The notes under the pieces were generated by a model. The model did no database searches. It saw nothing but the letters and a program-made list of their open reading frames with translations, and was not told the DNA's origin. From Candidatus Omnitrophota bacterium (lineage in GTDB: Bacteria > Omnitrophota > Gorgyraeia > Gygaellales > Profunditerraquicolaceae): a stretch of 57,861 bases of DNA. Below are positions 1-57,861 of this stretch, piece after piece. Position 1 is the stretch's first letter, and each line of letters opens with the position of its first letter. Where the stretch lies: NCBI GenBank assembly GCA_041650795.1, contig JBAZKK010000005.1, positions 1-57,861 of the forward strand, in the 5' to 3' direction. The translations under genes and the position numbers were made by a program.

Positions 1-568
1 GACCAGGCAGCGCCGTCGGTAAAACTATGTTCCAGATCGTGCCCCACCTTGTCGCACCTAGTGAAAACGAAGCCTCTCTTACCGACTGGGGGACAGCCAG
101 GAGCGCTTCCTGCGTAGCAGAGATAATCAAAGGCAAAACCAAGATCCCCAGGGTAAGGCTCCCCGAGAGGATCGAAACCCCGAATCCGAAGAATTTCACA
201 AAAACCGCCAGGCCGAAAAGCCCGAACACTACCGAAGGCACGCCTGCTAAATTATTGATGCTTATCCGGATAATATTAACCGCCACCCCTTTAGGGGAAT
301 ACTCGCACAGGTATATTGCACAGGCAAGCCCCAGAGGCAGGGCAAAAATAATTGCCCCCAGTGTCAGGTAAAACGTACCTACTATCGCAGGGGCTATCCC
401 GCCTTCAGTCATCCCCATGCGCGGCCCTTCGGTAATGAATTCCCAAGATATGACCTTTACCCCCCTGGCCGCGATGAAATAAATAATCGAACCTAAAAAG
501 AAAAGGGTAGCCAAGGTGCAAACTGTTAATGTCAAAAATCCCAGATTCTGGATAAGGTTCTTTTTCAT
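1..568 (-). CDS. pstA: Phosphate ABC transporter permease PstA (3' end runs off the left edge)
   Basis: Not in the ORF track because it is truncated. Manual translation from ATG at 568 gives MKKNLIQNLGFLTLTVCTLATLFFLGS...NNLAGVPSVVFGLFG...EALLAVPQSVREASFSLGATRW, a typical PstA EAA loop. It overlaps the pstC stop (ATGA). Confidence 0.93.
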   Translation of the reverse strand, partial: MKKNLIQNLGFLTLTVCTLATLFFLGSIIYFIAARGVKVISWEFITEGPRMGMTEGGIAPAIVGTFYLTLGAIIFALPLGLACAIYLCEYSPKGVAVNIIRISINNLAGVPSVVFGLFGLAVFVKFFGFGVSILSGSLTLGILVLPLIISATQEALLAVPQSVREASFSLGATRWGTIWNIVLPTALPG

Positions 569-1455
569 CCGCTCAACCCCAATTTTATCCTAAACCTCCT
601 GCTGATCGCTTCGGCAATGATATTAAAAACAAAGGTTACCAAAAACAGTATCAGCGCGATTGCAAAGAGCGCGTGGTAATGGTCTCCTCCTACCGGGGCT
701 TCCCCCATTTCCGCCGCAATCGCGGCGGTCATCGGACGTATTGGCTCCAGGTACGAATGCGGTATCACGGCAGCCCCTCCGGCGACCATCAGAACCGTCA
801 TGGTCTCCCCGATAGCACGGCTCATCCCCAAGATTATGGCCGTAGATATTCCTGAACCGGCTGCGGGTATAGTCACCTGGGTCAGGGTCTGCCACCTGTT
901 GGCGCCAACCGCAAATGACGCCTCGCGGAATGTTTTTGGCACGTAATTCAAAGCGTCGTCGGCAATGCTACAGACCGTCGGCGTAGCCATTACTCCCAAA
1001 ACCAGGCTGGCGTTCAAAGCGCAAAGCCCGGTAGGCAAATTAAACAACCTCTGCAGAAAAGGCGTCAGGACGACCATCCCGAAAAACCCATATACTACCG
1101 AGGGAATACTGGCCAGTATTTCAATCAACGGCTTGAGGACCGCCCTCTGCCGGTAGCCAGCCAATTCATGGAGGTATAAGGCGCTGCCTACTCCTAAAGG
1201 CACGCAGACAAATATAGCCCCTACCGTCACCCAGGCCGATGCCAGGATCAAAGGCAGGATGCCGAATTCCGGGGGATTATACGTAGGATACCAGGCCCTG
1301 CCAAAAATAAAATCCTGCGGTTTGACCTTGGCGAATATCGGCAGCCCCTCCTTAAAAAGCACCAGCACAATCCCTACTAAAAATGCCAATGAGGAGAATG
1401 CCAATATCGTAAAAACCCACTTGTATGCCTCTTCTTTTAGCTCTAGCCTGCTCAT
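565..1455 (-). CDS. pstC: Phosphate ABC transporter permease PstC
   Basis: Motifs FIFGRAWYP, FGILPLI, EILASIPSVVYGFFG, REASFAVGANRWQT, SRAIGETM; lies between pstS and pstA. Confidence 0.96.
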   Translation of the reverse strand: MSRLELKEEAYKWVFTILAFSSLAFLVGIVLVLFKEGLPIFAKVKPQDFIFGRAWYPTYNPPEFGILPLILASAWVTVGAIFVCVPLGVGSALYLHELAGYRQRAVLKPLIEILASIPSVVYGFFGMVVLTPFLQRLFNLPTGLCALNASLVLGVMATPTVCSIADDALNYVPKTFREASFAVGANRWQTLTQVTIPAAGSGISTAIILGMSRAIGETMTVLMVAGGAAVIPHSYLEPIRPMTAAIAAEMGEAPVGGDHYHALFAIALILFLVTFVFNIIAEAISRRFRIKLGLSG

Positions 1456-1467
1456 TCTTTAAAAAGT

Positions 1468-1503
1468 AACACTGCAGGGCGAAGTGATTTGCCCTGCAGT
1501 GTT
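1468..1503 (-). terminator. Stem-loop between pstS and pstC (terminator/attenuator or mRNA stabiliser)
   Basis: Perfect 13-bp inverted repeat aacactgcagggc (1468-1480) / gccctgcagtgtt (1491-1503), followed on the minus strand by ACUUUUU just before the pstC ATG. Confidence 0.7.
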
Positions 1504-1531
1504 GTGGAGGTTTGAGTAAACGCTTGATTTT

Positions 1532-2344
1532 TTACTTCAACCCCACAAAACCCTCTTCCTCTACAATCCTCTGGCCGTCAGCGCTCAGGATAAAATCAAT
1601 GAACTCTTTCGCTAAGCCTCGAGGCTCTTTATTGGTATACATAAACAACGGCCTGCCAACAGGATATTTGCCGGAAAGCACGCTCTCCTTGGAAGGTTTG
1701 ATGCCGTTGACATCCAAGGCTTTGACCGAAGATGAAACATATCCTAACCCCACATAGCCAATGGCACCGGGAGTGCTGGAAACGGTCGTAACAACTGCCT
1801 GGTTAGATGCCTGTAACAACGCATCGGACCTGACCTTTTCCTTATCTAAGACCAGTTCCCCGAACGCTTCGAATGTACCGCTGGAGCTGTCGCGGGAGAT
1901 AACCACGATCTTGGCGTTGCCTCCGCCTAACTGGCTCCAATTCGAGACCTTACCGGTATAGATATCCTTGATTTGTTTTTTGCTCAAGGCATTAATACCG
2001 TTAGAAGGGTTCACGATAACGCAGATGCCGTCCATCGCGATAACATTAGCTTTGGGCATCCTGCCGTTGGCTATGGCGTTATCTAACTCGCTCTCCTTGA
2101 TAGGACGCGAGGCATCGGCAATATCGCAGGTACCGTCAATAATGGAAGCGATGCCTACCCCTGAGCCCCCGCCCCGAACCGAAATCTGGGAACCGGGGTT
2201 GTTGTTCATAAATACCTCCGCCGCTTTTTGCGCGATGGGTAATACTGTGGTTGAGCCTGCCACCACGATATTTTCCGCGTAGCATGGCAAAACCAATCCC
2301 AGAACCAATAACCCCAGGATTGCTAACTTACCAAAAACTTTCAT
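1532..2344 (-). CDS. pstS: Phosphate-binding periplasmic protein PstS
   Basis: Motifs AGSTTV, GGGSGVGI, ASRPIK, SRDSSSGTFEAF, YPVGRPLFMY. Start moved to ATG 2344 (MKVFGK..., signal peptide), which follows a GGAGGAGGA RBS. Confidence 0.96.
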   Translation of the reverse strand: MKVFGKLAILGLLVLGLVLPCYAENIVVAGSTTVLPIAQKAAEVFMNNNPGSQISVRGGGSGVGIASIIDGTCDIADASRPIKESELDNAIANGRMPKANVIAMDGICVIVNPSNGINALSKKQIKDIYTGKVSNWSQLGGGNAKIVVISRDSSSGTFEAFGELVLDKEKVRSDALLQASNQAVVTTVSSTPGAIGYVGLGYVSSSVKALDVNGIKPSKESVLSGKYPVGRPLFMYTNKEPRGLAKEFIDFILSADGQRIVEEEGFVGLK

Positions 2345-2420
2345 CTCTCTTCCTCCTCCTTGCATATACACGCCGCACCAGCGCAATTAGCACTTAGCGC
2401 CGGGTGTGTCTTTCTTTTGC

Positions 2421-3701
2421 TTAGAATTTCAAATTCCAATCAACCTGAACTAGGGTTTCCGGAGCCCTCCTCCCGATCAAGCTCCAGGAACGGTAAACAT
2501 CAAGACCCAGGAAGGTATTCTTGCCTAAGCCGTAGTTTAATGCGACCTCATGGCTTCTCATACCCGTCTTTCCGCTGTAACGGTCGGAATCGGGGGTAAC
2601 ATCAAGCACTGCGTCTTTCTCAAGCATCGCGTAGATGTACTTGAGTTGCCAATCCCCGAATTTGGAGATCTTATCGTTACCTAACTGGAAGCCTAATGAA
2701 AAACCTGTATTATTGTCGGAGGTAGCGAGGTTCTCGACGTATTCGCCGAAGAGCTTCATATTCTCGATATCCAACCCCACAGCTTTGAAAGGCTCCTTGA
2801 TGCTAAACTCTAATGCTGGGCTGATAGTGCGGTAATCATACGCCCAGTTGGAGCCATTCTTGGTGTTACTGCTTTTATACCAATCTGCAGTAGGATAAGC
2901 CCTGCCCTTGGTATTGCCGCCGATATTGGCTGTAAAAGCACCCTTCAAGGACATGGAATCATTAAGCTTATAGGTAGCTCCGGGTTGGATGATATACATC
3001 ATCACCGGGTCGTTATCCGAACTGGTATCAGCGGTTTGGACCAATACGCCGGTATTCATAAAAAGGCCGGCATTATCGCCCAGCCCCTTGTTAAACTGGA
3101 GCACGCCTCCTTCAGGCGTGATATCCGTATCCCAGATCAGGTCCGTCGGTTCCCATAGCACATCATTCAAAAGCATCTTGCCGCCGACAATGGTCAACCA
3201 GGGCAAGGCGCTGTATTTGGCGTAGGCATTATCAAGCCGGATCTCCATCTTGGTGGAATAACCATCGCCGCTCCCGCCAAAGGTCATATTCGTGGAGCGC
3301 GGGTCACCGCTGGAGTTAGTGGCAATACCGACACCGACCATAATCTTCTCATTTACCTTTGTTTCTAATCCAAGGCGCATGCGCAACCGTCCGATCTGCG
3401 TATCCTTGGAATAATCGTTTGCTGCCTTCTCGTGCTTATACTGGTACCTTAAACGCAAATCGCCCTTAAGCTTGATATTCTGTACCCAGGCCGGTAAAGA
3501 AGAAAACTTGCCTGCTGCGATTTCCGCCTTCACCTGCTCCTTTGTCTCGGTGCCGATCTGCTGCGCTTCCCCTGCAGTCAAAACCTTCTTTTCAACCAGC
3601 TTTTGAAGCAAAAGGTCGATCTCCCCGGCATAGGAAGAACCTAAACCCAAACCAAAGGTCATAAAACCTGCTAAAGCCGTCATTGCCAAAAACTTTCTCA
3701 T
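2421..3701 (-). CDS. Outer-membrane beta-barrel 'putative porin', probably phosphate-related
   Basis: Signal peptide, N-terminal helical segment (EIDLLLQKLVEKKVLT), LKGDLRLRYQ first strand, alternating aromatic beta-strands, C-terminal ...DWNLKF beta-signal. Sits directly upstream of pstS with a strong RBS. Confidence 0.78.
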   Translation of the reverse strand: MRKFLAMTALAGFMTFGLGLGSSYAGEIDLLLQKLVEKKVLTAGEAQQIGTETKEQVKAEIAAGKFSSLPAWVQNIKLKGDLRLRYQYKHEKAANDYSKDTQIGRLRMRLGLETKVNEKIMVGVGIATNSSGDPRSTNMTFGGSGDGYSTKMEIRLDNAYAKYSALPWLTIVGGKMLLNDVLWEPTDLIWDTDITPEGGVLQFNKGLGDNAGLFMNTGVLVQTADTSSDNDPVMMYIIQPGATYKLNDSMSLKGAFTANIGGNTKGRAYPTADWYKSSNTKNGSNWAYDYRTISPALEFSIKEPFKAVGLDIENMKLFGEYVENLATSDNNTGFSLGFQLGNDKISKFGDWQLKYIYAMLEKDAVLDVTPDSDRYSGKTGMRSHEVALNYGLGKNTFLGLDVYRSWSLIGRRAPETLVQVDWNLKF

Positions 3702-3721
3702 TTCCTTCTCCTCCTTCTGTT

Positions 3722-3916
3722 TCAGTTATTTGCGTACAACTTCCTGATCTTCCGCAGACTATTCTCTATTTCCTTAAGGGATTCGTGCGCGTAATTACAG
3801 TTGCAGGCGCGCTCCTCCTCCATATTGCTCAATACGCCGCGCAGGCGATTGAGCTGCAAACGTAGATGACTAGTTATAAACTCCTTTCGCATCGAAGACA
3901 TATCGCGTACTTCCAT
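3722..3916 (-). CDS. Small helical hypothetical protein (64 aa), weakly CsoR/RcnR-like
   Basis: TAATG overlap with the upstream regulator and it fills the gap to the porin RBS. The segment RLRGVLSNMEEERAC has the spacing of CsoR-family RG-x5-EE-x-R-x-C. Confidence 0.6.
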   Translation of the reverse strand: MEVRDMSSMRKEFITSHLRLQLNRLRGVLSNMEEERACNCNYAHESLKEIENSLRKIRKLYANN

Positions 3917-4365
3917 TATGCCTGTCTCCTCTGCATCCTTTCCATCACGGGATCAGACTTCACCACAAAATCCTTATGCCTTACCTGAGCCAATTCTTTT
4001 ACAACCCGCATCAGTTCCCCTACGCAAAATGGCTTAGTAATATACTGGTCTGCCCCTAAAAGGTTACCGTAGAGTTTATCCTGTGTTTCGCCCTTGGCCG
4101 TCAAGATAACCACAAAGGTACCGGATGCTTTAGGGTCGTCCTTAATGGCCTTGCAGATACTGAAACCGTCCGGTCCTGGGAGCATAACATCAAGGATAAT
4201 AATATCGAAGTGTCCTTTTTTAAGCTTTTCCTGCGCTTCGTAGCCGTCATAAACGCACTCGGGATAAAAACCGCTCTTAGAAAGGTTGTAGGAAATAAGC
4301 CGGTTAACATCCCTATCATCATCAACCACCATTATTCTTTTTTCTTTTGTAGTCACAGCTTCCAC
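3916..4365 (-). CDS. Stand-alone response-regulator receiver domain (PhoB/OmpR-type receiver, no DNA-binding domain)
   Basis: IMVVDDD, IIILDVMLPGPDG (phospho-Asp), LTAK, YITKPF; only a short C-terminal tail. GTG start with a poor RBS. Confidence 0.88.
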   Translation of the reverse strand: MEAVTTKEKRIMVVDDDRDVNRLISYNLSKSGFYPECVYDGYEAQEKLKKGHFDIIILDVMLPGPDGFSICKAIKDDPKASGTFVVILTAKGETQDKLYGNLLGADQYITKPFCVGELMRVVKELAQVRHKDFVVKSDPVMERMQRRQA

Positions 4366-4520
4366 AGATTCAAACCTGGCCTAGGCGAACTGCCGGTAAA
4401 AATGATTCATAGACTGTATTTCCTCGCCGATAACATCCTCTATGAATCTCGTTATCCGAATTACAATTTTTTTTATAGCATTCCGTGCCCTGTTCAAACC
4501 TTTCTCCTTCTCTCACTTTT

Positions 4521-4574
4521 AGTTTATAAGATCGCTGTTACGAAATCCTTAAAGGACTGTGAACTTTCTGCAAA
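4521..4574 (-). promoter_or_regulatory. Putative Pho-box promoter P2 (upstream of receiver-smallORF-porin-pstSCA)
   Basis: Minus strand TTTGCA gaaag TTCACA gtcct TTAAGG atttc GTAACA gcgatctta TAAACT: four hexamers at 11-bp period, a 9-nt gap, then a -10 element. Confidence 0.75.
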
Positions 4575-4579
4575 CATTC

Positions 4580-5356
4580 TCATATGTCCAGTTTATAGCC
4601 TTCCCCCTTGACCGTAACAATAAGACAGGAGTCATGCTGGTTATCCTCCAATTTCTCCCGAAGATGGCTGATATGGACATCAATATTGCCGTATTCCACT
4701 ACCTTGTCTTCCTCCCAAACCGCATCCAGGATCTCGCTGTGGCTCAATACCCTGCCGGGATTATCAATAAAAAGCTTTAAAATCCCCCTTTCTTTCCGGG
4801 TAAGAAAGACCTCCCGGCCGTTGCGCCTGACAATAAAATCCTCGAGGTCAATCTCCAGCCGGCCGATCCTGGCAATCCTGGGTTTATGATAGCGGCCTTC
4901 AGACCTGGCAAGGACCCTTTTAATCCGCACAATCAATTCCCTCGGGCTAAAAGGCTTGGCGACATAATCATCGGTGCCGAGATCAAAGCCTTTAAGCTTG
5001 TGGTCAATCTTTGAAAGGGCGCTTAACATAATGATGGGGATGTCCCTTGTTAAAGGGTCTTTCTTGAGCTTGCGGCAGACATCCCAACCGTCAATATGCG
5101 GGAGCATGATATCCAAGATAACTAGGTCCGGCTTCTTAGCCCTGCAAGTCTCAATTGCCTCAAGGCCGTCTGCGGCAGAAAGCGCCTCATATCCGGAAAT
5201 AGTAATATGGAATGACAAAAGCCGCACCAGCTCTTTTTCATCGTCAACGATTAAAATCTTCTTTTTTGATATTGACGCGGCTTCCGGTAAAGTTTGCGTA
5301 CTTTCCAGATGAGTATTTATGATTGTCTCCTTTTTTCTTCTAAAACGCTTCTCCAT
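4580..5356 (-). CDS. OmpR/PhoB-family response regulator (second PhoB-like paralog)
   Basis: Receiver (ILIVDDE, LVILDIMLP, LSA, YVAKPFS) plus winged helix (VLSHSEILDAVW, NIDVHISHLREKL, TVKGEGY). Start codon uncertain; about 30-aa N-terminal extension. Confidence 0.92.
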   Translation of the reverse strand: MEKRFRRKKETIINTHLESTQTLPEAASISKKKILIVDDEKELVRLLSFHITISGYEALSAADGLEAIETCRAKKPDLVILDIMLPHIDGWDVCRKLKKDPLTRDIPIIMLSALSKIDHKLKGFDLGTDDYVAKPFSPRELIVRIKRVLARSEGRYHKPRIARIGRLEIDLEDFIVRRNGREVFLTRKERGILKLFIDNPGRVLSHSEILDAVWEEDKVVEYGNIDVHISHLREKLEDNQHDSCLIVTVKGEGYKLDI

Positions 5357-5370
5357 TGTTCTGTAGTAAA

Positions 5371-5424
5371 ATTATAACCGGCCATGGTTACAAAAACATT
5401 GAGATGATGTAAAATCTTTGTGAA
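5371..5424 (-). promoter_or_regulatory. Putative Pho-box promoter P1 (upstream of the PhoB-like paralog)
   Basis: Minus strand TTCACA aagat TTTACA tcatc TCAATG ttttt GTAACC atggccggt TATAAT: same geometry as P2-P4. Confidence 0.75.
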
Positions 5425-5429
5425 CTCTC

Positions 5430-6086
5430 TCAATGCCTCTTCTCTATCGCCATAAATGACCCTCCCAGCGGCAAAGAAGAAAGTTTCCCTTGGAGCAAAG
5501 CGATGACACCCTCTATCTCCTTCTTATCTGCTGTATCCGGCTTCAGGCGAAGATAATTGCGGTAATGCCTGATGGCTCCGGCGACATCATTTTTATACGA
5601 CTCCAGCAGTACCGCCAGATTATACTCTACGCCCGGGTCCTCGGAACCAAACTCCAACGCATCCTGATAGCCCCTTATCGCTTCCTCAAAAAAATTCCCC
5701 TGCAGGTAAGCATCCCCGAGTTTGGCGCTATATTCGGCGCGGGTCTTACGCACTAACCCTTCCAGATACCCCAGTTCTTTTTTGAGTCTTCGGTTTTCCT
5801 CAATTATAGAAAAGGATGACTTGCCGGAGTGGTTGCCGGAAGAGCTATCCGTATCTTTAATATCAGAGATGCATTTCATTTCATAAAAATTCGGGGTGCC
5901 GCGATAATCTATCCCGATATGCTCGCCTGTCTTCTCAACGACATCAGTTCTGACCTGCTTACCAGACTTGCAAAAAGCTGCCTCGGCTGAAGATCTCTGC
6001 GCTAAATACGCTGTTACATATAAAACCGCAACCGCAATTAATTTAATCTCTCGGCTCTTGGTCTTGGGAGGGAATCCCGGCTTCAC
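5430..6086 (-). CDS. Membrane-anchored coiled-coil + TPR protein
   Basis: N-terminal hydrophobic segment (LIAVAVLYVTAYLA), coiled coil (IIEENRRLKKEL), two to three TPRs (KLGDAYLQGNFFEEAIRGYQDAL; VEYNLAVLLE...AIRHYRNYLRLKP). Start overlaps the stop of the upstream 1,507-aa gene by 4 nt. Confidence 0.8.
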   Translation of the reverse strand: MKPGFPPKTKSREIKLIAVAVLYVTAYLAQRSSAEAAFCKSGKQVRTDVVEKTGEHIGIDYRGTPNFYEMKCISDIKDTDSSSGNHSGKSSFSIIEENRRLKKELGYLEGLVRKTRAEYSAKLGDAYLQGNFFEEAIRGYQDALEFGSEDPGVEYNLAVLLESYKNDVAGAIRHYRNYLRLKPDTADKKEIEGVIALLQGKLSSLPLGGSFMAIEKRH

Positions 6087-9000
6087 GACCGTCCGCCGGC
6101 ATCCGGAGATGCTTCTAACAATACAAGTATCTCCCTTAGCTCCGGCTTGGTTACAATTACCATCCTTTCCTCTATCCTCAGGATTTCTGCTACGCCGCTG
6201 CGGACCTTGGCTAATAACTCTCCTCTAAAACGGCTCATCCTGGCAAGCTCGTAACATTCTTTTACCTTTGAGGTTTGCGGCAGGTCTCCTTTCTTGATGA
6301 CCTCCTGCACCTGACTCCAAAGCACCTTAAAATCATTGTCATAGTCCTGGCGCAACGGTGACAAAGGCACTTCTCCTGATACGCCATTGCCGTCGTCCTT
6401 CAGGATGGTTATCGGGAGCGTCCGCAAATCAATCCCCCCCGGTAAAACCGCTCCCCCCTGAAGAGGCGCCCTGCCATCGTGCTGCAAAAAAGGAGGCATC
6501 GTTTCTTTCCCCGATGAAACAGGACCTGCTGTTTCTGCTCCGGGGGCCTTCTGGCCTACCTCTGCCAAAACGGCCCCTATCTTTGACAAACGGTAGAAAT
6601 TCTTATAGCGGTGGCTGGTGGGGTCGTATTTTTTATCCTTAATAAGAAAGCCTTCTCCTGTTACCATCTCCAGATCACGGTAGACCGTAGAATAAGAAGG
6701 CTGGATTTCGTATTCATCAACGGCAGAATATAATTGCTCTAAGGTATCCCGTATTGTAAATTCGGCATGGTTTTGTCCACTAAAAAAATCCCGAAGCATA
6801 AAGCGTCTCTTTGGGGCGTCAAATGTCGTCCTGGGTTTGCGTGTTAAAGAATGCTGATGCCGCAAGACAGCAACTCCGACCAGCTTGCCTTCTTCTCGAA
6901 AAACGCTGGGTTCGGTATATAAGCTTCCCAACCCATTCTTCAATAATTGACGGGCATAGCTGGTACCATCTAGCCTTACATACAGCGATCCGGGTTGATA
7001 AGGTATTAAGGTATTCATCTTAAGATTCTCGAGATTGCTATCCTTGGCCTTGCTGGAAAAATGTGGCCAGTATATATCAAACAACCCGTCAAAAAAATCC
7101 CATTCTTCTTTTGATCCCAGCTTCTGCGTCTCCAGGAAACGGTGTATATCCTTGCCCTCTCCGTTGGCAAGCATAATCAACGGCACTAAAAGATGCGTGG
7201 TAAGGCTGACCTGGAAACCGGAGTCGGCATGCTCTGCCAGGTATCCCTTAAGACGCGAAAGAAGCGACATGAAGCTTTGATAACGCCCGCTGTCATCAAT
7301 GCTTATTGCCATCCCTCCCCCAAAAACGGACATCTGTCTTCTCTCCTGGTTGCGCCAATCAAACAAAAACGACGAAAGGTAACGGGGGGCAAACTTATCC
7401 TTGACCTTCTGAGCCCCAACATGCTGGAATAGCTTCACGAGATGGTTAGCGGCCCCCTTCTTCTTGCGCCCGTTGCTATTGCCGTTAGTAACGAGTAAAC
7501 CCAAGTCCTGTTTCTCCATCTGTTCGCTGCCGACCCAACTGCCGAACAACTCTATATCGCCCAATATCCTGCTTTCCAGTAAAGCTTTCTTATCGGCAAT
7601 AGAACATTTGTGCGCGAACTCCGCTGCAATGCCGTTCCTGTTCTTATCCTGCAAGGCCTGGGTAACCTGGTAACCGCTGATAAGCGCCAATTCCAAGGGG
7701 GTGAGGGAACGCCCCAAGCCGGGGACCTCCGGCAGAGGCAATGGGTTAAGCGCGGTATCAACATCCCGCCCCCTCCCCAATAATACGATAGCCCTCCTGA
7801 ACCTCTGCGCCTCCAGCATCCCTTCAATGAACGATGATGCGCTTCCCTTAGTATCAGCCCTGATGCAGACGATGGAGACATCATCGCGCAATAAAGTTCC
7901 TTTGATACTATCCAGGAACCTGCGCATCTTCTCCTTTTGGTCGCTAACCACGATCACCGCCTCTGCGCTGGCAGCTTCTAAACGGAGCTCTTTGGAAAGC
8001 GACTCCAACGAATTCAGGTAAGCGTCATTCAAGGCCTTGTCCTTTAAGCCACCGGATAAGGAAGGCGCAATAGCGTTTAATTCCTTTTTTAATTTCGATA
8101 TCCTGAAAATGTTTCTATTGTGGGGGGTATCCTTCTTGCCGGTTACCTGCAGGGCATACCAAGAAAAAACCAACGGCACCAGCCCTGATAAAGACTTCGT
8201 CAACCCTAAAACCGCCTGCCCCCGCGCTGCCTGGTCAGCGGCAGCCAGGACAGAGGCAATGCCGTTAATTATAGTCCCCGGCAATGAGATTAAAAGCACT
8301 ACCGCAATAAAAGGGCTGAGCATCTCGCGGAACCAGATCCAGCCCTTCCTTGCCCCCAGCCTTACCTTCTTTCCGTGATAACAATCCTCAACCCAATTAT
8401 CCCAATCTTCAATAACGCGGTCTGCTATGCCGCTGTCTTCGCTATAGAGATTATCAATCCGGTTGCCCAGGGGGATAATCTTTCCCGTCAGCTGCTCACG
8501 CAACCTCCGGGTGGAATCTTTGAAATTACGGTTGAAACCGAATACCGCCCCTACAATAGCGGCCAGCATCCTGCCAGCCAGTGTCCTGCGGTCAAAACGG
8601 TCCCCTGAGGACATCGGTATATTCTCCACGGCGTGGAGCGTATGCTGGCATTCGTCAAGATATTCAATCATCAAAAGGAAGTCCTCCGCGTAGATTTTCA
8701 GCTGGCGCCGATTGGAACTATCAGCGGCAACGCGGATTTCAGCCATAAGGCTCTCAAGCGCCGTATATAGCTGTGAAATGGCCTCCCCGTATATCTCATA
8801 ATATTTCGTGCGGTGTTCGGTAACAAACCCGGCCTCAAAAGGCAGCATCGCCGTCAATTTTCTCGCCTTATCAAGACAAACAAGATAACCCGCGCTGCTC
8901 TCTGGGGCCTCCGCGACAGCGGATTTTAGCTCTTGCAATACCGCACTTACCGAATATTCCCAATTGTTTCTACTCTCTTGATTGTTGGTTCTTTGTGGAT

Positions 9001-10606
9001 GTGGGCGTCGGGTTACAACGCGGTCTACATGTTTTGCCGAACGGTATATCCACTTATGCGCTCCCGCGGTATTACGGGAGTCCTTCTTATCTTTAACCCA
9101 GCGAAATAGCGAATAAATGCCCAGGATTGAGATAAAAATCGCCGTTGCCGACAGCCCGGGATACCTCTGGATGGTATTGGACAAAAATGCGCCGGCATTG
9201 CCTGCCAGCTGTCCGAACTGCTGGAAAAGCCGGTCAATAGAGAAACCCTGCAGTTGCCCTTGCGCAGCTGCGGATAAGCGGGCACCGAGAGAAGGTGCCG
9301 GAGTGGCGGTTGCAGGAGCGTGGGAAAAAGTAGTTAATCCCGGAGTGAAAGGACGAGACGGTAAAGGGGTAGAAACAGGGGCGCCTGTATGACTGATGGT
9401 TGAGGAAACCGTCTTACCTATATTATTATCGTTAACTATAACTCTGTCTCCCCTAAACTCAATACCCAATGCCGGGTCGCCAGAAATAACGGGAATTAAA
9501 GGCCGGCCTCCGATGATAGTTACTGAACCCTCAGTAACGCTCGTACCTGGTTTTGGGGAAGCCGGCATTGATAGGCCTAAAGAGATGCCGCCAAAAAAAT
9601 AATTCCTTACGGCCTGGCCTTCCAGACCGAAAACTACCTCTGAACTGTTATATTCCCCGCGCTGGTATGATTTCCTGTATTCCTTGAAGTAATACTTCTT
9701 GTCCCATGGCCTTTGCGACCTTAACCCTGCCAGGCAGCGCGTATCAATGAATTCCGAATGCCTGACAAAGGTACCCCTGAAACGGCTTTTAAACCACTGG
9801 GCAAGGATGAAAGAATAATACAACTGGCGCAAGGCCGCGTATCTGTCTGAGGTATTAACCGCCTTCACTAACTGGGGCATTATTCTGGCATTGAATAACG
9901 ATAAGGCAAAATCGTTGAACCTCTTAACACGGATGTCATCGTAGTAATAATTTTGATTAAGGTATTCGTTTTCGTTCAGAACATTAAGCGTGGCTTTATA
10001 GATATAGGCGCTTTGCCCAGACTCACGGATAATGATTTCCCCGGGGACTATCCACACCCTCATAGAAACAGGGGCATCCGACCCCACCCCCCCGAATATC
10101 TCACCCGCCTTGCGGTATAATGCCTGCCAATACTGTTTCCCCGAATCGGTATACGGCGATGTAAGCCGGCCTAGCTCACTCTTGAGTTCCAGATCCGCCG
10201 CTAACATTATCCTGCCCGCATCGGTCTTGGCCATGTCGCTATCAAGCATCTGGTCTTCGGCATCCGGCCTCAGATTGACCCAATATGAATTATTAGGAAG
10301 GCTGACTGCGATGAGGAAGAACCTCAATAGTTCAGCGGCCTGGTCCCTGGCATTATCCTTATCGTTACCGCGATAATCCCCGCTGTCAACTAAGAGGCGC
10401 AAAATGTCTGAGGTTCTCTCGTAAGCAAGAGACCTTAGGTGCGGTTGGTATGCTACCAGGGGCGGGGGGAACATCGCGTTTTCAAATCCCTGTACGGATG
10501 CCCCCTGTTCGAACAAGAAAGAAAAACACAAGAGTAGCGCTACTACCTTGCGCATTGCGACAACTATGCCTGAAGTATTGGGATAACCGATGGTTTTTTT
10601 ATCCAT
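6083..10606 (-). CDS. Large (about 1,490-1,507 aa) exported/membrane protein of unknown function with N-terminal WVNLRP domain and C-terminal GGIDL motif
   Basis: Long ORF. Probable start ATG 10555 (MRKVVALLLCFSFLFEQ, signal-like). Contains a globular domain (FFLIAVSLPNNSYWVNLRPD...TDAGRIMLAADLELK), a P/T/S-rich linker, several hydrophobic helices, an internal winged-helix-like segment (SYSTVYRDLEMV) and PGGIDLRTLPI followed by a helical tail. Confidence 0.85.
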   Translation of the reverse strand: MDKKTIGYPNTSGIVVAMRKVVALLLCFSFLFEQGASVQGFENAMFPPPLVAYQPHLRSLAYERTSDILRLLVDSGDYRGNDKDNARDQAAELLRFFLIAVSLPNNSYWVNLRPDAEDQMLDSDMAKTDAGRIMLAADLELKSELGRLTSPYTDSGKQYWQALYRKAGEIFGGVGSDAPVSMRVWIVPGEIIIRESGQSAYIYKATLNVLNENEYLNQNYYYDDIRVKRFNDFALSLFNARIMPQLVKAVNTSDRYAALRQLYYSFILAQWFKSRFRGTFVRHSEFIDTRCLAGLRSQRPWDKKYYFKEYRKSYQRGEYNSSEVVFGLEGQAVRNYFFGGISLGLSMPASPKPGTSVTEGSVTIIGGRPLIPVISGDPALGIEFRGDRVIVNDNNIGKTVSSTISHTGAPVSTPLPSRPFTPGLTTFSHAPATATPAPSLGARLSAAAQGQLQGFSIDRLFQQFGQLAGNAGAFLSNTIQRYPGLSATAIFISILGIYSLFRWVKDKKDSRNTAGAHKWIYRSAKHVDRVVTRRPHPQRTNNQESRNNWEYSVSAVLQELKSAVAEAPESSAGYLVCLDKARKLTAMLPFEAGFVTEHRTKYYEIYGEAISQLYTALESLMAEIRVAADSSNRRQLKIYAEDFLLMIEYLDECQHTLHAVENIPMSSGDRFDRRTLAGRMLAAIVGAVFGFNRNFKDSTRRLREQLTGKIIPLGNRIDNLYSEDSGIADRVIEDWDNWVEDCYHGKKVRLGARKGWIWFREMLSPFIAVVLLISLPGTIINGIASVLAAADQAARGQAVLGLTKSLSGLVPLVFSWYALQVTGKKDTPHNRNIFRISKLKKELNAIAPSLSGGLKDKALNDAYLNSLESLSKELRLEAASAEAVIVVSDQKEKMRRFLDSIKGTLLRDDVSIVCIRADTKGSASSFIEGMLEAQRFRRAIVLLGRGRDVDTALNPLPLPEVPGLGRSLTPLELALISGYQVTQALQDKNRNGIAAEFAHKCSIADKKALLESRILGDIELFGSWVGSEQMEKQDLGLLVTNGNSNGRKKKGAANHLVKLFQHVGAQKVKDKFAPRYLSSFLFDWRNQERRQMSVFGGGMAISIDDSGRYQSFMSLLSRLKGYLAEHADSGFQVSLTTHLLVPLIMLANGEGKDIHRFLETQKLGSKEEWDFFDGLFDIYWPHFSSKAKDSNLENLKMNTLIPYQPGSLYVRLDGTSYARQLLKNGLGSLYTEPSVFREEGKLVGVAVLRHQHSLTRKPRTTFDAPKRRFMLRDFFSGQNHAEFTIRDTLEQLYSAVDEYEIQPSYSTVYRDLEMVTGEGFLIKDKKYDPTSHRYKNFYRLSKIGAVLAEVGQKAPGAETAGPVSSGKETMPPFLQHDGRAPLQGGAVLPGGIDLRTLPITILKDDGNGVSGEVPLSPLRQDYDNDFKVLWSQVQEVIKKGDLPQTSKVKECYELARMSRFRGELLAKVRSGVAEILRIEERMVIVTKPELREILVLLEASPDAGGRS

Positions 10607-10785
10607 GCCTGCTACTCTATCGCTTCAAAACATTCAAGGAAGCTATGCCTTGATGACAACTCTTGCTCCTTTGAGGACCTCGGACAAATCTGCCGGCCGC
10701 TAAAATTTAGGGCGGCATGCCAGAGAGCCAAATGGTGCGGCTGCTTAAAAGGCAGGCGGATATTCCCGGCAATCCCAAGGGCGCC

Positions 10786-11043
10786 CTATTTTGATGCGGC
10801 CGCCAAACCAGTGATTGGCCCGAGAGAATCCGGGAATTCCCTCCCTTGTGGCTGCGGGAATTCCCTTCTCCGTTTGATCTTCGCCATTTCCACCAAGGAG
10901 TTCCAAAGCCATACCTGCTTTTCTTGAAAATCCAGCTCAACCATCCAATCGTTGAAGAGAAGACGGCATAGTTCTCTCATTTCAACGCTTTCCTCCTCAA
11001 CGCTCCTGCTATTGCCTGTTATCATTACTGATTCTGGCAGCAT
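10786..11043 (-). CDS. Hypothetical protein (85 aa)
   Basis: Strong RBS GGAGGTGGAAG-ATG; first ORF downstream of putative promoter P3; no recognisable family. Confidence 0.55.
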   Translation of the reverse strand: MLPESVMITGNSRSVEEESVEMRELCRLLFNDWMVELDFQEKQVWLWNSLVEMAKIKRRREFPQPQGREFPDSLGPITGLAAASK

Positions 11044-11096
11044 CTTCCACCTCCGTGGCTTTAAGGGGTTAATGCAATCGTGCTCAACGCAAACAA

Positions 11097-11150
11097 AGTA
11101 TAAACTACGGCGGCTAAAAAATCCTTAAGGGAATGTAAAATCTCTGCAAC
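11097..11150 (-). promoter_or_regulatory. Putative Pho-box promoter P3 (upstream of 85-aa ORF / 1,507-aa gene / TPR)
   Basis: Minus strand GTTGCA gagat TTTACA ttccc TTAAGG atttt TTAGCC gccgtagtt TATACT: close to P2 in sequence and identical in spacing. Confidence 0.72.
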
Positions 11151-11204
11151 TTATTTTTGGGTCGGATGTTAACTCGGAGAATAAAACGAAGGGTGCGGCT
11201 GGTT

Positions 11205-12977
11205 TTACGCTAAGGGGATAGTGAAGCTAAAGGTTGAGCCCTGCTCAAGCTCGGACCTCACCCAAACCTGTCCGCCATGGGCCTGAACAATATGTTTTAC
11301 AATCGAAAGCCCGAGGCCTGTCCCGCCCAGTTCGTGGGAACGGGCCTTGTCCACACGGTAAAACCTCTCGAAGATCCTGGGGAGGTCTTTTTCAGAAATT
11401 CCTATCCCGGTATCGCTAACGTCAACCTGCAGGACATCATTGACTACCTTGGCAGCAATTGAGACCGTGCCGCCTTCCGGGGTATATTTAATGGCGTTAT
11501 CCAAGAGATTAATCATAACCTGGGAAAAACGCGTCTCATCGGCTTTTACCTTCGGAAGCCCCGAAGGAAGCTCGGTATTTAATGCGATAGATTTTGCCTC
11601 GGCCTGATTCTCTATTACGGTTGCGGCGCGCCTGATAAGCACCGTTGGGTCAAGCGGGGCAAAAGACATCTTCATCTTACCGGATTCTATTTTAGACAAA
11701 TCCAGGAGATCATTAATGAGGCTGGCAAGGCGGTTACTATTCTGATGGATAATGTTTACAAATTCCCTGGCATTTTCTTTGTCTTCCAGCGCCCCTTCTA
11801 ATAAAGTCTCGGCATATCCTTTGATGCTGGCGATAGGGGTACGCAATTCATGGGAAACATTTGCGACAAAATCCTGCCTTATCTTTTCCAGCCGCCTGAG
11901 CTCAGTGATATCGTGAAAGACTAGGATTGCCCCTTCAAGTTTATCATTACGAATAATGGGAACGCCGTTTACCTTCAGTATCTTTTCCTCCGGGATGCCG
12001 ACCGGGATCTCTTTGGTAGCGAGGCGTTGTTTGTCCTTCAATATCTTATCTGCCAGATCCTTGACTGCGATGTTCCTGATTATCTCCAGGAGCTTCTTTC
12101 CATATGGGTCGCCATCAACCAAAAAGAGCTTCCTTAAGGAGGGGTTCATTAAAATAATCTCTTCGCTCTCATTGATGACAATCACCCCTTCAAACATGCT
12201 TGACAACACCAGCCCTAACCTTGCCTTCTCGGCATTTATCTTTTCGATCTTATCCTTTATCTCCTCGGACATGCGGTTTAAGGACCGCGCCAATTGGCCT
12301 ATTTCATCTTGCGAATAAGCCGGGGCCTTTTTAGAAAAATCCCCTCTGGCCATTGCCCGGGCGATACCCGCCATTTCCGTGAGCGGCCGGGATAACGATA
12401 TAGAAACCAGGAATGTCAAGCCCAGGCTTAAAAACAATATTCCGGCGGCGCCTATTCCAACCGTCTTACGCATCTTTGCCTCGAGGGATTCTATCTCGCT
12501 CAGGGCAACCGCAAATCTCAATACGCCTTTGGCCCTGCCTTTACCGAAAGGAACGGCAATATAAAGCATATTTTTTCTGATGGTATAACTAAAACGGAGG
12601 CTCTCCCCAAACCCCTTGTTAAATGCATCCCGGACCTCAGGCCTGTTGGAATGGTTCTCTACCGCAGCCAACCTCTCCTTGGTGATATCCGTATCACCCA
12701 GAACTCTGCCATCGGAAGAAATAACGGTTACCCTTAAATTAAGGGTCTTGCCCGTTTCAGAAGCAAAAACTTGAAAATCAACCGGAGAAAGCGGGTTATT
12801 TAAAGACGCCTCCAGAAAATCCCGCCCCAGGAAAAGTTGACGCTTGATATTATTGCGGAGGTTATTTTCTATGTAGGAGTTCAGATGGACAATATAGTAA
12901 AGGTAGCCCGCCGAAATTGCCAGGACGGCTATAACGCAAAAAACAAGGACCAGTTTCCAATGTAGCTTAATCCGCAT
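11205..12977 (-). CDS. phoR: Phosphate regulon sensor histidine kinase PhoR (TM-dCache-like periplasmic domain-TM-HAMP-PAS-HisKA-HATPase)
   Basis: H-box DFVANVSHELRTPIASIKGYAETL, NLLDNAIKY, DTGIG, FERFYRVDKARS, GGTGLGLSIVKHIV. Start moved to ATG 12977, which overlaps the phoB 3' end. Confidence 0.92.
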   Translation of the reverse strand: MRIKLHWKLVLVFCVIAVLAISAGYLYYIVHLNSYIENNLRNNIKRQLFLGRDFLEASLNNPLSPVDFQVFASETGKTLNLRVTVISSDGRVLGDTDITKERLAAVENHSNRPEVRDAFNKGFGESLRFSYTIRKNMLYIAVPFGKGRAKGVLRFAVALSEIESLEAKMRKTVGIGAAGILFLSLGLTFLVSISLSRPLTEMAGIARAMARGDFSKKAPAYSQDEIGQLARSLNRMSEEIKDKIEKINAEKARLGLVLSSMFEGVIVINESEEIILMNPSLRKLFLVDGDPYGKKLLEIIRNIAVKDLADKILKDKQRLATKEIPVGIPEEKILKVNGVPIIRNDKLEGAILVFHDITELRRLEKIRQDFVANVSHELRTPIASIKGYAETLLEGALEDKENAREFVNIIHQNSNRLASLINDLLDLSKIESGKMKMSFAPLDPTVLIRRAATVIENQAEAKSIALNTELPSGLPKVKADETRFSQVMINLLDNAIKYTPEGGTVSIAAKVVNDVLQVDVSDTGIGISEKDLPRIFERFYRVDKARSHELGGTGLGLSIVKHIVQAHGGQVWVRSELEQGSTFSFTIPLA

Positions 12978-13662
12978 CGTCCTCCTCGAATCTATACCCC
13001 AGACCGCGGATTGTTTCAATCGCCCTGCCTAACCTGCCGAGCTTTTCTCTCAAGCGTTTGATATGGGTATCAACGGTACGGGTATAAATATCGGCATTTA
13101 TATCCCAGACGTCAGAAAGCAGCCTCTCACGAGACTGCACCCGTCCTGCCCGTTCAATTAGAATAACCAATAGCTTAAATTCTATCGGGGTAAGCTCAAT
13201 CTCATTATTGCCCACGGTAACTTTATGCTTCGGCACATCAATGACTAGGCCGCCTCTCTTAATGGTATCTTTTGCGGCCTCCTCGGGTTTGCCTCTTCTT
13301 AAAATCGCCTTAATACGCAAAATAAGCTCCCTGGCGCTGAAAGGCTTTACCATATAATCATCCGCGCCAAGCTCAAGGCCAACAACCCTATCAACCTCTT
13401 CTCCTTTGGCGGTAAGCATAATAATAGGGGTGTTTTTAAGTTTGTCGCTTTGCTTTATGAGACGGCAGGTCTCAAAGCCGTCCATCTTAGGCAACATGAT
13501 ATCCAACACTACGAGGTCCGTCTTCTGCTTTGCTAAAATTCCAAGCGCATCCTCGCCATTATCAGAGATAAAACACTTATAGCCGTTCTTTTCCAAGTTG
13601 TACTGCAGCAATTTTGAAATATGCCTGTCGTCTTCAACTATCAATATTTTCTCTTTCGACAT
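12967..13662 (-). CDS. phoB: Phosphate regulon response regulator PhoB/PhoP
   Basis: Receiver plus winged helix with TRTVDTHIKRLREKL and IETIRGLGYRF; coupled to phoR. Start moved to ATG 13662 (MSKEKILIVEDD). Confidence 0.9.
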   Translation of the reverse strand: MSKEKILIVEDDRHISKLLQYNLEKNGYKCFISDNGEDALGILAKQKTDLVVLDIMLPKMDGFETCRLIKQSDKLKNTPIIMLTAKGEEVDRVVGLELGADDYMVKPFSARELILRIKAILRRGKPEEAAKDTIKRGGLVIDVPKHKVTVGNNEIELTPIEFKLLVILIERAGRVQSRERLLSDVWDINADIYTRTVDTHIKRLREKLGRLGRAIETIRGLGYRFEEDDAD

Positions 13663-14350
13663 CGTAACCTCTACCTTTTCTATTCTCTCCGCGGCAGACA
13701 TTTACGCAGACCCCACAGATATACTGGTCCGTTAAACGCTGCTTCTGGAAACTTTTAAGCTTCTCAAAACAGAGAAGATGGTCAAACGAGGCGCTGTCTT
13801 CCTTTATTGCGCCTGCCGGACATATTTTAACACAAAGCAGGCACTTCCCGCAGTCTTTTCTTAAAGGGCTATCTGCCTCCAGAGGCATATCGGTAAGGAT
13901 GGAGACGAGGCGCAGCTGGCTTCCGAATGAGGGATTAACCAAGAGATTATTCCTGCCTACCCAACCTAATCCTGCCAGATAGCCGATTCTCTTATGCGAA
14001 AGGTGCCCCTTCTGGTTCTGCCAGTCTAATATCTGGGAGGCAGGAACCGGAAGCGCACGGTAACCCTTGCGTTGAATGTAATTGCAGGTTCGAAGAGCTG
14101 CTTGGTCAAGAAAGGCATTGACAGTGCGGTAATGATGGAAATAAATCCGAGTGGGCGCATTCTCAATATCAGAGAGTATTGCCGAGGACAACCTCGCCCC
14201 CAGCGATACCCCTCTTTTGAGGCCGGCCAGGGAACGTTTTGAAAGCGCGAAGTCTTGCTTTACCCCGGAGATATCGGCGACCCCAAAGAGGTCCACCCCC
14301 ATATCGAGGCAGAAATCTTTAAGGGCGCTGTAGTTTTTGCCTTTGCTCAT
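13634..14350 (-). CDS. Epoxyqueuosine-reductase-like (QueG/COG1600-type) 4Fe-4S protein
   Basis: LSHKRIGYLAGLGWVGRNNLLVNPSFGSQLRLVSILTD followed by CxxCxxCxxxCP and a C-terminal CxxCxxxC. True QueG activity cannot be established from sequence alone. Confidence 0.75.
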   Translation of the reverse strand: MSKGKNYSALKDFCLDMGVDLFGVADISGVKQDFALSKRSLAGLKRGVSLGARLSSAILSDIENAPTRIYFHHYRTVNAFLDQAALRTCNYIQRKGYRALPVPASQILDWQNQKGHLSHKRIGYLAGLGWVGRNNLLVNPSFGSQLRLVSILTDMPLEADSPLRKDCGKCLLCVKICPAGAIKEDSASFDHLLCFEKLKSFQKQRLTDQYICGVCVNVCRGENRKGRGYDVERENIDS

Positions 14351-16199
14351 TGAGCTTCCTGAGGTACACCATTAATATCGCAACTGCTGCCGGGGTCACC
14401 CCTGAGATACGGGAGGCCTGGCCAAGGTTTATGGGCTTTGAGCTTTTAAGTTTTTCACGAATCTCCCGCGATAATCCGCTGAGAAGGTTATAGTCCAATT
14501 CCGCAGGCAGCCTTATCCTCTCCAGGTTCCTGAATCTCTCTACCTCGGCAAGCTGGCGCTGGATAAACCCAGAATATTTTACTTCAATTTCCATCTCTCT
14601 TCCAATACTTTCCGGAATATTCCCAAGCAACCCCACTCCCCTTAAATCCTCAATACTTACCTCAGGCCGCCTCAAGAGTTCTTCTAAGCTAACCGCCTTT
14701 TTGAGGGGAGGTGTTGCCTGTTTCTTGAGAATATCGTTTATGCCGGAGCCAAAACCAATGCGCTTTTCTTTTAAGAAAGCGATTCCCTCCTCAATACTGC
14801 GGGATTTCTCTTCAGTCTGGCGATAGGTCCAGGAATCAACCAAACCGACGCCATAGCCGATTTTGCGTAACCGTAAATCCGCGTTATCCTCCCTTAGGAT
14901 GAGGCGGTATTCGACGCGCGAGGTAAACATACGGTAAGGCTCATTAGTGCCCTTTGTAGTTAGATCGTCGATTAAAACCCCGATGTAACCCGAGCTGCGG
15001 TCTAACACCAACGGCTCCTTCCCTTTAGAGCTTAGGGCAGCGTTAATACCGGCAATCAGGCCCTGAGCAGCTGCCTCTTCATAACCGGTAGTGCCGTTGA
15101 TCTGTCCGGCCAGATAAAGATTCTTGATTAACTTCGTCTGGAGGCTCGGGTAAAGCTGAAGAGGATCAACCACGGTATGCTCAATGCCGTAACCGAATTT
15201 TAATACCTTGGCGTCCTCCAGCCCCTCGATGGAATGCAGCATTTCCAACTGCACGTCCTCGGGGAGGCTGGTGGCCAGGCCGTTGGGATAAACCTCTCTT
15301 GCGTCGTATCCCTCAGGCTCCAGGAATACCTGGTGCCTGGCTCTCTCCTTGAATTTTACAACCTTGTCTTCAATGGAAGGGCAATAACGCACTCCGGTTG
15401 CCTGTATTACCCCGGTATAAAGAGGGGAACGGTCAAGGTTATCCAGTATGAGCCGGTGCGTATTTTCGTTAGTATAAGTTATATAGCAAGGTATCTGCCT
15501 CTGTTTAATCTCACGAGTGGAAAAAGAGAAAGGCTTGGGAGGATTGTCTCCTTCTTGAGCCGCAAGACGCGAAAAATCAATGGTATCCTTATCCAGGCGG
15601 GGGCAGGTGCCGGTCTTAAAACGCAACAGCCTAAAGCCTAACCTCTTCAAGTTATCGCTTAATTCTACGGCAGCAGGCTCGTCAATGCGCCCGGCGCTGA
15701 AATGCTTAAGACCTACGTGGATGACCCCGTTTAGAAAGGTCCCCGGAGCAAGCACTACCGCGGAAGACTCCAGCGCTCCAGCAGCATCCGTAAGCACTCC
15801 TTTGACGCTGCCGTCTTCCACTATCAAGGACCTTACATGGGCTTCCTTTACCTTGAGGTTATGCTGACTGCTGACTGCGGCGCGCATATAATTCTTATAC
15901 AGCTTGCGGTCAATCTGGCACCGTGAAGATTGCACTGCTGCGCCCTTGGAAGCATTCAGGATGCGAAACTGTAGGCCTGAAGAGTCTGCTGCGCGGGCCA
16001 TCTCTCCTCCTAACGCATCAATCTCCTTGACAAGCTGGCCCTTGCCAACCCCGCCGATTGCCGGATTGCAGCTCATCTGGCCGATAGTTTCTGCGCTTAA
16101 GGTTACCAAAAGCGTGCTCTGCCCCATGCGACTTGCTGCCAAAGCTGCCTCTATACCGGCGTGCCCGGCCCCGACTACTACCACATCATATGTATCCAT
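14319..16199 (-). CDS. mnmG: tRNA uridine-5-carboxymethylaminomethyl(34) synthesis enzyme MnmG (GidA)
   Basis: VVGAGHAGIEAA, MSCNPAIGG, RFKTGTCPRL, GVRYCPSIEDK, AGQINGTTGYEEAAAQG, YRMFTSRVEYRL. Confidence 0.98.
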   Translation of the reverse strand: MDTYDVVVVGAGHAGIEAALAASRMGQSTLLVTLSAETIGQMSCNPAIGGVGKGQLVKEIDALGGEMARAADSSGLQFRILNASKGAAVQSSRCQIDRKLYKNYMRAAVSSQHNLKVKEAHVRSLIVEDGSVKGVLTDAAGALESSAVVLAPGTFLNGVIHVGLKHFSAGRIDEPAAVELSDNLKRLGFRLLRFKTGTCPRLDKDTIDFSRLAAQEGDNPPKPFSFSTREIKQRQIPCYITYTNENTHRLILDNLDRSPLYTGVIQATGVRYCPSIEDKVVKFKERARHQVFLEPEGYDAREVYPNGLATSLPEDVQLEMLHSIEGLEDAKVLKFGYGIEHTVVDPLQLYPSLQTKLIKNLYLAGQINGTTGYEEAAAQGLIAGINAALSSKGKEPLVLDRSSGYIGVLIDDLTTKGTNEPYRMFTSRVEYRLILREDNADLRLRKIGYGVGLVDSWTYRQTEEKSRSIEEGIAFLKEKRIGFGSGINDILKKQATPPLKKAVSLEELLRRPEVSIEDLRGVGLLGNIPESIGREMEIEVKYSGFIQRQLAEVERFRNLERIRLPAELDYNLLSGLSREIREKLKSSKPINLGQASRISGVTPAAVAILMVYLRKLNEQRQKLQRP

Positions 16200-16238
16200 T
16201 TTTAACGATTTGTCCGGGAGCTGAAGAAAGGAAGCCCC

Positions 16239-16991
16239 TTAAGGCTTGACTTCTATTTTCTGAAGAAATCTTTCGGTTTTTATTATACCATTGCGGTCGG
16301 AGTTTTTCTGGAATATTTTTTTTGCTACCAGGAGACTTTCACGCGCCTCTTGATACTTGCCGGTATTATAATAAGCCTGGGCAAGAAGAAGGTAGGCATC
16401 AGCATCCTCCGGGTGAAGTTTTAAAGCGGCGAAAAGATAGGCTATGGCTTTTTGAAAATCCGTAAGCGCAAAGTATATCGCGCCAAGGTTATAATTGATA
16501 TCGGGGTCTTTGGGGTTAAGCTCCCATGCCTTTTCCAAAGAAACAGCCGCGTCTTGATAATTCCCCTTCCTCATGTCGCGGAATCCCTTAAAAAGGTATA
16601 CGGCACACTGCTTGCTGATGGAGCCATTCTTTACTCCTTCCAGGACCCCCAAGGCGCCGTTGATATCGGCAAGCTCATCGTTAAATTCTCTTTGGGCCTC
16701 CTCAAAATTTCCTCCCGCGGCTAAATCCATTCCTTTTTCGAAACCGGAGGCTGAAAGACCCGCCTCATTCGTTTCGCCGCTTGAAAAAGCAGAATTATCT
16801 TCAGCAATACTCTTTATGTACTTGTTCTCGAAATAGACCTCGCTGCTGTTGTATTTTATTTTTAGATAATCCGGCGTTCTTTCTATTATCTTGCCTTGTA
16901 TCTCTTTGCCGGATTTAAGCACAACGGTATCCGCTAAAGCGGTATTGAAGAAAAAAACGGCGAACATTGACACCCAAAAGATTTTTCTCAT
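16239..16991 (-). CDS. Exported TPR protein
   Basis: Signal peptide (MRKIFWVSMFAVFFFNTALA), small beta domain (DTVVLKSGKEIQGKII), about four TPRs (YNLGAIYF..., YLLLAQAYYNTGKYQEA). Confidence 0.82.
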   Translation of the reverse strand: MRKIFWVSMFAVFFFNTALADTVVLKSGKEIQGKIIERTPDYLKIKYNSSEVYFENKYIKSIAEDNSAFSSGETNEAGLSASGFEKGMDLAAGGNFEEAQREFNDELADINGALGVLEGVKNGSISKQCAVYLFKGFRDMRKGNYQDAAVSLEKAWELNPKDPDINYNLGAIYFALTDFQKAIAYLFAALKLHPEDADAYLLLAQAYYNTGKYQEARESLLVAKKIFQKNSDRNGIIKTERFLQKIEVKP

Positions 16992-17040
16992 TTCTAAGTA
17001 ATTAGTCGTTATTACTGCCTCGGTTCCGTCCTAAGAACTA

Positions 17041-17094
17041 AAAATACTGCGTTTTTGTAACATAATCTTTAAGAAAATGCAAACTTTTCGCAAA
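17041..17094 (-). promoter_or_regulatory. Putative Pho-box promoter P4 (upstream of TPR-mnmG-queG-like-phoB-phoR)
   Basis: Minus strand TTTGCG aaaag TTTGCA ttttc TTAAAG attat GTTACA aaaacgcag TATTTT: same spacing as P1-P3. The -10 is weaker and the first hexamer overlaps the upstream terminator U-tract. Confidence 0.6.
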
Positions 17095-17138
17095 AAAAAA
17101 GGCGGCTCCCGAAACCATGGTATTTCTTGGAATCCTCC
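17092..17138 (-). terminator. Rho-independent terminator after apgM
   Basis: Imperfect GC-rich stem (GGAGGATTCCAAGAAA...TTTCGGGAGCCGCC) followed by nine T on the minus strand. Confidence 0.6.
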
Positions 17139-17195
17139 TATATTTAAAAGAATTAAGCTGGAAAGGGAGTAAAAAATATTAAATTTACCCTGCTA

Positions 17196-18476
17196 TTAAC
17201 GTGCCATATTTACAAGGAGAGGCATGATGTCGCGGCCTTTTAATGCGCCGATGGAGCCGAGCTTCGAGGACTTCTCGGAAAAACTCAAAGAACCGTCGGG
17301 CTTGATGTTCCCGCCGCAGACCAGCAAGGGCACCGGATCGGCAGAATGGGCCTTGATGGCGCAAACCGTAGAATGGTCAGCCGTTACCGCTACGATAGTA
17401 TCGCTAAGGTCAAGGCTGGGAAGGAGGTTGCTAAAAAAGAACTTGTCGATCGCCTCGATGATATCCTTTTTCTTCCTGTAATCTCCGTCATGGGCAGGCT
17501 CGTCAGGACCCTTGATATGCACATAGATGCCGTCGTAAATCTTCAAGGACTCCAGGGCCACCTTTGCCCAAACCGGATAATCTACGTCAAGGTGGCCGGT
17601 GGATTCCGGCACCTCGATAATCTCCATCCCGGTCAAAAGAGCAATCCCCTTCTCCACCGGCATCTGCACAAAGGAGCCGAACCTAAGCTTGTAGACATCG
17701 CCCATCTTAGGGAATTTCGGAAGGCGGTCACCGGCATCGCGCGATAAAATCACATTGGCCGGGAGTTTCCCTTCGGCAAGCCTCTTCTTATTCAGGGCAC
17801 ATTCATTGAGGACGAGATTGGACTTTTGGGTAAATTCATTCAGGAGGTTCGCGGCCTCCGCTGCCTCGGAGGAATCCTCATATCCCGGCATAGGCGCTGA
17901 AACGGAAACGGTATTCTCAAATTTCTCCTTGGCTACGCCAAATACCCCTTCGCGGTCATAGGCAGGGTCGGTATTGGTAATCCAGCCTGATAACTTGGAA
18001 CGCATCCCGCGTATCACCAGCACCCCGCGGTGGCCGATGGTGTTCTTAAACTCAAATGTGCCGTTGGTAAGGGCGACCTTGGAATTTATCTCCTTGGAAA
18101 GCGCGGTGGCCTCTTCGGTAACAAGGTTCCTGCCTACCCGGCGGTCCTTGATGGCTTTGCCGTCAGCTCCAACAGTGGCGAAATTCACCCTGAAAGCCAC
18201 GTCTCCGTCATTAACGCTTAAGCCCTCGGCAAAGGACTCTAAAGGACCCCTGCCGGTATAATACTTGTGCGCATCATACCCCAACAGGCTGATTACCGCG
18301 ATATCGGATTCGGGAGCAATGCCCTCCCCTACCGTATAGACAAATCCCGTAATGCCTTTTTGCGCCAGGCGGTCAAGATTAGGGGTAAGCGCAGCCTCAA
18401 GGGGGGTCTTGTCATCCAAATCCTTAAGCGGCAGGTCCCCTAAACCGTCCAGCACAATATATAATATTTTTTTCAT
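17196..18476 (-). CDS. apgM: 2,3-bisphosphoglycerate-independent phosphoglycerate mutase, archaeal type
   Basis: IVLDGLGD, TPLEAALTPNLDRLA, PESDIA (catalytic Ser), VAFRVNF, HIKGPDEPAHDG, TADHST. Confidence 0.9.
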   Translation of the reverse strand: MKKILYIVLDGLGDLPLKDLDDKTPLEAALTPNLDRLAQKGITGFVYTVGEGIAPESDIAVISLLGYDAHKYYTGRGPLESFAEGLSVNDGDVAFRVNFATVGADGKAIKDRRVGRNLVTEEATALSKEINSKVALTNGTFEFKNTIGHRGVLVIRGMRSKLSGWITNTDPAYDREGVFGVAKEKFENTVSVSAPMPGYEDSSEAAEAANLLNEFTQKSNLVLNECALNKKRLAEGKLPANVILSRDAGDRLPKFPKMGDVYKLRFGSFVQMPVEKGIALLTGMEIIEVPESTGHLDVDYPVWAKVALESLKIYDGIYVHIKGPDEPAHDGDYRKKKDIIEAIDKFFFSNLLPSLDLSDTIVAVTADHSTVCAIKAHSADPVPLLVCGGNIKPDGSLSFSEKSSKLGSIGALKGRDIMPLLVNMAR

Positions 18477-18492
18477 TATTTACTCTCCTGCC

Positions 18493-20799
18493 CTAACACT
18501 TTGAAAACCCGCAGGCATGACACTTGACGCAGCCTTCCTCATGCCGCAGCGCACCCCCGCAATCAGGGCAAACCCCTACGATATTTCCGTGGGTTTTATT
18601 ATCCTTCAGCTCGCTGCCGTCCTCGCTGGAATGCTTCATGGCTACGCTGGCAGCCTCCACCTCCTCGGGAACAACATTTACATTTGCGTTAACCAGTCTC
18701 TTCTCAACCACCCGCGCAATGGCGTCTGCGCAGGAGAATATACGCTGCCCCTTTTCCCAGGAAGGAGAAGGGCAACGGATATTGCGCAACTGCTCAATTA
18801 TGGATTTTACCTCAATGCCCGAACGGAAACCCAGCGAAACCAGGCGGCCGATCGCCTCCAACTGCGATGCGGCGCAACCGCCGGCCTTGCCCATCTGGGT
18901 AAAAAGCTCGAAGGGCTTTCCCCGCTCGTCAACGTTGATAGTCACGTAAAGGTTGCCGCAACCGGTGGAGACCTTGGTAGTAGTGCCGATAATCACCTCC
19001 GGACGCGGCCGCGGAGCGATCTCTTTATTTACGGGCTGCGCTGCCGCTTGCCCCTCGGATTTAGCATCCTTGACTGTCCCAATATTCAAAACCTGCTCCT
19101 CGCGGCTCCTGTCGCGGTAAATGGTAATACCTTTACACCCCAGCTCATAAGCCAAAAGATAAGATTTCCTTACGTCATCAATGGTAGCCTCATGCGCAAA
19201 ATTTATGGTCTTGGAAGTAGCGTTGTGCACGTATCTCTGGAAAGCTGCCTGCATACGCACGTGCCACTCCGGCGAGATGTCGTGGGAGGTAACGAAGATG
19301 CGCTTGACGTCTTCGGGAACCTCCGGGATATCCTTGAGGCACCCTTTATCCGCAATCTTCTGCATCAGCTGAAGGCTGTAGAAACCGCGCTGGCGCGCAA
19401 CCTCTTCAAATATGGGGTCCACCTCCAGCAGCTTATCGTTATCCATGACGTTACGGTGATACACTATGGCAAACAAGGGCTCGATGCCAGAAGAGCATGG
19501 ACCTGCGATAATACTGATGGTGCCGGTAGGGGCAATGGTGGTAAGAGTGGCGTTACGCACCTTGATGCCCTTTTCCTTCCTGTCATAAATACTGCCTTTA
19601 TATGCCGGGAAGGCCCCTTTTTCTTTTGCCAACTCCTGGGATTTTTTCGTCGCCTCATCCAGGATAAAAGCCATCACCTTCTCTGCAAGGGCTACCGCCT
19701 CTTCGGAATCATACGGGATACCCAGGCGGATAAGCAGGCTTGCCCATCCCATCACGCCTAAGCCTATCTTGCGCGTCAGCTTAGTGGCCTTCTCAATCTC
19801 CGGCAGAGGGTACCTATTTACATCGATAAGGTCATCCAGAAAATGCACTGCCAGGCGGCTTACCTCTTTGAGTTTCTGCCAGTCTATCTCTGCGCGGCCG
19901 TTTATCTTCCTGCACATGCGCTCAAGGTTAATCGAACCCAGGTCACAGCTCTCATAGGGCAGGAGAGGCTGCTCTCCGCAGGGATTGGTGCTTTCAATCC
20001 TCCCCAGTTTCGGGGTGGGGTTTTCCTGATTGACACGGTCGATAAAGATAATGCCCGGCTCGCCGTTCTTGTGCGCCTGCTTTACAATCAACTCAAATAC
20101 ATCCTTGGCATTAAGGCGCCCCACTACTTTCTTCCCGCGAGGGTCAATTAAATCGTAATCCTCCCCTGACTTGAGTTTTTTCATGAAATCATCGGTAATG
20201 GCGACCGAGATGTTGAAATTGTTGATGGACCTGTTATTCTCCTTGCAGGTGATAAACTCCAGGATGTCCGGGTGGTCTACCGCAAGTATCCCCATGTTTG
20301 CGCCTCGGCGGGTACCCCCCTGCTTTACGGCCTCGGTAGCGGAATCATAAACCTTCATAAAGGAAACCGGGCCCGATGCCACCCCTCCGGTAGTCTTGAC
20401 TACCGAGTTCTTGGGGCGAAGCCGCGAAAAAGAAAACCCGGTCCCTCCACCGCTCTTATGTATGATGGCAGTGGCCTTTAAGGTCTCGAATATCGACTCC
20501 ATCGCGTCATCGATAGGCAGGGTAAAGCAGGCGGAGAGCTGCCCCAGATCCCTGCCTGCGTTCATAAGGCAAGGGGAATTAGGAAGGAATTCCAGCGCCG
20601 TCATTGCGCGGCAGAATGAATCCGCCACCCCTGCTACCTCTTTCTCTTCTGCGCCGTAAAGCTTTTCCGCCTCGGCAATGGCCCGAGCCACCCTACGGAA
20701 CAACTCTTCAGGGGTTTCCACCACTTCTCCTTCGGTATTTTTTTTGAGGTAACGCCTCTCTAGGACCTTCAGGGAATTTTGGGATAATTTCAATGACAT
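18493..20799 (-). CDS. nrdJ: Class II (adenosylcobalamin-dependent) ribonucleotide reductase with TSCPD domain and C-terminal Zn ribbon; no ATP-cone
   Basis: FLPNSPCLMNAG, QLSACF, GGGTGFSFS, QGGTRRGANM, STNPCGEQPL, TTIAPTGTIS, GCKGITIYRD, TGCGNLYVT, CPDCG...CHACGFSKC. Confidence 0.96.
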   Translation of the reverse strand: MSLKLSQNSLKVLERRYLKKNTEGEVVETPEELFRRVARAIAEAEKLYGAEEKEVAGVADSFCRAMTALEFLPNSPCLMNAGRDLGQLSACFTLPIDDAMESIFETLKATAIIHKSGGGTGFSFSRLRPKNSVVKTTGGVASGPVSFMKVYDSATEAVKQGGTRRGANMGILAVDHPDILEFITCKENNRSINNFNISVAITDDFMKKLKSGEDYDLIDPRGKKVVGRLNAKDVFELIVKQAHKNGEPGIIFIDRVNQENPTPKLGRIESTNPCGEQPLLPYESCDLGSINLERMCRKINGRAEIDWQKLKEVSRLAVHFLDDLIDVNRYPLPEIEKATKLTRKIGLGVMGWASLLIRLGIPYDSEEAVALAEKVMAFILDEATKKSQELAKEKGAFPAYKGSIYDRKEKGIKVRNATLTTIAPTGTISIIAGPCSSGIEPLFAIVYHRNVMDNDKLLEVDPIFEEVARQRGFYSLQLMQKIADKGCLKDIPEVPEDVKRIFVTSHDISPEWHVRMQAAFQRYVHNATSKTINFAHEATIDDVRKSYLLAYELGCKGITIYRDRSREEQVLNIGTVKDAKSEGQAAAQPVNKEIAPRPRPEVIIGTTTKVSTGCGNLYVTINVDERGKPFELFTQMGKAGGCAASQLEAIGRLVSLGFRSGIEVKSIIEQLRNIRCPSPSWEKGQRIFSCADAIARVVEKRLVNANVNVVPEEVEAASVAMKHSSEDGSELKDNKTHGNIVGVCPDCGGALRHEEGCVKCHACGFSKC

Positions 20800-20843
20800 G
20801 GCGCGCTCCGCGTTAAAATGTTGATTGATGATCGATAGAGAAA

Positions 20844-20872
20844 AGTATAAATGTTATTGCAATGTTTGTCAA
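20844..20872 (-). promoter_or_regulatory. Sigma70-type promoter of nrdJ
   Basis: Minus strand TTGACA-17 nt-TATACT. Confidence 0.85.
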
Positions 20873-20879
20873 CAAAAAA

Positions 20880-20926
20880 ATACAATATCTGGTAGGTGAT
20901 CTGTTTAAATATACAACAAGTTGTAT
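20880..20926. promoter_or_regulatory. Tandem NrdR boxes
   Basis: ATACAATATCTGGTAG (20880-20895) and ATACAACAAGTTGTAT (20911-20926), 31 bp apart, matching the acaCwAtATaTwGtgt NrdR consensus, just upstream of the nrdJ -35. Confidence 0.82.
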
Positions 20927-21957
20927 TATTTCCCGAGCGGGCGGCAGGATTCCCGGATCACGAGTTCCGTCGGCAAAACCCTTTTTTTAGGGGCGTTATC
21001 CTTGCTTTTGGAATTCATGATATTGTATAATTCCTTGACGCTCTCCTCTGCCATCTTTATTAACGGCTGTTTCACGGTAGTCAGGGCAACCGGTCCATAA
21101 AGCCCCGAAGGGTTATCATCAAAACCGATAATGGATAAGTCGCGCGGTATCTCTCTCGCCATTTCTCTGGCTACCGCCATCACCTCCAGCGCCATAGAGT
21201 CTGAGGCTACAAATACCGCGCTGGGAGGCTCCTTCATCTTTAAGAGCGTCTCTGCTGCCTGGCGCGCCTGGCCGCGCGAGTAATCAGTTTTAAAAACCAA
21301 TTCCTCCTTGAAAATGATGTTATTCTTATCAAGGGCCTTCTTGTACCCCTCAAAACGCTGTGCTGCCGCCTGGGTTACCAGGTCGCCGCTGATGTGCGCT
21401 ATTTTCTTATGGCCGAGGCTAATGAGGTAATTCACCGCAGCCTCGGCCCCTCCGACATTATCCACCGCTATACAACTGACCGGAAGGTCCTGAAGGTAAT
21501 TATTAATAACGACACAGGGGATGCCGCCTGCGACAGCATCCTCCACCTGGGCGCGGTTGCCGATAATATCCGAGAATATCACCCCTCCCAGGCCCGTTAG
21601 ATTCAACTGGGTGCGCGTATCCGTAAGATGCAGAAGGAGGTCAAGTTTGAGCGCTTCGCAAAGTGTGCCGATGCCGCGGATTAACTCCAGGGCGTAGAAT
21701 GAATAAAATACCCCTTCGTAACGCGGTATCACCAGGGCTACGATGTTGCTCCTGCCGCTGGCAAGCTGCTGCGCGAGGCTGGAAGGCTGGTATTTAAGCT
21801 GCTTCATCACCTCTAATACCCGCCGCCGGTTCGCCTCCTTGACTGAAGGGAATTTATTGATGACGCGCGAAACCGTCGTAATGGAAACCCCGCTTAAGCG
21901 GGCGACGTCATGAATGGAAACTGCCTTGCCGGAGGTTGGTTTTTTAGTGCGGGTCAT
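20926..21957 (-). CDS. LacI-family transcriptional regulator
   Basis: SIHDVARLSGVSITTVSRVIN helix-turn-helix, YQPSSLAQQL hinge, IGFDDN, LTTVKQP, LVIRESC. Confidence 0.96.
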   Translation of the reverse strand: MTRTKKPTSGKAVSIHDVARLSGVSITTVSRVINKFPSVKEANRRRVLEVMKQLKYQPSSLAQQLASGRSNIVALVIPRYEGVFYSFYALELIRGIGTLCEALKLDLLLHLTDTRTQLNLTGLGGVIFSDIIGNRAQVEDAVAGGIPCVVINNYLQDLPVSCIAVDNVGGAEAAVNYLISLGHKKIAHISGDLVTQAAAQRFEGYKKALDKNNIIFKEELVFKTDYSRGQARQAAETLLKMKEPPSAVFVASDSMALEVMAVAREMAREIPRDLSIIGFDDNPSGLYGPVALTTVKQPLIKMAEESVKELYNIMNSKSKDNAPKKRVLPTELVIRESCRPLGK

Positions 21958-21973
21958 TTATATGAAGACTCTG

Positions 21974-23140
21974 TTACTTTATAATATCGCCTACCTTGAT
22001 GGGGGTCTTTTCTTCCTTGATGTCACAGGCGGTAATACCCTTGCGCGCCTGCACCACCTCGATAGTCCCCACCAGTTTCCCCGAACGGTAAACATGAAAG
22101 ATATCTCCGATCTTCAAACCATAATCCTCTCCCAGGTCAATGATAATGAACCTGCTCTCGCGGTTTACCTCGAGTATCCTGCCAATCCCTTCGGTGGCGG
22201 CTGAGATGCGCTCTGCAGGCGCAGGCATTTCTGAGCCGGGCCGCACCACAATCGGTGGCAGCTCCACTGATTCCTTCTTGGGTTCGTTTGTCTCTGGTTC
22301 TTCTCCGCTGCGGATAGCCTGAAGCTTCTCTTTGACGTCTCCCATCTGGTACATCTTACTCTCCAGCATTGTTCCCATCTCGTCAAACTGCCGCTGGAGG
22401 GCAGCCTTATCTTCCTGGAGCTTCTGCAACTTGTTCTCCAGGTATGTCTTGCGGCTGCCAAGATACCTCAATTGTCTGCGGAGAGAGGAATTTTCCTTCT
22501 TGACGGCCGCGAGGTTATCCTGGATTTTCATCTTGGCGTTCTTTTCCCTCACCAGGTCTATGCTGATGCTATCCATCCCCTGCACCTGCTGCTCAAGAAT
22601 CTCTTTGTCGCGGGCAAGGTTCTTCAAGTCCAACTCCAGGGACCCCTTGTCGCGCTTGAGCTGTTCATTTGCAATCTTGAGCCTCTCCAATTCGCTGCGC
22701 AGCCCCTCCACCCGCACCGAGAGGTCCGTTTTATCCTTCAATACCTTTGCCCAATAAGACTCTTCCTTGGAAGATGCGCTCTCGGAGACCCCTTGCCTGG
22801 CCTCGCCAATCTGGTCTTTCAACCTTTCCTGCGTTGCATCCCTTTCCTTAACCAGGGCCTCATATTGTTTCTGGAGCTCGTCCCTACGGGATGCAAGTTC
22901 ATCCTTCTCTTTGGCAAGTTTATCCAGCTCTTCCTTTAAGGCACCGAACTTATTCTCAATCTCCTTTTTATCCTTAATGCCATCCTCGACCTTTTTGGCG
23001 AGAGAGGCATTTTCTTCTTTGAGGGCGTCCCTGGCGAGCTCCGCTGCCTTGCGGGAATTGCAACTCTGGAAGTTGGCAAAGACGCTGATTAATAAGGCTG
23101 CTGCCAGGCCTATTGCCACAAACTTTATCTTATCTTCCAT
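21974..23140 (-). CDS. Membrane-anchored long coiled-coil protein with C-terminal beta domain
   Basis: N-terminal hydrophobic anchor (FVAIGLAAALLISVFA), about 270 aa of heptad repeats, Pro-rich linker, C-terminal GRILEVNRESRFIIIDLGEDYGLKIGDIFHVYR (FlgT-C-like by eye). Confidence 0.75.
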   Translation of the reverse strand: MEDKIKFVAIGLAAALLISVFANFQSCNSRKAAELARDALKEENASLAKKVEDGIKDKKEIENKFGALKEELDKLAKEKDELASRRDELQKQYEALVKERDATQERLKDQIGEARQGVSESASSKEESYWAKVLKDKTDLSVRVEGLRSELERLKIANEQLKRDKGSLELDLKNLARDKEILEQQVQGMDSISIDLVREKNAKMKIQDNLAAVKKENSSLRRQLRYLGSRKTYLENKLQKLQEDKAALQRQFDEMGTMLESKMYQMGDVKEKLQAIRSGEEPETNEPKKESVELPPIVVRPGSEMPAPAERISAATEGIGRILEVNRESRFIIIDLGEDYGLKIGDIFHVYRSGKLVGTIEVVQARKGITACDIKEEKTPIKVGDIIK

Positions 23141-23162
23141 AAACCTTCCTTCATCTTTTAAG

Positions 23163-24398
23163 CTATAGCAGGCGCGCGAATATCTTCTGGGCCACCAGGC
23201 TTGCCGCCCCCGCTGCCACGGCGTTCTCCCTGAGGGCCGAATAAATAATCCTTAGGTCCTGCGTCTCTTCCCTAAAGGCCCAGTCTTTGACAGTGGAATT
23301 TACGGCCTCCAAGAATCTCTCACCGGCATCCTCCAGTCCCCCTCCGATAATGACCGTTTCGGGGTTCAACAAATTCACGAGATAGGCGATCTTGATGCCT
23401 AACCTCTTGGCAGCCCTCTCTAATGCCGCAACCGAGGTAGGATCGTTCTCCTGGGCTGCGCTTAAGATTGTCTTGAGCTCGAGACTGGTCGAATCAACCG
23501 AAGTCATTTTAAAGAACTTCTCCGCAGCCCTATGGTCGCGGGAGAATACCGTCTTTAAGTCCTCCGTTATCCCGAGGTCGGTCTCCCAGCGTTTCAGGAA
23601 ACAGTTATTGCCTATTTTGCAATTAAAGAGGTCGTCCTGGCGATAATTATAAATGGAGACCTCTCCTGCATAACCGTTGGTGCCGGTGTAGATTTCTCCG
23701 TTGATGATTATACCACAGCCTACCCCGGAAAACATATAAATGACATTTTTGAATTCGCGCTCGATGTCCATCCATTGCTCTCCGAAACAGGCGCAGGTAG
23801 CGTCATTCTCTATTAAGACCGGCAGGTCGAACTCGTTCTCAATAAGCTCGGCCAGCGAGAGGTCAACCGAGGCATAGGTATAATAATGGTCCATCCTCTG
23901 CGGCCAGTGGATGGAGCCGTCCTTTTTATTAATGAGTCCTGCGATGCCGACCCCGATGCCCTTGATATTAGCAGTGTACTGCTTGGAGCGCTTAAGGATC
24001 TCGCGGATAATCTCCAGCACGCACTCCGCAATCTCCTTGACGTTGGCGCGGGGCCTGGCAATCTGGGTCTTGGTAAGAATATTGCCCTTGAGGTCTACCA
24101 GGAGGCCGACCATATTCATAAGGTTCAAACCCACGCCTATGATGTAACCGCCGTGGGGGTTTAGTTCTATTAGGGTGGGACGCCTCCCTCCTTCAGATAC
24201 ATCGAGCTCCTTCTCGTAAACAAGCTTATTCTTCAGGAAATCATCGATGTAATTGGAGACGGTAACTACGTTTATTCCTATTTCTTTGGAGATGTCCGGC
24301 CGGCTGATAGGGCCTTTTTTCCTGAGGATTTCGAGGATCCGGATGTTGCGTCTTTCCTTTTCGCTGAATTCCTGTTTTTGCAGGTCGATATTCCTCAT
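23163..24398 (-). CDS. ROK-family transcriptional regulator (NagC/XylR-like)
   Basis: N-terminal winged helix (ISRPDISKEIGINVVTVSNYI), GGRRP linker, GIGVGIAGLI, PVLIENDATCACFGE, GVGCGIIINGEIY, VNLLNPETVIIGG. Confidence 0.92.
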   Translation of the reverse strand: MRNIDLQKQEFSEKERRNIRILEILRKKGPISRPDISKEIGINVVTVSNYIDDFLKNKLVYEKELDVSEGGRRPTLIELNPHGGYIIGVGLNLMNMVGLLVDLKGNILTKTQIARPRANVKEIAECVLEIIREILKRSKQYTANIKGIGVGIAGLINKKDGSIHWPQRMDHYYTYASVDLSLAELIENEFDLPVLIENDATCACFGEQWMDIEREFKNVIYMFSGVGCGIIINGEIYTGTNGYAGEVSIYNYRQDDLFNCKIGNNCFLKRWETDLGITEDLKTVFSRDHRAAEKFFKMTSVDSTSLELKTILSAAQENDPTSVAALERAAKRLGIKIAYLVNLLNPETVIIGGGLEDAGERFLEAVNSTVKDWAFREETQDLRIIYSALRENAVAAGAASLVAQKIFARLL

Positions 24399-24443
24399 CC
24401 GGCAGAATTAGTTTTTTTGAAATATGTCCTTAATTAAGACTTA

Positions 24444-24472
24444 TTTATACTATTAAATATACTATAAGTCAA
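24444..24472 (-). promoter_or_regulatory. Sigma70-type promoter of the ROK-coiled-coil-LacI unit, flanked by a GACTTAT/ATAAGTC inverted repeat
   Basis: Minus strand TTGACT-17 nt-TATAAA. Inverted repeat arms at 24438-24444 and 24464-24470 (possible operator). Confidence 0.7.
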
Positions 24473-24492
24473 GTATTTTTAAGAACTAAGGA

Positions 24493-26181
24493 TTAGGGGG
24501 TCCCGGGGGAATCGTAAACATCCACGATATCCAGATTACGGTCAACAACCCCGCTAGCGGAGACTATTACCAGGTTTACCTCCTTGCTTCCGTTGTGGAT
24601 GTACTGGGTAGTAAAAGCGGACTGGCTGGTGTCGGGCTTGGTCAGCCCCCGGCTATCCGGAGCTGTGGATGAATCATTGCTTACATCATGATAAGCCCCC
24701 AGGTGCCCTGACCAGAGATACTGGAATTCCGGCTGCAGGCATCCGTTATCGCCGTAATAATAAGAGGAACTTATATTAACATCCTGGTTCCTGGGGCTGC
24801 GGTAAGGATGGCAGTTCAATTCAAATTTAGTGCGGTCAGACTGGACATCCTGCGGTCTTAACGAAACATCTATGAAGGTCTTGAGGTTATATTCTATCGG
24901 CCTGGACCCGTCCAGTTCAGCAATCCTCTCGTTGGCAAGCGCCACCGTTTCTCTAAAACCATCCCCGGCCTTATCCTTAAGAGCCAGGTAATAACGGCGG
25001 GCTTCTTCATTCTTGCCCTCCCACTGCGCCAGGAGCCCCAGCTGATAGATGGCTGAGATTACCTGCGGGCTGACCTTATCGCTATCGGATAATTTTGTAA
25101 AATATCCCCTGCCTCCCGAGATGTCGCGCATGATATAGGTCGTGATGATTCCTAATTTATACTGCGCTTCGTCATTTTCTGGGTTATCCGGAAAAGAAGC
25201 CACGAAATCCCTGTATCTATCCTTGGCCGCAAGGAAATCTTTACCTTTTTCCAGGTTGAACGCGCGAAGATACATCAACTTCTCATCAAGGGCTTCTTTA
25301 CCCCCCAGTTCCTCTATTCTGGCAAATACCTTCTCGGCATAAAGAGGGTCGTTGGGCCTGTTGTCGCCGTAGGAAAATTGCCTCGCAATCTCAATCAGCT
25401 CCGGGGCAGCCGCAGCACCTTGCGCCTGCGCTATCCTTTCTATGTAAGCGTCGTAAACGGCCTCTGCCAAGTCCAGGTTGCCTTGGCTGTAGAAACCCAG
25501 GGCGGCCTTCTTTATTTTTCCGCTCTCCTCGCCGGGCGCAACAATTTTAGCGACGTATATCTTATATAACTGACGGGCGTTCCCCTTTTCATTGTAAGAT
25601 GAAAGCTCATCCGCTGCGGTTTTTATCAGGCCGATATCAGCCGCGTTTCCGGCGGCATACTCCTCGGTTTCAGCCATTAACCCTGAAAGCTGTAATTCTC
25701 TAGCCGGGTCCTGCTGATCCTGGTAAAACCTCCAGAGTAGAAGACGGCTTAAGATGCGCAAGGGGTCAGCCGTTGTGGTCCCCTCAAGCACCTTTGCGAT
25801 AGAACCGGTTATTTGAGTGCGCCAGGAATTCTGATTTGCAAAATACTCCTCCCATAACTGGTTATCCTCCAGGTACTTTAACTGCCTGTAGCGGGCAAGG
25901 GCAGTATAATAATCGTTCCATAATGCCAGGCCCTTGTTATCGCCGCCGCCTACAGAGGATAACGCCGTAAGAAAACCGTCAAAATCGTTATTGTTAAAAT
26001 AAAGCTCCCCCAGTTCATTAAATAGGGCGTGAAGCTTGGCGCTGTCTTTAGTTTTGTTTATCTCTGTGACTAAAAGGCTTGCCTTTTTTTGCTCGCGGCT
26101 GTCTAATGCGAATGCCGGCATAGAAAGGCAGACTAAAAAAAACAAAACAATGATGACGGTTCTGGCTAAAAGTGTTTTCAT
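24493..26181 (-). CDS. Exported TPR/alpha-solenoid protein
   Basis: Signal peptide, helical repeats (AKDRYRDFVASFPDNPENDEAQYKLG; AIYQLGLLAQWEGKNEEARRYY), small C-terminal beta domain. ATGA overlap with the upstream glycoside hydrolase gene. Confidence 0.75.
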   Translation of the reverse strand: MKTLLARTVIIVLFFLVCLSMPAFALDSREQKKASLLVTEINKTKDSAKLHALFNELGELYFNNNDFDGFLTALSSVGGGDNKGLALWNDYYTALARYRQLKYLEDNQLWEEYFANQNSWRTQITGSIAKVLEGTTTADPLRILSRLLLWRFYQDQQDPARELQLSGLMAETEEYAAGNAADIGLIKTAADELSSYNEKGNARQLYKIYVAKIVAPGEESGKIKKAALGFYSQGNLDLAEAVYDAYIERIAQAQGAAAAPELIEIARQFSYGDNRPNDPLYAEKVFARIEELGGKEALDEKLMYLRAFNLEKGKDFLAAKDRYRDFVASFPDNPENDEAQYKLGIITTYIMRDISGGRGYFTKLSDSDKVSPQVISAIYQLGLLAQWEGKNEEARRYYLALKDKAGDGFRETVALANERIAELDGSRPIEYNLKTFIDVSLRPQDVQSDRTKFELNCHPYRSPRNQDVNISSSYYYGDNGCLQPEFQYLWSGHLGAYHDVSNDSSTAPDSRGLTKPDTSQSAFTTQYIHNGSKEVNLVIVSASGVVDRNLDIVDVYDSPGTP

Positions 26182-27521
26182 TTTTTACGCGGGGGGTCAG
26201 TGAGGACGGGATTCTTCCAGAATTCCCTGACCAGATAATACGCCTTGCGGGGAATGCGCCTGTCCAGCCCGGATTCGTCCTCTTTGGACAATGCCACAAT
26301 CCCAAACCATTCCTCGTTCATATTCTTGTTATTAGCGGCTTTGATGTCAAAGTAATAACTGGGGTTGGACCAATTGGATTCGGCATCGTGGCGGCTCCAT
26401 CCGTCGGCATCATATTCGTTATGCTTCCACCACTCATCCGCCCATTCGAACATCGCGCCTCCGATGCAGTTACCCGCGCCGCCCTTAGTGGTAGCGAGGT
26501 TCTGATAAATCTGCCTCCACTGCGCCTGGAGGAAAAATGCCTGCATGTTCTGGTCCTCTTTCCCCAGATAAGCGTCGTAGCTGTCTGCGCCGAATTCAGA
26601 GATGAGGATCGGACGGTCAAAGATGCTTTTTAAGGAATTGAAGATATTGCCGAAGCCCTTGCCGCGATAGATGATGCATGCCACCACGTCTATATCAGGC
26701 GAGACATCACGAGCAACCTCCAGCCCCAGGAGCTCGCCGTTACCCAGGGCCACCGGGTGATTGGGGTCGATCTTATGGATTTCAGCTGCCAGCTCATTCA
26801 CGAAAGAATAATACACCCTGGCGCGCATCAGGTTCTGCTTTGCGGGGTCGGTCTCCTTATCTATTTCATCGGTGGACCATGGGTTGACCTGGCCGAAACA
26901 GGAATAATTGTTTTCATTGCCCAGGATCCACATGAGTACGCCGGGCTCGTCCTTATAGAGCCTGACCATATCAAGAACTTCTTTCTTAACCCTCTCCTGG
27001 AATTCCTTTCCGCCGTAAAGAGGGCAGGGGTATTCCCAGAACCCCAGCCAGTGCCCCATGACGGTGCGTATGCCGTAGATATTATACATATCGCTGATGA
27101 CCTTCTTGACACTGCCGGGGTTATTGCCGGCTTTGTATATGCGCACGGTATTGACGCCCATCTCCTGCATTAGCCTGCCGTCTGTCAACCAGGGCTTATT
27201 GGGGTCTGACCACCAGTCATAATCCTGCCCTTTGCCGATAGGAATAGGGTTATAACATACCCCCTTTACAACATAGGGCTTGCCTGCTGCCATCAACTCA
27301 TAACGGCTGCCTTTAAATTTCTTAACCCAAACTGCGGGCTTGGGCCTGGAAGCCATCCCCACAATGAAAAAGCAAAGCGCCAAGCAAGAAGCCGCAAGCA
27401 AGAACACCTTGCGGCTTCTAAACCCTTTTAACCTGACCTCTAACACCCGGCTGCTAACCCCTGTTTTTTTATTCGTATTTGATCTCATCCAGGTAGAAGG
27501 TCGCCCCTTCGGGATTGACAT
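26178..27521 (-). CDS. Clan GH-A glycoside hydrolase (GH2-TIM-barrel/GH5-like), membrane anchored
   Basis: YVVKGVCYNP, MGVNTVRIY, acid/base WILGNENN, nucleophile ISEFGAD, MFEWADEWWK, NEEWFGI. True start probably at or after ATG 27488. Confidence 0.82.
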   Translation of the reverse strand: MSIPKGRPSTWMRSNTNKKTGVSSRVLEVRLKGFRSRKVFLLAASCLALCFFIVGMASRPKPAVWVKKFKGSRYELMAAGKPYVVKGVCYNPIPIGKGQDYDWWSDPNKPWLTDGRLMQEMGVNTVRIYKAGNNPGSVKKVISDMYNIYGIRTVMGHWLGFWEYPCPLYGGKEFQERVKKEVLDMVRLYKDEPGVLMWILGNENNYSCFGQVNPWSTDEIDKETDPAKQNLMRARVYYSFVNELAAEIHKIDPNHPVALGNGELLGLEVARDVSPDIDVVACIIYRGKGFGNIFNSLKSIFDRPILISEFGADSYDAYLGKEDQNMQAFFLQAQWRQIYQNLATTKGGAGNCIGGAMFEWADEWWKHNEYDADGWSRHDAESNWSNPSYYFDIKAANNKNMNEEWFGIVALSKEDESGLDRRIPRKAYYLVREFWKNPVLTDPPRKK

Positions 27522-28653
27522 CGGCGTTGGTAACCCAGCAGAAGCCGCCGATAATATAGGACATATCCTTGCCTTTTAGGTCAATGGTGTATTGAGTCCA
27601 TTCCTTGTTTAATATCACCGGCCCTATGCTGGCGGAATCGGAATCAGAATATTCCCCCATAATACCGCCGATCTTAAACTCCTCAATTCTCTCCCCGCCT
27701 TTTTCTCCGCGCGCCCAGAAGGTAAGCTGCTTAGCGCGGGAAAGGTCAAAACCGGCGTCAACAGTACCCCAGTTATTGGGAGGGTTCTGCCAGTAGACGC
27801 CTGCCCAACGTACCCCTTGAGCGGCTTTAGCGGTATATACCATTTTAATGCAGCTGTTGCCAAGATAAGGGTCCGTATTGGAAGCGATATCAACCTTTAC
27901 ATCGCCGTAGCTGCCCATAAACCCTGAAGGAGTAAAATGGTTGGTTATGGAATTTCTGTCGGCGTAGACGTAAAAAGGCATGTTCTCCACCTTGTGGTCC
28001 TCGGGCTTCATGGTAGGGTCGGCCTCGAATTTAATATCATCCAGATAAAAGGTGGCGCCCTGAGGGTTTAAATCAGAGTTGGTAACCCAGCCAAATGCGC
28101 CGCTGATATAACTTAGGTCCTTGCCGGCAAGGTTAATCGCATATTGTTTCCAGGTATCGGTGAGCTCAACCGGGCCGAACTTAACCGCCGCGGTATCGGG
28201 ATAGGTCCCCTTGATGCCTCCGACCATAAATTCCCTGATAACCTCGCCGCCTTTGGCGCCCTTGGCCCAAAAGGTAAGCTTGGTCATGCCGCTAAGGTCA
28301 AAACCGCCCTTCCTCGTTCCCCAGTTATTTGCGGGATTCTGCCAGTAAACCCCTGACCAGCCCTGCCCCTGGCTGTTTTTTGCGGTGTATACAAATTCAA
28401 TGCCGGTAGCACCGCTATGAGGGTTGGCCATGTATTGATCGTTAATCTTGATGTCACCGACATCGCCCATAAACCCCGAAGGTATATAATGATTGTCCCT
28501 GGAGTTTCTATCATTGTAAATAATAAACTCCTTGGGCGCCAGGGTTGCGGCGGAAGACCCCTCTTTAGCTGTTTCGGATGAGGTCTCTGCCGATAAAAGA
28601 CAGGTCGGCAATGCTAAAAACAGGACTGCCAGGACTAAAAACATTCTTTTCAT
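27469..28653 (-). CDS. Exported protein with two tandem carbohydrate-binding-like (CBM11/galactose-binding-fold-like) domains
   Basis: Signal peptide, then two copies of about 170 aa (PSGFMG...W[SA]GVYWQNP[AP]NNWG...GFDLS...LTFWA[KR]G[AE]KGGE...GATFYLD[DE]IK[FY]E); strong RBS. Confidence 0.72.
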   Translation of the reverse strand: MKRMFLVLAVLFLALPTCLLSAETSSETAKEGSSAATLAPKEFIIYNDRNSRDNHYIPSGFMGDVGDIKINDQYMANPHSGATGIEFVYTAKNSQGQGWSGVYWQNPANNWGTRKGGFDLSGMTKLTFWAKGAKGGEVIREFMVGGIKGTYPDTAAVKFGPVELTDTWKQYAINLAGKDLSYISGAFGWVTNSDLNPQGATFYLDDIKFEADPTMKPEDHKVENMPFYVYADRNSITNHFTPSGFMGSYGDVKVDIASNTDPYLGNSCIKMVYTAKAAQGVRWAGVYWQNPPNNWGTVDAGFDLSRAKQLTFWARGEKGGERIEEFKIGGIMGEYSDSDSASIGPVILNKEWTQYTIDLKGKDMSYIIGGFCWVTNADVNPEGATFYLDEIKYE

Positions 28654-28677
28654 TTCCTACTCCTCCTTTTTCATTAT

Positions 28678-28705
28678 ATTTTACCAGGGACGGTTCTGAA
28701 GTCAA
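28678..28705 (-). promoter_or_regulatory. Possible internal sigma70 promoter upstream of the CBM-like gene
   Basis: Minus strand TTGACT-16 nt-TAAAAT within a GGGAC...GTCCC imperfect palindrome. Confidence 0.45.
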
Positions 28706-28754
28706 TCCTAAAGTGTCCCCTTAGCAACACCTTTGTTTCGGGTCCAGAACCTCC

Positions 28755-31088
28755 CTAATCCTGATCTTGATGCCAAGCCTCTTTGTAGTAATAATACGCC
28801 TGGCGCAAATGTCTTAGAAAAGGGCTCTCTTTACCGTTGCCCTGGCCGCATACCCCCAGCCACTCCTCGTGCATATAGCCGTCTGGAAAGGGCCCTGTAA
28901 ATAACCCCTTGGTATCATGTAGTGAAGGCTCGTAGGCCTTCCACCATTCATCCAGCCACTCAAAAACAACCCCTCCCAGGGCATTACCGGCTCCCCCATG
29001 GAATGCCATATTGGCCTCAATATCTTCCCAGGCTGCGCGGTGGTACTCTGACTGCAGCCGCTCTGCCTCTTCGGGGCTCTTGCCGTCAGCGTGAGCAGGA
29101 CAGCCGTATTCCGTAATGAAAGCCGGTTTATCCGCTTCCTCCTTTACCTGCCGGAAGAGAAAACCAAAACCGTAATCCCCGCGGTAGGCATTGGTGCCGA
29201 AGATATCAATGTCAGGGCAGTCCTTGCCGAATTTATCCAGGAAGAGTATATCGCCGCTACAGATTGCTACCGGGTGCTCCGGGTCAAGCCCCTTAATACG
29301 AAGGGCTGCCTCGTTGGCAAATTTGAAAAAGGCATCCGGTTCTTTATCGGCATTGCAGGCAAAACCGTAAACATTCTCATTACCAAGCAGCCAAAAGAGG
29401 ATATAGGGCTCGCCCTTGAATTCCTCAACCATCTGGGTTACCGATTCCAGCATCTTCTTCTTATGCTCGGGGTTACTATAGTCCGTGCCAGGATACCAGG
29501 GCGCGCCGGAACCGATGGCGTATTTGCCGAGGAAATCCCCCATGATCACCCTGATGCCGTATCTGCGGTAAAGTTCCCGCAACAGTTCCTTGTTGACCTT
29601 GGAAGGATGATGGTAGAGCCGGATGGTATTTACGCCCATTTCCTGCATCAATCTAAAATCACCCACGGACGGCTCGTTTTTATCATGGGCGCTGTTGTTG
29701 TTGGCGTCCACAAAGGAATCATAGGGCCCGTCGATTTTGCCGTTCCTGTTGAAATCTTCATACATCCAGTTGCCGAGCGTGCCTTCATCCGGAGATTGGC
29801 CTATCTTGGTGGGGGTATAGGTAATGCCTTTGATAATATAGGGTTTACCATCAACCAACAACTGCCAGTCACCGCTCTCGTATTGGACAAGATGCACCTT
29901 GCCTTCGCCCAGGCGTTTCTTAATACCCAAGGGCTCCGGATTCGGTTTGGGCTTGGGTTTTTCCAAGGGGCGGATCTTGACGAACCTGCCGGGATTGACC
30001 ATCGCAACGTCATTGGAGACATCGTTATCAAAACCGTTGATAATCCTGATGTCTGCTCCTTCAAGGCGGTAACCCAATTGTGGGTTGCGTTTCAACAAAA
30101 AATTTATCTTGGAGATCGCGGCCTGCCCAACGTACCAGGGGGTCTGCCAGTAGGTCCACCCGTAGCTGCCGGGAAAATGCACGACGATGGCGTAATAGCA
30201 TTTGATGGCGTGCTCGATAAGGCCGGAGTTTTCCAGGATCAGGCCGGTATAGAACAATTTTATACCCTTGGGTTCCGAGCAGGTTGCCCATTTCAGAAAA
30301 GCTGCCTCCAGATCCGGAGAATGCACAAAATCCCAGACATTACCATCCAGCCTGTTTTCTTTCTGCGCCTTCTTGAGCGCCGGGTCACGGCGCACGGATG
30401 AGGTATTGGGGTGAATCCCTTCCCCCACTGCCGCGCTTAACCCCTGCTGGTCGCTGATAATATAGGCATAATCTTTGGTAGCGGCATCCTTAAACTCGCC
30501 GTATTTGGAATAATCCACAAAATCCTCTTTGCCGGGGTCATAAAGGATAACCTTGGTGGCAAGCCGGCTAGGTCTGTTTTTATTTTCCATCTCAATAGAG
30601 CCGGTCTCAATCTTCTTGATGCTCTGCTGGGCCGCGGTCCCCAGCTGCCAATACCAGCCGCGCTGATCCCAGGCCTGGGCGTAAGGGTATTTATCGGAGA
30701 TCAGCTGGAATATCTTCTTGGCCTCTTCTGTTTTTTGCTGGCGCAGCAGGCTTTCCGCCTGGATAAAATAGGCCGTAGCCACGTCGTTCAAAACCGCCAC
30801 CTGCTCAATCTCCGCCTTGTTCCTGGGGAGCGCCTTCAAAGCGGACTGTTCCCTGTCCGCTTCCTCTTTATACAGCCTTATGCATTCGCCGGTATAGCGC
30901 AGGGTCGCCTCCGCGTCTCTCTTGCCGTGCGCCTCCCAGGCCTTATCAATGAGCTCGCCGCAAGACGGCTTGACCTCTCCGGCATAAAGTTTGTGTAATG
31001 TAAGCGGCCTGATGTGCAATGAAAAAAAGACGGCGAGCCACATTAATGCATGGCGCATTATCCTTTTAACATTATACCGTCTTTTCAT
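28755..31088 (-). CDS. Exported TPR-like + clan GH-A glycoside hydrolase
   Basis: Signal peptide, helical N-terminal region, then IIKGITYTP, MGVNTIRLY, WLLGNEN, ITEYGCP, VFEWLDEWWK, HEEWLGV; clearly a paralog of 26178-27521. Confidence 0.82.
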   Translation of the reverse strand: MKRRYNVKRIMRHALMWLAVFFSLHIRPLTLHKLYAGEVKPSCGELIDKAWEAHGKRDAEATLRYTGECIRLYKEEADREQSALKALPRNKAEIEQVAVLNDVATAYFIQAESLLRQQKTEEAKKIFQLISDKYPYAQAWDQRGWYWQLGTAAQQSIKKIETGSIEMENKNRPSRLATKVILYDPGKEDFVDYSKYGEFKDAATKDYAYIISDQQGLSAAVGEGIHPNTSSVRRDPALKKAQKENRLDGNVWDFVHSPDLEAAFLKWATCSEPKGIKLFYTGLILENSGLIEHAIKCYYAIVVHFPGSYGWTYWQTPWYVGQAAISKINFLLKRNPQLGYRLEGADIRIINGFDNDVSNDVAMVNPGRFVKIRPLEKPKPKPNPEPLGIKKRLGEGKVHLVQYESGDWQLLVDGKPYIIKGITYTPTKIGQSPDEGTLGNWMYEDFNRNGKIDGPYDSFVDANNNSAHDKNEPSVGDFRLMQEMGVNTIRLYHHPSKVNKELLRELYRRYGIRVIMGDFLGKYAIGSGAPWYPGTDYSNPEHKKKMLESVTQMVEEFKGEPYILFWLLGNENVYGFACNADKEPDAFFKFANEAALRIKGLDPEHPVAICSGDILFLDKFGKDCPDIDIFGTNAYRGDYGFGFLFRQVKEEADKPAFITEYGCPAHADGKSPEEAERLQSEYHRAAWEDIEANMAFHGGAGNALGGVVFEWLDEWWKAYEPSLHDTKGLFTGPFPDGYMHEEWLGVCGQGNGKESPFLRHLRQAYYYYKEAWHQDQD

Positions 31089-32584
31089 TCTTGCCGCCTG
31101 TCTCCTTTTCGCCTGTCTTCTTCCATCCGCCTCTCTTCCTGGCCTCGCCTTTCTCCTCTGCGCCGCTCTACCTGCGCGCGGATCTCGCCCGCCTTGGCTT
31201 CGGTGATGTCAAAAGTCAGGATAATGAAAATCGCGATCAAAGAGGTAATGATGGGTATCCCGATATCGCAGACCCTCATCCAGAATAAAGAGCTGGCCGA
31301 TTGCTCGGCGCCAAACGCGATATTGAAGCCGGTCATGTTAAGAAGGATGCCGGAGATAAGCGAGGAAATCGCCAGCCCCAGCTTTACCATCCACCAGTAA
31401 ATAGCGCCGAACAGGCCTTCCCTGCGCGTGCCGGTCAGGAGCTCGTCAAAATCGCAGACATCGGCCACCATGGAGCTGACCAGCGTGAAAAGCGACCCCA
31501 GGCCAAAGGCGATGAAAGGGGCTGCAATCAAGAGCCGGTACGGGTAATGCGGATTATACCCTATCCACTTCAGGGCGTAACCTATGATAGAGATAGAGAT
31601 GGTTATCAAAAAGGTGTTGCGCTTGCCGATCCTTGTGGAGAGCCAAGTGGCTATAAAAATGACGCAAAAAGTGCAAAGAGAACTAAGCGAACCGAACCAT
31701 CCCAGAAGCGTTCCGCCTTTTGAATAATCGCCGTGGTAAACATAGAAGAAAATAACATATGCCGTAAAAGCGCTGGCAAGCATAAATCCGTTGAAGATCA
31801 GGAAGGTTGCCACGCAAAGCTTGACGAACGGACGGCATTTGAAGGCGCTCGCAAACCCCCTGAAGAAATCCCTGGTGATATTCCAGGGCCCCTTGCCTCT
31901 TTCAGGCTTGGGTATGTCGGCGAAACGCTCTTTGATAAAAATTGCCGGCAGTATTCCGCCCAATACGATAAAGACGCCGAGGATTATCGAGAGGACCCGC
32001 GCGCCCTGGACAATATCCGTAAACCAGGACTTGTTGTCCATAATCTTGAAAAACCAGGGGGCGATCACCCAGGCAAGCTGGCCGACAAAATTGCTGGCTG
32101 CCTGCAGCCTTGTGCGCTCGTGATAATCGGGCGTCATTTCGTAGCCCAGCGCGATCCAGGGGATGGAAAAACAGGTGAATCCGAGAAAATAAAGGCTCTG
32201 GAACGCCGCGAAATACCAGAAATAAAAACTTTCGCTGTGCCCTTTATAGAACTGAAACATCAGCGCAAAAAGGATGCCTCCGGCAATCGCTCCAAAGAAT
32301 ATAACCGGCCTGCGCCTGCCCCATCTGGTCCGGAAATTATCCGAGAAATAACCTGTAGCGGGATCCGATATGGCATCGAGAATGCGGGGGATGGCCCCCA
32401 CCAAACCCACCAAAGCGGGATTCACGCCTAATCCGATGTTCAAAACAATAACCATCGCACCAATGGCGGCGGATTGGATGCTGTTAACCAGCCCTCCTAT
32501 GCTGTATGCTACCTTTTGCAAAATTGGGATGCGGTCTTCGCGGGCCGTAAGATGGCGCTTCGGTTGAGCGATCGTCTCTTCCAT
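31085..32584 (-). CDS. MFS glycoside-pentoside-hexuronide (MelB-like) sugar:cation symporter
   Basis: ILDAISDPATGYFSDNFRTRWGRRRP, LGYEMTPDYHERTRL, MVADVCDFDELLTGTRREG; about 12 TM; unusual Arg/Glu-rich tail. Confidence 0.92.
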   Translation of the reverse strand: MEETIAQPKRHLTAREDRIPILQKVAYSIGGLVNSIQSAAIGAMVIVLNIGLGVNPALVGLVGAIPRILDAISDPATGYFSDNFRTRWGRRRPVIFFGAIAGGILFALMFQFYKGHSESFYFWYFAAFQSLYFLGFTCFSIPWIALGYEMTPDYHERTRLQAASNFVGQLAWVIAPWFFKIMDNKSWFTDIVQGARVLSIILGVFIVLGGILPAIFIKERFADIPKPERGKGPWNITRDFFRGFASAFKCRPFVKLCVATFLIFNGFMLASAFTAYVIFFYVYHGDYSKGGTLLGWFGSLSSLCTFCVIFIATWLSTRIGKRNTFLITISISIIGYALKWIGYNPHYPYRLLIAAPFIAFGLGSLFTLVSSMVADVCDFDELLTGTRREGLFGAIYWWMVKLGLAISSLISGILLNMTGFNIAFGAEQSASSLFWMRVCDIGIPIITSLIAIFIILTFDITEAKAGEIRAQVERRRGERRGQEERRMEEDRRKGDRRQE

Positions 32585-32654
32585 TAACTACCCTCCTCTT
32601 TCCTTTTTAACTGAATTGGCGCTCCTGCCTGACGCAGGCAATTATGAGTGTTGC

Positions 32655-32683
32655 ATTATAACAAATATAACCGTTGCAAGCAA
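32655..32683 (-). promoter_or_regulatory. Sigma70-type promoter upstream of the MFS gene
   Basis: Minus strand TTGCTT-17 nt-TATAAT with TGn extended -10. The spacer contains TGCAACGGTTATA, loosely resembling a LacI-family operator. Confidence 0.6.
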
Positions 32684-32723
32684 TAATTATTATCCTCGTC
32701 GTAAGCATCCGGCCGCCCGGCAA

Positions 32724-33572
32724 TCAGCTCAATACCGCTCCGGAGGATATCCCCTTCACGATATACTTCTGCATCAGCATATACACCAGGATGATAGGCA
32801 GGGCTGTTATAGTCAGGCCGGCCATCAAAAGCGGATAATTGGTCAGAAATTCCCCCTGGAATACCATTAATGCCCGTTGGAGAGGCATAAGGCTCTTGGT
32901 GTCGAATATTATCATCGCCAGCACGTATTCGTTCCAGACATTCAGGGCGTTAAAGACCACTACCACCGCCAGTACCGGTCGCGCCAGGGGCATCGCCACA
33001 TGCCACCAGACCCCGAACTTGGAAGAACCGTCAATCCTGGCGGCGTCTTCCAGCTCCCGTGGCAATTTATCAAAAAATGTCTTTAAAAGGAATATGCTCA
33101 TCGACAATCCGACGTTTATCATGCACAGGATATAGCCGAAGGCAGTATCCCTCAGGTGTAATTTGTTGAGGAGCACATAGAGGGGCACGAAGCTCCCGGG
33201 CACAGGGATCATCATTGCCGCCATAAATATAAAAAAGAGGACGTTCTTGCCTGGAAAGCGAAGGCGCGAAAAGGCGTAAGCAGCCAGAGAAGCCACGATA
33301 ACTATCCCGGACACAACCGACACCGTATAGAAAATGCTGTTTAAAAAATACCGGCCGAAACCGCCCTGCTGCCAGGCGAGATAATAATTCTCGAAATGAA
33401 AACCATGGGGTATAAACGACATATCCTTGAAGATGGTCTGCTGCGTCTTCAGGCTCGAAGAGACCATCCACAAGAGCGGGAAAAGGCAGGTTACGGCAAC
33501 GCTGATAAGAAAGGCGTGTATCAGGATATTGATGGCGGTTTTTTTAGCTCTGTAATATAAACGCGTTCTCAT
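32724..33572 (-). CDS. Carbohydrate ABC transporter permease (MalG/UgpE-like)
   Basis: FPLLWMVSSSLK, LAAYAFSRLRFPGK, EAA loop LPRELEDAARIDG, WNEYVLA. Confidence 0.95.
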   Translation of the reverse strand: MRTRLYYRAKKTAINILIHAFLISVAVTCLFPLLWMVSSSLKTQQTIFKDMSFIPHGFHFENYYLAWQQGGFGRYFLNSIFYTVSVVSGIVIVASLAAYAFSRLRFPGKNVLFFIFMAAMMIPVPGSFVPLYVLLNKLHLRDTAFGYILCMINVGLSMSIFLLKTFFDKLPRELEDAARIDGSSKFGVWWHVAMPLARPVLAVVVVFNALNVWNEYVLAMIIFDTKSLMPLQRALMVFQGEFLTNYPLLMAGLTITALPIILVYMLMQKYIVKGISSGAVLS

Positions 33573-33576
33573 GACA

Positions 33577-34455
33577 TCAAGCCTGCCTGGCGTATCTTGA
33601 AAAGCGATACTGGATGAAGGAGATCGTCATCAATATTGCGCCGAAGGTAATGCTCTGGGCGCAGGCGTAACCGAACCGCGAAGAACCCCGCATTGCCGCC
33701 AGGATCCGCAATACCGGCACCTGGGTATGGTATGCCGGGCCACCGTCGGTCATGGCAATAATCAAAACGAACCCCTGCATCGTCCCCAGGATAGTAAGTA
33801 TAGCCACCAATACCACTACCGGCACCATCAGAGGCATAGTAACTTTGCGGAAACAAACCCAGGCATTGGCGCCGTCTACCCGCGCCGCTTCGTAGAATTC
33901 CCGCGGTATGGTCTGTAAACCTGCCAGGAATATCAGGAAACCCCAACCAAACCCTTTCCAGCAATGCACGATCGCCACCGTAGTCAGGGCGGTATTGGGG
34001 TCTGAGAGCCAGTTTCTGACAAGATTGCTTAACCCTAACTGCCCCAGCCAGTTATTGAGCAGCCCGTAATTGCCGTCTAGGATCCATTGCCACACCAGCC
34101 CCACCACTATCTCGGAGAGGACAGGCGGGATGAAGAATATCAGGCGGTAAAAATTCTTCATCCGGATCTCGCGGTCGCAGGCCCAGGCAAGCAAAAAGGC
34201 GAGGGCGTTCTGGAAAGTCAACGCAATGAGGGTGATGTACCCGGCATTAAGCATCGCCCCCCACCAGATCTTATCCTGGAGGATTATCTCTTTAAAATTG
34301 CTAAGGCCAACGAAGGCCTTGGTAGGAAGGATACCGTCCCAGCTGTAAAGCCCGAGCTGGAACACCCAGATGAAAGGTATGATATAGAATACCGCAAAAA
34401 TGGCTGCTGCAGGCAGGACAAAAAGATAGTTCTCGAAGGCAGGCTTAATCCTCAA
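33577..34455 (-). CDS. Carbohydrate ABC transporter permease (MalF/UgpA-like)
   Basis: FVGLSNF, FFIPPVLSEIVVGLVW, FLAGLQTIPREFYEAARVDGA, MTDGGP. TTG start overlapping the upstream stop. Confidence 0.95.
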   Translation of the reverse strand: MRIKPAFENYLFVLPAAAIFAVFYIIPFIWVFQLGLYSWDGILPTKAFVGLSNFKEIILQDKIWWGAMLNAGYITLIALTFQNALAFLLAWACDREIRMKNFYRLIFFIPPVLSEIVVGLVWQWILDGNYGLLNNWLGQLGLSNLVRNWLSDPNTALTTVAIVHCWKGFGWGFLIFLAGLQTIPREFYEAARVDGANAWVCFRKVTMPLMVPVVVLVAILTILGTMQGFVLIIAMTDGGPAYHTQVPVLRILAAMRGSSRFGYACAQSITFGAILMTISFIQYRFSRYARQA

Positions 34456-35750
34456 CGCGCCATCTCTCTTTCTTTGACCATCTCTACCTGCGCCGCTACC
34501 TGCTCCGGGGTCTTCTCGCCGATGATGATGGATTGGATGCCCTTGTCAAAAGCCTCGATTACCTGCGGATACTCCGAAATCCCCCAAGTATTGGGGTGCG
34601 TGGTTATCTCCATGTCGTTGGCGAACTCCGCCATAATAGGGGCTATGTTGCTCAAGGAATCCTTGTTGGAAGGAAGGTTATCGGTGGCTTCGGCCAGATA
34701 CACCTGTTGGTCGCGATCCGTCAGCCATTCCAGGAATTTCACCGCCCCTTCCTTATTCTTGGAACGGGCATTTACGATAAAGGACGAGCCCGCCCCTCCC
34801 CAGATGCTCATCGGGAATTTATCCGATGCCTTCGGAGGCAGCATCGGCGCATAATTCAGGTTCGGGTTCATTTCTTTATAGACGTTGAGACACCAGGAAC
34901 CGTTAAAAGCGAATACCGCCCTTTCGTTGGCAAAGAGTTGTTCGGCATTTTTATTAACCATGGTCACGATGCCGCTCGCCAACGCGCCGGAATCCTGCAT
35001 CTGTTTGAAGAGCGTAAAAACCCTTACCCAATCCGGGTCGGTGTAAGGAACCTTGCCCCTGATAGTATCCAGGATCTTGTCCTTGCCCATAATATTAAAG
35101 GCGTAATCATTCGCGAGGCAGTCAATCATCCAGATCTCGCCCCATCCGGAAACTAAACCCTGCATATTATTATCTTTGATTTTTCTTCCGATCTCCAGAA
35201 ATTCCGCAAAGGTCGCAGGCGGCCTGTCAGGGTTAATCCCCAATTTCCTGAATAAATCCTTATTGTAAAGCATCTGGATGGTCATGATATCTACGGGGAC
35301 CCCGTAGATGCCAGGCGTGATGCCGTAGGCGTTATCGGAAGAAAACTCGTTGACTGCCAGGGCTTTGGCAAAAAACCTCTTCTGCCATGCGCCGCCAGAA
35401 TCCTGCATATAGGGGGTGAGGTCTAAGATGTGCCCTGCCTTGATAAAGGAAGCGAAGTCGCGCTTTTCGCCGAGCAGGCCGAAGATGTCCGGCAGGTTAT
35501 TTCCCTGCGCTGCGGCGCGCACCTTCTGGGAATAAGCGTCCGAAGGAGCGTAGAGCTCAAAATTCACCCGCACCCCGGTCCTGGCTTCATATCTCTTGGC
35601 TAATTCTTGGAAGGCAGGATCGCGGTCAGTCATCCAATGCCAGACCGTAATGGTATTACTTGGTTTTCCGGAAATTTTCTGTCCGCAGCCTGCGGTAATT
35701 AATAATAAAAGAAGGAGGGCGGTTGTTAATACCGGGGAATTTCTTTTCAT
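34452..35750 (-). CDS. Sugar ABC transporter substrate-binding lipoprotein
   Basis: Lipobox ITAGC, TITVWHW, LPDIF, LDLTPY, MLYNKDLF, FNGSW, AVKFLEWL. Confidence 0.93.
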   Translation of the reverse strand: MKRNSPVLTTALLLLLLITAGCGQKISGKPSNTITVWHWMTDRDPAFQELAKRYEARTGVRVNFELYAPSDAYSQKVRAAAQGNNLPDIFGLLGEKRDFASFIKAGHILDLTPYMQDSGGAWQKRFFAKALAVNEFSSDNAYGITPGIYGVPVDIMTIQMLYNKDLFRKLGINPDRPPATFAEFLEIGRKIKDNNMQGLVSGWGEIWMIDCLANDYAFNIMGKDKILDTIRGKVPYTDPDWVRVFTLFKQMQDSGALASGIVTMVNKNAEQLFANERAVFAFNGSWCLNVYKEMNPNLNYAPMLPPKASDKFPMSIWGGAGSSFIVNARSKNKEGAVKFLEWLTDRDQQVYLAEATDNLPSNKDSLSNIAPIMAEFANDMEITTHPNTWGISEYPQVIEAFDKGIQSIIIGEKTPEQVAAQVEMVKEREMAR

Positions 35751-35864
35751 GCGAATTTGCTCATTATCTCACTTCAGGGGATAGAATATTTTGGAGGGAT
35801 ACTACCCCGCCATAAAAATCTTCCTTACCTTGCCATAAGTTGCCTGGGCGGTCAAGGCATTTGG

Positions 35865-36191
35865 CTATTGATGTTCCTCCAGCCACAAGACACGCGCCAA
35901 ACCCATAAGTTCTGCTCTATCCAGACGCACGCCGATACGCTTGTTACCGATGCCGGGATTGGCGCCTGCCCACATTACCCTACCGCGGGTATAAAGCGGC
36001 TCGTGCTTGTCAGGTATATTCAGCCACATCTCCAGAGGGGTCCTATTTGTCAATTCCTGGTTAGTTACAAAACCCACGCCGTTGGCGCTGATATCAGTCG
36101 TTTCTCCCACGCCTTCGCTGCCGTCAACCGGATTTAAAAAACGCACGGGCAGCCGGGTATTTATCCGGGCGAATACTCTATTGTCTTCCAT
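35865..36191 (-). CDS. Single-domain PilZ protein (putative c-di-GMP receptor)
   Basis: RxxxR (RVFAR) and DxSxxG (DISANG); strong RBS AGGAGG. Confidence 0.88.
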   Translation of the reverse strand: MEDNRVFARINTRLPVRFLNPVDGSEGVGETTDISANGVGFVTNQELTNRTPLEMWLNIPDKHEPLYTRGRVMWAGANPGIGNKRIGVRLDRAELMGLARVLWLEEHQ

Positions 36192-36251
36192 ATCTTCACC
36201 TCCTTCCTATGAGTATTTTTGCTCCGTGGCTGATTTTTATCTACGGTAGTT

Positions 36252-36270
36252 ATTATAGCACAATTTGCTA
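36252..36270 (-). promoter_or_regulatory. Extended -10 promoter overlapping a TAGCA-N5-TGCTA palindrome
   Basis: Minus strand TGCTATAAT, AT-rich upstream, no clear -35. Inverted repeat tagcacaatttgcta at 36256-36270. Confidence 0.5.
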
Positions 36271-36303
36271 TTTTGGCTACTATTTTATTTTATTAAAAAA
36301 TAC

Positions 36304-36642
36304 TTATGCAAAGGGTTGATTTAACCTTAAAACCCTCGAAAAACCCATTAGTTCCGGCCTCGCCAACTCTACTCCGATGCGGTATCTGCCGTCAAACAAG
36401 GGCCTGGACCACGCCACCGAACCTTGGGTGTAAAGGTCAGCAAAACCATCCGGAATATCCAGCCATATCCCCAAAGAAGTGCGGGGCTTCAAGGGTTCGC
36501 TGCTGATAAACCCCACCCCCTTGGCGCTGACATCGCAGGCCTGCCCATGCCCAACCTTGTTTGCATCCAGGTCCATGAAGCGCAGGGGCAAATCTGTAGC
36601 GATGCGCTCAAACAGCCTCTTATCCTTTACCAATATCCTCAT
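36304..36642 (-). CDS. Single-domain PilZ protein (paralog of 35865-36191)
   Basis: RLFER and DVSAKG motifs; shares ...ELMG[LF][AS]RVL C-terminus with its neighbour. Start set at ATG 36642, 8 nt after AGGAGG. Confidence 0.88.
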   Translation of the reverse strand: MRILVKDKRLFERIATDLPLRFMDLDANKVGHGQACDVSAKGVGFISSEPLKPRTSLGIWLDIPDGFADLYTQGSVAWSRPLFDGRYRIGVELARPELMGFSRVLRLNQPFA

Positions 36643-36679
36643 CCATGCCACCTCCTTTTTCCTTTCTCCGTGGCTGTTT

Positions 36680-39600
36680 TTAAGATACTGTCGCGTTACC
36701 TGCCATTCTATTCAGTAACTCGGACATTTTAATGCTGTCTCTCGCGCTATCCAGAACCGCGGCTGCATCAAAACTGGGATGATGCCACTCTGAACCGCTA
36801 TTAACCTTAAGCACCTCGGCTCCGGCTCCGTTCTCGTTAAGAATGCCCTGGATTTCTTCTCTGGTCAGGGAGCCAATCGGAGCTACCAACATTGCGTATT
36901 GGTGTTTGTTATTATATTTAAAAAATACGGAAAATGTGGGGTCAATATACATCCACGGGCGATTATCCTGATACATTACTATAGCGTGATGCGGCCAAGG
37001 CGCGGGAGTAAAGCTTTTCACTTCAATATTTATAAATTCGATGCGCCTCGGCCCCTGGGATGAAATAACAAAGTCGTAACCGAGCCCATGCAACTCCTGC
37101 TGCAGCAGAAGCGCAAAAACCGTTGCGCCGTCGCAACAATCAATATTATTCCAACCATAGATCTCTTCCATGGCCTGGAGAAAACCTTGGCGATGGTCAG
37201 TATCGTCCGGACTCTCCATCTGTTTTATAAACTGCACCGCTTCATCCTGAAGCCGTCTATTGGATTGCTGGAAATCGGCTGGCTGCACAGAGAATGATTC
37301 TTGTTTTGCCGTACCGGTCGTAGCGGGAATTATCTCTTCCGGATGCGAAGCTGAGGCAGAAGCGGAAGGTGCCTTAAATCTTAACCCGGCGTAGAATTCC
37401 TTATATAAATTATATAATTTCTCGGCTTCTTGCTCTCCCATAACACCTATTACCTCGCTCTTTATTTGAGAAATAATTTTTGATCCCTCCAAGCCGACTG
37501 CTTCAGCTAACAGCAGCTGTAAAATAAGCGCAGATAAAATGACCGGGTGCTTCTTGACCAAACCAACTAATTCATCGTTTTTGAAATTAAGCCAATTTTC
37601 AAGAGCTATTTTTGCCCGAGGCTCAAGCCCCTCACGTACCTTTTCTCTTCCAAGTATCTCTATAGCAACCCGGTCGGCGATTAATTCTAATAAGTTATTG
37701 GTAAATCTCCCCTGGTCCTGCTGGCAACCTCCGTGATTAACAAAATCAAACTTATTCCATTCCAAATAAGGGTGCCTTTGCATATCCTGCCCTAAAGCCT
37801 CACGTTTAGAAATGACATCTAACAATTTATACAAATCGTCTGCGGGATCAAAAACAATGTGCCCAAGTTCATGGGCAAGATATAGCCGTAATTCTTCATC
37901 TGATAAATTAAACTTTTTACCGTCAAAGGAAGGAAGAAAATTCATAGCCATAAAGATGCCGGGGTCGGACGGACTCCCCATCAATGTTACTGCCATGTCT
38001 ATCTCTGGTTCCGGCTCATAAGAAAACCTGTGTACCTTCTTCAAATTTATGCCGAATTTACGCATCCCAGCATAAATTTCATTCAGATACACTCCAATCA
38101 ATCTATCCCAGTACAAGGTTTGAGCAAGTAATGCGATTAATCTTTCTTCTTTGCCTCTTGTAAATTCGAAGAATCCAGAGATATCGCTAAATCTGGTGTT
38201 GGTTAAATAACATCCCCAGAGGGCCAGGGCTTCGTAAAAATTATCTGAAGAAACCAGGGGATCCTTCCTTAAACTGCTAACAAATTCCTCGGCAATTGAA
38301 GTAGCTAACACCAAATAACCATCACCCTGTTTTTCTAAGGCATAGAGCTCGCTTCTGATGGGGTTACGGATGCCTATCTGGGTTGCCTGGCGGTGTGCTT
38401 GTTCGTGGGTTCTGATTTCGCTAAGGAGCGTGTCGGATTCTTTTTCGGTGAGGACTTGGTTCTTGATTATTTCATGGAGCAGTGACTGAAGCTCTTCTTC
38501 GCTGGTGCGGTCATTGGCAAGGGGATGGAAAAAGGCGTTGCACCTCTGCCTTGGGCTTGGAGAGCCTCTTGTGCCGTTTATCCCGGCTGTCTTCCACAAG
38601 GCTACCTTATAGCCTAATTCATATATTTCCTCATAATGCGCTGCCTGGGGTTTTCCGGCCAGCCTAAGGAATTTAGCAAATAGCCACTGGAAGGCGGAGA
38701 CGAAGTTGTGGTTTTTCCTTTCCTGCGCAAAAAGAGAAAGCTGTTCTGCCTTTTCTGGTTGACTTTCTTGCGGCGGCATCTTAGGGTTGATAGCAGCGGA
38801 CTTGTGTAAAGTGACCTTCCAGTCCTGGGGTTCTTCCTCAAACAGAACGTATTCCATGTCGTTAAGAAAACTCAAGGCTTTATCCTGGAACTGCCTCGAG
38901 ACCAAAAGAACATCCAATTCCTGCCTTTTGAACTGGAAGAATATAGGCAGGCGCGCTTCGGGCCTTAGATTAAAAATATTACCTATTCTATAACCTGGCT
39001 GCAAATCCTCTTCTAAAATAGCGGCGGTATCTGATATGTCTGCTACGATGACAAACGGCCCCGGTTTATATTTTTCGATCAACTCTAAAAGCCGGCTGAT
39101 CTTGACTATCTTAACGTGTTTTATCCCGTGTTCGGTTAACCAGGATAATGCCCTTTCCCCTGTGCCTGCCATGGCATTAATCAGGGTCTGGCTGGATTTA
39201 TTGCTTCCCCGCCCTGCTTTATCCCTTTGATATTTAAGATACTCTTCCAGGGGCTGGGGGCCTTTGGTCTGGATGTAATTTAATGCCCTCATGGCCTTGC
39301 GTAACAATGCCAGGCAGTAAGAAAGCTCTCCGGCAGGAACAAGCAAGACATACGGGTTATTGAGTTCTTTAGCTATATCTTGTGTCTCATTGATTAAACT
39401 CTCAATCCTCTCCAACCTTTTCTGGCTTATAGGAGCCGAATTGACAAACATCAGATTAACATCGTCTAAATCCAGAGTCTCTTTCAATTTCAGGTATTCT
39501 TGACGGCAATAATAGCTAAGGTCGCTTAAAAGATTATCCATGGCGCCCCCCAACTCCTCGAGCGCCTCCGAAACCAACCTCTTTAAAATACCTTTTATCT

Positions 39601-42600
39601 TTTCAATATTCTCCTGGGCTAATAAATCTTCCTCGCTATGCAAGGGAGCCTGCTGCGAGTTGAATGCCAGACCGAAAACAAATGGCAAGGCAAAACCCAA
39701 ACCATAAGTTCCATTTTTTAATAACGCGTAGCCCGCCAAACCGGAAAGGATTAAAGTAAATAACGAGCCAATGGCAAGGCTGATACCGCTTCTTCTCTGA
39801 ATCAAGCGTTCCAGCCCTTCATCCTTAGTACCCCTGCCTTCGAGCACATACCATAAGCCGGGGTTACCAGCGCGCCCTAAGATATCGTTTTCATTAACCT
39901 CGGGCCGGTAAAAAATAATGATATCTGCCTGATAACCGGCCGGCAGATTTCCGATTTCGCCTTTCTTGGTTGTCTGGGCAATAATCACGTTTTTATCAAA
40001 TTCTTCCTGCATATTTTTTGTGGTTGCCCTACCTTTTAAAACTCCGATTCCGATGCCCAACGGCCTCAGGGATCCTGTCAGGGCCGAGAGAATCTTATCC
40101 GCGCTAACAGACTCATAAGCCACGATTAATATCTTTAAACCCGGCAGGCGGGCATTATTCTTCACTAACCCTGGCACATTTCTAACTATCCAATCCAGCT
40201 TGGGATGCTCCAGAAGGTAACGCCCATCCTCCGCTGCGGTGTCGATGTCTCTCAATAAAGAGGCAACATTCTCTTTTATGGAATTAATCTGAGCGGAGTA
40301 CTTGGTAAAAATACGCCAGGAGGCAAAGAATCTTCTTGTCGCCAGCATTATCTCATCGTGTTCTTCTTCGTCGCCGCCTTTAAATGGCGCGATGAGGTTA
40401 TATTCTCCCCTGCGGTGCCTGCACTGTGCCTCTTCGGTAAATATCTGCCTTACCTTCTTGGGGTTTATGGGTGAAGTTAAAAACTCAGCCTCCAGCCTTG
40501 CATCAATCTTATCATCATTAGACAGGTATCTTGACAACTCCTGCCAGGACAAGCCTAAATAAGCGCCAACTACCCTCCTTACCGCCTCTTCCTTTCTCTC
40601 CAGGTAGTCCTTTAACTCCGTCACCCCAGACTGCTCAAGGTGCTCCAGCGCCAGGTAAATTATCCACAGGAAGCTTACATCCGCTAAAGCATTCTGCCTG
40701 CGGCGATAATCCTGGGATATATTCTCTCTTATAAAACTCTTCATCTGTTGGTGGCGGCTAAAGCTCATCTTCTCGCGGTGCTCTTTAAGATAATCCAAGA
40801 CCTCGGGAGTCAGAGGATGCTGCATCCGGCCGGGGCGGTAATACGGGGCGTATCTCTTAAGAGCCTCCAGCCCATCACAATACATTTCCTCCAAAGCATC
40901 CAAAATATTCTGCCAACGTGAATCAGCAGGCAAAGAGAGGAGTTTTACTATCCTGCCTGTATCGGAGTCCTCCAAACCGCGGGTTTTTCTTTCCAGCCGA
41001 AGGCATTCCTTTTCTGCTGCCTTACGGAAAATATTACCCTGTCCTTCAACCTTGAAAAATCTTCTTGCGTCAACGTATTCGGATATGCCGTCGTTCCACT
41101 GCGCTTCATTACAAATACAAAGGCACCCGTCGGCATTCAGAAAGGGGTAGATTTTATCAATAAATTCCGGCAGGCGTCTCAGAGGAATCCACAGTTTTAT
41201 AACGTTGTTTAAGGCAATAAAATCCACCTTACCGTCAAAAGGCAGAGGTTCCCCGCTCATAAAATTGTAGCATTGGAATATTTTCTCCCTAAAACGGATA
41301 TCATCTTTATCTCCGAATATGACTTTAAAATTCTTAATCTCTTCATCCAGGCCGGGCTTCTCCCCGAAAAAATGCGCTATGGCCTTCTGGTAGGTTCGGG
41401 CTCTGGCAGCCTTGATATCCGTAGCGTCTAAATCCGTAGCAATAATTTCAAAATCATCCCCGCTTAACCCCTGCTTTATAGCTTCAGCCGCAAAATGATA
41501 GGCCTCTTCACCGCTGGCAGAGGCCGCGAACCAAATCCTGATTTTATCTTTGCGCCCTGCCTCTTTCATTCTGTAGATTTCCTGAACTATAAATCCTACC
41601 TGGCTTTTGACCTCTTCGCGCTCAAAAGAGGTATAGCTGACATCCACCACGTTATCCAGAAAATCCAGAAACCCTTTATCCTGGATAAGGAGTTTCTCAA
41701 GGACGCTGACAAAAGGCGCTCCCTCGTGGATAAACCACTCATCCGTATAGTTGTGGCGGATGGCCTCGACGTTTCTTAAATTACGGTCGCTTCTGCCGTA
41801 TATCAATATGCCGGTCTTGATATATACATACCTAAAGACCATCTTAAACATCAGGCGGTCAAACAGCTTGAACGCGATAGGGATTAACTTTTCTTTAATA
41901 TCGGCATATGTAGCTTCGCCGCCTAAGCCCTTTGCAACATTAATAATCGCTCTTTTCAAACGCAAGTTATTAAACACGGCCTCGGCAAGCTGTTCTGATA
42001 TCAAACCCAAAGGCCATAAAAGAAAATACGTCGCCGCAAAACGCAGGTTAAATATGGCACAAGAAGCAAAAGACGTTTTAGTGCCGATTCTACACGATAC
42101 CTGCTCTTCCAGCGCCGCGCACTTTTCATGCGGATAGCCTGATATAGCCGCAGTTTCATGAAGGATAGTCTTAGTTAATTCAGGGAGGTTATTCAGGAAG
42201 GCTGGATTGATGACAATGTAGCCGCGGTAGTTAAAGCCGTATAGCCGTATGCCGAAGAAAAACAAAAAGCTAAAGAGCCACTTTGGTCCAGCACGAATAA
42301 GTCCTTTTGCAGCTATTTCCTCTGATAATCTCTCAAGGCCATTTTCCCCTGCCTGTCTTAAGGCCTGGGCGGCTGCCTGGGTTGCCTTGTGGTTATCTGC
42401 CCCCCCAAAACCTCTGGAGAAATTATCGGATAACTTATATACTAGAGAGGTAACTGCATTCAATACCGACTTCTGCCAAGGAGGCAATTCTTTACCGTTC
42501 ATAGTGCGGGTGGAATCCGTAATCCCAGTTGCCGCAGCATTATTCAACGATTCGGAATACGGAACTGTCGTGCCTTCTTCTCCCTCTATACCGTCAAAAG

Positions 42601-45600
42601 AAGAATTAAGCATAAGGTCGCTCAACGCCTCTTCCTGCATCTTTAATAATTCATCATAGGTAACTACTGATATGCCTTTAGAATTGACATATTCTACTAT
42701 CTGCCTGAAAACATCTAAATCGAGCTCAGTGTAAACACTGGGCTGGCCTGGAGTAAATTTATGGAACAAGAGCCCTAAGGTGGCGTTGTTAGCAGCTGCT
42801 TTGTCTATCTGAGAGATTGTTTCAGCTAAGGTATCATTTGTTGCCGCATTACCATACGCATCTACTTGTTCAGGAACAAAAACATATAACTTATAAGGAT
42901 TAAAAGGAAACTGATAGCGTCTTATCTCATCGTTTGTTTCAATTTGATGAGAGGTAAAATGGTTATAAATCATCTCCAGGGTATCCTGGTCATATCTAAA
43001 ACGCGGGGAGGTATATGAATCAGCAACAAAACCCAGCATCCTTAATGTATTGGCGTTGCCAAAAGTCTCGTAGAATTTGACGTAATAGGGCTCATTTGGC
43101 ATATCGTCGACCCCGGAATGGGTCCCTATCTGGTTACCTTTAGCAGCCAGCTCCCGGATATCCTGCAGGCTCATATAACTGGCTGTCTGGTCATTGCCTT
43201 TGGCCATTTCATCCCAAATGGCAGATGGAATAATATTGTAAACCCCGCGATAACCGTATTGTTCCAATATATCGGTTGCCTCTAACGCCGATCTCCATCC
43301 GTCGTCAAAACGGAATACAATATGCGGCTTATTCAATAAGTCCGCGGCAACTGAATCAATCACTCTGGAAAAACGCACTCCATCAACGTACACATTCAAT
43401 GTTCCGTTATATCTTTGGGCCTTAATTGATATGCTTATAAACCCCACCTTCTGGCTGGAAGGAGAGTATTGCCGGGTAATATAATCTATGCCCTTAGAAG
43501 ATAATAACGCATAAGGCAATCTATTCAAATGACTCATGTTATTATCGTATTCATCTATAAACAAAATAATCCCTCCGTCATCAAGAGTCTCGGCGTTAAT
43601 CATAGCTTGCAATACATAAGTATTTCCGGAATCGACGTGGATTAAATCAGAATGCGCTTCTCCGGACGTTGTAATACGCAGGGAATTTTTCGCTGAAGGG
43701 GCTACCCCGTGATTATTATAATCTATACTCCAGCCTTCTAACGGTAATGTCCATCCCGCAGAGGCATTGCTTTTATTGTTAAGATAATCATTGATACTCT
43801 CAAATTTTCTTTCTCCTTTGGAATAAGCATAATATTCAATATTAGTTACAATATCTGCGGAGATTCGCTTGCTTGGCAAAAACAACATGAAAAACGAAGA
43901 TAAAAACAACGGCAATACAATCAAACCGGCATAAAAAACTCTACGTAAATAACCGATCTTATTATCTGCGGGAAAATGCTGCTTCTTGCTTTTAACGGGC
44001 TTGGCGGATGCTGAAGCCTTCGGCGAAACCGACCTGGTGGACCAGCCGTTATGCCCTAATGTCAAAAAAGCATAATAGTTGAGCGGGCCCAAGACCAGAA
44101 TATAGAGATACATATAAGCCACCCCGTAAATAAAATCTGATTTGCCTTTCTTAGCGAGATAATAAAGCGAACAAAGAAACGGCACAAAAGATACTCCCAG
44201 AATATACGACCAGGCCATCGCTCCATTGACCAGGGTATTCCAGATCAAAGCATAGAAAATAACTGCCGGTGAGAAAAGTGAAATAAATACCGATAAGTAA
44301 TAAGGAACAGATACGGCAGGATTTTTCTTCCACATAAAGCGACTGGCTACGGTCAGGGATTCTCTCCCCCAGGACCTCTTCCAACGCAACTGCTGCTTAA
44401 AATATTGCCTGAATGTCTCCGGAACGATAGTTGTCGCCTTGGCCTCGGAATGATAAATTACTTTCTTGCCTTCTCTCAATGTAAGATTGGTAAGGTTGCG
44501 GTCGTCGCCAAATGTGCATTTCTTACCGTGGAATTTCTGGTTTTCAAAATCAGGCAATATATCCAGGAGGTATTCGCGCCGATAAGCTGAGAAACACCCC
44601 GGGCAGCAGGATACCGCCCCAAAGACGCTCTCCGCCGCTTTAAATATTCTAAACATCACATAATACCAGACCTCCTGCATGCGGGTTAAACCATTCTTAT
44701 CCCAATTCACCACCTCGGTATGACCGGCAACCGCTCCTATCCTTTTATCTATCAAAGGTTGCACTATTTTATAAAGAGAGCCTTCTTCCAGGCGGCTATC
44801 CGAATCCACAAATACCATAATCTCACCCTTAGCCTGCCTAATCGCGGTCCCCATGGCTTGCCTCTTGCCGTGATTGATATGGAAGTTAATCACCCTGACA
44901 TTCCTATAAGGCCTGGCTGTTTCTTCAATAACTTTTAAGGTATTATCGCGAGAGCCGTCATTTACTACAATAACCTCAAGTTTATCCGCAGGATAACCGG
45001 TGTTAAGACAACTGGTGATGGTTTCCCTGACGCTTTCTCCTTCATTGTAAGCAGGGATAGCCACGGTTACGGAAGGATAATAATTTGCTGGCTTGGGAGC
45101 GCGATAGAAAAAAGATGTAATTATGCGGCTAAAAACATAGACTACCGTAATAATGCCGTAATTTTTAAATAACCAGGGGAGAGTGGAATGCTGGACAGAA
45201 GTATACTTAAGATAAACTATTGCTAAAAATACAGCCCCTGCTACAATTACACCGGCCAGGGTGGAAAATTTTAAAGGGCCTTTTTGGGAAACTTCATTTG
45301 TAGCTGAAGGGCTTGGTATATCAAGAGTATTTTTTTGTTGAATTCTAAGCCTTAATTTAAGGGATGGCTTTTTATTGGCAAATACCGCAGCTGCAATTTC
45401 ATAAGCCAAGGACCTGTTTTCTCCTTCGCTTGCCCCTTCTGGAATAATAATATAGGCGTCTCCATTTCGGCGGCAACGCACAATGCCTTTTGACCACGAC
45501 GGCGGAGCGCGCACAAAATTTATCTTACCTAACTTGACCGGCCTTACGGTAATCTTTAATTTTTCCAAATAAGCTACCGCCTGCTTGATTTCCGGAGACT

Positions 45601-48600
45601 CAACATTGATCTTTTCCCAATCCTTAAGCAGGCCGTGCCGCAGCTGAGCCAGGTTTACCGCTCTGTTTACCGCTTGCTTAGGCGATCTGTTGGCTTCGAC
45701 AAAATGATGCAGCGATAACCCGCGCACAAGCGAGGTCAACTCTTTATCCTGATTTTCAAATAGCTCCTCCTGCAATACCCTTAACAGATAATGCGGGCTG
45801 CTCTGCCAACCCGGTTTCCAATTCTCTGCGCGGATAAATCTGATGGTACGGCTGCTTAAATTAATACGGGCTTCTTCTCTTTGGATGCCCACTTTAAGAA
45901 CCCTGTTTTTCAGCTCCATTCTCAATGCGCCTGTCTGCGCCAGATGCTCGCCTATTTCATGGAAGATGGCAAGGGGGTTATTTAGGACGGCTTGTTGTAC
46001 CGCAATGAGTTGCGGCTCAGCCATGCTAAAACCGAAAAGGTCTCCTAAAATACCGGAGAAGGTGTAGAACCTAGGGGGGGATTTCTCTAAATTCTCCAGA
46101 AAAGCCTCAAGTATATAATTCCCCTCATTGTTTTCATCGTTGAACAAACCTTCCAATGACCACCGGAAGGCCTTATTGCTGCTTCTGACAAGTTTTAATT
46201 CTCCCAACTCGTTGCCGCTCTTTACGCTTATTACCTTCGCAATCCTCCTGCCTTCTTCCTCTTCGCTTACCGTATTTACCGCAGCTAACTTGCCTATCTG
46301 GCCAGTTGTCTTTTGCTTGTCAACAAAAAGCACCATGGCCTTGCCCCTTTTTACATTTAACCCCGCCTCCTCTAAGGCTGCCGGGGCTTTTACCCAAGAC
46401 ATTGAAACTGCCGGAAGAGATAACTCTTCGGTCAATAAGTCTTTTACTAAATCATACCCCACAGAAAACATCATTATGGTGTTTTCATCTGTCGCCACAG
46501 AGTAAAATTCTTCCCCGACATCAATAAGGTCTAATCCTGAAATAACCGAACCGTCGGAAATAACCTCTACCTTGTTTTCATCCAGGAATTTTCCTAAGAA
46601 TGACGGCTGCCTTACTTCGTATCTATCAAGTAATTTCTTTAAGTCCTCTAAATCATAGTTATCATCGATGGGCTTGGCATTTGCGGCAATCACCACTTTA
46701 TAGCCGAGCTTCAGAACCTCCCGTATTAAGACTAAACAATACAGCACCTCTCCGGAGTTATCAACGTTAAAGAGCACGGTTTTATTGATTCTTTCCTTTT
46801 TGGGCACTTTCAGGAGGCGTTCGGCAACTTCCTGGGCCTGGTCAAGCGCAAAGTATCCTTTATCATCGATCATATTCAAAACCCCGTTGACAGTCTCACC
46901 ATAATGAATATTCTGTAAAACAGTATTGAACTTCCTTGGCGCAAGGCTAAGTTCATCGTGAAATGATTCCGGACGCCGGCGGTCAAAGAAGTTGAGGTTG
47001 GCTAAAGCTACTGTTTTCATCGCCAGGCTTAGGCGCTGATAGGCGTTTGGCGAAGAATCCAAAAGCCTGATTAAGTCCAGGCTTAGGGGAAGGGCATCCT
47101 CATCTGATTCTCTCTTAACCAGCTCAAAAGGCGACTCGGCATAAACCCAAACAATCTGCCAGAGTAACGCCTGAACTTCATAAAAGGTGAGCCCGTCTAC
47201 CCAATGGCTTTCCATAAGGGTCTCCACGGCAGCCCAAACCTTAAACATAAATTCAGCGGTAAACCGCCTGTCATCGTGCAGTTCAATAAATAAATCCCTT
47301 GCCGCAGAAATACTCTCCATAATATGGTTACCCAAGACAGTTACCGCGTCCTCGTGCCTGGATTTGATCTCGCCGAACGTCAAGGGGAGCTGCTTTCTTT
47401 TTCCTCCGGCAATAAGGCTATAGCGGTTTATTGCCCTAAGTGGCTTAAATCTTAAAGCCAATATGCCGTTTGCACCTTTTTTCAATTCATGGTCGCTAAT
47501 AACGCCCGTTAATTTTATCTTCTGGTCTGAAGTAACTATGTTAGAATAAGGCCGGATTATCTCATCTTCTAAAAGCCCGGCGTCATCGATTTCGCTCCCC
47601 TCATAAAACAGGCAGTTTATGGCTCTAAGCCTGGAGAGCTTGGCATTAGTCCCTACATAGGTATTACGCAAGGAAACTACGGGGCCCAGCACCGCTTCTT
47701 TCCTGACCCTGCTCTTGCCTAATATATTCACATAGGAGTGCACCACCGCGCCCGGCTCTACCTTGGCCTCCTCAGAGACATAAATTGTTGACGGCTCGCC
47801 CCTGATTACAACCCCGCTTTTGATAAGCCTGGCGTATAGGGGTTTGTTTACCGATAATGACGAAACCCCGTCCTTGTTTAGTTCATTGGATGGTTCAATG
47901 CCTATCTCGCGGAGGCCAAAACGCATTTCTTCTCTCCCCATAGCAACGCTCTTCCTGCCCACTACCAACTGCCCGTCTTCTATTGCTGAACCGATAATGA
48001 TTGAATCGGCAATATAACAATCCTTACCGATTGCCGCTCCTCTTCTTATAATAGTTTGATCTTCTGCGCTAATCCTGGCGTTATCCCCTATTTTAACCTT
48101 GCCCAAATAAATCAACCCCTCTGAAGCATCCAGGATTACGTTTTTGCCGAAACACCGCGGGAATTCTTCGGTCAAATGCTTAAATTCTTCAGCATAAATA
48201 TAGATATTAGCCGCGTCGTTAATAATTATGTTTTTGCCGCTGGCGTATAAGCCGGACAAAAGAACCGCATGGTCCTTAAGACAGACTATTTCCCCTGACA
48301 TATCAACTTCTTTAGCCAGAATATTATCAATATCAAGCGGCGCGTTTACCAATAGCATCGCCGAATGCTTGGGTATCCCTTTAAATTCTTCAATCTTCTC
48401 CGGGTTTTTGGCCATTAAAATATGAATAAAAGGCTTGCGGCTCTGCATCTGCCATAGGCTTTCAGCATTGCCTTGGCCCATAGCAACAACGCAAAAAGTA
48501 CTCTTATCCTTAAATTCCCTAAGGAAGCTGCCGCTTAATTTGGCAGCCGGAGTTGCGAACATCCTTGAACCGGAAGAAATCACCTTGAGGCGCACCTCTG

Positions 48601-51600
48601 AATAATTCTTAAAATAACCCAGCCGTCTTAGCTCACCAAGTAGTGCAACGGCGTCCTGAGATGTTATATCATTGATTACGGGGACATCACGGCTGGCGAT
48701 AACTACGTTAAAACCGGATTCCAAAAGGAAACTCGCCAACAACATCACCAACACTGTCTCTCCGGCGTTATCGGTCAATATAATCACCTTGGGCCTGGCT
48801 TCATCAAATATAAACCTAAAAGCGCCCAAAGAAACCATGGCCTTCAGCTTAACCGAGGCAAGTATCTCAAAAAATTCATCAAGCTGCTTTTTATACAGCC
48901 CCCGGCTGGCAACTTCTTCTATTTTCTGGATAAGCCAGGATTCTTCGTTAAATCCTGCCTCGGAAGCCTCTTTCTGGAAACGGGGATCCCCGAAATCCAT
49001 GGCATTGGCTGCGGCGCAGATTACGCAAATCCTCTCCAGCGCCCTGTAAAAAGTGGTCAGTTCGAATAGATAATCCGGCGACACCCCATCCCCCATCTCT
49101 TGCTTATATTCACTCCAAGCCTTCTGCACTGCCAAAGGAACCTGCCTTAACCCCGGGTATTCTATCTTTAATACATCAGTGTAGGCTCTTGCCATCTTGA
49201 TAAACTTACCTATACGGCCGGAAAGCGTAGCCTTCATCTTATCCTCTTCGGGTATGGGCCAATCTAAAACTCCGGCAAAGGTATTATAAATACGGGGGAA
49301 TATCTTAAGCGCGGCGGAGTTAGCGCGCTCCTTCTCCTCGCGATAGAAATCTCCAACTCCAAAGATATCCTGCCTTTTTAATTCGGCATCATAATACAAA
49401 ACAAAGGTGGGCTTTGCCGCGTAAAGCGGCTCGTAAATCTTGGCAAAGATGTCGGCGTAAAAACTGACTAAACGCCTGTAGAAAACAACTTGCCTATCCG
49501 TCCAATGCGTATCCTTAAAGTCCTCATATTGAATCAATAAAAGCGCCCGCAGGGCTCTATGCATATCCCGTTCAAGATCCCTGACCAGATTATCGCGCTG
49601 CTGATAGGTTTTAATCCTAGGCATCTTTTGTCGTAAGGACTCAAACCCGGCATTCAGTCCATTAAGCACCGACTTAACAACATCCTTTTGGGCCGCCAGC
49701 TGCGCAAAACTATCCTTAAATTCCTTATCCATCTGGCGGTCATTGCTTAACCCCAGAAGATTAGCGCGCACCTTCCGTAATTCCTCCAGCCCCCCCTCGG
49801 AAAAGGCGCTATCAACAAAGGCATCTTTATACTCTATCCTTAGCTCTTCCGGCAATTGTTCCCTGAATTCCTCAGGGGCAGTCCGCGCCATCTCAATATA
49901 GGCCTCAATAAACAAATCAACCACTGCCTGTTCCTTTGGCTCGAAGGACAGGTATATTTCCTTAAGAAAATATTTACGCACATTGCGCGGCAGAAACGTC
50001 AGGTGGCCGCTTGTTAAAATGTCCGCAAACCCCTTTACGCCTCCTGTGATCAAAGGCGTCCCCCAGAGACCCTTGCCTACATAGTTCTCTTTGGGGAAAA
50101 TATTTAAATCCAGCAGGAGATATTTCCCTGCCTCTTCGTACTCTATGATATTCCCGCTGAGGCAGAGCTCTTTTAAAGCTCTTTGCAGCCCGGATTGGGA
50201 TACTCTCCTTTTAAGATTCCACGGCATCTGGGCCGCTATTTCTTCAAGCGTTACTGCAACATTTTCCTGAAAGGTCTGGGCTAAAAATTCCAAAACCCTT
50301 TTCTTTAATTCTGCGCCTGGCACATCCGACCTGAAATATGGCGCCTCGCTTGATAAAGCCCCCGCCTCATCTTCACCTTCACGATGGGCCTGCTCATGCA
50401 AATCTAAAGCCCCGCGCGTAAACAATGATAGTTTGGATGGCGGGATAAAATATTTTGTATCTTGCCCGGAGGTAGTAGCTGTGGGAAGGAATAAGCTTAC
50501 AATCAAAGTAACAGTGAGTATCAACGGCGATAAAGGCAGGCCTAAAATATACCCGATATAATACGGAGGGGCACGGATGGAGCGGGAAGTCAGATACAGC
50601 GCTCTTTTGAACCAGGTTTCAGCGCCTACGCGCAAAAATCCAAAAGCCACCTTTGGTTGCGAGCAATGCCGCCGCGCCTCCCAAAGTTGCCTGACAGGAC
50701 GCGAGTGGTTAATGGCTTCGCTGCGCGGCAAAAGCCCCTTGGCGTCAAAAATATCTTCCAAGACATTAATAAGATTATCCGTGGCTCGTGGTAGAGTTGG
50801 ATCATAGAATACCACCAAATGTTTTTTTACAAGCCGCGCCGAAGTACCGCGGTTGCAGCGGATAACGACATTAATTTTTTCTATTCCTTTGTTATCGAGG
50901 TGCCCTTTGGCAGCCAAGGTTTCTATACAAGCGGCGGCTTTAGCCCACTCGCTGCTCAATGTCTTCCCGTCGGTGATTCCCTTGACGCTATAGAGGAACT
51001 GCTTGGGGGGACGGTTAAACTCAAGTATAAAAGCATTAATCATACCGGCCCCCTTAAGATTGTTTGCCAAAACGCGGTAGTTACCGTCAAGGACATAGTA
51101 AATATTCTTTATAGAAGGGTGCTTCAAAAGAACTATCGGGGCTTCCTGGATTTCCGCATCATTATTAACTATCCTGACTTTATTAAATTCGAATGAATTC
51201 CTTGTAGGCACAACACGGCTAACCGGTATTACGGTCTCTGTGATTTCTAACGACGCGCCAAACTTTTTCTCAAGCCTTGCTTTTTCAGCAGAAGCCCGCT
51301 GAAGGGAAAAATTCCTCATCAGCCATCTCTTTATATTCCTGGATAGCTTGCCAGGATAAAGGCTATCTACCTCATGCACAAAAATCTGGATATTGTCTAT
51401 CATAGCCGTTCCTAAGAAGCTGCTAAGCAGGTTGCGCACGGAAGGAAAATAGGGCGTGGTAATTACCATGGTCTTCCTTTCTCCTTCCGCATCTTTCTCC
51501 GCTAAAAATTTAATGCCTGCTGTTGATTTCCCCGCAACAAAGTTAATCTTTACGCTACCGATATTTTGATAGTCAGCATATAAAAAGAATAAACCCAGAG

Positions 51601-54600
51601 TTTCCGCTAGCTCCGGAGATTTAAGCGATAGCTGTTTCCTAATCGAAGCTGCGTCAACAGCGGCAATATGTTCAAGATTAATCCTAATCTCCTGATTTCT
51701 TATCCCTAGCATTCTCAAAATAGAATCGGCATTCTCCAGTCCGTTTACCAAATAGTGCACTTCGGACTCTAATGTGGCATCAAGATTATCCATAGCCCCC
51801 AAGCTTACCGCCACCACGCAAATTCCGGCTATGCGCCCTGCTGTTTCAGCCGAATCTTCAAAATGGATTAGCTGTTCCGGTCTGGTATTTAATTCGCGCA
51901 TAATCTTGCGCATTGCCCCGGCCTTGCTTAAATACTCCTCCGGCACGCCGCTTCTTATTGCAAGGGACATTATCTCTTCTGGATAAATAGCGTAAATATG
52001 CCTCTCTCCTATAAACTCTAACAGTCCTCTTCTGCGCAATTCATCAATTAATAAATCCTTCTCGCCATCGCTTACCACAAAAATCTCCACTCCTGCGCTT
52101 CTTAATGACGAAAGGATAGCCTTAGTTTGCAACAGGTAGCTATCATTTAATATTATGCTCCCGTCAAAAGACGCTGCCTTTAAATCTCTCAACTGGGGAT
52201 TTAAGGATACTGCCCCTCTTAAACTCAATTCTCTTTTGACCCTAGAGGTCTCCGGTTTTATATCCGGCTCGCGCCCTATGATTTTCCTTACGGCGTAATT
52301 AACCAAAGGCCCCACGGATACCTGCTGCTGGGCAGGGAAACCGTCTGGCAACTCTACGGATTTTGTGGAAAGGAGGAGCCGGGGAGGCATCAGCTCGCGC
52401 TCCTTATCTATGTATTTCAGCGTTGGCTCTATCCTCTTCCTTTTTTCTATAGCCGCCAGTATTTCCTTTTCGCTGCGGCCGGTATTGAATACTTTTAGGC
52501 CGTGGGAGAACTTCCCGTGCACTACCCCGGTCAGGATCCTATGCCAGAAAACCCCTACTTTTCTTACCAAGGCATAGGTTGCAGCCATTATTGTCCCGCC
52601 GGAGGAGGTTTCATCGTCAATCACAAAAACCCAACAGTCTCTCACGGGCCTTCCTGCGACCAGTTTGATTTTACGGCCGTCTTTATCTAAGATAAAACCT
52701 GGTATCACGACAGTGGTAGAAGTGGTCCTTACCTTATCCATATAACCGCAATAAACCCTTAAACTGACGCCGTAATTATATTCTACGTACCCCTCCAGCA
52801 CAGCGGCTGCCTCGCATATATACTTGTAGGCCCCGTCATCGGGGGCAACCAATAACAGAGGGTGCTTCTTGAACTCTTCCTCCAGGCGCTCCGGCCTTAC
52901 CCATCTTATTAACTTCTCGAAAAGGCTTTCGGCAATCTGCACGAACGCATTGAGGTTATATATCTTATAAGGATATCCGTCTAGGCCGGTATAACCGCTT
53001 TCTTTCCCATAATGGATGTTTAAAACAAAATAATTATCCACCAGGTTGTCTATGCTTTTTAACATCACAGCAGCGCTTACGCCCTGCCCCGGCCGGAATA
53101 TTTTGTCCTGCCTGGAATAAGCCGCGTAGAGATTGATGAGCGATATGCTGCCCACCCCTGCCCGGCGAAGAGCAGAAAGCATGAGCCACAATTCCGCAAT
53201 ATCAACGCTATTTTCAGTGCTATGCAATAGAACTACATTCTTACCCTTTATGCCATCTGGCAAAGATATCTCCCAGTCCAAAGGGTTTGTTTTATTCTTT
53301 ATAATATTGGCCCTTTCAGCGCTTATATTGATTTCTCCTGCCGCTTCTTTAGCATCATCCTCTAGCCGTTCATGTTGATAAAGAACCTTATCTATCCATA
53401 TCGGGAACTCCTTCTTATCTAAAAGCGGCTGGGGACTGGCATCCCAATCTTTGAGTACGCCGTTTTTCTCGTAACCCACGCTATCGCTAAAACTACGCAA
53501 GAAATCCCCCAGGCCATTGCTAAAGGAACTGCCCGGCCTGTTCGTTATCAACCGGATAGTCTTGGCCTTGTAACTCCGCAAGAGCTCCAAAGTCAATATC
53601 ACCCTCACTAAATCATCCGGTGACCCGATATTATGCCTTAGGTTCACATTTGCCCGTTTTACAGTATAAGGATTTAAAATTACAGGGCCCCATTCTCCAT
53701 CCGGGAAACGAGTAAATTCTATGCCTATGGACGAACCCTCATCAGTTTGTGCTATGATTACCTCTGTCCCTATTGTTCTTTCTGAAGCCAGATAACCGAT
53801 AAATTCCTCCTCTACTTTAAGGTTCTCTTTATGGTTTAATCCCTGAACCGCTCCCAATTCATGCAATACGGTTAAACTTAACTGGGTAGGGTCTGTCAGG
53901 ATAGTGTTGTCAAGATATAAGGCGCCTTTATAAAAAGCCCCGTAAATTAACTTAAAGGGAGCGAAATGTATTTTATTGCGTTCTGACAAAATCCTGTCTA
54001 AATCCCTTACCCAGTCCTGGCGGCCGCTATCATTTAAGAAGTCGCGAGCCGGCTTGCAAAAATCCCTCAGTTTAAGATGCTGGGAATCGCTGCATACGCT
54101 GGAGTTGTCCTGGTTTTTCCTTAGCTCCTCTTCAATCTGTTCTTCGCTTAAAGATGCGCCGGATTTGGACCGCGCGAAATCATGCTTACCCAATGTTGCG
54201 ACTACCCATCCGACGCTCGCCCCCCAGGGGGATTGGAAAAATGTATCGCGAGGCAAGCCAAAGGGGTCAATTTTATTTTCCCAAGAGGTAAACAATTCCA
54301 CGTTCGCTTTCGGCAATGAATGCTTTAGGGCCTCCTTCATTACTACCAGGCGCGTGATAGCTTCATAGTCATCACCGTTATATATGGACGGCGCGAAATA
54401 AATCCTCCCATTGGGTTTTACCTGCTTCGCCAAAGAGGCAGCGTGGCTCCTCATTTCATTAGGATAGATTAAAAGATTCATTGAAATAACAACATCGGCA
54501 GGCCCTAATTCCTCTTTATTGGCGTCCGCAAATACAAAAACAAGATTGGAGAGCTTCCTTTTCCTCTCTGCCTCTATTATCGCGGCAACATCATAATCTA

Positions 54601-57600
54601 CACCGACCACAACTGCCGAGCTATCCTGCTTTTGATAGTATTTTGCCATATTGCCGGCAGCCTCTGCGAATTGGCAACCGACATCTAAAACGCGCAAACC
54701 TTTTCCTTTGGGCCAGGGGTTAAGCCTGGCTCTTTTGACTGCTATTTCAATCTCGCTCCTTGTTTCAGGATGCTGCTTGGCAATCTCAGCAAATACCATC
54801 CTTACAATAATGCTGCGCACTAATATTGAACTATCTCCTGAAAGAGACTTAATCAACGCCTGACGTATCTCTTGCTGCTTCAACTTGTAAACTTCCCCTA
54901 AAAGCAATGCTGCCTTGGCGCGCATCCAGGGCCTGTTATCTTTTTGCAATATCCTTATTAAAAACTGGATTCCTTCTATGCCGGCATCGCGGATCTCCTG
55001 GACTATCGCTTCATCTCTGGCATGATTAACAGTCCGGCTCGTACCTTCCCCTTCTATCTTAAGGTATTCTTCAACTGGAAAATCCCGGCGGTCAAGTCCG
55101 GACATTACAAATAGAGCGGCCCCGGCCACCCCTAACATTTGTTTCCCCACCAGCCACGGAGAGGTCAAAGCAAAGAGGGCGAGACCGAGGCCAAATCCAA
55201 TCATCACGGCGGTTTTAATCTCAGGGATACGAGGGGTCCTAGTGAGGTCTCCCGGGGAAGTCGTCCGGGCACCAGGACCCACATCGCATCCTGAGTTCGG
55301 TACTAAAGCGGCCTCGGCTAATCCTGTTTTTGCTTGACCCTCACCAGCCACGGAGAGTTGGGTAAGCCAGGTTAAACCGAGGCCAATTAAAGAAACCGCT
55401 TTCTCTTTGGCAAAATAAAAAATAGCTTTGATTTTGCAGTAACCTAAACCATTTAAATATTCCTCTTCTAATTTAATCTTAGAAAAAACAACTGCTTTTA
55501 ATAATTGACTCAACTCTTCCGGATGGTTCTTAAAATACTCATAGCTTTCCTGGCAGGCGAGTTGGTGGGAGTTGGTTTCTAATTCTTCGGTTTCGTGGCG
55601 GATGATGTCATTAATTAATGCCTGGAAGTCTTGGGAAAACGGCTCATTCAGGTTAAACGGCGGGGCGCGGGAAGCCAGTCCGCTTAGCACCGCTACCTTA
55701 CCAGAGATGGTCTTGACATCGGCGATCTTGCCGGTTAGGGTCTCATCTACGAATACTACTTCGTTGTTTCCAAAATACCGCTTGAGGTTCTCCAGTTGCT
55801 CTATGGTAGGTTTAATTAACTCCCCTGCGAGGCGAGCGGGGTAGGTTTGCCTTTCTAAATCCGAAGGTAAAATAGAGAAATCGGGACTAACTGACTCATC
55901 GACCTGGGCCATACTTTTCTCTGGTAATTGCGTTGCGGCTTTCTCCATTTTCTCATGGAGAACAGCAAGGCTGTGACTAGCTTTTTTATCGTTTGGCTTC
56001 ACTTCAAGCGCTTGTTGATAATAGGATTCTGCCTTACCATATTCACCTAATACCTCGCAGAGGAAACCAAGATTATAATATGCCCTCATATCTTTGGGAT
56101 CAGAGGCTAAGGCCTCCTCATATAGGGCTCTTGCTTCTTCGTATCTTTCTAATTTATAGCAAAGGACGCCGAGGTTATTAAGCGTCCTGGTATTTTTAGG
56201 CCCGGACTCAAGTGCCTTCCGATAATAATCCTCTGCCTCTGAGTATTTATCTGACTTCTCCCTGAAAACTCCTAAATTATTAAGTGTCACTGTGTCATCG
56301 GAGTTAACTTGCAGCGCTTTTAGGTAATAAGCTTCTGCCTCCTGGCAATTACCTAATTTTTCAGAAATGATACCGAGGTTATTCAGAGTTACAACATCAT
56401 CAGGAGCAAGCTCAAGGGCTTTTAGATATTGCTCTTTTGCCTGTGGGTAGTTGTGAATTTTTTCGTAAAGGCGGCCGAGATTATCGTAGACTTTAGGATC
56501 TCTGGAATTAGTCTCAACTGACTTTTTGTAACAATCTTCTGCTTCGTCATATTTGCCCAATTTCTCAGAGACAAAAGCGAGATTTCCGAAGATAATCGGG
56601 GTTAAGCCATAATCGCTAGTTATCTGTAACCGCTCATAAAGAAGCGCAAGGCATTCATCAGGTGCCACGGGATTCCCTTTATAAAGATTTTCTCTTGCCT
56701 TAGCTAATTTTTCGTCTGGGACCTGATGCAGCAGGCTTAAAACAAGATAAGCTCCCCGGCGCTGGTAACACTCTCTGACTCTTATTTTTTCAATTCTCCG
56801 TAAAGCGAAATCAATAAATATGGCCTCATCGTTGGAAATCCAAAGCTCTATAAGGGCGCGCCCGGATGCCGAAACGCCGTAAACACCGTAACCTAACAGG
56901 CTAAATAGGATATAAGTAAGCTGTGGGAGGGCGGCGTATGAAAAAATTCTTTTTTCAAATGACCTTCTTCTCCCAAAGCTGATTCTTGAATCTTCCAAAG
57001 CTGTAATTACATCCGCTGCGCTATCTCCAAGGCCGCTAACCAAAATTCTAAGAAGTGGATGGACGCGGGAATTGCTGTTTATCCCCTGCATTTCAAGGAA
57101 ATTCCTCATTTTTCTTATGAAGCTCATTAAACTATCGGCATCTTTCCTGGAAGGCGCCTCTTTCCGGAATTCATCGAAACTCCCGCTTTTGAATATACTC
57201 CAGAATTCCGCTGAAATCATTTCAATATTATTCAAAGGATAACCTAATTGCTCAAGTATCTCCTTTAGCCTATCATTAAGTTCAGGTGCTACAGGGACAC
57301 CGGTAGTCTGTCCGTAAGCAGAGGGTTGAATACTTATCCCTGCTTGAAACGCAAAGATCTCCCCTTCAGATAACTCAGGATTATCTTTATGGAAATTCTC
57401 GTGTCTGTAGATAAAATCTATGAAGCCCGATATTTCATTATTGCTAAAGCCGCGGCCTTTTAGCAATTTTCCTGTTTTACTCTCATTTAATCCACCGAAT
57501 ATATTACTTAAGGCAGACGCAAATTCTATCTTTTCTGTTGAAGGGTTGTAGTGGGCGACTTCAACAGGAGGACCTTTAATCTTCCCTGAAACACTAAGCC

Positions 57601-57861
57601 ATTCTTCCAATATTTGCAATGCCTCGGCATACCTCTTCCATTGACCGGCGGTTGCCGAATTAACATTGCGACTATTAATAAAAGCTAGTAACTCTTCGGA
57701 GGTTATCTTGCGGATGTCTGAACCGGAGGGAGTTGTATCTTGATTTTTCTGGTTTTCTTTACCATATCTCTTCAGCGCCACATTCGCCTTAAGGTACTCT
57801 TCCTTGTCCTTGCCTTCGATATCAAGGGTTCTGCCGCCTAATTTCTCGGTGATGGGGGGGG
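36680..57861 (-). CDS. Giant multidomain protein (more than 7,050 aa; 5' end outside the window)
   Basis: Track ORF of 7,033 aa from GTG 57781. I translated the remaining 80 nt and found no stop (…PPITEKLGGRTLDIEGKDKEEYLKANVALKRY), so the gene continues past the edge. Many recognisable enzyme motifs (see findings). Confidence 0.93.
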   Translation of the reverse strand, partial: PPITEKLGGRTLDIEGKDKEEYLKANVALKRYGKENQKNQDTTPSGSDIRKITSEELLAFINSRNVNSATAGQWKRYAEALQILEEWLSVSGKIKGPPVEVAHYNPSTEKIEFASALSNIFGGLNESKTGKLLKGRGFSNNEISGFIDFIYRHENFHKDNPELSEGEIFAFQAGISIQPSAYGQTTGVPVAPELNDRLKEILEQLGYPLNNIEMISAEFWSIFKSGSFDEFRKEAPSRKDADSLMSFIRKMRNFLEMQGINSNSRVHPLLRILVSGLGDSAADVITALEDSRISFGRRRSFEKRIFSYAALPQLTYILFSLLGYGVYGVSASGRALIELWISNDEAIFIDFALRRIEKIRVRECYQRRGAYLVLSLLHQVPDEKLAKARENLYKGNPVAPDECLALLYERLQITSDYGLTPIIFGNLAFVSEKLGKYDEAEDCYKKSVETNSRDPKVYDNLGRLYEKIHNYPQAKEQYLKALELAPDDVVTLNNLGIISEKLGNCQEAEAYYLKALQVNSDDTVTLNNLGVFREKSDKYSEAEDYYRKALESGPKNTRTLNNLGVLCYKLERYEEARALYEEALASDPKDMRAYYNLGFLCEVLGEYGKAESYYQQALEVKPNDKKASHSLAVLHEKMEKAATQLPEKSMAQVDESVSPDFSILPSDLERQTYPARLAGELIKPTIEQLENLKRYFGNNEVVFVDETLTGKIADVKTISGKVAVLSGLASRAPPFNLNEPFSQDFQALINDIIRHETEELETNSHQLACQESYEYFKNHPEELSQLLKAVVFSKIKLEEEYLNGLGYCKIKAIFYFAKEKAVSLIGLGLTWLTQLSVAGEGQAKTGLAEAALVPNSGCDVGPGARTTSPGDLTRTPRIPEIKTAVMIGFGLGLALFALTSPWLVGKQMLGVAGAALFVMSGLDRRDFPVEEYLKIEGEGTSRTVNHARDEAIVQEIRDAGIEGIQFLIRILQKDNRPWMRAKAALLLGEVYKLKQQEIRQALIKSLSGDSSILVRSIIVRMVFAEIAKQHPETRSEIEIAVKRARLNPWPKGKGLRVLDVGCQFAEAAGNMAKYYQKQDSSAVVVGVDYDVAAIIEAERKRKLSNLVFVFADANKEELGPADVVISMNLLIYPNEMRSHAASLAKQVKPNGRIYFAPSIYNGDDYEAITRLVVMKEALKHSLPKANVELFTSWENKIDPFGLPRDTFFQSPWGASVGWVVATLGKHDFARSKSGASLSEEQIEEELRKNQDNSSVCSDSQHLKLRDFCKPARDFLNDSGRQDWVRDLDRILSERNKIHFAPFKLIYGAFYKGALYLDNTILTDPTQLSLTVLHELGAVQGLNHKENLKVEEEFIGYLASERTIGTEVIIAQTDEGSSIGIEFTRFPDGEWGPVILNPYTVKRANVNLRHNIGSPDDLVRVILTLELLRSYKAKTIRLITNRPGSSFSNGLGDFLRSFSDSVGYEKNGVLKDWDASPQPLLDKKEFPIWIDKVLYQHERLEDDAKEAAGEINISAERANIIKNKTNPLDWEISLPDGIKGKNVVLLHSTENSVDIAELWLMLSALRRAGVGSISLINLYAAYSRQDKIFRPGQGVSAAVMLKSIDNLVDNYFVLNIHYGKESGYTGLDGYPYKIYNLNAFVQIAESLFEKLIRWVRPERLEEEFKKHPLLLVAPDDGAYKYICEAAAVLEGYVEYNYGVSLRVYCGYMDKVRTTSTTVVIPGFILDKDGRKIKLVAGRPVRDCWVFVIDDETSSGGTIMAATYALVRKVGVFWHRILTGVVHGKFSHGLKVFNTGRSEKEILAAIEKRKRIEPTLKYIDKERELMPPRLLLSTKSVELPDGFPAQQQVSVGPLVNYAVRKIIGREPDIKPETSRVKRELSLRGAVSLNPQLRDLKAASFDGSIILNDSYLLQTKAILSSLRSAGVEIFVVSDGEKDLLIDELRRRGLLEFIGERHIYAIYPEEIMSLAIRSGVPEEYLSKAGAMRKIMRELNTRPEQLIHFEDSAETAGRIAGICVVAVSLGAMDNLDATLESEVHYLVNGLENADSILRMLGIRNQEIRINLEHIAAVDAASIRKQLSLKSPELAETLGLFFLYADYQNIGSVKINFVAGKSTAGIKFLAEKDAEGERKTMVITTPYFPSVRNLLSSFLGTAMIDNIQIFVHEVDSLYPGKLSRNIKRWLMRNFSLQRASAEKARLEKKFGASLEITETVIPVSRVVPTRNSFEFNKVRIVNNDAEIQEAPIVLLKHPSIKNIYYVLDGNYRVLANNLKGAGMINAFILEFNRPPKQFLYSVKGITDGKTLSSEWAKAAACIETLAAKGHLDNKGIEKINVVIRCNRGTSARLVKKHLVVFYDPTLPRATDNLINVLEDIFDAKGLLPRSEAINHSRPVRQLWEARRHCSQPKVAFGFLRVGAETWFKRALYLTSRSIRAPPYYIGYILGLPLSPLILTVTLIVSLFLPTATTSGQDTKYFIPPSKLSLFTRGALDLHEQAHREGEDEAGALSSEAPYFRSDVPGAELKKRVLEFLAQTFQENVAVTLEEIAAQMPWNLKRRVSQSGLQRALKELCLSGNIIEYEEAGKYLLLDLNIFPKENYVGKGLWGTPLITGGVKGFADILTSGHLTFLPRNVRKYFLKEIYLSFEPKEQAVVDLFIEAYIEMARTAPEEFREQLPEELRIEYKDAFVDSAFSEGGLEELRKVRANLLGLSNDRQMDKEFKDSFAQLAAQKDVVKSVLNGLNAGFESLRQKMPRIKTYQQRDNLVRDLERDMHRALRALLLIQYEDFKDTHWTDRQVVFYRRLVSFYADIFAKIYEPLYAAKPTFVLYYDAELKRQDIFGVGDFYREEKERANSAALKIFPRIYNTFAGVLDWPIPEEDKMKATLSGRIGKFIKMARAYTDVLKIEYPGLRQVPLAVQKAWSEYKQEMGDGVSPDYLFELTTFYRALERICVICAAANAMDFGDPRFQKEASEAGFNEESWLIQKIEEVASRGLYKKQLDEFFEILASVKLKAMVSLGAFRFIFDEARPKVIILTDNAGETVLVMLLASFLLESGFNVVIASRDVPVINDITSQDAVALLGELRRLGYFKNYSEVRLKVISSGSRMFATPAAKLSGSFLREFKDKSTFCVVAMGQGNAESLWQMQSRKPFIHILMAKNPEKIEEFKGIPKHSAMLLVNAPLDIDNILAKEVDMSGEIVCLKDHAVLLSGLYASGKNIIINDAANIYIYAEEFKHLTEEFPRCFGKNVILDASEGLIYLGKVKIGDNARISAEDQTIIRRGAAIGKDCYIADSIIIGSAIEDGQLVVGRKSVAMGREEMRFGLREIGIEPSNELNKDGVSSLSVNKPLYARLIKSGVVIRGEPSTIYVSEEAKVEPGAVVHSYVNILGKSRVRKEAVLGPVVSLRNTYVGTNAKLSRLRAINCLFYEGSEIDDAGLLEDEIIRPYSNIVTSDQKIKLTGVISDHELKKGANGILALRFKPLRAINRYSLIAGGKRKQLPLTFGEIKSRHEDAVTVLGNHIMESISAARDLFIELHDDRRFTAEFMFKVWAAVETLMESHWVDGLTFYEVQALLWQIVWVYAESPFELVKRESDEDALPLSLDLIRLLDSSPNAYQRLSLAMKTVALANLNFFDRRRPESFHDELSLAPRKFNTVLQNIHYGETVNGVLNMIDDKGYFALDQAQEVAERLLKVPKKERINKTVLFNVDNSGEVLYCLVLIREVLKLGYKVVIAANAKPIDDNYDLEDLKKLLDRYEVRQPSFLGKFLDENKVEVISDGSVISGLDLIDVGEEFYSVATDENTIMMFSVGYDLVKDLLTEELSLPAVSMSWVKAPAALEEAGLNVKRGKAMVLFVDKQKTTGQIGKLAAVNTVSEEEEGRRIAKVISVKSGNELGELKLVRSSNKAFRWSLEGLFNDENNEGNYILEAFLENLEKSPPRFYTFSGILGDLFGFSMAEPQLIAVQQAVLNNPLAIFHEIGEHLAQTGALRMELKNRVLKVGIQREEARINLSSRTIRFIRAENWKPGWQSSPHYLLRVLQEELFENQDKELTSLVRGLSLHHFVEANRSPKQAVNRAVNLAQLRHGLLKDWEKINVESPEIKQAVAYLEKLKITVRPVKLGKINFVRAPPSWSKGIVRCRRNGDAYIIIPEGASEGENRSLAYEIAAAVFANKKPSLKLRLRIQQKNTLDIPSPSATNEVSQKGPLKFSTLAGVIVAGAVFLAIVYLKYTSVQHSTLPWLFKNYGIITVVYVFSRIITSFFYRAPKPANYYPSVTVAIPAYNEGESVRETITSCLNTGYPADKLEVIVVNDGSRDNTLKVIEETARPYRNVRVINFHINHGKRQAMGTAIRQAKGEIMVFVDSDSRLEEGSLYKIVQPLIDKRIGAVAGHTEVVNWDKNGLTRMQEVWYYVMFRIFKAAESVFGAVSCCPGCFSAYRREYLLDILPDFENQKFHGKKCTFGDDRNLTNLTLREGKKVIYHSEAKATTIVPETFRQYFKQQLRWKRSWGRESLTVASRFMWKKNPAVSVPYYLSVFISLFSPAVIFYALIWNTLVNGAMAWSYILGVSFVPFLCSLYYLAKKGKSDFIYGVAYMYLYILVLGPLNYYAFLTLGHNGWSTRSVSPKASASAKPVKSKKQHFPADNKIGYLRRVFYAGLIVLPLFLSSFFMLFLPSKRISADIVTNIEYYAYSKGERKFESINDYLNNKSNASAGWTLPLEGWSIDYNNHGVAPSAKNSLRITTSGEAHSDLIHVDSGNTYVLQAMINAETLDDGGIILFIDEYDNNMSHLNRLPYALLSSKGIDYITRQYSPSSQKVGFISISIKAQRYNGTLNVYVDGVRFSRVIDSVAADLLNKPHIVFRFDDGWRSALEATDILEQYGYRGVYNIIPSAIWDEMAKGNDQTASYMSLQDIRELAAKGNQIGTHSGVDDMPNEPYYVKFYETFGNANTLRMLGFVADSYTSPRFRYDQDTLEMIYNHFTSHQIETNDEIRRYQFPFNPYKLYVFVPEQVDAYGNAATNDTLAETISQIDKAAANNATLGLLFHKFTPGQPSVYTELDLDVFRQIVEYVNSKGISVVTYDELLKMQEEALSDLMLNSSFDGIEGEEGTTVPYSESLNNAAATGITDSTRTMNGKELPPWQKSVLNAVTSLVYKLSDNFSRGFGGADNHKATQAAAQALRQAGENGLERLSEEIAAKGLIRAGPKWLFSFLFFFGIRLYGFNYRGYIVINPAFLNNLPELTKTILHETAAISGYPHEKCAALEEQVSCRIGTKTSFASCAIFNLRFAATYFLLWPLGLISEQLAEAVFNNLRLKRAIINVAKGLGGEATYADIKEKLIPIAFKLFDRLMFKMVFRYVYIKTGILIYGRSDRNLRNVEAIRHNYTDEWFIHEGAPFVSVLEKLLIQDKGFLDFLDNVVDVSYTSFEREEVKSQVGFIVQEIYRMKEAGRKDKIRIWFAASASGEEAYHFAAEAIKQGLSGDDFEIIATDLDATDIKAARARTYQKAIAHFFGEKPGLDEEIKNFKVIFGDKDDIRFREKIFQCYNFMSGEPLPFDGKVDFIALNNVIKLWIPLRRLPEFIDKIYPFLNADGCLCICNEAQWNDGISEYVDARRFFKVEGQGNIFRKAAEKECLRLERKTRGLEDSDTGRIVKLLSLPADSRWQNILDALEEMYCDGLEALKRYAPYYRPGRMQHPLTPEVLDYLKEHREKMSFSRHQQMKSFIRENISQDYRRRQNALADVSFLWIIYLALEHLEQSGVTELKDYLERKEEAVRRVVGAYLGLSWQELSRYLSNDDKIDARLEAEFLTSPINPKKVRQIFTEEAQCRHRRGEYNLIAPFKGGDEEEHDEIMLATRRFFASWRIFTKYSAQINSIKENVASLLRDIDTAAEDGRYLLEHPKLDWIVRNVPGLVKNNARLPGLKILIVAYESVSADKILSALTGSLRPLGIGIGVLKGRATTKNMQEEFDKNVIIAQTTKKGEIGNLPAGYQADIIIFYRPEVNENDILGRAGNPGLWYVLEGRGTKDEGLERLIQRRSGISLAIGSLFTLILSGLAGYALLKNGTYGLGFALPFVFGLAFNSQQAPLHSEEDLLAQENIEKIKGILKRLVSEALEELGGAMDNLLSDLSYYCRQEYLKLKETLDLDDVNLMFVNSAPISQKRLERIESLINETQDIAKELNNPYVLLVPAGELSYCLALLRKAMRALNYIQTKGPQPLEEYLKYQRDKAGRGSNKSSQTLINAMAGTGERALSWLTEHGIKHVKIVKISRLLELIEKYKPGPFVIVADISDTAAILEEDLQPGYRIGNIFNLRPEARLPIFFQFKRQELDVLLVSRQFQDKALSFLNDMEYVLFEEEPQDWKVTLHKSAAINPKMPPQESQPEKAEQLSLFAQERKNHNFVSAFQWLFAKFLRLAGKPQAAHYEEIYELGYKVALWKTAGINGTRGSPSPRQRCNAFFHPLANDRTSEEELQSLLHEIIKNQVLTEKESDTLLSEIRTHEQAHRQATQIGIRNPIRSELYALEKQGDGYLVLATSIAEEFVSSLRKDPLVSSDNFYEALALWGCYLTNTRFSDISGFFEFTRGKEERLIALLAQTLYWDRLIGVYLNEIYAGMRKFGINLKKVHRFSYEPEPEIDMAVTLMGSPSDPGIFMAMNFLPSFDGKKFNLSDEELRLYLAHELGHIVFDPADDLYKLLDVISKREALGQDMQRHPYLEWNKFDFVNHGGCQQDQGRFTNNLLELIADRVAIEILGREKVREGLEPRAKIALENWLNFKNDELVGLVKKHPVILSALILQLLLAEAVGLEGSKIISQIKSEVIGVMGEQEAEKLYNLYKEFYAGLRFKAPSASASASHPEEIIPATTGTAKQESFSVQPADFQQSNRRLQDEAVQFIKQMESPDDTDHRQGFLQAMEEIYGWNNIDCCDGATVFALLLQQELHGLGYDFVISSQGPRRIEFINIEVKSFTPAPWPHHAIVMYQDNRPWMYIDPTFSVFFKYNNKHQYAMLVAPIGSLTREEIQGILNENGAGAEVLKVNSGSEWHHPSFDAAAVLDSARDSIKMSELLNRMAGNATVS
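55945..56610 (-). repeat. Array of about seven TPR repeats within the giant protein
   Basis: 34-aa periodic units, e.g. VTLNNLGIISEKLGNCQEAEAYYLKALQVNSD / VTLNNLGVFREKSDKYSEAEDYYRKALESGPK / RTLNNLGVLCYKLERYEEARALYEEALASDPK. Confidence 0.9.

What the first reader, a model, noticed from the sequence alone, without database searches (positions are those of the whole stretch)
4521..17094. Four promoters with identical 4x11-bp Pho-box geometry define an extended Pho regulon
Seen (minus strand): P1 TTCACA-5-TTTACA-5-TCAATG-5-GTAACC-9-TATAAT; P2 TTTGCA-5-TTCACA-5-TTAAGG-5-GTAACA-9-TAAACT; P3 GTTGCA-5-TTTACA-5-TTAAGG-5-TTAGCC-9-TATACT; P4 TTTGCG-5-TTTGCA-5-TTAAAG-5-GTTACA-9-TATTTT. Spacing is exact in all four, and each repeat position has its own consensus (the third is always T[TC]AA.G). 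Known: PhoB/PhoP bind 11-bp-period direct repeats that replace the -35. The distance to the -10 matches my recollection of E. coli pho promoters. Inference: this is the lineage's Pho box, usable as a genome-wide motif.
Basis: partly seen in the sequence, partly recalled or inferred. Interest (0 to 1): 0.7.

Follow-up and report, generated by a model that had tools for sequence, protein, structure and literature searches.

The report
Phosphate-starvation promoters in an Omnitrophota genome
Four promoters in the phosphate-gene cluster of an uncultivated Omnitrophota bacterium carry the classic four-repeat docking site of a phosphate-starvation regulator, a familiar switch that here also controls a second regulator gene and a 1,507-residue protein of unknown function.

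Summary
All four 54-nt sites exist exactly as quoted, on the minus strand. A weight matrix built only from relatives' sites scores them at 52, 40, 38 and 25 bits. The next best hit in the 1.185-Mb assembly scores 6.9 bits, which is within shuffle noise.

The same architecture lies between phoR and the porin-pstSCAB genes in dozens of Omnitrophota genomes, and in pst loci of other phyla. It has four TTnACA-like hexamers at 11-bp period, then 9 bp, then a -10 element. This is the Bacillus subtilis-type PHO box, so the Pho-box reading is supported and the element is a new member of a known kind.

Three caveats apply:
- The motif finds no further targets in this genome.
- It belongs to only one of two paralogous Pho systems in the family. 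A same-genus relative uses the other variant (TTTACA).
- Binding and phosphate response remain untested, because the tool for finding sequencing runs was closed.

One finer point is new. It is T before the second regulator gene (RR2) and G at promoters after it and before the giant gene. G-type boxes occur only in genomes that carry RR2, which suggests a two-tier cascade.

The parts
5371..5424 (-). P1. The PHO box is at 5386-5424 (TTCACA-5-TTTACA-5-TCAATG-5-GTAACC), followed by a 9-bp gap and the -10 TATAAT at 5371-5376. It drives RR2. It belongs to class 1 (T at box position 27, strong -10).
   Evidence: (40.5 bits with the relatives-only PWM).
4521..4574 (-). P2. The PHO box is at 4536-4574 (TTTGCA-5-TTCACA-5-TTAAGG-5-GTAACA), followed by a 9-bp gap and the -10 TAAACT at 4521-4526. 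It starts 6 nt after the RR2 stop codon. It drives the single-domain receiver, the porin and pstSCA. It belongs to class 2 (G at position 27, weak -10).
   Evidence: (52.4 bits).
11097..11150 (-). P3. The PHO box is at 11112-11150 and the -10 TATACT at 11097-11102. It lies downstream of phoR and upstream of the 1,507-aa gene and TPR218, with a leader of about 490 nt.
   Evidence: (37.8 bits). Boxes also precede the orthologous giant gene in G011, G123 and L120.
17041..17094 (-). P4. The PHO box is at 17056-17094 (TTTGCG-5-TTTGCA-5-TTAAAG-5-GTTACA) and the -10 TATTTT at 17041-17046. It sits directly after a T-run downstream of apgM. It drives TPR250 and possibly reads through into mnmG, the Fer4 gene, phoB and phoR.
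   Evidence: (24.7 bits, the weakest site). A weak hairpin lies at 16232-16247.
12967..13701 (-). RR1, a PhoB-like OmpR-family response regulator. The maximal ORF is 244 aa; relatives are 229-232 aa, so the true start is probably further downstream.
   Evidence: Pfam Response_reg + Trans_reg_C. The best NCBIfam hit is TIGR02154 PhoB at 251 bits, below the 296 cut-off. The DNA-binding domain is closest to E. coli PhoB structures 3t72/1gxp.
11205..13019 (-). PhoR-type histidine kinase (HAMP-PAS-HisKA-HATPase).
   Evidence: NCBIfam PnpS equivalog at 458.5 bits, above the 400 cut-off; TIGR02966 PhoR at 321 bits, below 334.
4580..5356 (-). RR2, a second OmpR-family regulator without its own kinase gene. 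Its phospho-acceptor residues are intact and its recognition helix is diverged (GNIDVHISHLR).
   Evidence: 37% identical to RR1.
3916..4365 (-). Single-domain (CheY-like) receiver, the first gene after P2.
2..3701 (-). Porin (2421-3701), pstS (1532-2386), pstC (565-1455) and pstA (2-568, running off the contig end). No separate box precedes the porin or pstS.
5430..10606 (-). A 1,507-aa protein with no Pfam match (6083-10606) and an overlapping TPR gene (5430-6086).
16239..16991 (-). TPR250, a secreted or lipoprotein-like TPR protein and a paralogue of TPR218.
   Evidence: Its homologues are linked to Pho clusters in G123, L051, L055 and L120.
13634..16199 (-). mnmG (14319-16199) and a QueG-like 4Fe-4S protein (13634-14350), packed directly upstream of phoB.
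   Evidence: The mnmG-Fer4-phoB-phoR synteny is conserved in relatives.

Best explanation
The four sites are activator-dependent sigma-70-type promoters. In each, a 39-bp PHO box takes the place of the -35 element. The box has four TTnACA-like hexamers, one per helical turn, and the last hexamer ends 9 bp before the -10.

Proposed mechanism (inferred): when phosphate is scarce, the PhoR-type kinase phosphorylates the PhoB-like regulator RR1. RR1 binds head-to-tail as two dimers over the four repeats and recruits RNA polymerase through sigma region 4.

This would switch on four units: (P2) a single-domain receiver, a porin and pstSCA; (P1) a second OmpR-type regulator, RR2; (P3) a 1,507-aa orphan protein with a TPR partner; and (P4) a paralogous TPR protein, possibly with read-through into mnmG, the Fer4 gene and phoBR.

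Shown here: the sites, their uniqueness in the genome, their geometry, their conservation in orthologous promoters, and the PhoB-like recognition helix of RR1. Inferred: binding, phosphate dependence, transcription starts, operon extents and which regulator binds.
For: All four sites are present exactly as quoted and are unique in the genome. A PWM from relatives only gives 52.4, 40.5, 37.8 and 24.7 bits against a next best of 6.9.

The gene context is phoB/phoR, porin and pstSCA. The kinase passes the PnpS equivalog cut-off. The DNA-binding domain of RR1 is closest to E. coli PhoB, with recognition helix RTVDTHIKRLR against RTVDVHIRRLR.

No -35 pairs with the four -10 elements in the sigma-70 scan. 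By contrast, a paralogue of the giant gene on contig C49 has TTGAAT-16-TATATT and no box.

Orthologous sites with the same 9-bp gap lie between phoR and RR2, the receiver, the porin or pstS in more than 25 Omnitrophota genomes. In 80 pstC loci from many phyla there are 71 hits, all on the pst strand, and 0 for the reversed control. Boxes also precede the giant-gene orthologues in three further genomes (G011, G123, L120).

[quoted passage not shown] It also fits the 11-nt direct-repeat definition (PMC4415409). E. coli boxes lie 10 bp upstream of the -10 (PMC1906773).
Against: RR1 scores below the curated PhoB equivalog cut-off (251 against 296 bits).

P4 is weak (24.7 bits, -10 TATTTT), and no orthologous box upstream of mnmG or phoB was seen in close relatives. 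A hairpin after TPR250 may stop read-through.

P3 is about 490 nt from the giant gene's start. The 85-aa ORF between them has no homologue in the two relatives' loci examined.

The genome's second pst operon (contig C31) has only degenerate repeats without the 9-bp geometry, so the motif does not cover all phosphate genes.

The promoter-proximal half (TTAAKG-ATTTT-GTWAC) departs from TTCACA, so a second reader of that half cannot be excluded.
Confidence: 0.8

Rival explanations
1. Two-tier or composite control. RR1~P activates class-1 boxes (third repeat TTAATG or TCAATG, good -10), which include the promoter of RR2. RR2 is phosphorylated by the same kinase. Alone, or together with an RR1 dimer on the TTCACA pair, it reads the promoter-proximal half of class-2 and class-3 boxes (TTAAGG, poorer -10) in front of the receiver-porin-pst operon and the giant gene. 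This would form a feed-forward cascade.
For: Box position 27 is T in 18 of 18 sites that precede RR2 or are the sole site in RR2-less genomes. It is G in 12 of 12 sites after RR2 or before the giant gene. Class 2 also always lacks T at -10 position 3.

RR2 orthologues (59-67% identical) occur in 10 genomes, all with TTAAGG boxes. Eleven system-B genomes without RR2 have none. These include G054, which belongs to the same genus as the RR2-bearing G053.

RR2 orthologues share a conserved recognition helix that differs from RR1 ([YF][GA]NIDVHI[RS]HLR against TRT[VI]DTHIKR[LV]R).
Against: The class signature could be inherited from one ancestral promoter duplication that came with RR2. It may instead be maintained for promoter strength: with a 17-bp spacer, position 27 falls in the -35 window, giving ATGATT (3 of 6 matches to TTGACA) against AGGATT (2 of 6).

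The sites are orthologous, so the counts are not independent events. There are no binding data. The own-genome P4 has A at this position.
Confidence: 0.3
2. The sites belong to a regulator unrelated to phosphate (RR2 alone or another factor), and their position beside the pst genes is incidental.
For: Regulator identity is inferred only. RR1 is below the PhoB equivalog cut-off.
Against: The motif tracks phoR-pst intergenic regions across families and phyla. It matches experimentally defined Firmicute PHO boxes (PMC11870197). RR2-less genomes keep the box.
Confidence: 0.04
3. The four sites are recent copies of one promoter cassette or repeat element, or a chance resemblance, with no common regulator.
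For: The four sites are about 70% identical over 39 bp and lie within 13 kb of each other.
Against: Similarity is confined to the hexamers and to compositionally constrained spacers. It ends sharply before the 9-bp gap, and the flanks are unrelated. Each site has its own orthologue in other genera, where spacers are randomised but hexamers are kept. Shuffles never reach these scores.
Confidence: 0.02

Closest known systems
Bacillus subtilis-type PHO box (PhoP~P core binding region; also found in Lacticaseibacillus paracasei pstS)
   Same: It has four TT(A/T/C)ACA-like hexamers at 11-bp periodicity on the coding strand upstream of pst genes (PMC11870197). The L. paracasei pstS box tttacacaatctttacattcaatgacatgaacatttaca is nearly superimposable on the Omnitrophota TTTACA-type boxes.
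   Different: In this window's system the two promoter-proximal repeats have a consensus of their own (TTAAKG and GTWAC). The gap to the -10 is fixed at 9 bp. The phylum is Omnitrophota, where no Pho promoter has been tested.
Escherichia coli PhoB-dependent promoters (for example pstS with two Pho boxes)
   Same: They use 11-nt direct repeat units bound head-to-tail, with the box replacing the -35 and lying about 10 bp upstream of the -10, and activation runs through sigma-70 (PMC4415409, PMC1906773). The recognition helix of RR1 is nearly identical to that of E. coli PhoB.
   Different: The repeat core is CTGTCAT in E. coli and TTCACA/TTTRCA here. RR1 is below the NCBIfam PhoB equivalog cut-off.
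Streptomyces coelicolor PhoP direct repeat units (GTTCACC)
   Same: These are 11-nt direct repeat units with variable number and conservation between promoters (PMC2275107, PMC4415409). The core GTTCACC resembles (G)TTCACA.
   Different: Streptomyces operators are variable in number and position and are often repressive. Here the number (4) and position are fixed.
Pho cascades with a second-tier regulator (for example PhoB to PtrA in marine cyanobacteria; from my own knowledge, not checked here)
   Same: A regulator gene sits behind a Pho box, and a subset of Pho genes may need it.
   Different: Here the second regulator is itself an OmpR/PhoB-family response regulator with no kinase of its own. 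The two promoter classes differ by a single conserved base and by -10 quality.

Membership tests
PHO box (PhoB/PhoP-dependent promoter) | At least two, typically four, direct repeats of a 6-7-nt core at 11-bp periodicity | tested here: met
   Four hexamers with exact 5-bp spacers occur in all four sites.
PHO box (PhoB/PhoP-dependent promoter) | The box replaces the -35 and lies at a fixed short distance upstream of a -10 element | tested here: met
   The gap to TAnnnT is 9 bp in all four sites, in the relatives' sites aligned (one exception, G123, at 10 bp) and, as a built-in requirement of the search pattern, in the hits. The sigma-70 scan finds no -35 partner.
PHO box (PhoB/PhoP-dependent promoter) | The sites lie upstream of phosphate-acquisition genes and next to phoBR | tested here: met
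   P2 precedes the receiver-porin-pstSCA unit, and the phoB/phoR homologues lie in the same cluster.
PHO box (PhoB/PhoP-dependent promoter) | The sites are conserved in orthologous promoters of related genomes and are specific to those loci | tested here: met
   21 hits against 1 control; 71 hits against 0 control.
PHO box (PhoB/PhoP-dependent promoter) | The sites are bound by the phosphorylated response regulator | not testable with these tools
   This needs EMSA, footprinting or DAP-seq.
PHO box (PhoB/PhoP-dependent promoter) | Transcription is induced by phosphate limitation | not testable with these tools
PhoB (TIGR02154 equivalog), for RR1 | The score reaches the curated whole-protein cut-off | tested here: not met
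   RR1 scores 251.4 bits against a cut-off of 296.2. PhoB is still the best-scoring family.
PhoB (functional type), for RR1 | A PhoB-like winged-helix recognition helix, and a gene adjacent to a PhoR-type kinase | tested here: met
   The best PDB matches of the DNA-binding domain are E. coli PhoB structures 3t72, 1qqi and 1gxp (E = 3e-20). The helix is RTVDTHIKRLR. The kinase passes the PnpS equivalog cut-off.

The most novel reading that the evidence does not exclude
The boxes form two functionally distinct classes read by two paralogous regulators. RR1~P would open class-1 promoters, including that of RR2. RR2 has its own conserved recognition helix and would be needed for the TTAAGG-type, weak-core promoters of the pst operon and the giant orphan protein.

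The family also holds two insulated PhoBR and PHO-box pairs: TTTACA boxes with an R[TS]LR helix, and TTCACA boxes with a KRLR helix. These pairs coexist in some genomes and have been swapped as a cassette between species of one genus.
Probability: 0.3. Interest if true: 0.6.

Novelty: new member of a known kind. Interest (0 to 1): 0.38.

Why it matters
No Omnitrophota has been grown in pure culture, so regulons can only be inferred from sequence. A well-supported PHO box gives a concrete way to read phosphate responses in metatranscriptomes of this phylum. It also ties a phylum-specific giant protein of unknown function, and its TPR partners, to phosphate scarcity.

The class-specific base and the three regulator paralogues with distinct recognition helices offer a compact natural system for studying how paralogous PhoB-type regulators stay insulated or form cascades. 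The switch itself is ordinary. Its value lies in annotation and in the testable cascade hypothesis.

Tried and rejected
- **More regulon members in the own genome.** I scanned with full-length PWMs and half-site PWMs (repeats 1-2, repeats 3-4, repeats 3-4 plus the -10). Nothing rose above noise apart from the four sites.
- **Rfam scan of 1-20000.** I looked for leader RNAs or riboswitches and found no match at gathering thresholds.
- **Giant-protein relatives in genome contigs.** A single-protein query gave no confirmed relatives. I used the genome search and the pstC loci instead.
- **The 85-aa ORF after P3 as the N-terminus of the giant protein.** Rejected. It has no homologue in the G011 or G123 loci, and the giant protein aligns from residue 18 to residue 6 of the G011 protein.
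- **ECF-sigma promoter reading (GTAACC as a -35).** Rejected. A 9-bp spacer is far too short, and the upstream repeats are equally conserved.
- **Recent duplicated cassette.** Rejected, as explained under the rival explanations.
- **B. subtilis phoPR paper.** PMC344217 is not held.
Full report
**Observation.** Each of the four quoted 54-nt strings occurs exactly once in the window, on the minus strand: P2 at 4521-4574, P1 at 5371-5424, P3 at 11097-11150 and P4 at 17041-17094. No shuffle gave a match.

When the four sites are aligned, the hexamers and the composition of the spacers are shared. Spacer 1 is purine-rich, spacer 2 pyrimidine-rich and spacer 3 T-rich. The 9 bp before the -10 and both flanks are unrelated. 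This is the pattern of a protein-binding site, not of a copied segment.

**Context.** Reading the minus strand from high to low coordinates, the order is:
- apgM, then P4
- TPR250, mnmG, a QueG-like 4Fe-4S protein, RR1 (OmpR/PhoB type) and a PhoR-type kinase, then P3
- a 1,507-aa protein with no Pfam match and TPR218, then P1
- RR2 (a second OmpR-type regulator), then P2
- a single-domain receiver, a porin, pstS, pstC and pstA, which runs off the contig end

The kinase passes the NCBIfam PnpS equivalog cut-off. RR1's best family is PhoB, but its score is below the cut-off (251 against 296 bits). RR1's DNA-binding domain is closest to the E. coli PhoB structures 3t72, 1qqi and 1gxp. Its recognition helix is RTVDTHIKRLR, against RTVDVHIRRLR in PhoB.

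The sigma-70 consensus scan pairs none of the four -10 elements with a -35.

**Uniqueness.** The window is contig C5 of a 1.185-Mb, 64-contig assembly that is 85% complete.
- A PWM from the four sites finds no other site above shuffle level.
- A PWM built only from 16 sites of other genomes scores P2 at 52.4, P1 at 40.5, P3 at 37.8 and P4 at 24.7 bits. The next best hit is 6.9 bits and the shuffle maxima are 3.2-7.4.

The motif is therefore not scattered before housekeeping genes. Equally, it adds no further regulon members.

**Relatives.**
- A degenerate pattern with up to 2 mismatches hit 21 places in 41 related genomes, against 1 for the reversed control. All but one lie in phoBR-porin-pst loci (the exception, G006:C56, was not examined).
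- A generalised pattern that includes the -10 matched in 182 of 234 genomes of the order.
- In 80 pstC loci from many phyla it gave 71 hits, all on the pst strand, and none for the reversed control.
- Among the sites aligned without requiring a -10, one (G123, before the giant gene) has a 10-bp gap; the rest have the 9-bp gap before a TAnnnT, most often TATACT. The generalised pattern itself fixes this gap.

Record titles name the closest relatives 'Candidatus Omnitrophota bacterium'. The same geometry appears in MAGs labelled Elusimicrobia, Endomicrobiales, Aminicenantes, Thermodesulfobacteriota and Bacillota.

**Comparison with known boxes.** The published descriptions fit.
- PHO boxes are 11-nt direct repeat units bound head-to-tail, with activation through the sigma factor (PMC4415409).
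- E. coli boxes lie 10 bp upstream of the -10 (PMC1906773).

The finding is thus a correct recognition of a known kind of element in a phylum where it has not been studied. A search for Omnitrophota together with PhoB and pstS listed no paper on this among its ten best-ranked hits.

**Two Pho systems.** The family holds two paralogous modules.
- System A runs mnmG-Fer4-two genes-RR1_A-HK_A, then TTTACA-type boxes, then (porin)-pstS and the rest of the pst genes. Its regulators are about 50% identical to RR1.
- System B has RR1_B (at least 61% identical to RR1) and HK_B, then boxes of the form TTCACA-5-TTCACA-5-TTAAKG-ATTTT-GTWAC. These are followed optionally by a giant gene with a TPR gene, RR2 and a receiver, and then by porin-pstSCAB.
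- G053, G123 and G124 carry both systems.
- The same-genus genome G002 has apgM, mnmG, Fer4 and the porin at 86-93% identity to the window, but carries system A between them. The regulatory cassette has therefore been exchanged within the genus.

Each regulator group has its own invariant recognition helix:

| Group | Recognition helix |
|---|---|
| RR1_B | TRT[VI]DTHIKR[LV]R |
| RR1_A | [TS]RTVDVHIx[TS]LR (x usually R), plus a 2-residue loop insertion |
| RR2 | [YF][GA]NIDVHI[RS]HLR |

The Arg-versus-Thr/Ser difference parallels the C-versus-T difference at hexamer position 3. Linking these two is my inference, based on my recollection of Arg-guanine contacts in the PhoB-DNA structure.

**Promoter classes.** I aligned 31 system-B sites by what they precede.
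- It is T in 18 of 18 sites that precede RR2 or are the only site in RR2-less genomes.
- It is G in 12 of 12 sites that follow RR2 or precede the giant gene.
- It is A in P4.
- Class-2 sites (those after RR2) also never have T at the third -10 position (TAAACT, TAGACT, TAAGCT), whereas class-1 sites have TATACT or TATAAT.
- RR2 orthologues occur in 10 genomes, all with G-type boxes. Eleven system-B genomes without RR2 have none.

Two readings fit these facts. RR2 may read the promoter-proximal half, giving a cascade. Alternatively, the base may tune a residual -35, because it falls in the -35 window: ATGATT against AGGATT. The sites are orthologous, so the counts are not independent events. 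I put the cascade at about 0.3.

**The extended regulon.**
- The giant gene keeps a box in three further genomes: G011, G123 and L120.
- TPR250 is a paralogue of TPR218. Its homologues sit after the giant gene in G123, directly before RR1_B in L051 and L055, and directly after phoU in L120. This supports P4 as a genuine member despite its low score.
- It is uncertain whether P4 also feeds mnmG, the Fer4 gene and phoBR. A weak hairpin follows TPR250, and no comparable box was found before mnmG or phoB in close relatives. More distant ones (G027, G043) have a partial box before phoB.
- P3 lies about 490 nt before the giant gene's start, and the intervening 85-aa ORF has no homologue.

**Limits.** A second, system-A-like pst operon on contig C31 has only degenerate repeats and no cognate regulator in the assembly. 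The motif therefore does not describe all phosphate genes of this organism.

Earlier notes from this scan report similar boxes in other Omnitrophota genomes and had already raised a two-input idea. I used them as leads only.

**Verdict.** The element is a new member of a known kind. Interest is moderate and rests on the class-specific base, the RR2 association and the link to the giant orphan protein.

Noticed in passing
window 11205-17094 and 2421-5424, compared with L036 (G002:C4:68000-87999): The same-genus genome G002 has apgM, mnmG, Fer4 and the porin at 86-93% protein identity to the window. Between Fer4 and the porin it carries a different regulatory cassette: two extra genes, RR1_A at 50% identity, HK_A at 40%, and TTTACA-type boxes. 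It has no RR2, no giant gene and no TPR250. This looks like a cassette swap of regulators together with their boxes.
   Followed up: partly
own genome, contig C31:8417-11100 (outside the window): A second pstSCA operon lies here (42-57% identical to the window's). It is preceded by phoU and by degenerate repeats (TTTACC-5-TTTCAG-5-TTCAGT-5-TTCGGA) that abut a TATAAT without the 9-bp gap. No system-A regulator is present in the assembly. It may be a decayed box.
   Followed up: partly
L033 (G053:C4), L034/L035 (G123), L037 (G124): Some genomes carry both Pho systems, with TTTACA boxes next to RR1_A and TTCACA boxes next to RR1_B. Each regulator group has its own invariant recognition helix. This suggests two insulated regulator and box pairs within one cell.
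   Followed up: partly
window 4381-4497 (-): The roughly 150-nt leader after P2 contains a 38-codon ORF (TTG start) behind a strong GAAGGAG ribosome-binding site. Its conservation was not examined.
   Followed up: no
window 3722-3916 (-): A 64-aa ORF starts in a TAATG overlap with the receiver gene's stop codon and fills the 215-nt gap before the porin gene. In the relatives examined (G011, G013, G053) the receiver-porin gap is only 19-104 nt.
   Followed up: no
window 10786-11043 (-): An 85-aa ORF with a good ribosome-binding site lies directly after P3. It has no homologue in the G011 or G123 loci, and the giant gene starts about 180 nt further on.
   Followed up: partly
own genome, contig C49:~2800-4086: A paralogue of the giant protein's N-terminal domain (42% identity over 338 aa) has a canonical TTGAAT-16-TATATT promoter and no PHO box.
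   Followed up: partly
L045-L124 (pstC loci from many phyla): The generic geometry (four TTnAC hexamers at 11-bp period, 9 bp, then TAnnnT) recurs upstream of pst genes in MAGs labelled Elusimicrobia, Endomicrobiales, Aminicenantes, Thermodesulfobacteriota and Bacillota. There are 71 hits, all co-oriented with pst, and 0 in the reversed control.
   Followed up: partly
window 5356-5371 (-): The annotated ATG of RR2 lies only 14 nt after the P1 -10, so the mRNA would be nearly leaderless. The first 20-28 residues are not conserved in RR2 orthologues, so the true start is uncertain.
   Followed up: no
G001 (same genus, 93% complete): No PhoB-type regulator was found at E <= 1e-40, and there was no box hit at up to 2 mismatches. 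The Pho cluster may be absent or unassembled in this genome.
   Followed up: no

Follow-up and report, generated by a model that had tools for sequence, protein, structure and literature searches.

The window analysed here, a stretch of 57,861 nucleotides from a Candidatus Omnitrophota bacterium (GCA_041650795.1 JBAZKK010000005.1:1-57861; genome size 1.19 Mb), carries on its minus strand a block that lies between phoBR and the genes RR258, REC149, porin and pstSCA (Table 1). The block is headed by an operator and promoter, followed by orf85, the gene for a 1,507-aa protein that we call BIG, and TPR218, which overlaps the end of BIG by four nucleotides (GTGA). All three genes proposed in a first-pass annotation of this DNA are thus present, in the order and with the overlap that it gave. 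RR258, REC149 and the porin gene, which separate the TPR gene from pstS, are absent from that annotation.

The proposal that BIG had been inserted between phoBR and pst is borne out by two relatives with an empty site, G044 and the same-genus G117; the BIG gene is missing from the same-genus genomes searched. Genes of the BIG type, at 23-46% identity, are found at phoBR/porin/pst loci in all nine genomes with a readable context. These orthologues were gathered by genome searches, a word-indexed protein search having yielded only three.

The coupling of BIG to a TPR partner holds as well, with TPR218 exceeding the cut-off for the Pfam model TPR_11 (30.5 bits vs 26.8) in addition to the overlap. 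TPR genes recur beside BIG in relatives: orthologues of TPR218 lie downstream of BIG in G177 and G052, while a different TPR type accompanies BIG in four genomes (G036, G069, G071 and G111). The present locus has an orthologue of the TPR gene that those four pair with BIG, namely TPR250. Finally, a TPR-like region of approximately 300 aa is fused to a BIG-like protein in G102 and G187, and forms a separate ORF in G128; this fusion was set aside as Rosetta-stone evidence, its TPR type being other than that of TPR218 and the fused proteins lacking the tail.

Table 1. Genes, operators and domains at the phosphate locus, in order of position
Feature	Position	Strand	Remarks
pstSCA	2-2386	minus	in the REC149-porin-pstSCA unit
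porin	2421-3701	minus	in the REC149-porin-pstSCA unit
REC149	3916-4365	minus	receiver-only protein; operator C in front
operator C	4536-4576	minus	39.6 bits; in front of REC149-porin-pstSCA
RR258	4580-5356	minus	second OmpR/PhoB-type regulator; downstream of TPR218; operator B in front
operator B	5386-5426	minus	30.8 bits; in front of RR258
TPR218	5430-6086	minus	218 aa; N-terminal hydrophobic segment; 4-nt overlap with BIG
BIG	6083-10606	minus	1,507 aa; head/tail frame family; true start may be M18, at 10555
BIG, tail module	6086-6445	minus	residues 1376-1507; GGIDL, then about four helices
BIG, putative winged helix	6584-6817	minus	H-H-H-beta-beta; AF2 secondary structure, pLDDT ~75
BIG, sugar-nucleotidyltransferase-like domain	6872-7969	minus	residues ~880-1245; AF2 and Foldseek
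BIG, membrane module	8138-9160	minus	TM1 483-503; helical region 504-760; TM2/TM3 hairpin 762-822
BIG, P/T/S-rich linker	9161-9571	minus	residues ~346-482; length variable
BIG, head (WVNLRP) domain	9572-10471	minus	residues ~46-345; mixed alpha/beta fold
BIG, signal-like segment	10487-10555	minus	MRKVVALLLCFSFLFEQGASVQG; conserved across 36 aligned heads
spacer orf85-BIG	10607-10785	minus	179 nt
orf85	10786-11043	minus	first gene after operator A; strong RBS GGAGGTG
operator A	11112-11152	minus	32.5 bits; in front of orf85-BIG-TPR218
phoR	11205-13019	minus	presumed regulator; phoB and phoR together span 11205-13701
phoB	12967-13701	minus	presumed regulator
TPR250	16239-16991	minus	operator D in front; mnmG, a 4Fe-4S protein and phoB-phoR next, same strand
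operator D	17056-17096	minus	27.2 bits; in front of TPR250, with phoB-phoR further along the strand

Operators and the reach of the Pho-type promoter

Operator A consists of hexamers with an 11-bp period, a degenerate GTTGCA followed by TTTACA, TTAAGG and TTAGCC, which replace the -35 box; a -10 box, TATACT, lies at 11097-11102, 9 nt downstream. A matrix built from nine sites, all in other genomes, was used to scan the whole genome, and only four sites above 12 bits were detected, scoring 27-40 bits, all of them at this locus and upstream of genes on the correct strand; the chance level of the matrix, taken from five shuffled genomes, reaches a maximum of 12.1 bits. The best site of the genome, operator C, is the one in front of the REC149-porin-pstSCA unit. 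The consensus, TTCACA-N5-TTCACA-N5-TTAAGG-N5-GTAACN, is specific to the lineage and is, as a Pho-box consensus, new.

The same operator precedes the BIG unit, whether its first gene is BIG itself or a TPR gene, in every orthologue examined (G177, G111, G052, G036 and G069), and is also found in front of porin, REC or RR genes in relatives. BIG has its own operator directly upstream in G177 and G052, whereas here orf85 and 179 nt intervene. The Pho-box-type promoter suggested at first pass thus stands, being of the type common to the pst/porin promoter and kept in relatives. Control of BIG by a Pho-type system in this genome is a well supported prediction from sequence, and since BIG lies behind such a promoter, the protein family to which it belongs (see below) gains its first clear regulatory context. 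The proposed Pho link holds for the BIG subfamily; it does not extend to the family as a whole, since the second member encoded in this genome has no operator upstream in the whole-genome matrix scan.

PhoB/PhoP promoters, especially those of Bacillus subtilis PhoP (TT(A/T/C)ACA), likewise contain four direct hexamers with a 10-11 bp period in place of the -35 box, followed by a -10 box 9-10 bp downstream; they also lie near pstS/porin and phoBR genes and include autoregulatory copies. We take the repeat architecture of the operators described here to be that of PhoB/PhoP boxes. The Omnitrophota system differs in its consensus, in having two candidate regulators, and in the tiny size of its four-site regulon, one of whose members comes from a protein family that has no equivalent in model organisms. 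We found no literature on an Omnitrophota Pho regulon.

The existence of two candidate regulators evokes the question of whether the operator could answer to a regulator other than PhoB, namely RR258, or to a signal other than phosphate, in which case the block would be a separate envelope regulon located beside pst. Three receiver proteins at the locus have one kinase in common, a copy of the operator lies before RR258 itself, and the same-genus genome G117, whose PhoBR is divergent and which lacks RR258, shows no such operator. This reading is nonetheless very unlikely, given that the top-scoring operator precedes the porin-pstSCA unit here, that sites lie before REC or porin genes that head pst units in six relatives (G177, G111, G044, G102, G128 and G187), that the adjacency to phoBR is conserved, and that the repeat architecture is that of PhoB/PhoP boxes. 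The locus would tie one subfamily to a specific signal, phosphate limitation; the operator behind this tie occurs at just four promoters of the genome and is shared by at least six genera. The locus also indicates in which condition the protein should be sought, and offers a compact regulon of about a dozen genes.

Pho control would not reach BIG if operator A served orf85 alone and BIG-TPR218 were either constitutive or transcribed from an unrecognised promoter in the spacer. The homologues of orf85 in other genomes are independent genes, and in G052 the homologue adjoins BIG in divergent orientation, behind a Pho box separate from that of BIG; furthermore, the ribosome-binding site at the start of BIG is poor, and the spacer contains a weak 6-bp hairpin followed by a short T-tract at 10634-10653. 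This hairpin, however, has only three G-C pairs and is the sole terminator-like element of the spacer; such elements often arise by chance (30 found vs 17 expected), and the RNA fold of the spacer is no better than that of shuffles (z = 0.25). A terminator between orf85 and BIG, which the first-pass annotation had named as the finding that would confine the promoter to orf85, was rejected on these grounds, nothing convincing being present within 10607-10785. In addition, the spacer contains neither an operator, by the matrix, nor a sigma-70-like promoter, and the operators that precede the BIG unit in the orthologues argue in the same direction. We thus regard restriction of the operator to orf85 as highly improbable.

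It is of note that orf85 encodes a conserved small protein, a fact missed at first pass. When 150 other family genomes were searched, 8 proved to encode a homologue, of approximately 60 aa and with C..LF.EW..DL..EEK.VWLWN as its core motif; orf85 has no Pfam match.

The head/tail family and the architecture of BIG

The features that had been attributed to BIG, namely a signal-like start, a WVNLRP domain, a P/T/S linker, TM helices and a GGIDL tail, are all present. Counted from M18, the signal-like start reads MRKVVALLLCFSFLFEQ; the family consensus of this motif is LLCFxLLFEQSGFAQ, of which BIG carries the variant LLCFSFLFEQGASVQ. We define the frame family operationally by a head that follows an N-terminal hydrophobic segment, a GGID[LF] tail, and the signal-like motif. 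BIG has all three, its export being a prediction.

In phmmer searches the head matches 7,186 protein clusters at E<=1e-3 and 1,902 at E<=1e-30, nearly always at residues ~50-345, with the best 150 displaying 44-52% identity, so that the description of BIG as an orphan was mistaken, clear orthologues being also at hand. Thirty-nine columns are invariant across 36 heads, with the signature WVNLRPD ... YFxGGI. Although the core of the AF2 model has a pLDDT of ~90, Foldseek comparison with solved PDB structures and with predicted viral structures (BFVD) gave best E values of 0.31 and 0.1, respectively, and weak hits to NheA/MakB (probability 0.02) were disregarded. The head also has no match in Pfam or NCBIfam; a 300-residue domain found in more than 7,000 protein clusters is thus without a Pfam model and without a structural relative in these searches.

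The GGID[LF] tail forms the extreme C-terminus in 112 of the 154 proteins retrieved, and G1390-G1391-I1392 of BIG are invariant among orthologues. It has no Pfam match, and its profile gives only weak matches, among PDB sequences, to designed armadillo/PPR consensus repeats, which hint at a helical-repeat character rather than at homology. The notion that the tail could be a partial repeat of the head, involved in strand donation or head-to-tail polymerisation, was discarded when hhalign aligned only the 10-column GGI motif, with a probability of 0.8%.

Family genomes contain between 0 and 21 copies, and the cargo in relatives includes PGK, methyltransferase, ECH/acyl-CoA synthetase and PGM domains. 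These data provide good support for the existence of a very large, undescribed Omnitrophota family in which a fixed head of ~300 aa and a tail of ~110 aa bracket variable cargo; the membership of BIG in a lineage-specific family, as well as the statement that its terminal domains recur in Omnitrophota proteins, are confirmed by the head and tail counts given above.

Omnitrophota are abundant and almost wholly uncultured, and they encode thousands of signal-bearing proteins with cytoplasm-type enzymes. Large Omnitrophota proteins that combine a signal peptide or TM helices with 'cytoplasmic-type' enzymes are described in two reports (10.1101/2023.11.21.568195; 10.64898/2026.06.07.730766), in which term searches brought up neither a shared head or GGID[LF] tail, nor a nucleotidyltransferase-like membrane subfamily, nor a link to phosphate regulation. 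The first of these (West-Roberts et al. 2023, bioRxiv 10.1101/2023.11.21.568195) presents giant 'Archaeovorin'/dockerin-type proteins, which are marked by HEAT repeats, by glycosyltransferase or dockerin/cohesin domains and by C39/S8 peptidases. BIG resembles such multi-enzyme and giant proteins in its phylum, in the association of signal/TM segments with an enzyme-type domain, and in the sugar-metabolism cargo of its family; it differs in having only 1,507 aa and in the absence, by Pfam, of all the domain types just named, and does not belong with the giants.

Between head and tail, BIG carries a P/T/S-rich linker, which is far longer and rich in repeats in the G177 and G052 orthologues, a membrane module with hydrophobic helices at residues ~483-503, 762-785 and 805-822, and two domains that had gone unrecognised at first pass, one with a nucleotidyltransferase-like fold, the other a putative winged helix. 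The helical region of the membrane module is conserved in orthologues, with motifs HAVENIPxSSGDRFD and IIPLGNxLDNLY. The winged helix, present in some orthologues and missing in G036, G069 and G111, has only weak Pfam matches that fall below the cut-offs (FUR, E = 0.0024; PadR, E = 0.0095).

The AF2 model of residues ~880-1245 (pLDDT 76.4, pTM 0.71) has a nucleotidyltransferase-type alpha/beta fold by Foldseek, where ranks 1 to 37 are all NDP-sugar pyrophosphorylases (E 5e-5 to 1e-3, probability ~1.0), at TM-scores of just 0.2-0.48 and ~10% identity. Structures alike by fold belong to the sugar-1-phosphate nucleotidyltransferases (PF00483) and include GMPPA/GMPPB (7d72), IPCT (4jd0), VTC1, ADP-glucose pyrophosphorylase and eIF2B; GMPPA and eIF2B gamma/epsilon are themselves non-catalytic paralogues. 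BIG differs from the PF00483 enzymes by the lack of a significant sequence match, by the replacement of catalytic residues in its clade, and by the fusion of the domain to TM helices, a winged helix, head and tail. Homology at the sequence level was dropped as a claim, searches with Pfam and NCBIfam (no match at E<=0.1, NTP_transferase PF00483 included), a PDB-sequence profile search, and hhalign against the genome's own NTP-transferase (probability 1.3%) all being non-significant; what remains is the fold and motif remnants. Of the catalytic motifs GxGTR, PK, GD and EK(P/A), BIG retains none, having GRGRD, LPLP, FAHK and FQHV instead.

These observations bear on whether BIG could be an active, membrane-bound sugar-nucleotide enzyme that builds or remodels a phosphate-free envelope polymer or glycolipid under phosphate scarcity. 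It would then be a functional analogue of the teichuronic acid (tua) genes that PhoP controls in Bacillus subtilis. The fold, the position of the domain after the membrane module, and the occurrence of sugar-phosphate enzymes in other family members are in keeping with this idea, and distant paralogues at the same pho/pst position do keep F(G/A)D and YEKAD, and with them the GD and EK(A)D motifs. In the BIG clade, however, the Asp of GD is replaced by His, EK by QH, and PK by LP, with its Lys changed to Leu; the glycine-rich GxGTR loop is conserved in no member; and the true NTP-transferases of this genome reach up to 175 bits with the Pfam model that BIG fails to match. An active enzyme is thus unlikely, and the loss of motifs favours a binding or scaffolding module.

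Predicted membrane topology and proposed role

According to hydropathy and the positive-inside rule, K/R-rich flanks place residues ~504-760 and 823-1507 in the cytoplasm, so that the prediction puts more than half of BIG, GGIDL tail included, on the cytoplasmic side. BIG would consequently not simply be an exported or surface protein, as had been proposed. Between the head and the conserved, cytoplasm-flanked helix, BIG has one hydrophobic segment and its orthologues two to four, and the attempt to fix topology by counting segments was abandoned, parity being variable. A periplasmic head and a cytoplasmic tail remain an uncertain prediction, since in family members without TM helices head and tail must share one side of the membrane, in conflict with the topology proposed for BIG.

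The same data weigh upon the suggestion that BIG could be an exported or surface protein for interaction with a host or prey, switched on at low phosphate, with phosphate being drawn from a partner cell. A signal-like N-terminus conserved throughout the family, a head that would be extracytoplasmic, a P/T/S linker reminiscent of surface stalks, the small genome, and the tie between large Omnitrophota proteins and predation made in one report (West-Roberts et al. 2023, bioRxiv 10.1101/2023.11.21.568195) could all be brought forward for it. However, the K/R flanks would place more than half of the protein on the opposite side of the membrane, BIG has no recognisable domain of the adhesin, hydrolase or toxin kind, same-genus genomes lack the gene, and there is no sign of any partner cell; we thus hold such a role to be quite unlikely.

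The explanation that we favour, with some reserve, is that BIG is a phosphate-regulon member of the frame family which may act as a non-catalytic module in an envelope complex with TPR218. There is good support for its identity, for its place in the family and for its regulatory context, while its biochemical role can be proposed only with low confidence. At low phosphate, PhoR would phosphorylate a PhoB-type regulator, PhoB244 or RR258, which would bind the four TT(C/T)ACA-like hexamers that stand in place of the -35 box; orf85, BIG and TPR218 would be produced from one transcript, with BIG and TPR218 translationally coupled. To judge from its signal-like start and positive-inside flanks, BIG would then reside in the inner membrane, with the head in the periplasm and the helical region, nucleotidyltransferase-like domain, winged helix and tail on the cytoplasmic side. 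The nucleotidyltransferase-like domain could serve in nucleotide or sugar-nucleotide binding, or in scaffolding, and BIG may join with a secreted TPR partner in an envelope complex through which the cell surface or the uptake apparatus is adjusted when phosphate is scarce.

A more speculative, and on balance doubtful, idea is that Omnitrophota share, across the phylum, an undescribed system that sorts or assembles enzyme cargo, with the head and the GGID[LF] tail as its two handles. If this were true, BIG would be the first member with a readable regulatory input, phosphate, and with built-in topology markers; with its TM helices between head and tail, it is a natural construct by which to determine the membrane side of each family module. 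Should the predicted topology hold, recognition of the tail, in targeting or in chaperone docking, would take place within the cell, either ahead of export or with no export at all, and many 'exported glycolytic enzyme' members would need re-interpretation. Polymorphic toxins, T9SS C-terminal-domain cargo and cellulosomal dockerin enzymes similarly combine conserved terminal modules with variable cargo and many paralogues; the frame family differs from these delivery systems in that both ends are fixed, the cargo is of a housekeeping metabolic type and not made up of toxins or glycosidases, no relative of the head fold is known, no cognate machinery was identified, and the tail is helical rather than a beta-sandwich.

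Fixed ends and exchangeable cargo in the BIG family

BIG, a 1,507-aa membrane protein encoded in the phosphate locus, was described in the first-pass annotation as an orphan whose terminal domains recur in other Omnitrophota proteins; the recurrence was confirmed, and the relatives are too abundant for the label "orphan" to stand. No match to BIG was found in Pfam, NCBIfam or PDB sequences. A word-indexed search yielded proteins of Omnitrophota that carry the annotation "phosphoglycerate kinase" or "SAM-dependent methyltransferase", and one enoyl-CoA hydratase/acyl-CoA synthetase fusion, with similarity to BIG confined to the first ~350 residues, plus the last ~120 in two cases. An exhaustive HMMER search with the N-terminal WVNLRP domain (the head, residues 46-345) retrieved 7,186 clusters (at 50% identity) at E<=1e-3 and 1,902 at E<=1e-30, the head lying almost always at ~50-345 in proteins of 469-7,391 aa. 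Of the 154 proteins retrieved, 112 end in the C-terminal GGID[LF] motif and its helices (the tail), as judged by local phmmer with the last 132 residues of BIG as query. The N-terminal hydrophobic segment, LLCFxLLFEQSGFAQ, is also conserved, and the family (the frame family) has a fixed signal-like segment, head and tail, between which the cargo is exchangeable. BIG is thus, as proposed, a member of a lineage-specific family.

Within the taxonomic family of the source genome, 45 of 61 genomes have between 1 and 21 copies; the source genome itself (1.19 Mb, 85% complete) has two. The second of these (L002, C49:1129-3237), whose gene is cut by a contig end, carries a signal, head and linker followed by phosphoglucomutase/phosphomannomutase domain I (PF02878, E = 3.6e-17). 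Giant and multi-enzyme proteins of Omnitrophota have been reported (West-Roberts et al. 2023, bioRxiv 10.1101/2023.11.21.568195; 10.64898/2026.06.07.730766); in term searches of these preprints neither the head nor the tail was found described, and to that extent the frame family, with its Pho-linked subfamily, appears undescribed. In one retrieved protein (P0006, 858 aa, high G+C), the head lies near the C-terminus, ahead of a TM anchor, and is flanked on both sides by GGVDF motifs; its composition looks unlike that of Omnitrophota, so that the head may occur outside the phylum.

An AlphaFold2 model of the head (residues 18-400, alignment of 36 heads) has a confident core (pLDDT ~90 at model residues 40-320, pTM 0.71) that forms a mixed alpha/beta domain; Foldseek gave no structural relative for it, the best E being 0.31 in the PDB and 0.1 in BFVD. 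The tail profile gave no Pfam match and nothing beyond weak similarity to designed armadillo/PPR repeats, as would fit a small module of helices that binds proteins. Comparison of the two profiles did not support the tail being a partial copy of the head.

Operators and transcription of the phosphate locus

All genes of the phoBR-BIG-pst region lie on the minus strand (see table). The layout and features of the BIG locus described in the first-pass annotation were confirmed, except that two extra receivers (RR258 and REC149) and the porin had been omitted.

Features of the phoBR-BIG-pst region and its operators
Feature	Position	Strand	Remarks
Operator D	17056-17096	-	27.2 bits; downstream TPR250 (16239-16991), then mnmG, 4Fe-4S protein, phoBR
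PhoB244, PhoB-type regulator	12967-13701	-	
PhoR-type kinase	11205-13019	-	
Intergenic region	between PhoR-type kinase and orf85		161 nt
Operator A	11112-11152	-	32.5 bits; downstream orf85-BIG-TPR218
orf85	10786-11043	-	85 aa; GGAGGTG ribosome-binding site
Spacer	10607-10785, between orf85 and BIG		179 nt
BIG	6083-10606	-	1,507 aa
TPR218, TPR partner	5430-6086	-	218 aa; GTG start overlaps BIG stop as GTGA
Operator B	5386-5426	-	30.8 bits; downstream RR258
RR258, second OmpR/PhoB-type regulator	4580-5356	-	with DNA-binding domain
Operator C	4536-4576	-	39.6 bits; downstream REC149-porin-pstSCA
38-aa ORF	4381-4497	-	good ribosome-binding site; LNRARNAIKKIVIRITRFIEDVIGEEIQSMNHFYRQFA
REC149, receiver-only protein	3916-4365	-	
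64-aa ORF	3722-3916	-	contains CCCTTAAGGA
Porin_5 protein	2421-3701	-	
pstS, pstC, pstA	downstream of porin, to contig end	-	

A common pattern marks three window promoters: TT(C/T)ACA-like hexamers at 11-bp spacing, with 9-10 bp between the end of the pattern and the -10 box. The consensus TTCACA-N5-TTCACA-N5-TTAAGG-N5-GTAACN precedes the BIG unit in G177, G111, G052, G036 and G069, and the RR, REC and porin genes of this group of genomes are likewise preceded by the pattern. To avoid circularity, a weight matrix was derived exclusively from nine operator sites in other genomes and run over the complete 1.19-Mb genome on both strands; only four positions exceeded 12 bits, all within the window and on the coding strand, while the maximum in five shuffled genomes was 12.1 bits. 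The repeat architecture matches that of PhoB/PhoP boxes, and since an operator is present at the pst promoter, the parsimonious reading is that the operators are Pho boxes; the candidates for binding them are the two DNA-binding regulators, PhoB244 and RR258. Pho-type control of the BIG unit, as the first-pass annotation had inferred, is strongly suggested by comparative evidence. Such control would be a property of the BIG subfamily; the genome's second frame-family member displayed no operator site in the matrix scan. In addition, the location of mnmG, the 4Fe-4S protein gene and phoB-phoR after TPR250 on the same strand suggests that phoBR is autoregulated from the operator D promoter. TPR250 (250 aa) is orthologous to the TPR protein whose gene accompanies BIG in four other genomes.

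The orf85 product is a real, conserved small protein, with homologues of ~60 aa in 8 of 150 other family genomes searched, usually not linked to BIG. On the orf85-BIG side of the window there is one operator, ahead of orf85; in G052, orf85 adjoins BIG but is divergently transcribed, with two back-to-back operators, one per gene, and in G177 the operator stands directly ahead of BIG and orf85 is absent. A terminator in the spacer, which had been named as a finding that would uncouple BIG from the promoter, was looked for and none was convincing (fold z = 0.25; one weak hairpin at 10634-10653). Because the spacer also displays neither an operator nor a sigma-70-like site, read-through from orf85 into BIG-TPR218 would be the most economical reading. 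It is of note that a conserved leader, AGCCACGGAGGTG, lies right before the start codon of orf85-family genes across genera (L024-L028), and that orf85 of the window bears a non-conserved C-terminal extension of ~25 aa.

Three receiver proteins (PhoB244, RR258, REC149) accompany one PhoR-type kinase, and RR258 and REC149 are each preceded by an operator of their own. The 38-aa ORF, located in the long leader that separates operator C from REC149, is similar to small ORFs found at the equivalent place in G111 and G177 (...EE...MD.FY.QFA), and could represent a Pho-regulon small protein or leader peptide that is conserved. The sequence CCCTTAAGGA of the 64-aa ORF, between REC149 and the porin, is present in operator A too, but gave no operator score within the ORF.

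Linkage, empty sites and exchange

BIG residues 521-1348, searched against 201 genomes of the order, identified four genomes with close orthologues (43-46% identity) and six with distant ones (23-30%), and wherever flanking sequence was available the BIG-type gene was situated at a phosphate locus. The order in G177 (PhoR-BIG-TPR-RR-REC-porin-PstSCA) is identical to that of the window; G111 carries PhoB-PhoR-BIG-TPR-RR-porin-PstSCA, a TPR gene follows BIG in G052, two pst operons flank a TPR-BIG pair in G036, G069 and G071, and G102, G128 and G187 have PhoB-PhoR-REC-BIG-porin-PstSCA. The claim that the BIG unit is inserted between phoBR and pst is supported by arrangements that lack it: G044 has PhoB-PhoR-[operator]-RR-[operator]-REC-porin-PstSCAB-PhoU, and the same-genus G117 has PhoBR-REC-porin-PstSCAB-PhoU, with BIG, RR258 and operator all absent. 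The BIG unit carries its own operator copy. In G177, a small hydrophobic ORF with ~2 TM helices (L020 6058-6303), which has no window counterpart, lies between BIG and the TPR gene.

Comparison of 11205-13701 with L067 (G117), L066 (G044) and L020 (G177) revealed a mosaic of identities: PhoR and PhoB are 40% and 50% identical to those of the same-genus genome and 70-81% to those of other genera, whereas for the flanking MnmG (88%), 4Fe-4S protein (92%) and porin (86%) the same-genus genome is the nearest. The phoBR-BIG-TPR-RR258 block looks to have been exchanged within the family by recombination or transfer.

Topology and cargo of BIG

From N- to C-terminus, the orthologues have in common a P/T/S-rich linker that varies, one TM helix with a K/R-rich flank after it, a helical region that is conserved (motifs HAVENIPxSSGDRFD and IIPLGNxLDNLY), a TM hairpin whose outer flanks are rich in K/R, a soluble domain of ~370 aa, also conserved, and the tail; a putative winged helix (residues 1264-1341 of BIG) between the last two occurs in some orthologues only and is absent from three. 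The signal-like start places the head, by prediction, outside the cytoplasm, while the flanks that follow TM1, precede TM2 and follow TM3 of BIG are K/R-rich and predict residues ~504-760 and 823-1507 to be cytoplasmic, so that the membrane would separate head from tail. Family members that have no TM helices, however, must have the two on the same side. This conflict is the main puzzle, and it gives BIG its value for understanding the family as a whole; orthologues, with 2-4 hydrophobic segments where BIG of the window has one, differ in parity. Whereas the lineage-specific family and, on comparative grounds, Pho-type control survive from the original interpretation, that of an exported host/prey factor is unsupported.

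The AlphaFold2 model of residues 840-1345 (pLDDT 76.4, pTM 0.71) retrieved, as its first 37 Foldseek matches, NDP-sugar pyrophosphorylases exclusively (E 5e-5 to 1e-3), including GMPPA/B, inositol-1-phosphate cytidylyltransferase, VTC1, ADP-glucose pyrophosphorylase and HddC, with low TM-scores (0.2-0.48) and ~10% identity. Sequence methods did not confirm a nucleotidyltransferase relationship, but motif remnants support one: hhalign pairs VLLGRGRD...LPLPEVPGLGRSLTP of BIG with LILAAGYATRL...PKPLLSVAGRPIID of the genome's own nucleotidyltransferase, and distant BIG-type paralogues retain the F(G/A)D "GD" and YEKAD "EK" motifs, which in the window's clade are replaced by FAHK and FQHV, with LPLP in place of PKPL. 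From these matches, remnants and alterations we conclude that a sugar-nucleotidyltransferase gave rise to the soluble domain (residues ~880-1245), which in this clade has probably lost catalysis. The final part of the model, the putative winged helix, has an H-H-H-beta-beta order, with sub-threshold FUR and PadR matches.

The most likely working model is that BIG and its TPR partner would form an envelope complex induced by phosphate starvation, in which, more tentatively, the degenerate nucleotidyltransferase-like domain might bind a nucleotide ligand without converting it. Distant BIG-like proteins at the pho/pst position in G102 (L073), G187 (L075) and G128 (L074) have two nucleotidyltransferase-like copies in which the GD and EK motifs are preserved, whereas the GGID tail is missing; a TPR-like C-terminal region of ~300 aa is fused in G102 and G187 and is a separate ORF in G128.

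Follow-up and report, generated by a model that had tools for sequence, protein, structure and literature searches.

The locus described here raises the question of whether a polysaccharide synthase buried in a giant gene, the two PilZ genes behind it and the sugar genes that follow form a single biosynthetic system. The window, a stretch of 57,861 nucleotides from contig JBAZKK010000005.1 of a Candidatus Omnitrophota bacterium, was read in this way by the original prediction, which proposed a new synthase-dependent exopolysaccharide system with PilZ proteins activating the synthase in trans and downstream genes trimming or recycling the polymer. In favor of this proposal, all component classes (a GT2, a CE4-like domain, two PilZ proteins, TPR and GH-A proteins) are encoded on one strand with short gaps (Table 1). 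The window was compared with 41 relatives for ortholog counts, with 14 genomic contexts read by hand, and with 80 PilZ loci, all from GTDB genomes and nearly all from Candidatus Omnitrophota.

Table 1. Features of the window, with positions counted from its first nucleotide
Feature	Position	Strand	Details
Giant multidomain ORF, 'Archaeovorin'-type	36680..57859	minus	7,059 codons without a stop, at least 7,059 aa; truncated at its 5' end where the contig stops
GT2 module, membrane-embedded, class-I hyaluronan synthase/NodC/chitin-synthase clade	44030..45265	minus	residues ~4190-4610 of the giant protein; GT2 core at 44237-45076; GT2 through CE4-like domain at residues ~4190-5080
Extra hydrophobic helix after the synthase	43883..43939	minus	
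Beta-rich region preceding the CE4-like domain	43334-43882	minus	
Divergent CE4 (polysaccharide deacetylase)-like domain	42722..43333	minus	
CheR-type SAM methyltransferase domain	41111..41593	minus	within the giant ORF
PilZ1	36304..36642	minus	112 aa from ATG, strong RBS; alternative GTG start at 36651; Pfam E 2.3e-8, 34.7 bits
Promoter-like site	36252..36279	minus	extended -10, TAGCCA-16-TGnTATAAT, 10/12 matches, consensus match only; AT-rich gap before PilZ2
PilZ2	35865..36191	minus	108 aa; Pfam E 2.1e-10, 41.3 bits
SBP	34452-35750	minus	
Two ABC permeases	33577-34455, 32724-33572	minus	
MFS_2 (GPH-type) sugar transporter	31085..32584	minus	
Four genes	24493..31088	minus	777-aa, 394-aa, 447-aa and 562-aa proteins
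ROK regulator	23163-24398	minus	N-terminal wHTH
Coiled-coil protein	within 20926..24398	minus	with the ROK and LacI genes
LacI-family regulator	20926-21957	minus	
Porin_5	2421-3701		among phosphate-uptake genes, opposite end of the window

The giant gene and its synthase cassette

The domains detected in the giant protein were TPR, SAM-methyltransferase, PRPP-synthetase-N, two ARMT1-like, GT2, CE4-like, and CheR-like methyltransferase domains. The ortholog in the same genus is a 17,179-aa ORF, in which the order of the modules is permuted relative to the window.

The GT2 claimed for the giant gene was recovered, with Pfam matches to Glycos_transf_2 (E 1.7e-34), Glyco_tranf_2_3 (E 2.2e-32), and Chitin_synth_2 (E 1.3e-22). 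Its cytosolic core, corresponding to residues ~4262-4541 of the giant protein, is preceded by N-terminal TM helices and followed by a C-terminal TM bundle, and the DSD, GDDR, and QQxRW motifs could all be aligned with those of hyaluronan synthases (HAS), the PDB entries of which matched at E 5.6e-37. The NodC model was aligned over positions 17-394 of 395 (E 2e-59), and this full-length similarity together with the motifs places the module, as far as sequence can tell, in the HAS/NodC/chitin-synthase clade. With 201.5 bits against the 550-bit cut-off of the NodC equivalog TIGR04242, it is not a NodC ortholog. The motifs and flanking TM helices are those expected of an inner-membrane glycosyltransferase that works processively and has its own channel. 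At E ≤ 1e-30, 3,231 homologs were found, many of which are named hyaluronan synthase by JGI.

The deacetylase-like domain of the original prediction was likewise supported, with a match to NCBIfam HfsH at E 1.9e-6. With Pfam Polysacc_deac_1 (PF01522) it scored 16.9 bits, short of the 23.1-bit cut-off, and with DUF2334 it gave E 0.003, while the orthologous CE4 domains of relatives exceeded the Pfam cut-off with 33.1, 23.8, and 53.6 bits. FDD and the histidine of LxH are kept, and the HxxxH motif reads H-S-G-V-D, with the second His replaced by Asp. Because this motif is altered, deacetylase activity in the window is uncertain, and the domain is best described as a predicted polymer-modifying enzyme linked to the synthase. 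The extra helix behind the synthase would, judging by the topology, put the subsequent domains outside the cytoplasm. The beta-rich region between helix and CE4-like domain matched zero Pfam families at E ≤ 0.01 in a scan of the C-terminal part of the giant protein.

The GT2 and CE4 domains are conserved as a unit inside larger open frames in four genomes (G000, G002, G040, and G011). A stand-alone version exists in G026 as an operon of a PilZ-GT2 gene and a TPR-CE4 gene with a beta-barrel gene nearby, and in G037 the PilZ-GT2 is a stand-alone gene adjoined by a GH18 gene. The two domains thus constitute a genuine, portable synthase/modification cassette. The N-terminal PilZ of these stand-alone orthologs is missing from the embedded GT2; both this loss and the PilZ-GT2/TPR-CE4 arrangement itself are in keeping with an exopolysaccharide system. 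Within the GT2 family, an N-terminal PilZ was present in 9 of the 120 top homologs and 11 of 50 long forms, so c-di-GMP/PilZ control would be a recurrent trait of these HAS/NodC-like enzymes.

The PilZ pair

Both PilZ genes are intact, as originally predicted, and exceed the PF07238 cut-off of 22.5 bits. The accompanying claim that both start within 40 nt of the stop of the giant gene applies to PilZ1 only, which follows after 37 nt (ATG) or 28 nt (GTG); PilZ2 starts 112 nt beyond the PilZ1 stop. Since the gap is short and no terminator-like site was found between the giant stop and PilZ1, co-transcription of PilZ1 with the GT2-bearing giant gene is likely on this evidence. The two proteins are 47% identical, with the motifs RLFER/DVSAKG and RVFAR/DISANG. 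Binding of c-di-GMP is predicted as most likely for both, because the underlying RxxxR and DxSxxG motifs are invariant across 11 orthologs. The source genome encodes 4 GGDEF proteins and ten PilZ domains.

The leader motif CAGCCACGGAG precedes both PilZ genes, and an exact copy of it occurs only in this genus. An alignment of 12 PilZ leaders showed no clear common box other than the RBS. None of the Rfam families scored high enough in the leaders to pass its gathering threshold; the only match below threshold, the sRNA STnc410 (21.7 bits, gathering score 50, E 0.044), is probably due to chance.

In a tree of 88 PilZ domains (109 columns), PilZ1 grouped with first copies and the C-domains of di-PilZ proteins, and PilZ2 fell into a small clade of single PilZs adjoining SBP genes. 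This separate placement, with SH-aLRT support of only 80-99, weakens the idea of a recent genus-specific tandem duplication. The possibility that the pair had split off from the synthase's own PilZ was rejected, as the two are no closer to the fused PilZ than the other eight of the genome: with four fused PilZ domains as queries, they ranked 8th/9th, 3rd/6th, 6th/7th, and 9th/10th among the genome's ten. No PilZ2 match was found in G026 or G037 at E ≤ 1e-6. The synthase-fused PilZ belongs to a different subfamily, which argues against a single exopolysaccharide system.

The downstream sugar locus

The TPR proteins and two GH-A enzymes expected downstream were found on the same strand. The 777-aa protein combines a TPR_6-like region with a GH-A TIM barrel (best PDB match GH158, E 3e-13), the 447-aa protein is GH-A-like, the 562-aa protein is TPR/YbgF-like, and the 394-aa protein has a choice-of-anchor-J-like end. 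No ATPase gene lies alongside the SBP and the two permeases (32724..35750); an MsiK-type ATPase is encoded in the genome. The intergenic region between PilZ2 and the SBP gene measures 114 nt. The SBP has the chitin-oligosaccharide-binding NagB1 as its best solved relative (E 1.3e-24), which would also suit recycling of a chitin-like polymer in an exopolysaccharide system. No porin gene was found in the PilZ/sugar locus, in agreement with the original prediction; the sole porin noted is that among the phosphate-uptake genes.

ROK and LacI regulators are hallmarks of a catabolic sugar regulon, and a GH94 phosphorylase is inserted into the corresponding sugar locus of two relatives (G038 and L110). 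Because of these regulators, the GH94 insertions, the GH158-like hydrolase, and the NagB1-like SBP, the downstream genes are predicted to be catabolic. The plain catabolism that the original prediction had allowed for the importers is therefore the better description, and the same regulators and GH94 speak against the exopolysaccharide system.

Conservation of the locus with and without the synthase

The combination of giant gene, PilZ, and sugar locus was seen in 32 of the 41 loci (from the 80) for which both flanks were informative. Genes homologous to the sugar genes of the window were found at 59 of the 69 loci with enough downstream DNA, and a same-strand ORF of at least 1,000 aa at 38 of the 46 loci with at least 6 kb upstream. 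The gap between giant stop and PilZ has a median of 125 nt and a quartile of 41 nt.

This arrangement does not depend on the synthase. The original prediction had suggested examining whether PilZ pairs follow giant genes specifically when these contain a GT2, and they do not: a PilZ ortholog was present in 33 of the 41 relatives and a GT2 ortholog in 6, although in these fragmented MAGs a missing GT2 is not proof of absence. PilZ was equally present in GT2-positive (4/6) and GT2-negative genomes (~24/35), and among the 80 loci a GT2 within 10 kb upstream of PilZ was found only at the same-genus locus. Two giants that lack a GT2, those of G012 (>15,900 aa) and G017 (>8,900 aa), are followed by a di-PilZ gene and the sugar locus, and PilZ-sugar loci without a giant gene were found at L098, L103, L116, and G040:C88, which is largely the situation that had been named as refuting the proposal. 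Since the same PilZ/sugar locus trails GT2-free giants, the neighboring PilZ proteins are probably not dedicated to the synthase, and the family does not co-occur with it as a dedicated c-di-GMP receptor would be expected to. Trans-activation of the embedded synthase by these proteins is not supported. The idea of a downstream locus that trims or recycles the polymer fared no better, as the window's TPR/GH genes have orthologs in the sugar-import loci of GT2-free genomes. By these comparisons, neither a TPR scaffold, nor an outer-membrane export porin, nor a dedicated hydrolase appears to co-vary with the synthase.

At three loci (L072, L094, and L096), the giant gene and di-PilZ are kept with mnmE/folE in place of the sugar locus, and at L104 the giant gene and di-PilZ are kept as well, with genes for an ABC exporter and a PfkB sugar kinase taking that place. 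PilZ is therefore retained with the giant gene in the absence of the sugar locus and with the sugar locus in the absence of the giant gene, and either of the two could be its true partner.

Discussion

We put the probability at about 0.7 that the window holds a generic giant-gene locus with an embedded synthase cassette, in which the PilZ proteins are not dedicated to the cassette and the downstream genes are catabolic. The window would represent the 3' part of an Omnitrophota 'Archaeovorin'-type giant gene followed by its usual conserved block of one or two small PilZ receptors, an SBP-dependent importer, an MFS transporter, GH-A hydrolases, and ROK and LacI regulators. In the cassette, a processive GT2 resembling HAS/NodC is followed by one further TM helix, a beta-rich region, and a CE4-like domain. 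The GT2 would most likely build a chitin-like chain that contains GlcNAc and pass it through a membrane channel of its own, and the CE4-like domain would most likely remove part of the N-acetyl groups outside the cytoplasm. This chitin-like reading is proposed because of homology, motifs, and topology, as well as the GH18 gene in G037 and the GH9 and UDP-sugar dehydrogenase genes that neighbor the embedded G040 cassette. The PilZ proteins would form the hinge of the locus, coupling the c-di-GMP state to all of it. By analogy with MrkH, we infer that they may target the neighboring import/catabolic operon, either its expression or its activity; this operon would serve to import and degrade external beta-linked oligosaccharides and not the cell's own polymer.

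The gene order itself has been published. West-Roberts et al. (2023, bioRxiv 10.1101/2023.11.21.568195, Fig. 5/7C) described in Omnitrophota a giant 'Archaeovorin' gene followed by pilZ, an SBP-dependent carbohydrate transporter, and glycosyl hydrolases, the giant gene itself being preceded by a T2SS/T4P-like secretion locus. The window agrees in phylum, gene order, strand, components, and the position of PilZ right after the giant stop, so that the same-strand giant ORF, pilZ, SBP, permeases, and glycoside hydrolases defining that locus are all present. It differs in having two separate PilZ genes, whereas a single or fused di-PilZ gene is commoner, and its upstream T2SS-like region would lie beyond the contig end. 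At the level of the locus, the claim of a new exopolysaccharide system was therefore anticipated by a known architecture. The modestly new part is the synthase cassette embedded in it. Among GT domains, the preprint names GT5 and GT1 as prevalent, and text searches of it found neither chitin nor deacetylase. It therefore does not appear to describe a giant gene that encloses a membrane GT2 of the HAS/NodC kind together with a CE4 domain.

Among characterized enzymes, the window GT2 resembles class I HAS (Chlorella virus/Xenopus, PDB 7SP6, 8SMM) and NodC in its GT2 core with its own TM channel and in the DxD, GDDR, and QxxRW motifs, and the cassette recalls the pairing of NodC with the CE4 deacetylase NodB. 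Unlike these, the synthase is internal to a protein of at least 7,059 aa and the CE4-like domain follows in the same polypeptide after an additional TM helix; compared with NodC, the score is ~200 bits against the 550-bit cut-off, and the product is only predicted. The Pga/Ica system (PgaC GT2, PgaB CE4, PgaA TPR-porin, c-di-GMP via PgaCD) shares a GlcNAc-type GT2 and a CE4 deacetylase, and the G026 version comes close to it with TPR on the CE4 protein, the c-di-GMP receptor on the synthase, and a beta-barrel gene nearby. However, the window GT2 is nearer to NodC/HAS than to PgaC (201 vs. 136 bits), the receptor of the stand-alone Omnitrophota synthase is an N-terminal PilZ with no PgaCD interface, and the window has no PgaA-like porin. 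PilZ-gated processive synthesis by BcsA (C-terminal PilZ) and Alg44 (N-terminal PilZ) is a precedent for the stand-alone PilZ-GT2 fusions, whereas in the window PilZ is unfused and the neighboring PilZ genes are a separate, GT2-independent family. The Omnitrophota PilZ proteins are comparable to MapZ, which acts on CheR1, and to the xPilZ-PilZ transcription activator MrkH: they match these as ~110-aa single PilZ or ~235-aa xPilZ-PilZ proteins, with binding motifs and C-terminal helix conserved. No sequence relationship beyond the PilZ domain was detected in PDB searches, where a di-PilZ protein and a PilZ profile returned nothing or E > 0.1.

We consider it unlikely that PilZ acts on the giant protein generally, that is, on its export, its membrane insertion, or an enzymatic module. 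The tight gap between giant stop and PilZ and the four loci that keep the giant gene without the sugar locus are consistent with such a role. Further points in its favor are the CheR-like domain, found in the window giant and several others, with the MapZ-CheR interaction as a precedent (bioRxiv 10.1101/814665), and the proposal by West-Roberts et al. that PilZ senses c-di-GMP from GGDEF modules of giant proteins (bioRxiv 10.1101/2023.11.21.568195). Against it, there is no GGDEF domain in the visible 7,059 aa of the giant, PilZ-sugar loci occur without a giant gene, and the C-terminal regions and domain sets of the giants are not conserved between genera. Recognition of a conserved giant C-terminal domain was accordingly rejected, since the C-termini are non-homologous between genera (11-17% identity), in contrast to the 40-57% identity of PilZ. 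Nor is a pairing of PilZ with the embedded CheR domain, on the model of MapZ-CheR, general, as CheR-like domains are absent from many genomes with the giant-PilZ arrangement, such as G012, G022, and G038.

Control of the embedded GT2 by some PilZ in trans is conceivable, given that its stand-alone orthologs are PilZ fusions. It is quite improbable, though, that the giant is in part a biosynthetic machine that would place a partly deacetylated chitin-like polymer at the surface, gated together with the locus by adjacent PilZ proteins that replace the lost cis PilZ. If true, this polymer could be, for example, an adhesive or sheath at the contact between predator and prey.

We see a similarly slim chance that the cassette yields no polymer and is a passenger, decaying or catalytically inactive, in a mosaic protein assembled by shuffling. 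The CE4 score below the Pfam cut-off, the lost second His of HxxxH, the permuted module order within the genus, a ~90-aa insertion in the G002 GT2, and the small number of genomes with the cassette all point that way. However, the GT2 shares 44-49% identity with thousands of stand-alone enzymes and has kept its TM architecture in full along with every motif for catalysis and translocation, and the GT2 and CE4 domains occur together in all embedded copies. Asp can also stand in for His as a metal ligand.

A single synthase-dependent exopolysaccharide system is very improbable, given the PilZ/sugar loci that follow GT2-free giants or stand without any giant gene, the even distribution of PilZ, and the TPR/GH genes shared across GT2-free genomes.

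Reading the window as a generic locus with an embedded cassette averts a false call of a new exopolysaccharide system, since the block of PilZ, importer, and hydrolase genes generically trails giant genes in Omnitrophota and has been published as such. It also indicates that the 'Archaeovorin' giants, so far viewed as degradative and adhesive, can hold a complete membrane polysaccharide synthase-deacetylase cassette. The free PilZ-GT2/TPR-CE4 operon and the embedded cassette together offer a concrete example of operon absorption into giant ORFs. In the literature searched, no characterization of N-terminal PilZ-HAS/NodC-like fusions was found, and the recurrence of these fusions points to another type of c-di-GMP-gated polysaccharide synthase.

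The giant gene and its synthase cassette

The source MAG comprised 1.19 Mb in 64 contigs, and the window was one entire contig (C5; 57,861 bp) with every sizeable gene on the minus strand. As originally predicted, the Pfam domains of the giant ORF included a GT2 synthase and, as a weak signal, a deacetylase-like domain. CheR-like methyltransferase domains were also found in open frames of 52,518 aa (G021) and 30,624 aa (G013; G numbers denote related genomes and L numbers fetched loci), so that in G013 the giant gene with PilZ behind it is accompanied by another that is far larger.

Features of the window and coordinates of compared loci
Feature	Location	Strand	Details
Giant ORF	36680-57859	minus	7,059 codons; open at contig end
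TPRs	giant ORF	minus	Pfam
SAM methyltransferase domain	giant ORF	minus	Pfam
PRPP-synthetase N-domain	giant ORF	minus	Pfam
Two ARMT1-like domains	giant ORF	minus	Pfam
CheR-type methyltransferase	giant ORF	minus	Pfam
GT2	residues ~4262-4541 (44237-45076)	minus	Pfam Glycos_transf_2, E 1.7e-34; Chitin_synth_2, E 1.3e-22
Polysaccharide-deacetylase/DUF2334 signal	residues ~4843-5046	minus	weak; 16.9 bits vs cut-off 23.1
PilZ1	36304-36642 (ATG; alternative GTG 36651)	minus	Pfam PilZ above cut-off; RxxxR, DxSxxG
PilZ2	35865-36191	minus	Pfam PilZ above cut-off; RxxxR, DxSxxG
PilZ leader motif	36666-36676; 36222-36232	minus	25-45 nt ahead of each PilZ start
SBP, two ABC permeases	downstream of PilZ2	minus	ATPase gene absent
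MFS_2 transporter	downstream of PilZ2	minus	
777-aa protein	downstream of PilZ2	minus	TPR_6-like, GH-A barrel
394-aa protein	downstream of PilZ2	minus	
447-aa protein	downstream of PilZ2	minus	GH-A-like
562-aa protein	downstream of PilZ2	minus	TPR/YbgF-like
ROK regulator	downstream of PilZ2	minus	wHTH
Coiled-coil protein	downstream of PilZ2	minus	
LacI regulator	downstream of PilZ2	minus	
683-aa PilZ frame	G000:C13:4459-6507	minus	source genome
G002 cassette	G002:C4 39188-41911		L006/L017/L018
PilZ-GT2 operon	L013 (G026:C2) 4666-17127		
HD-GYP/PilZ pair	L039 (G040:C22) 9662-12613		
Tandem PilZ-PilZ genes	L029 9472-10167; L030 4324-5052; L031 9046-9798; L025 2166-2867		~235 aa
CheR-like domains	G021:C2:134019-134504; G013:C1:620358-620837		

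The GT2 segment matched NodC end to end (E 2e-59; TIGR04242 positions 17-394 of 395), with a score far under the equivalog cut-off, and PgaC more weakly (E 1.4e-39). Its closest solved relatives were class-I hyaluronan synthases (8SMM, E 5.6e-37; 7SP6/7SP7, ~1e-31), with which the DSD, GDDR, and QQxRW motifs aligned. Hydrophobic helices lay on both sides of GT2 (residues 4199-4217 before, 4516-4565 after), and one further helix (4641-4659) preceded a beta-rich region and the CE4-like domain, so that the deacetylase would sit outside the cytoplasm. The CE4 assignment was weak from the window protein alone and was secured by the orthologous domains, with scores of 33.1 bits (G040), 23.8 bits (G011), and 53.6 bits (G026, where TPR-CE4 is a separate gene). 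Every sequence in the CE4 alignment kept FDD and the histidine of LxH; HxxxH was canonical in G040 and the same-genus G002 and reads H-S-G-V-D in the window, which makes catalytic competence of the window domain uncertain. Among 3,231 stand-alone GT2 homologs (E <= 1e-30), many of them labeled hyaluronan synthase or N-acetylglucosaminyltransferase at source, the best 120 were 41-49% identical to the window GT2.

West-Roberts et al. (bioRxiv 10.1101/2023.11.21.568195) describe, for Omnitrophota, a giant gene followed by pilZ, an SBP-dependent carbohydrate transporter, and glycosyl hydrolases, with GT5 and GT1 as the common GT domains. Neither chitin nor deacetylase turned up in text searches of that paper; a HAS/NodC-type synthase cassette thus appears to be undescribed there.

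The cassette in related genomes

Forty related genomes, all of them MAGs in which contig ends often truncate the giant genes, were searched in six frames. GT2 orthologs lay inside large open frames in G002, G040, and G011, and formed stand-alone genes in G026 and G037. The G002 ortholog lay in a 17,179-aa ORF, where the cassette was permuted (CE4 before GT2) and GT2 had a ~90-aa insertion between its GKR and DSD motifs; this ORF also contained an exactly repeated ~190-aa "spacer" block. The G040 frame (L015, G040:C103; 4,315 aa, both ends open) carried the series GT2-CE4-GH9-UDP-glucose/GDP-mannose dehydrogenase, which amounts to a fuller synthase-modifier-hydrolase-precursor module, and M50 and Rce1-like peptidase domains were present as well. 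The G011 frame crossed a whole 3.6-kb contig with both ends open, its 1,202 aa being a lower bound.

Both stand-alone GT2 proteins carried an N-terminal PilZ domain (E 7.7e-8 in G026 and 2.4e-5 in G037). The G026 gene was followed by a 1,014-aa TPR + CE4 gene, with a BBP2_2 beta-barrel gene nearby, and a GH18 gene adjoined that of G037. PilZ + GT2 was flagged in 9 of the best 120 of the 3,231 database homologs, and Pfam detected an N-terminal PilZ in 11 of 50 long GT2 forms (at least 500 aa). Because of these embedded and stand-alone orthologs and PilZ-GT2 fusions, GT2 + CE4 is a genuine synthase-dependent module, and c-di-GMP gating through PilZ would be a trait of this synthase family. This part of the original idea holds up.

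The G026 operon (L013), a stand-alone candidate EPS operon from another Omnitrophota family than the window, encoded PilZ-GT2 (539 aa), TPR + CE4, and a 1,595-aa protein without a Pfam match, with a CHASE2-SpoIIE phosphatase and the BBP2_2 beta-barrel upstream. As a candidate for a synthase-dependent system not yet described, this operon is preferable to the window.

The PilZ genes and the sugar locus

PilZ1 started 28-37 nt after the giant stop; its RBS was strong, and the stretch between the two genes lacked any terminator-like site. PilZ2 started 112 nt after the PilZ1 stop, and the gap ahead of it was rich in AT and included a promoter-like site of the extended -10 type; the claim that both genes start within 40 nt of the giant stop thus held for PilZ1 and failed for PilZ2. 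The two PilZ genes shared the leader AAAA[AT]CAGCCACGGAG[AC]AA, invariant in G002; its exact 11-mer was absent from the other 40 loci examined (L001-L042), and a strong RBS was the sole common element of 12 aligned PilZ leaders from other genera.

The source genome had four GGDEF and ten PilZ domains. In a tree of 88 PilZ domains (109 columns, supports 80-99), PilZ1 was placed toward the C-terminal domains of a giant-adjacent di-PilZ type; at poor resolution, there are hints that PilZ1 may descend from such a domain and PilZ2 from single PilZs abutting the SBP gene. A tandem PilZ-PilZ gene stood behind the giant in most genera of the family, its N-terminal domain keeping RxxxR with DxNFxG instead of DxSxxG, and about half of 80 scanned loci had this form (38 with at least 190 aa vs 40 with at most 160 aa). 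Elsewhere in this small genome, the 683-aa frame would be another multidomain c-di-GMP effector: its PilZ domain is N-terminal, a TM helix and a long coiled coil come next, and the C-terminal domain is large and unannotated. In L039, a paralogous small PilZ gene directly downstream of a 7TM-HD-GYP (HD_5) gene may form with it a compact pair for c-di-GMP turnover and reception.

The TPR proteins and two GH-A enzymes originally noted were confirmed downstream on the same strand. The best solved relative of the SBP was the chitin-oligosaccharide-binding NagB1 (E 1.3e-24), with arabino- and xylo-oligosaccharide binders close behind; GH158 endo-beta-1,3-glucanases were nearest to the 777-aa hydrolase (E 3e-13), and a GH94 phosphorylase lay between PilZ and SBP in G038 and L110. 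The ROK-HTH and LacI regulators would complete a typical catabolic regulon, with beta-glucan or chito-oligosaccharides as candidate substrates. For complete Omnitrophota genomes, a preprint of 2026 (bioRxiv 10.64898/2026.06.07.730766) reports prominent glycoside-hydrolase flanks and a weaker import signal.

Do the neighbouring PilZ genes serve the synthase?

Of 41 genomes, 33 had PilZ2-type orthologs at E <= 1e-6, most of them with 40-53% identity, and 6 had the GT2 ortholog. PilZ was present alike in GT2-positive (4/6) and GT2-negative genomes (about 24/35), and at E <= 1e-6 no PilZ2-type gene was found in G026 or G037, the two genomes with fused PilZ-GT2. In seven genomes (G013, G038, G022, G012, G023, G017, and G016), a large ORF (>2,100 to >15,900 aa) was followed by a single PilZ or ~235-aa PilZ-PilZ gene and then by SBP, permease, sometimes MFS, and TPR-GH genes. 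GT2 was not found within the G012 (>15,900 aa; 365-kb contig) or G017 (>8,900 aa) giants, both of which are followed by PilZ and the sugar locus.

A scan of GTDB species genomes with scripted annotation gave 80 PilZ loci, nearly all of them titled Candidatus Omnitrophota or an older synonym of that name. Of 69 loci with at least 2.5 kb downstream, 59 had homologs of the sugar genes in the window; a same-strand ORF of at least 1,000 aa occurred in 38 of 46 with at least 6 kb upstream, and both features in 32 of 41 informative on both sides; among all 80, only the same-genus locus had a GT2 signal within 10 kb upstream of PilZ. PilZ and the sugar locus also occurred without a giant gene (L098, L103, L116, G040:C88, and G027), PilZ heading another sugar-catabolic cluster in the last two. 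The PilZ-sugar locus is therefore conserved in relatives without GT2 or the giant gene, and since it is orthologous in GT2-free genomes, it does not serve to trim or recycle the polymer made by the cassette, as had been proposed.

When the synthase-fused PilZ domains were compared with the genome's ten, the window pair fell in the lower half for three of four queries, and thus the fused domains show no specific similarity to it. Distribution, context, breadth, exceptions, this comparison, and the divergence of the giant C-terminal regions (below) all speak against the PilZ pair as trans-activator of the embedded synthase; on genomic grounds the neighbouring genes would not be its receptor, and an effect on it in trans, among other targets, seems quite improbable.

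Established here are the identities of the domains, the conservation of their motifs, the order of the genes, and how these are distributed phylogenetically. By prediction, the cassette would polymerise a GlcNAc-containing chain and then partly deacetylate it outside the membrane, and PilZ1 and PilZ2 would bind c-di-GMP. The PilZ proteins possibly act on the giant protein instead of the import/catabolic operon, as the giant and di-PilZ persist without the sugar locus in L072, L094, and L096 (mnmE/folE next) and in L104 (ABC-exporter and PfkB sugar-kinase genes next); however, giant C-terminal regions were non-homologous across genera (11-17% identity), leaving no conserved docking domain beside PilZ. 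Most probably, the PilZ proteins would target the import/catabolic operon, in an MrkH-like manner or via protein-protein contact, and would thereby serve as a switch of the giant-gene/sugar-import locus.

Follow-up and report, generated by a model that had tools for sequence, protein, structure and literature searches.

The contig described here (the window: the whole stretch analyzed, 57,861 nucleotides, GCA_041650795.1 JBAZKK010000005.1:1-57861, from a Candidatus Omnitrophota bacterium) carries a minus-strand frame of more than 21 kb that encodes a mosaic of dissimilar domains. It raises the questions of whether such a frame is a genuine gene and how so long a chain is organized. Both papers on giant genes of this kind leave open whether the product is a single or a cut chain, and one of them says that missing information on cleavage points blocks structural analysis. 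The frame is probably part of a genuine, enzyme-rich Omnitrophota giant gene in its canonical locus, of which it covers the 3' side (at least 7,059 codons), and the explanation that fits best includes a series of modules as candidate processing sites. The gene itself is one further truncated example of a class described in two preprints; new in this work are the conserved zincin-like RAPP/RAGP modules between the cargo domains.

Extent and integrity of the giant gene

36680..57859, minus strand: giant ORF, 7,059 codons plus stop, 5' end open at the contig end

Translation of the window gave 7,059 sense codons free of stops and then a stop, and the single gene of more than 21 kb that had been proposed in the preliminary description is borne out by this uninterrupted minus-strand frame. 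Because the window equals the whole of contig C5 of the MAG (64 contigs, 1.185 Mb, 85% completeness), the gene is truncated on its 5' side, where the contig terminates in a poly-G run, and 7,059 aa is a lower bound on the length of the protein. Contig C5 had no end overlaps with other contigs of the MAG and is not joinable; a 42-mer from its end was absent from the metagenome contigs searched. Contigs C30 and C50 are also giant-gene pieces. Their assignment to this gene was rejected, as their matches to the orthologue in a second genome of the genus (G002) were patchy for C30 and absent for C50.

An artefact, be it a chimeric assembly, separate genes fused by sequencing errors or a decaying pseudogene, might be suspected from the poly-G run, from the fragmentation and incompleteness of the MAG and from an order of domains that differs from that of the G002 orthologue. 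Against this stand the length of the stop-free frame, the absence within the giant gene of direct DNA repeats of at least 25 nt able to cause a mis-join, the independently assembled congeneric contig Ga0265297_10000731, which carries a stop-free orthologue with matching locus and C-terminus, and stop-free ORFs of 7,600-68,606 aa in dozens of relatives. The artefact reading is thus close to refuted.

Genomic context and orthologue

35865..36651, minus strand: two small PilZ genes directly 3' of the giant gene, conserved giant-gene locus
24493..35750, minus strand: sugar ABC importer (SBP and two permeases), MFS sugar transporter, clan GH-A hydrolases and TPR proteins, all within the conserved locus

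The downstream order of giant gene, two PilZ genes, sugar importers and glycoside hydrolases matches the published Omnitrophota locus. Five of the six genomes with the signature module are named Candidatus Omnitrophota, and ORFs of up to 68,606 aa occur in 40 relatives; together with the matching locus, this agrees with the earlier assignment to the giant genes typical of this phylum.

The same-genus genome holds a syntenic orthologue (G002:C4, ORF at nt 2-51538, at least 17,179 aa), which is also truncated at its 5' end and is followed by genes that match those of the present locus in size and order. The C-termini of the two orthologues are 72% identical. A BLAST map showed the cassettes common to both in different order; the cargo is 31-52% identical between the orthologues, as against 63-77% for the modules. 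Cargo cassettes thus appear to have been reordered, gained and lost between species while the modules were kept better, and the combination of reordered cassettes with better-kept linkers suggests how such mosaics evolve.

Cargo domains

Domain calls were judged against curated Pfam/NCBIfam significance, and seven domains pass:

55910..56581, minus strand: TPR array (aa 427-650; TPR_1 8.9e-41)
54395..54736, minus strand: SAM-dependent methyltransferase (aa 1042-1155; Methyltransf_31 1.2e-7)
52478..53347, minus strand: PRPP-synthetase-like domain (aa 1505-1794; NF002095 1.5e-26; PDB 1u9y 1e-11)
48401..49555, minus strand: ARMT1/DUF89 domain 1 (aa 2769-3153; 1.7e-21)
46499..47266, minus strand: ARMT1/DUF89 domain 2 (aa 3532-3787; 4.7e-12; self-similarity with domain 1)
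44033..45265, minus strand: two TM helices, then a processive GT2 (HAS/NodC/chitin-synthase type) with C-terminal TM helices (aa 4199-4609)
41114..41593, minus strand: CheR-type methyltransferase (aa 5423-5582; 1.1e-10)

All seven had been named in the preliminary description. The GT2 domain proper (aa 4230-4609) matches NodC at 2e-58 and hyaluronan synthase in the PDB at 8.6e-37; its motifs VVNDGSRD, DSDS, GDDR and QQLRW are intact in the translation, and TM helices flank it. Judged by profile score (71.9 bits, versus 388 bits for the canonical Prs encoded on contig C8), the PRPP-synthetase-like domain is a divergent paralogue. Cargo domains in general appear to be divergent paralogues distinct from the housekeeping copies.

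Further regions were delimited by sub-threshold matches, motifs or hydropathy:

55097..55219, minus strand: TM hairpin (aa 881-921; hydropathy only)
54800..54970, minus strand: HEAT-like repeats (aa 964-1020; HEAT_2 5e-4, sub-threshold)
51848..52153, minus strand: HAD-like region, DxD degenerate (aa 1903-2004; Hydrolase 0.013, weak)
47615..48100, minus strand: left-handed beta-helix, hexapeptide/GlmU-like (aa 3254-3415; Hexapeptide/LbH 6.5e-6, sub-threshold)
42722..43939, minus strand: TM helix (aa 4641-4659), beta-rich region (the proposed CBM) and CE4/DUF2334-like deacetylase domain (aa 4843-5046), predicted periplasmic
39002..40201, minus strand: degenerate helicase-like regions either side of a TM hairpin (aa 5887-6286)
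37580..38062, minus strand: HELGH ... ELIAD zincin-like region (aa 6600-6760; motif only)
36686..37255, minus strand: C-terminal domain with Cys and His (aa 6869-7058; 72% identity with the end of the G002 orthologue)

The HEAT, HAD, beta-helix, CE4, SF2-helicase-like and winged-helix calls are consistent with the profile matches, all of which are sub-threshold (DUF2334/CE4 3.5e-5 and 1.6e-3, with the second metal His replaced, HSGVD; Hef/SF2-like 8e-8; winged helix 0.038). Profile support was lacking for the proposed ParB/Srx and CBM-like domains. The label SecA-like did not hold, as Pfam SecA_DEAD (PF07517, E <= 1) matched only the canonical SecA on contig C26; PDB sequence searches with the helicase-like region and with the last 770 aa of the chain gave no match. 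The proposed C-terminal Cys-His-Asp domain gave no match in profile searches and none in a word-index homologue search, and its sole relative among the records searched is the G002 contig.

Predicted membrane topology and a possible polymer cassette

A simple hydropathy scan found about 12-14 uncharged hydrophobic, TM-like 19-mers in the giant ORF. One such segment, at aa 2438 in this crude scan, would put ATP- and SAM-using enzymes outside the cell; similarly implausible localizations, and unreliable TM predictions for giants, were reported by West-Roberts et al. 2023 (10.1101/2023.11.21.568195). The chain may be inserted into the inner membrane during its synthesis. Most of the cargo would then face the cytoplasm, namely the methyltransferases, the PRPP-synthetase-like domain, the phosphatase-like DUF89 domains, the GlmU-like beta-helix and the catalytic domain of the GT2.

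Acting together, the GT2 and its TM helices, the beta-rich domain and the domain of CE4-like type may form a synthase-deacetylase cassette. Such a unit would extrude a GlcNAc-containing polymer and remove some of its N-acetyl groups, and the adjacent PilZ proteins might place it under the control of c-di-GMP. Known GlcNAc-polymer systems (hyaluronan synthase, NodC/NodB, PgaC/PgaB, chitin synthase with chitin deacetylase) share with this arrangement the processive GT2 with D, DxD, GDDR and QxxRW and flanking TM helices, the CE4-like domain after a TM helix, and PilZ proteins encoded next door. They differ in that synthase and deacetylase here share one frame within a giant chain; moreover, the CE4 match is sub-threshold with its second metal His replaced, and the polymer product is putative.

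Relation to described giant proteins

That the cargo is dominated by normally cytoplasmic enzymes is confirmed, but this feature, earlier singled out as the striking point, is not new, since Archaeovorins and multi-enzyme metabolic clusters have already been described. Archaeovorins were defined by glycosyltransferases, methyltransferases, peptidases and NUDIX domains and contain glycolytic enzymes too (West-Roberts et al. 2023, 10.1101/2023.11.21.568195); a class of multi-enzyme metabolic clusters was defined by Nielsen & Lui 2026 (10.64898/2026.06.07.730766).

The cargo classes found here are GT2, two methyltransferases, TPR, HEAT (weak) and the zincin-like modules. With Archaeovorins the chain shares the phylum, many TM segments and divergent domains. 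Its glycosyltransferase, methyltransferases, peptidase-like elements and HEAT and TPR repeats are of kinds found there as well, and the downstream PilZ genes, permeases, glycoside hydrolases and solute-binding proteins also correspond. In contrast, only at least 7,059 aa were recovered here, and SecA_DEAD, which is present in divergent form in most, not all, published full-length giants, was not detected in the recovered part, which lacks the 5' region, where one might still lie. The type II/IV secretion-like gene cluster that lies upstream of published giants would fall in the flank that contig C5 lacks. The fragment also lacks NUDIX and GH domains; a NUDIX and a GlgB-like domain are found on C30 and C50, with the NUDIX among this genome's giant-gene pieces confined to contig C30. 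West-Roberts et al. 2023 make no mention of mini-zincin modules or RAPP-like motifs. With class 1 of Nielsen & Lui the chain shares the tiling by many distinct Pfam families, none of them dominant, the methyltransferase and HAD content, the HEAT/TPR scaffolding and TM segments amounting to about 2% of residues. Published sets of giants use lower limits of 10,000 or 30,000 aa. The Nielsen & Lui catalogue begins at 10,000 aa and includes 5,761 Omnitrophota proteins of at least that size, and the present fragment is shorter because the gene is truncated; their paper reports no analysis of linkers, arrest or cleavage.

Modules between the cargo domains

Conserved modules, each about 110-160 aa long, recur between one cargo domain and the next:

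57335..57682, minus strand: module M1, KGPP ... HENFH (aa 60-175; by-eye comparison)
55427..55846, minus strand: module M2, YPARL ... LASRAPPF ... INDIIRHETEELETNSH (aa 672-811; RAPP at aa 731-734, nt 55658-55669; mini-zincin-like fold)
53765..54097, minus strand: module M3, HFAPF ... LHELGAVQGLNH (aa 1255-1365; RAGP-type family member without the Arg; mini-zincin-like fold)
50375..50602, minus strand: module M4, RAPP (aa 2429-2432), hydrophobic 27-mer, HEQAH (aa 2420-2495)
45365..46087, minus strand: modules M5 (HEIGEH, aa 3925-3975) and M6 (RAPP aa 4117-4120, HE degraded to YE)
42086..42430, minus strand: module M7, GLIRAGP (RAGP aa 5189-5192) ... ILHETAAISGYPH (aa 5144-5258)
38312..38716, minus strand: module M8, HEQAH (aa 6382-6516; two counterparts in the G002 orthologue share 76-77% identity with it)

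Among 1.84 billion representative proteins the M2-type module matched just 37, of which the 25 retrieved are multi-domain mosaic proteins or their fragments. It occurs in 14 of the 201 genomes sampled from the phylum, and 20 of its 24 matches there lie in open frames that are 2,622-44,145 aa long. A word-index homologue search with M2 was empty. An HMM built from three hand-picked HE modules recovered nothing beyond its own seeds, so that M1, M5 and M6 are defined by motif inspection. Profile-profile comparison of the M2-type and RAGP-type modules was not significant, and the two are therefore not claimed as one sequence family. By eye, M1 resembles an internal module of a mosaic protein (P0007), a likeness which suggests that the N-terminus of the giant is missing here.

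AF2 models of the M2-type and RAGP-type modules reached pLDDT 90.5 and 90.0. The best Foldseek matches of both were selecase, jannalysin and abylysin, at probabilities of 0.75 and 0.99 and TM about 0.5 but with weak E-values of 0.017-0.22, none <= 1e-3. A minimal zincin fold is a high-confidence prediction for both module families, and their best matches in the PDB are minigluzincins. Of the HExxH modules proposed earlier, the motifs are present and two recurring HE-bearing types have zincin-like support at the level of the fold. HExxH occurs in M1, M4 and M8 and at aa 6663. The ligand pattern of the M2 type is HExx(E/H)-x5-H; M3 and M7 have HE-x8-H without the second His and with a conserved downstream E. 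In the RAGP-type family the H, a second H 10 residues on and the downstream E are all (nearly) invariant.

Minigluzincins (selecase, projannalysin, proabylysin; PDB 4qhf, 4jix, 4jiu) share with the modules a size of about 110 aa and a three-stranded sheet, an HE-bearing helix and a further helix. Unlike these free-standing proteins, the modules sit repeatedly inside a giant chain, replace the second zinc His (HExxE, or HE-x8-H) and carry an invariant RAPP-like motif; Pfam and PDB searches detected no sequence similarity between the two.

RAPP, RGPP and RAGP motifs

RAPP, RGPP and RAGP are arrest-competent cores and among the tetrapeptides most avoided in bacterial proteomes, while RAPG is not arrest-competent (PMC12992588; PMC10951233). 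The giant ORF contains four sites, each in a different module (RAPP at aa 731, 2429 and 4117; RAGP at aa 5189). All seven sites of the genome fall within the 13,227 aa of its giant-gene fragments, versus none in the remaining 362,868 aa, where 12.2 were expected; in non-coding frames the motifs are at chance level. In the pooled giants, RAPP was found 20 times (1.6 expected) and RGPP eight times (1.3 expected), AAPP and AGPP were absent, and RAPG was not enriched. This confinement of translation-impeding tetrapeptides to giant-gene fragments links the biology of giant genes to the field of arrest peptides. Other giants are nearly free of the motif (one in the 42,913 aa of G031, none in G017 and G020).

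The R, A and P of RAPP are invariant among 18 M2-type sequences, and R-A-P-P, R-A-G-P or R-G-P-P stands 13-61 residues ahead of the HE of the active-site-like helix. In the pooled giants an HE follows at +10 to +65 after 26 of 36 motifs, versus a background of 6%. Where copies have degenerated but the remainder of the module is kept, RAPP and HE have been lost jointly (Fisher P = 0.016). Since orthologous copies and tandem repeats were counted among the motifs, the P-values overstate independence. A placement of the motif as a stall signal ahead of a TM helix is not supported, TM segments following 3 of 36 motifs in the pooled giants against a background of 6.4%.

Possible roles of the modules

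The zincin-like modules may be organizing elements of the giant chain. If the motifs were kept to stall the ribosome, as in SecM, ApdA and ApdP, programmed pausing would time folding, membrane insertion or assembly, and in its extreme form an analogue of the 2A 'StopGo' would release the chain and restart at Pro. The avoidance and arrest competence of the enriched tetrapeptides, the empty remainder of the genome and the occurrence of the motif in at least four conserved sequence contexts, at varied positions of the fold, fit such pausing. The SecM context is G-I-R-A-G-P, and the RAGP-type G-L-I-R-A-G-P is close to it, sharing IRAGP. The core tetrapeptides are likewise identical to those of SecM, ApdA, ApdP and ApcA (PMC10951233, PMC12992588). 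However, in the known cases the arrest peptide is a small secreted or membrane protein whose single motif lies close to the C-terminus, and it is encoded upstream of a regulated gene (PMC12992588), whereas the giant carries several motifs in the interior of a chain of at least 7,059 aa, where they lie in folded modules and co-vary with the downstream HE. The joint loss of RAPP and HE points to one functional site in a folded protein and not to an independent translational signal; the motif lies within confidently folded parts of both models, TM segments are not enriched after it, several giants nearly lack it, and upstream context can abolish RxPP stalling (PMC10951233). Pausing is accordingly judged improbable.

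The chain might instead stay intact, with the modules as catalytically dead spacers or as oligomerization units (selecase-type self-association) that hold the enzymes at the membrane. Several modules lack canonical zinc ligands, the solved minigluzincins include a zymogen and monomeric, dimeric and tetrameric forms (PDB titles), and published work treats giants as membrane-anchored single chains. An unprocessed scaffold of this kind is nevertheless somewhat unlikely, as the two H and the downstream E of the RAGP type are (nearly) invariant, HE and RAPP are strongly conserved together, and conservation is much higher in the linkers than in the cargo, an unusual pattern if the spacers were inert.

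The reading preferred here, still only tentatively, is that modules with RAPP, HExx(H/E) and H may be active or self-inhibited mini-metallopeptidases that cut their own or neighboring chains into membrane-anchored pieces. The modules are accordingly regarded as candidate processing sites, pause sites being less likely. A wider and rather doubtful proposal has the mini-zincin modules with RAPP, RAGP or RGPP as processing or checkpoint sites, either self-cleaving or stalling or skipping the ribosome in 2A-like fashion at RAP/P and RAG/P, with many products per ORF; if true, a sequence class otherwise purged from bacterial proteomes would serve as the punctuation of the largest known bacterial genes. 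For possible cleavage points of such chains, the boundary modules at aa 672-811, 1255-1365, 2420-2495, 4090-4165, 5144-5258 and 6382-6516 offer places to look.

Giant gene and its domains

The window makes up the complete contig C5 (JBAZKK010000005.1), which belongs to a MAG of 1.185 Mb in 64 contigs. On the minus strand, a frame that starts open at the contig end (57859) terminates at 36680-36682; with 7,059 codons free of stops, the single continuous giant ORF of the preliminary description is real. An in-frame GTG is present at 57781, and the frame is nonetheless open to the very contig end. The terminus itself (57854-57861) consists of eight G, probably a read artefact at an assembly break, which makes the first two 'PP' codons doubtful. 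The first conserved module (aa 60-175, numbered from the open 5' end) resembles, by eye, an internal module of the retrieved mosaic protein P0007. Because the frame is open into the poly-G run at the contig end and its first module looks like one of internal type, the gene is almost certainly truncated at the 5' end. No direct DNA repeats of at least 25 nt were found within the giant gene. Its G+C content (36680-57861) is 42-47%, versus 49-53% in the flanking genes (1-36000).

Domains of the giant chain significant at curated cut-offs (minus strand)
aa 427-650, TPR (TPR_1, 8.9e-41)
aa 1042-1155, SAM-methyltransferase (Methyltransf_31, 1.2e-7)
aa 1505-1794, PRPP-synthetase-like (1.5e-26; PDB 1u9y, 1e-11; PRPP loop VIDDETSSGGT)
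aa 2769-3153, ARMT1/DUF89, copy 1 (1.7e-21)
aa 3532-3787, ARMT1/DUF89, copy 2 (4.7e-12)
aa 4230-4609, processive GT2 (NodC, 2e-58; top PDB match hyaluronan synthase, 8.6e-37)
aa 5423-5582, CheR (1.1e-10)

The GT2 motifs DSD, GDDR and QQLRW are all intact. The PRPP-synthetase-like domain scores 71.9 bits versus 388 bits for the canonical Prs on contig C8, and by sequence is a divergent paralogue. Weaker matches, listed as sub-threshold, are consistent with HEAT, a hexapeptide/GlmU-like beta-helix, an SF2/Hef-like stretch, a winged helix, HAD (first motif degenerate) and DUF2334/CE4 (motifs RFDDG, HSGVD and LFH). The original list of at least 15 domains is borne out at the significant level for the tabulated entries but not for ParB/Srx and CBM, which, like the C-terminal Cys-His-Asp domain, found no support in profile and PDB sequence searches. 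The label 'SecA-like' did not hold up when tested directly: the one match to Pfam SecA_DEAD was the canonical SecA of contig C26. A hydropathy scan gave about 12-14 TM-like segments.

Locus and relatives

The genes immediately 3' of the giant gene encode two PilZ proteins, the SBP and both permeases of a sugar ABC importer, an MFS sugar transporter and hydrolases of clan GH-A, an arrangement reported downstream of most Omnitrophota giant genes (West-Roberts et al. 2023, bioRxiv 10.1101/2023.11.21.568195). The tandem PilZ pair right behind the giant gene (35865-36651) is a conserved feature of the locus. Each of the 40 relatives searched matches the query in whole or in part, and stop-free frames in several of them are huge, reaching 68,606 aa. 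In the congeneric genome G002, contig C4 (Ga0265297_10000731) carries a giant frame that spans at least 17,179 aa and, like the present one, has an open 5' end; the genes behind it match those of the window in size and order.

Blocks common to both giants (identity)
DUF89-LbH-DUF89 block, 42%
GT2, 46-52%
Beta-rich/CE4 block, 32%
CheR, 46%
Helicase-like region, 37%
C-terminal domain, 72%

The order of blocks differs in G002, with CE4 ahead of GT2 and CheR behind the helicase-like region, and other sequence replaces aa 881-2498 (HEAT, methyltransferase, PRPP-synthetase-like, HAD). G002 also holds a second giant frame (14,471 aa, contig C12), and no orthologue was detectable in the congeneric G001 (93% complete); giant-gene content thus varies within the genus.

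Two further contigs of the MAG, C30 (G000:C30:3-13544, L001; 4,514 aa; NUDIX and aldose 1-epimerase) and C50 (G000:C50:2-4963, L002; 1,654 aa; GlgB-like and MobA-like domains), are single end-to-end frames that come from a giant gene, either the present one or another. They have almost no counterparts in the two congeneric genomes, and comparison of contig-end overlaps and of matches to the G002 giant found no link to this gene. Paralogous Ser/Thr-kinase - AAA_16 - TPR - GAF - SpoIIE signalling genes, L003 (G000:C38:3-4838) and L004 (G000:C40:1-4116), are each cut by a contig end, probably a repeat-induced assembly break.

Archaeovorins are defined by glycosyltransferases, methyltransferases, glycosyl hydrolases, peptidases and NUDIX with HEAT and TPR repeats, and glycolytic enzymes are also reported (West-Roberts et al. 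2023); 'multi-enzyme metabolic clusters' form one class in a threefold division by architecture, with signal peptides or TM helices found in 94% (Nielsen & Lui 2026, bioRxiv 10.64898/2026.06.07.730766). The present gene is like Archaeovorins in glycosyltransferase, methyltransferase, HEAT and TPR content and in downstream locus, and is a real gene and one more member, though truncated, of the published enzyme-rich kind. Its enzyme-rich cargo, at first considered the striking point, is not new, since both published classes already describe such cargo. The part worth following is the mini-zincin modules that carry RAPP-like motifs, a feature so far undescribed.

Proposed working of the chain

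The chain would be inserted into the inner membrane during synthesis. The GT2 catalytic domain would be cytoplasmic, as in solved HAS structures, and the beta-rich and CE4-like domains would be placed outside the membrane by an extra TM helix at aa 4641, giving a putative synthase-deacetylase fusion for a GlcNAc-containing polymer. The upstream GlmU-like beta-helix and nucleotide/sugar-phosphate enzymes may supply or proof-read precursors, and the neighbouring PilZ proteins may couple activity to c-di-GMP. In the hydropathy scan, an isolated TM-like segment (aa 2438) would, taken at face value, put ATP/SAM-using enzymes outside, a parity problem for this topology.

Recurring modules

Self-comparison showed that aa 1305-1412 resembles aa 5206-5313, and the relatives search marked aa 666-811 and 1221-1361 as patches conserved in many giants. 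The modules stand between cargo domains and are 63-77% identical between the two congeneric giants, versus 31-52% for cargo.

Module types (minus strand)
aa 672-811, M2-type (YPARL ... LA.RAPPF ... FQ.LINDIIRHE..EL.T.SH ... SYEYF)
aa 5144-5258 (M7) and, lacking the Arg, aa 1255-1365 (M3), RAGP-type (G.LRAGPF ... YLD.S.L ... L.HE.GA..G.TH..N..E)

Only 37 M2-type matches occur among 1.84 billion representative proteins, and the 25 sequences retrieved are all multi-domain mosaic proteins or their fragments. The type was found in 14 of 201 phylum genomes sampled, with 24 matches, of which 20 lie in open frames of 2,622-44,145 aa; the named genomes that carry it are Candidatus Omnitrophota. A 4.4-kb, 1x-coverage contig with an M2 module, binned as Candidatus Paceibacterota (L042, JBBABQ010000074.1), is probably mis-binned Omnitrophota DNA. 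The R, A and P of RAPP, an F-Q pair and one F are invariant in an 18-sequence alignment.

The AlphaFold2 model of the M2 type (pLDDT 90.5, pTM 0.84) has a small sheet and then a long helix bearing HE, the residues of a candidate active-site-like helix; among PDB entries it matches two minigluzincins best, selecase and jannalysin (Foldseek probability up to 0.75, weak E = 0.22). The RAGP-type model (pLDDT 90.0) matches selecase, abylysin and jannalysin best (probability 0.99, weak E = 0.017), with PprI/IrrE, SPRTN and Wss1 next. Minigluzincins are the best structural matches of both models, at weak E-values; profile comparison of the two types was not significant.

RAPP-like motifs

RAPP, RGPP and RAGP serve as arrest-competent cores in SecM and in arrest peptides of the ApdA/ApdP type and rank among the most under-represented tetrapeptides of bacterial proteomes; RAPG does not sustain arrest (PMC12992588, PMC10951233). 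Real coding frames of the genome contain 7 such motifs, all within giant-gene fragments (13,227 aa); the remaining 362,868 aa contain none, against 12.2 expected from composition. Two apparent exceptions in frames of at least 150 aa are shadow frames opposite real genes. Motifs occur at chance frequency in non-coding frames.

Motif sites
C5, aa 731, 2429, 4117 and 5189
C30, aa 2268 and 2865
C50, aa 1237

Motif counts pooled over ten giant frames, 203,394 aa (observed, expected)
RAPP, 20, 1.6
RGPP, 8, 1.3
RAGP, 8, 3.0
RAPG, 2, 3.0
AAPP, 0, 2.5
AGPP, 0, 2.0

AAPP and AGPP, which in ordinary proteomes outnumber RAPP and RGPP about tenfold (PMC12992588), are thus absent from giant frames with 20 RAPP, and likewise from 66,988 aa of module-bearing proteins with 33. 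These counts take in orthologous and tandem copies, so that P-values overstate independence. Enrichment is confined to some giants (one site in the relative G031, none in G017 and G020). HE follows the motif at +10 to +65 in 26 of 36 cases versus a 6% background; TM-like segments follow in 3 of 36 and are not enriched.

Conserved motif contexts (at least four)
LA.RAPPF
LLGRAPP ... TVY.HPYFF ... ILYHELISH
GLIRAGP
NTLRGPPEQLKVIFQGHELAH

A further context, IHSRAPPL ... EEILHYYYP ('IHS-RAPP-LIAELTIAEEILHYYYPE'), has no HE after it and occurs at G000:C50 aa 1237, in the giant of G010:C1 (aa 24311), in P0029 (aa 1187) and in P0037 (aa 683). The G002:C4 giant has four near-identical modules '...GGILYVNPNTL-RGPP-EQLKVIFQGHELAH' (aa 4718, 6253, 6923 and 7787; L016-L017), with RGPP, the strongest arrest core known, just 13 residues before a canonical HExxH.

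Possible functions of the modules

Degenerate M2-type copies (two in C30; second or third copies in P0019, P0020 and P0033) retain the YPA.L, FQALINDIF and YF landmarks, yet lack RAPP and HE; where the Arg is absent, HE is absent too (contingency table 21/4/4/6, Fisher P = 0.016). Such joint loss would follow if RAPP and HE formed parts of a single functional site in the folded module, possibly an active-site element or else a protease plus its own cis-cleavage site. Tentatively, the intact modules may act as peptidases and process the chain; only slightly less likely is a role as spacers, inert or oligomerising. Ribosome stalling as the selected function of the motifs would suit their identity to arrest cores and their varying position relative to the fold, but the loss of RAPP together with HE argues against a purely translational signal, and the reading is improbable. 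Some incidental pausing at motif sites is likelier than stalling as the selected function.
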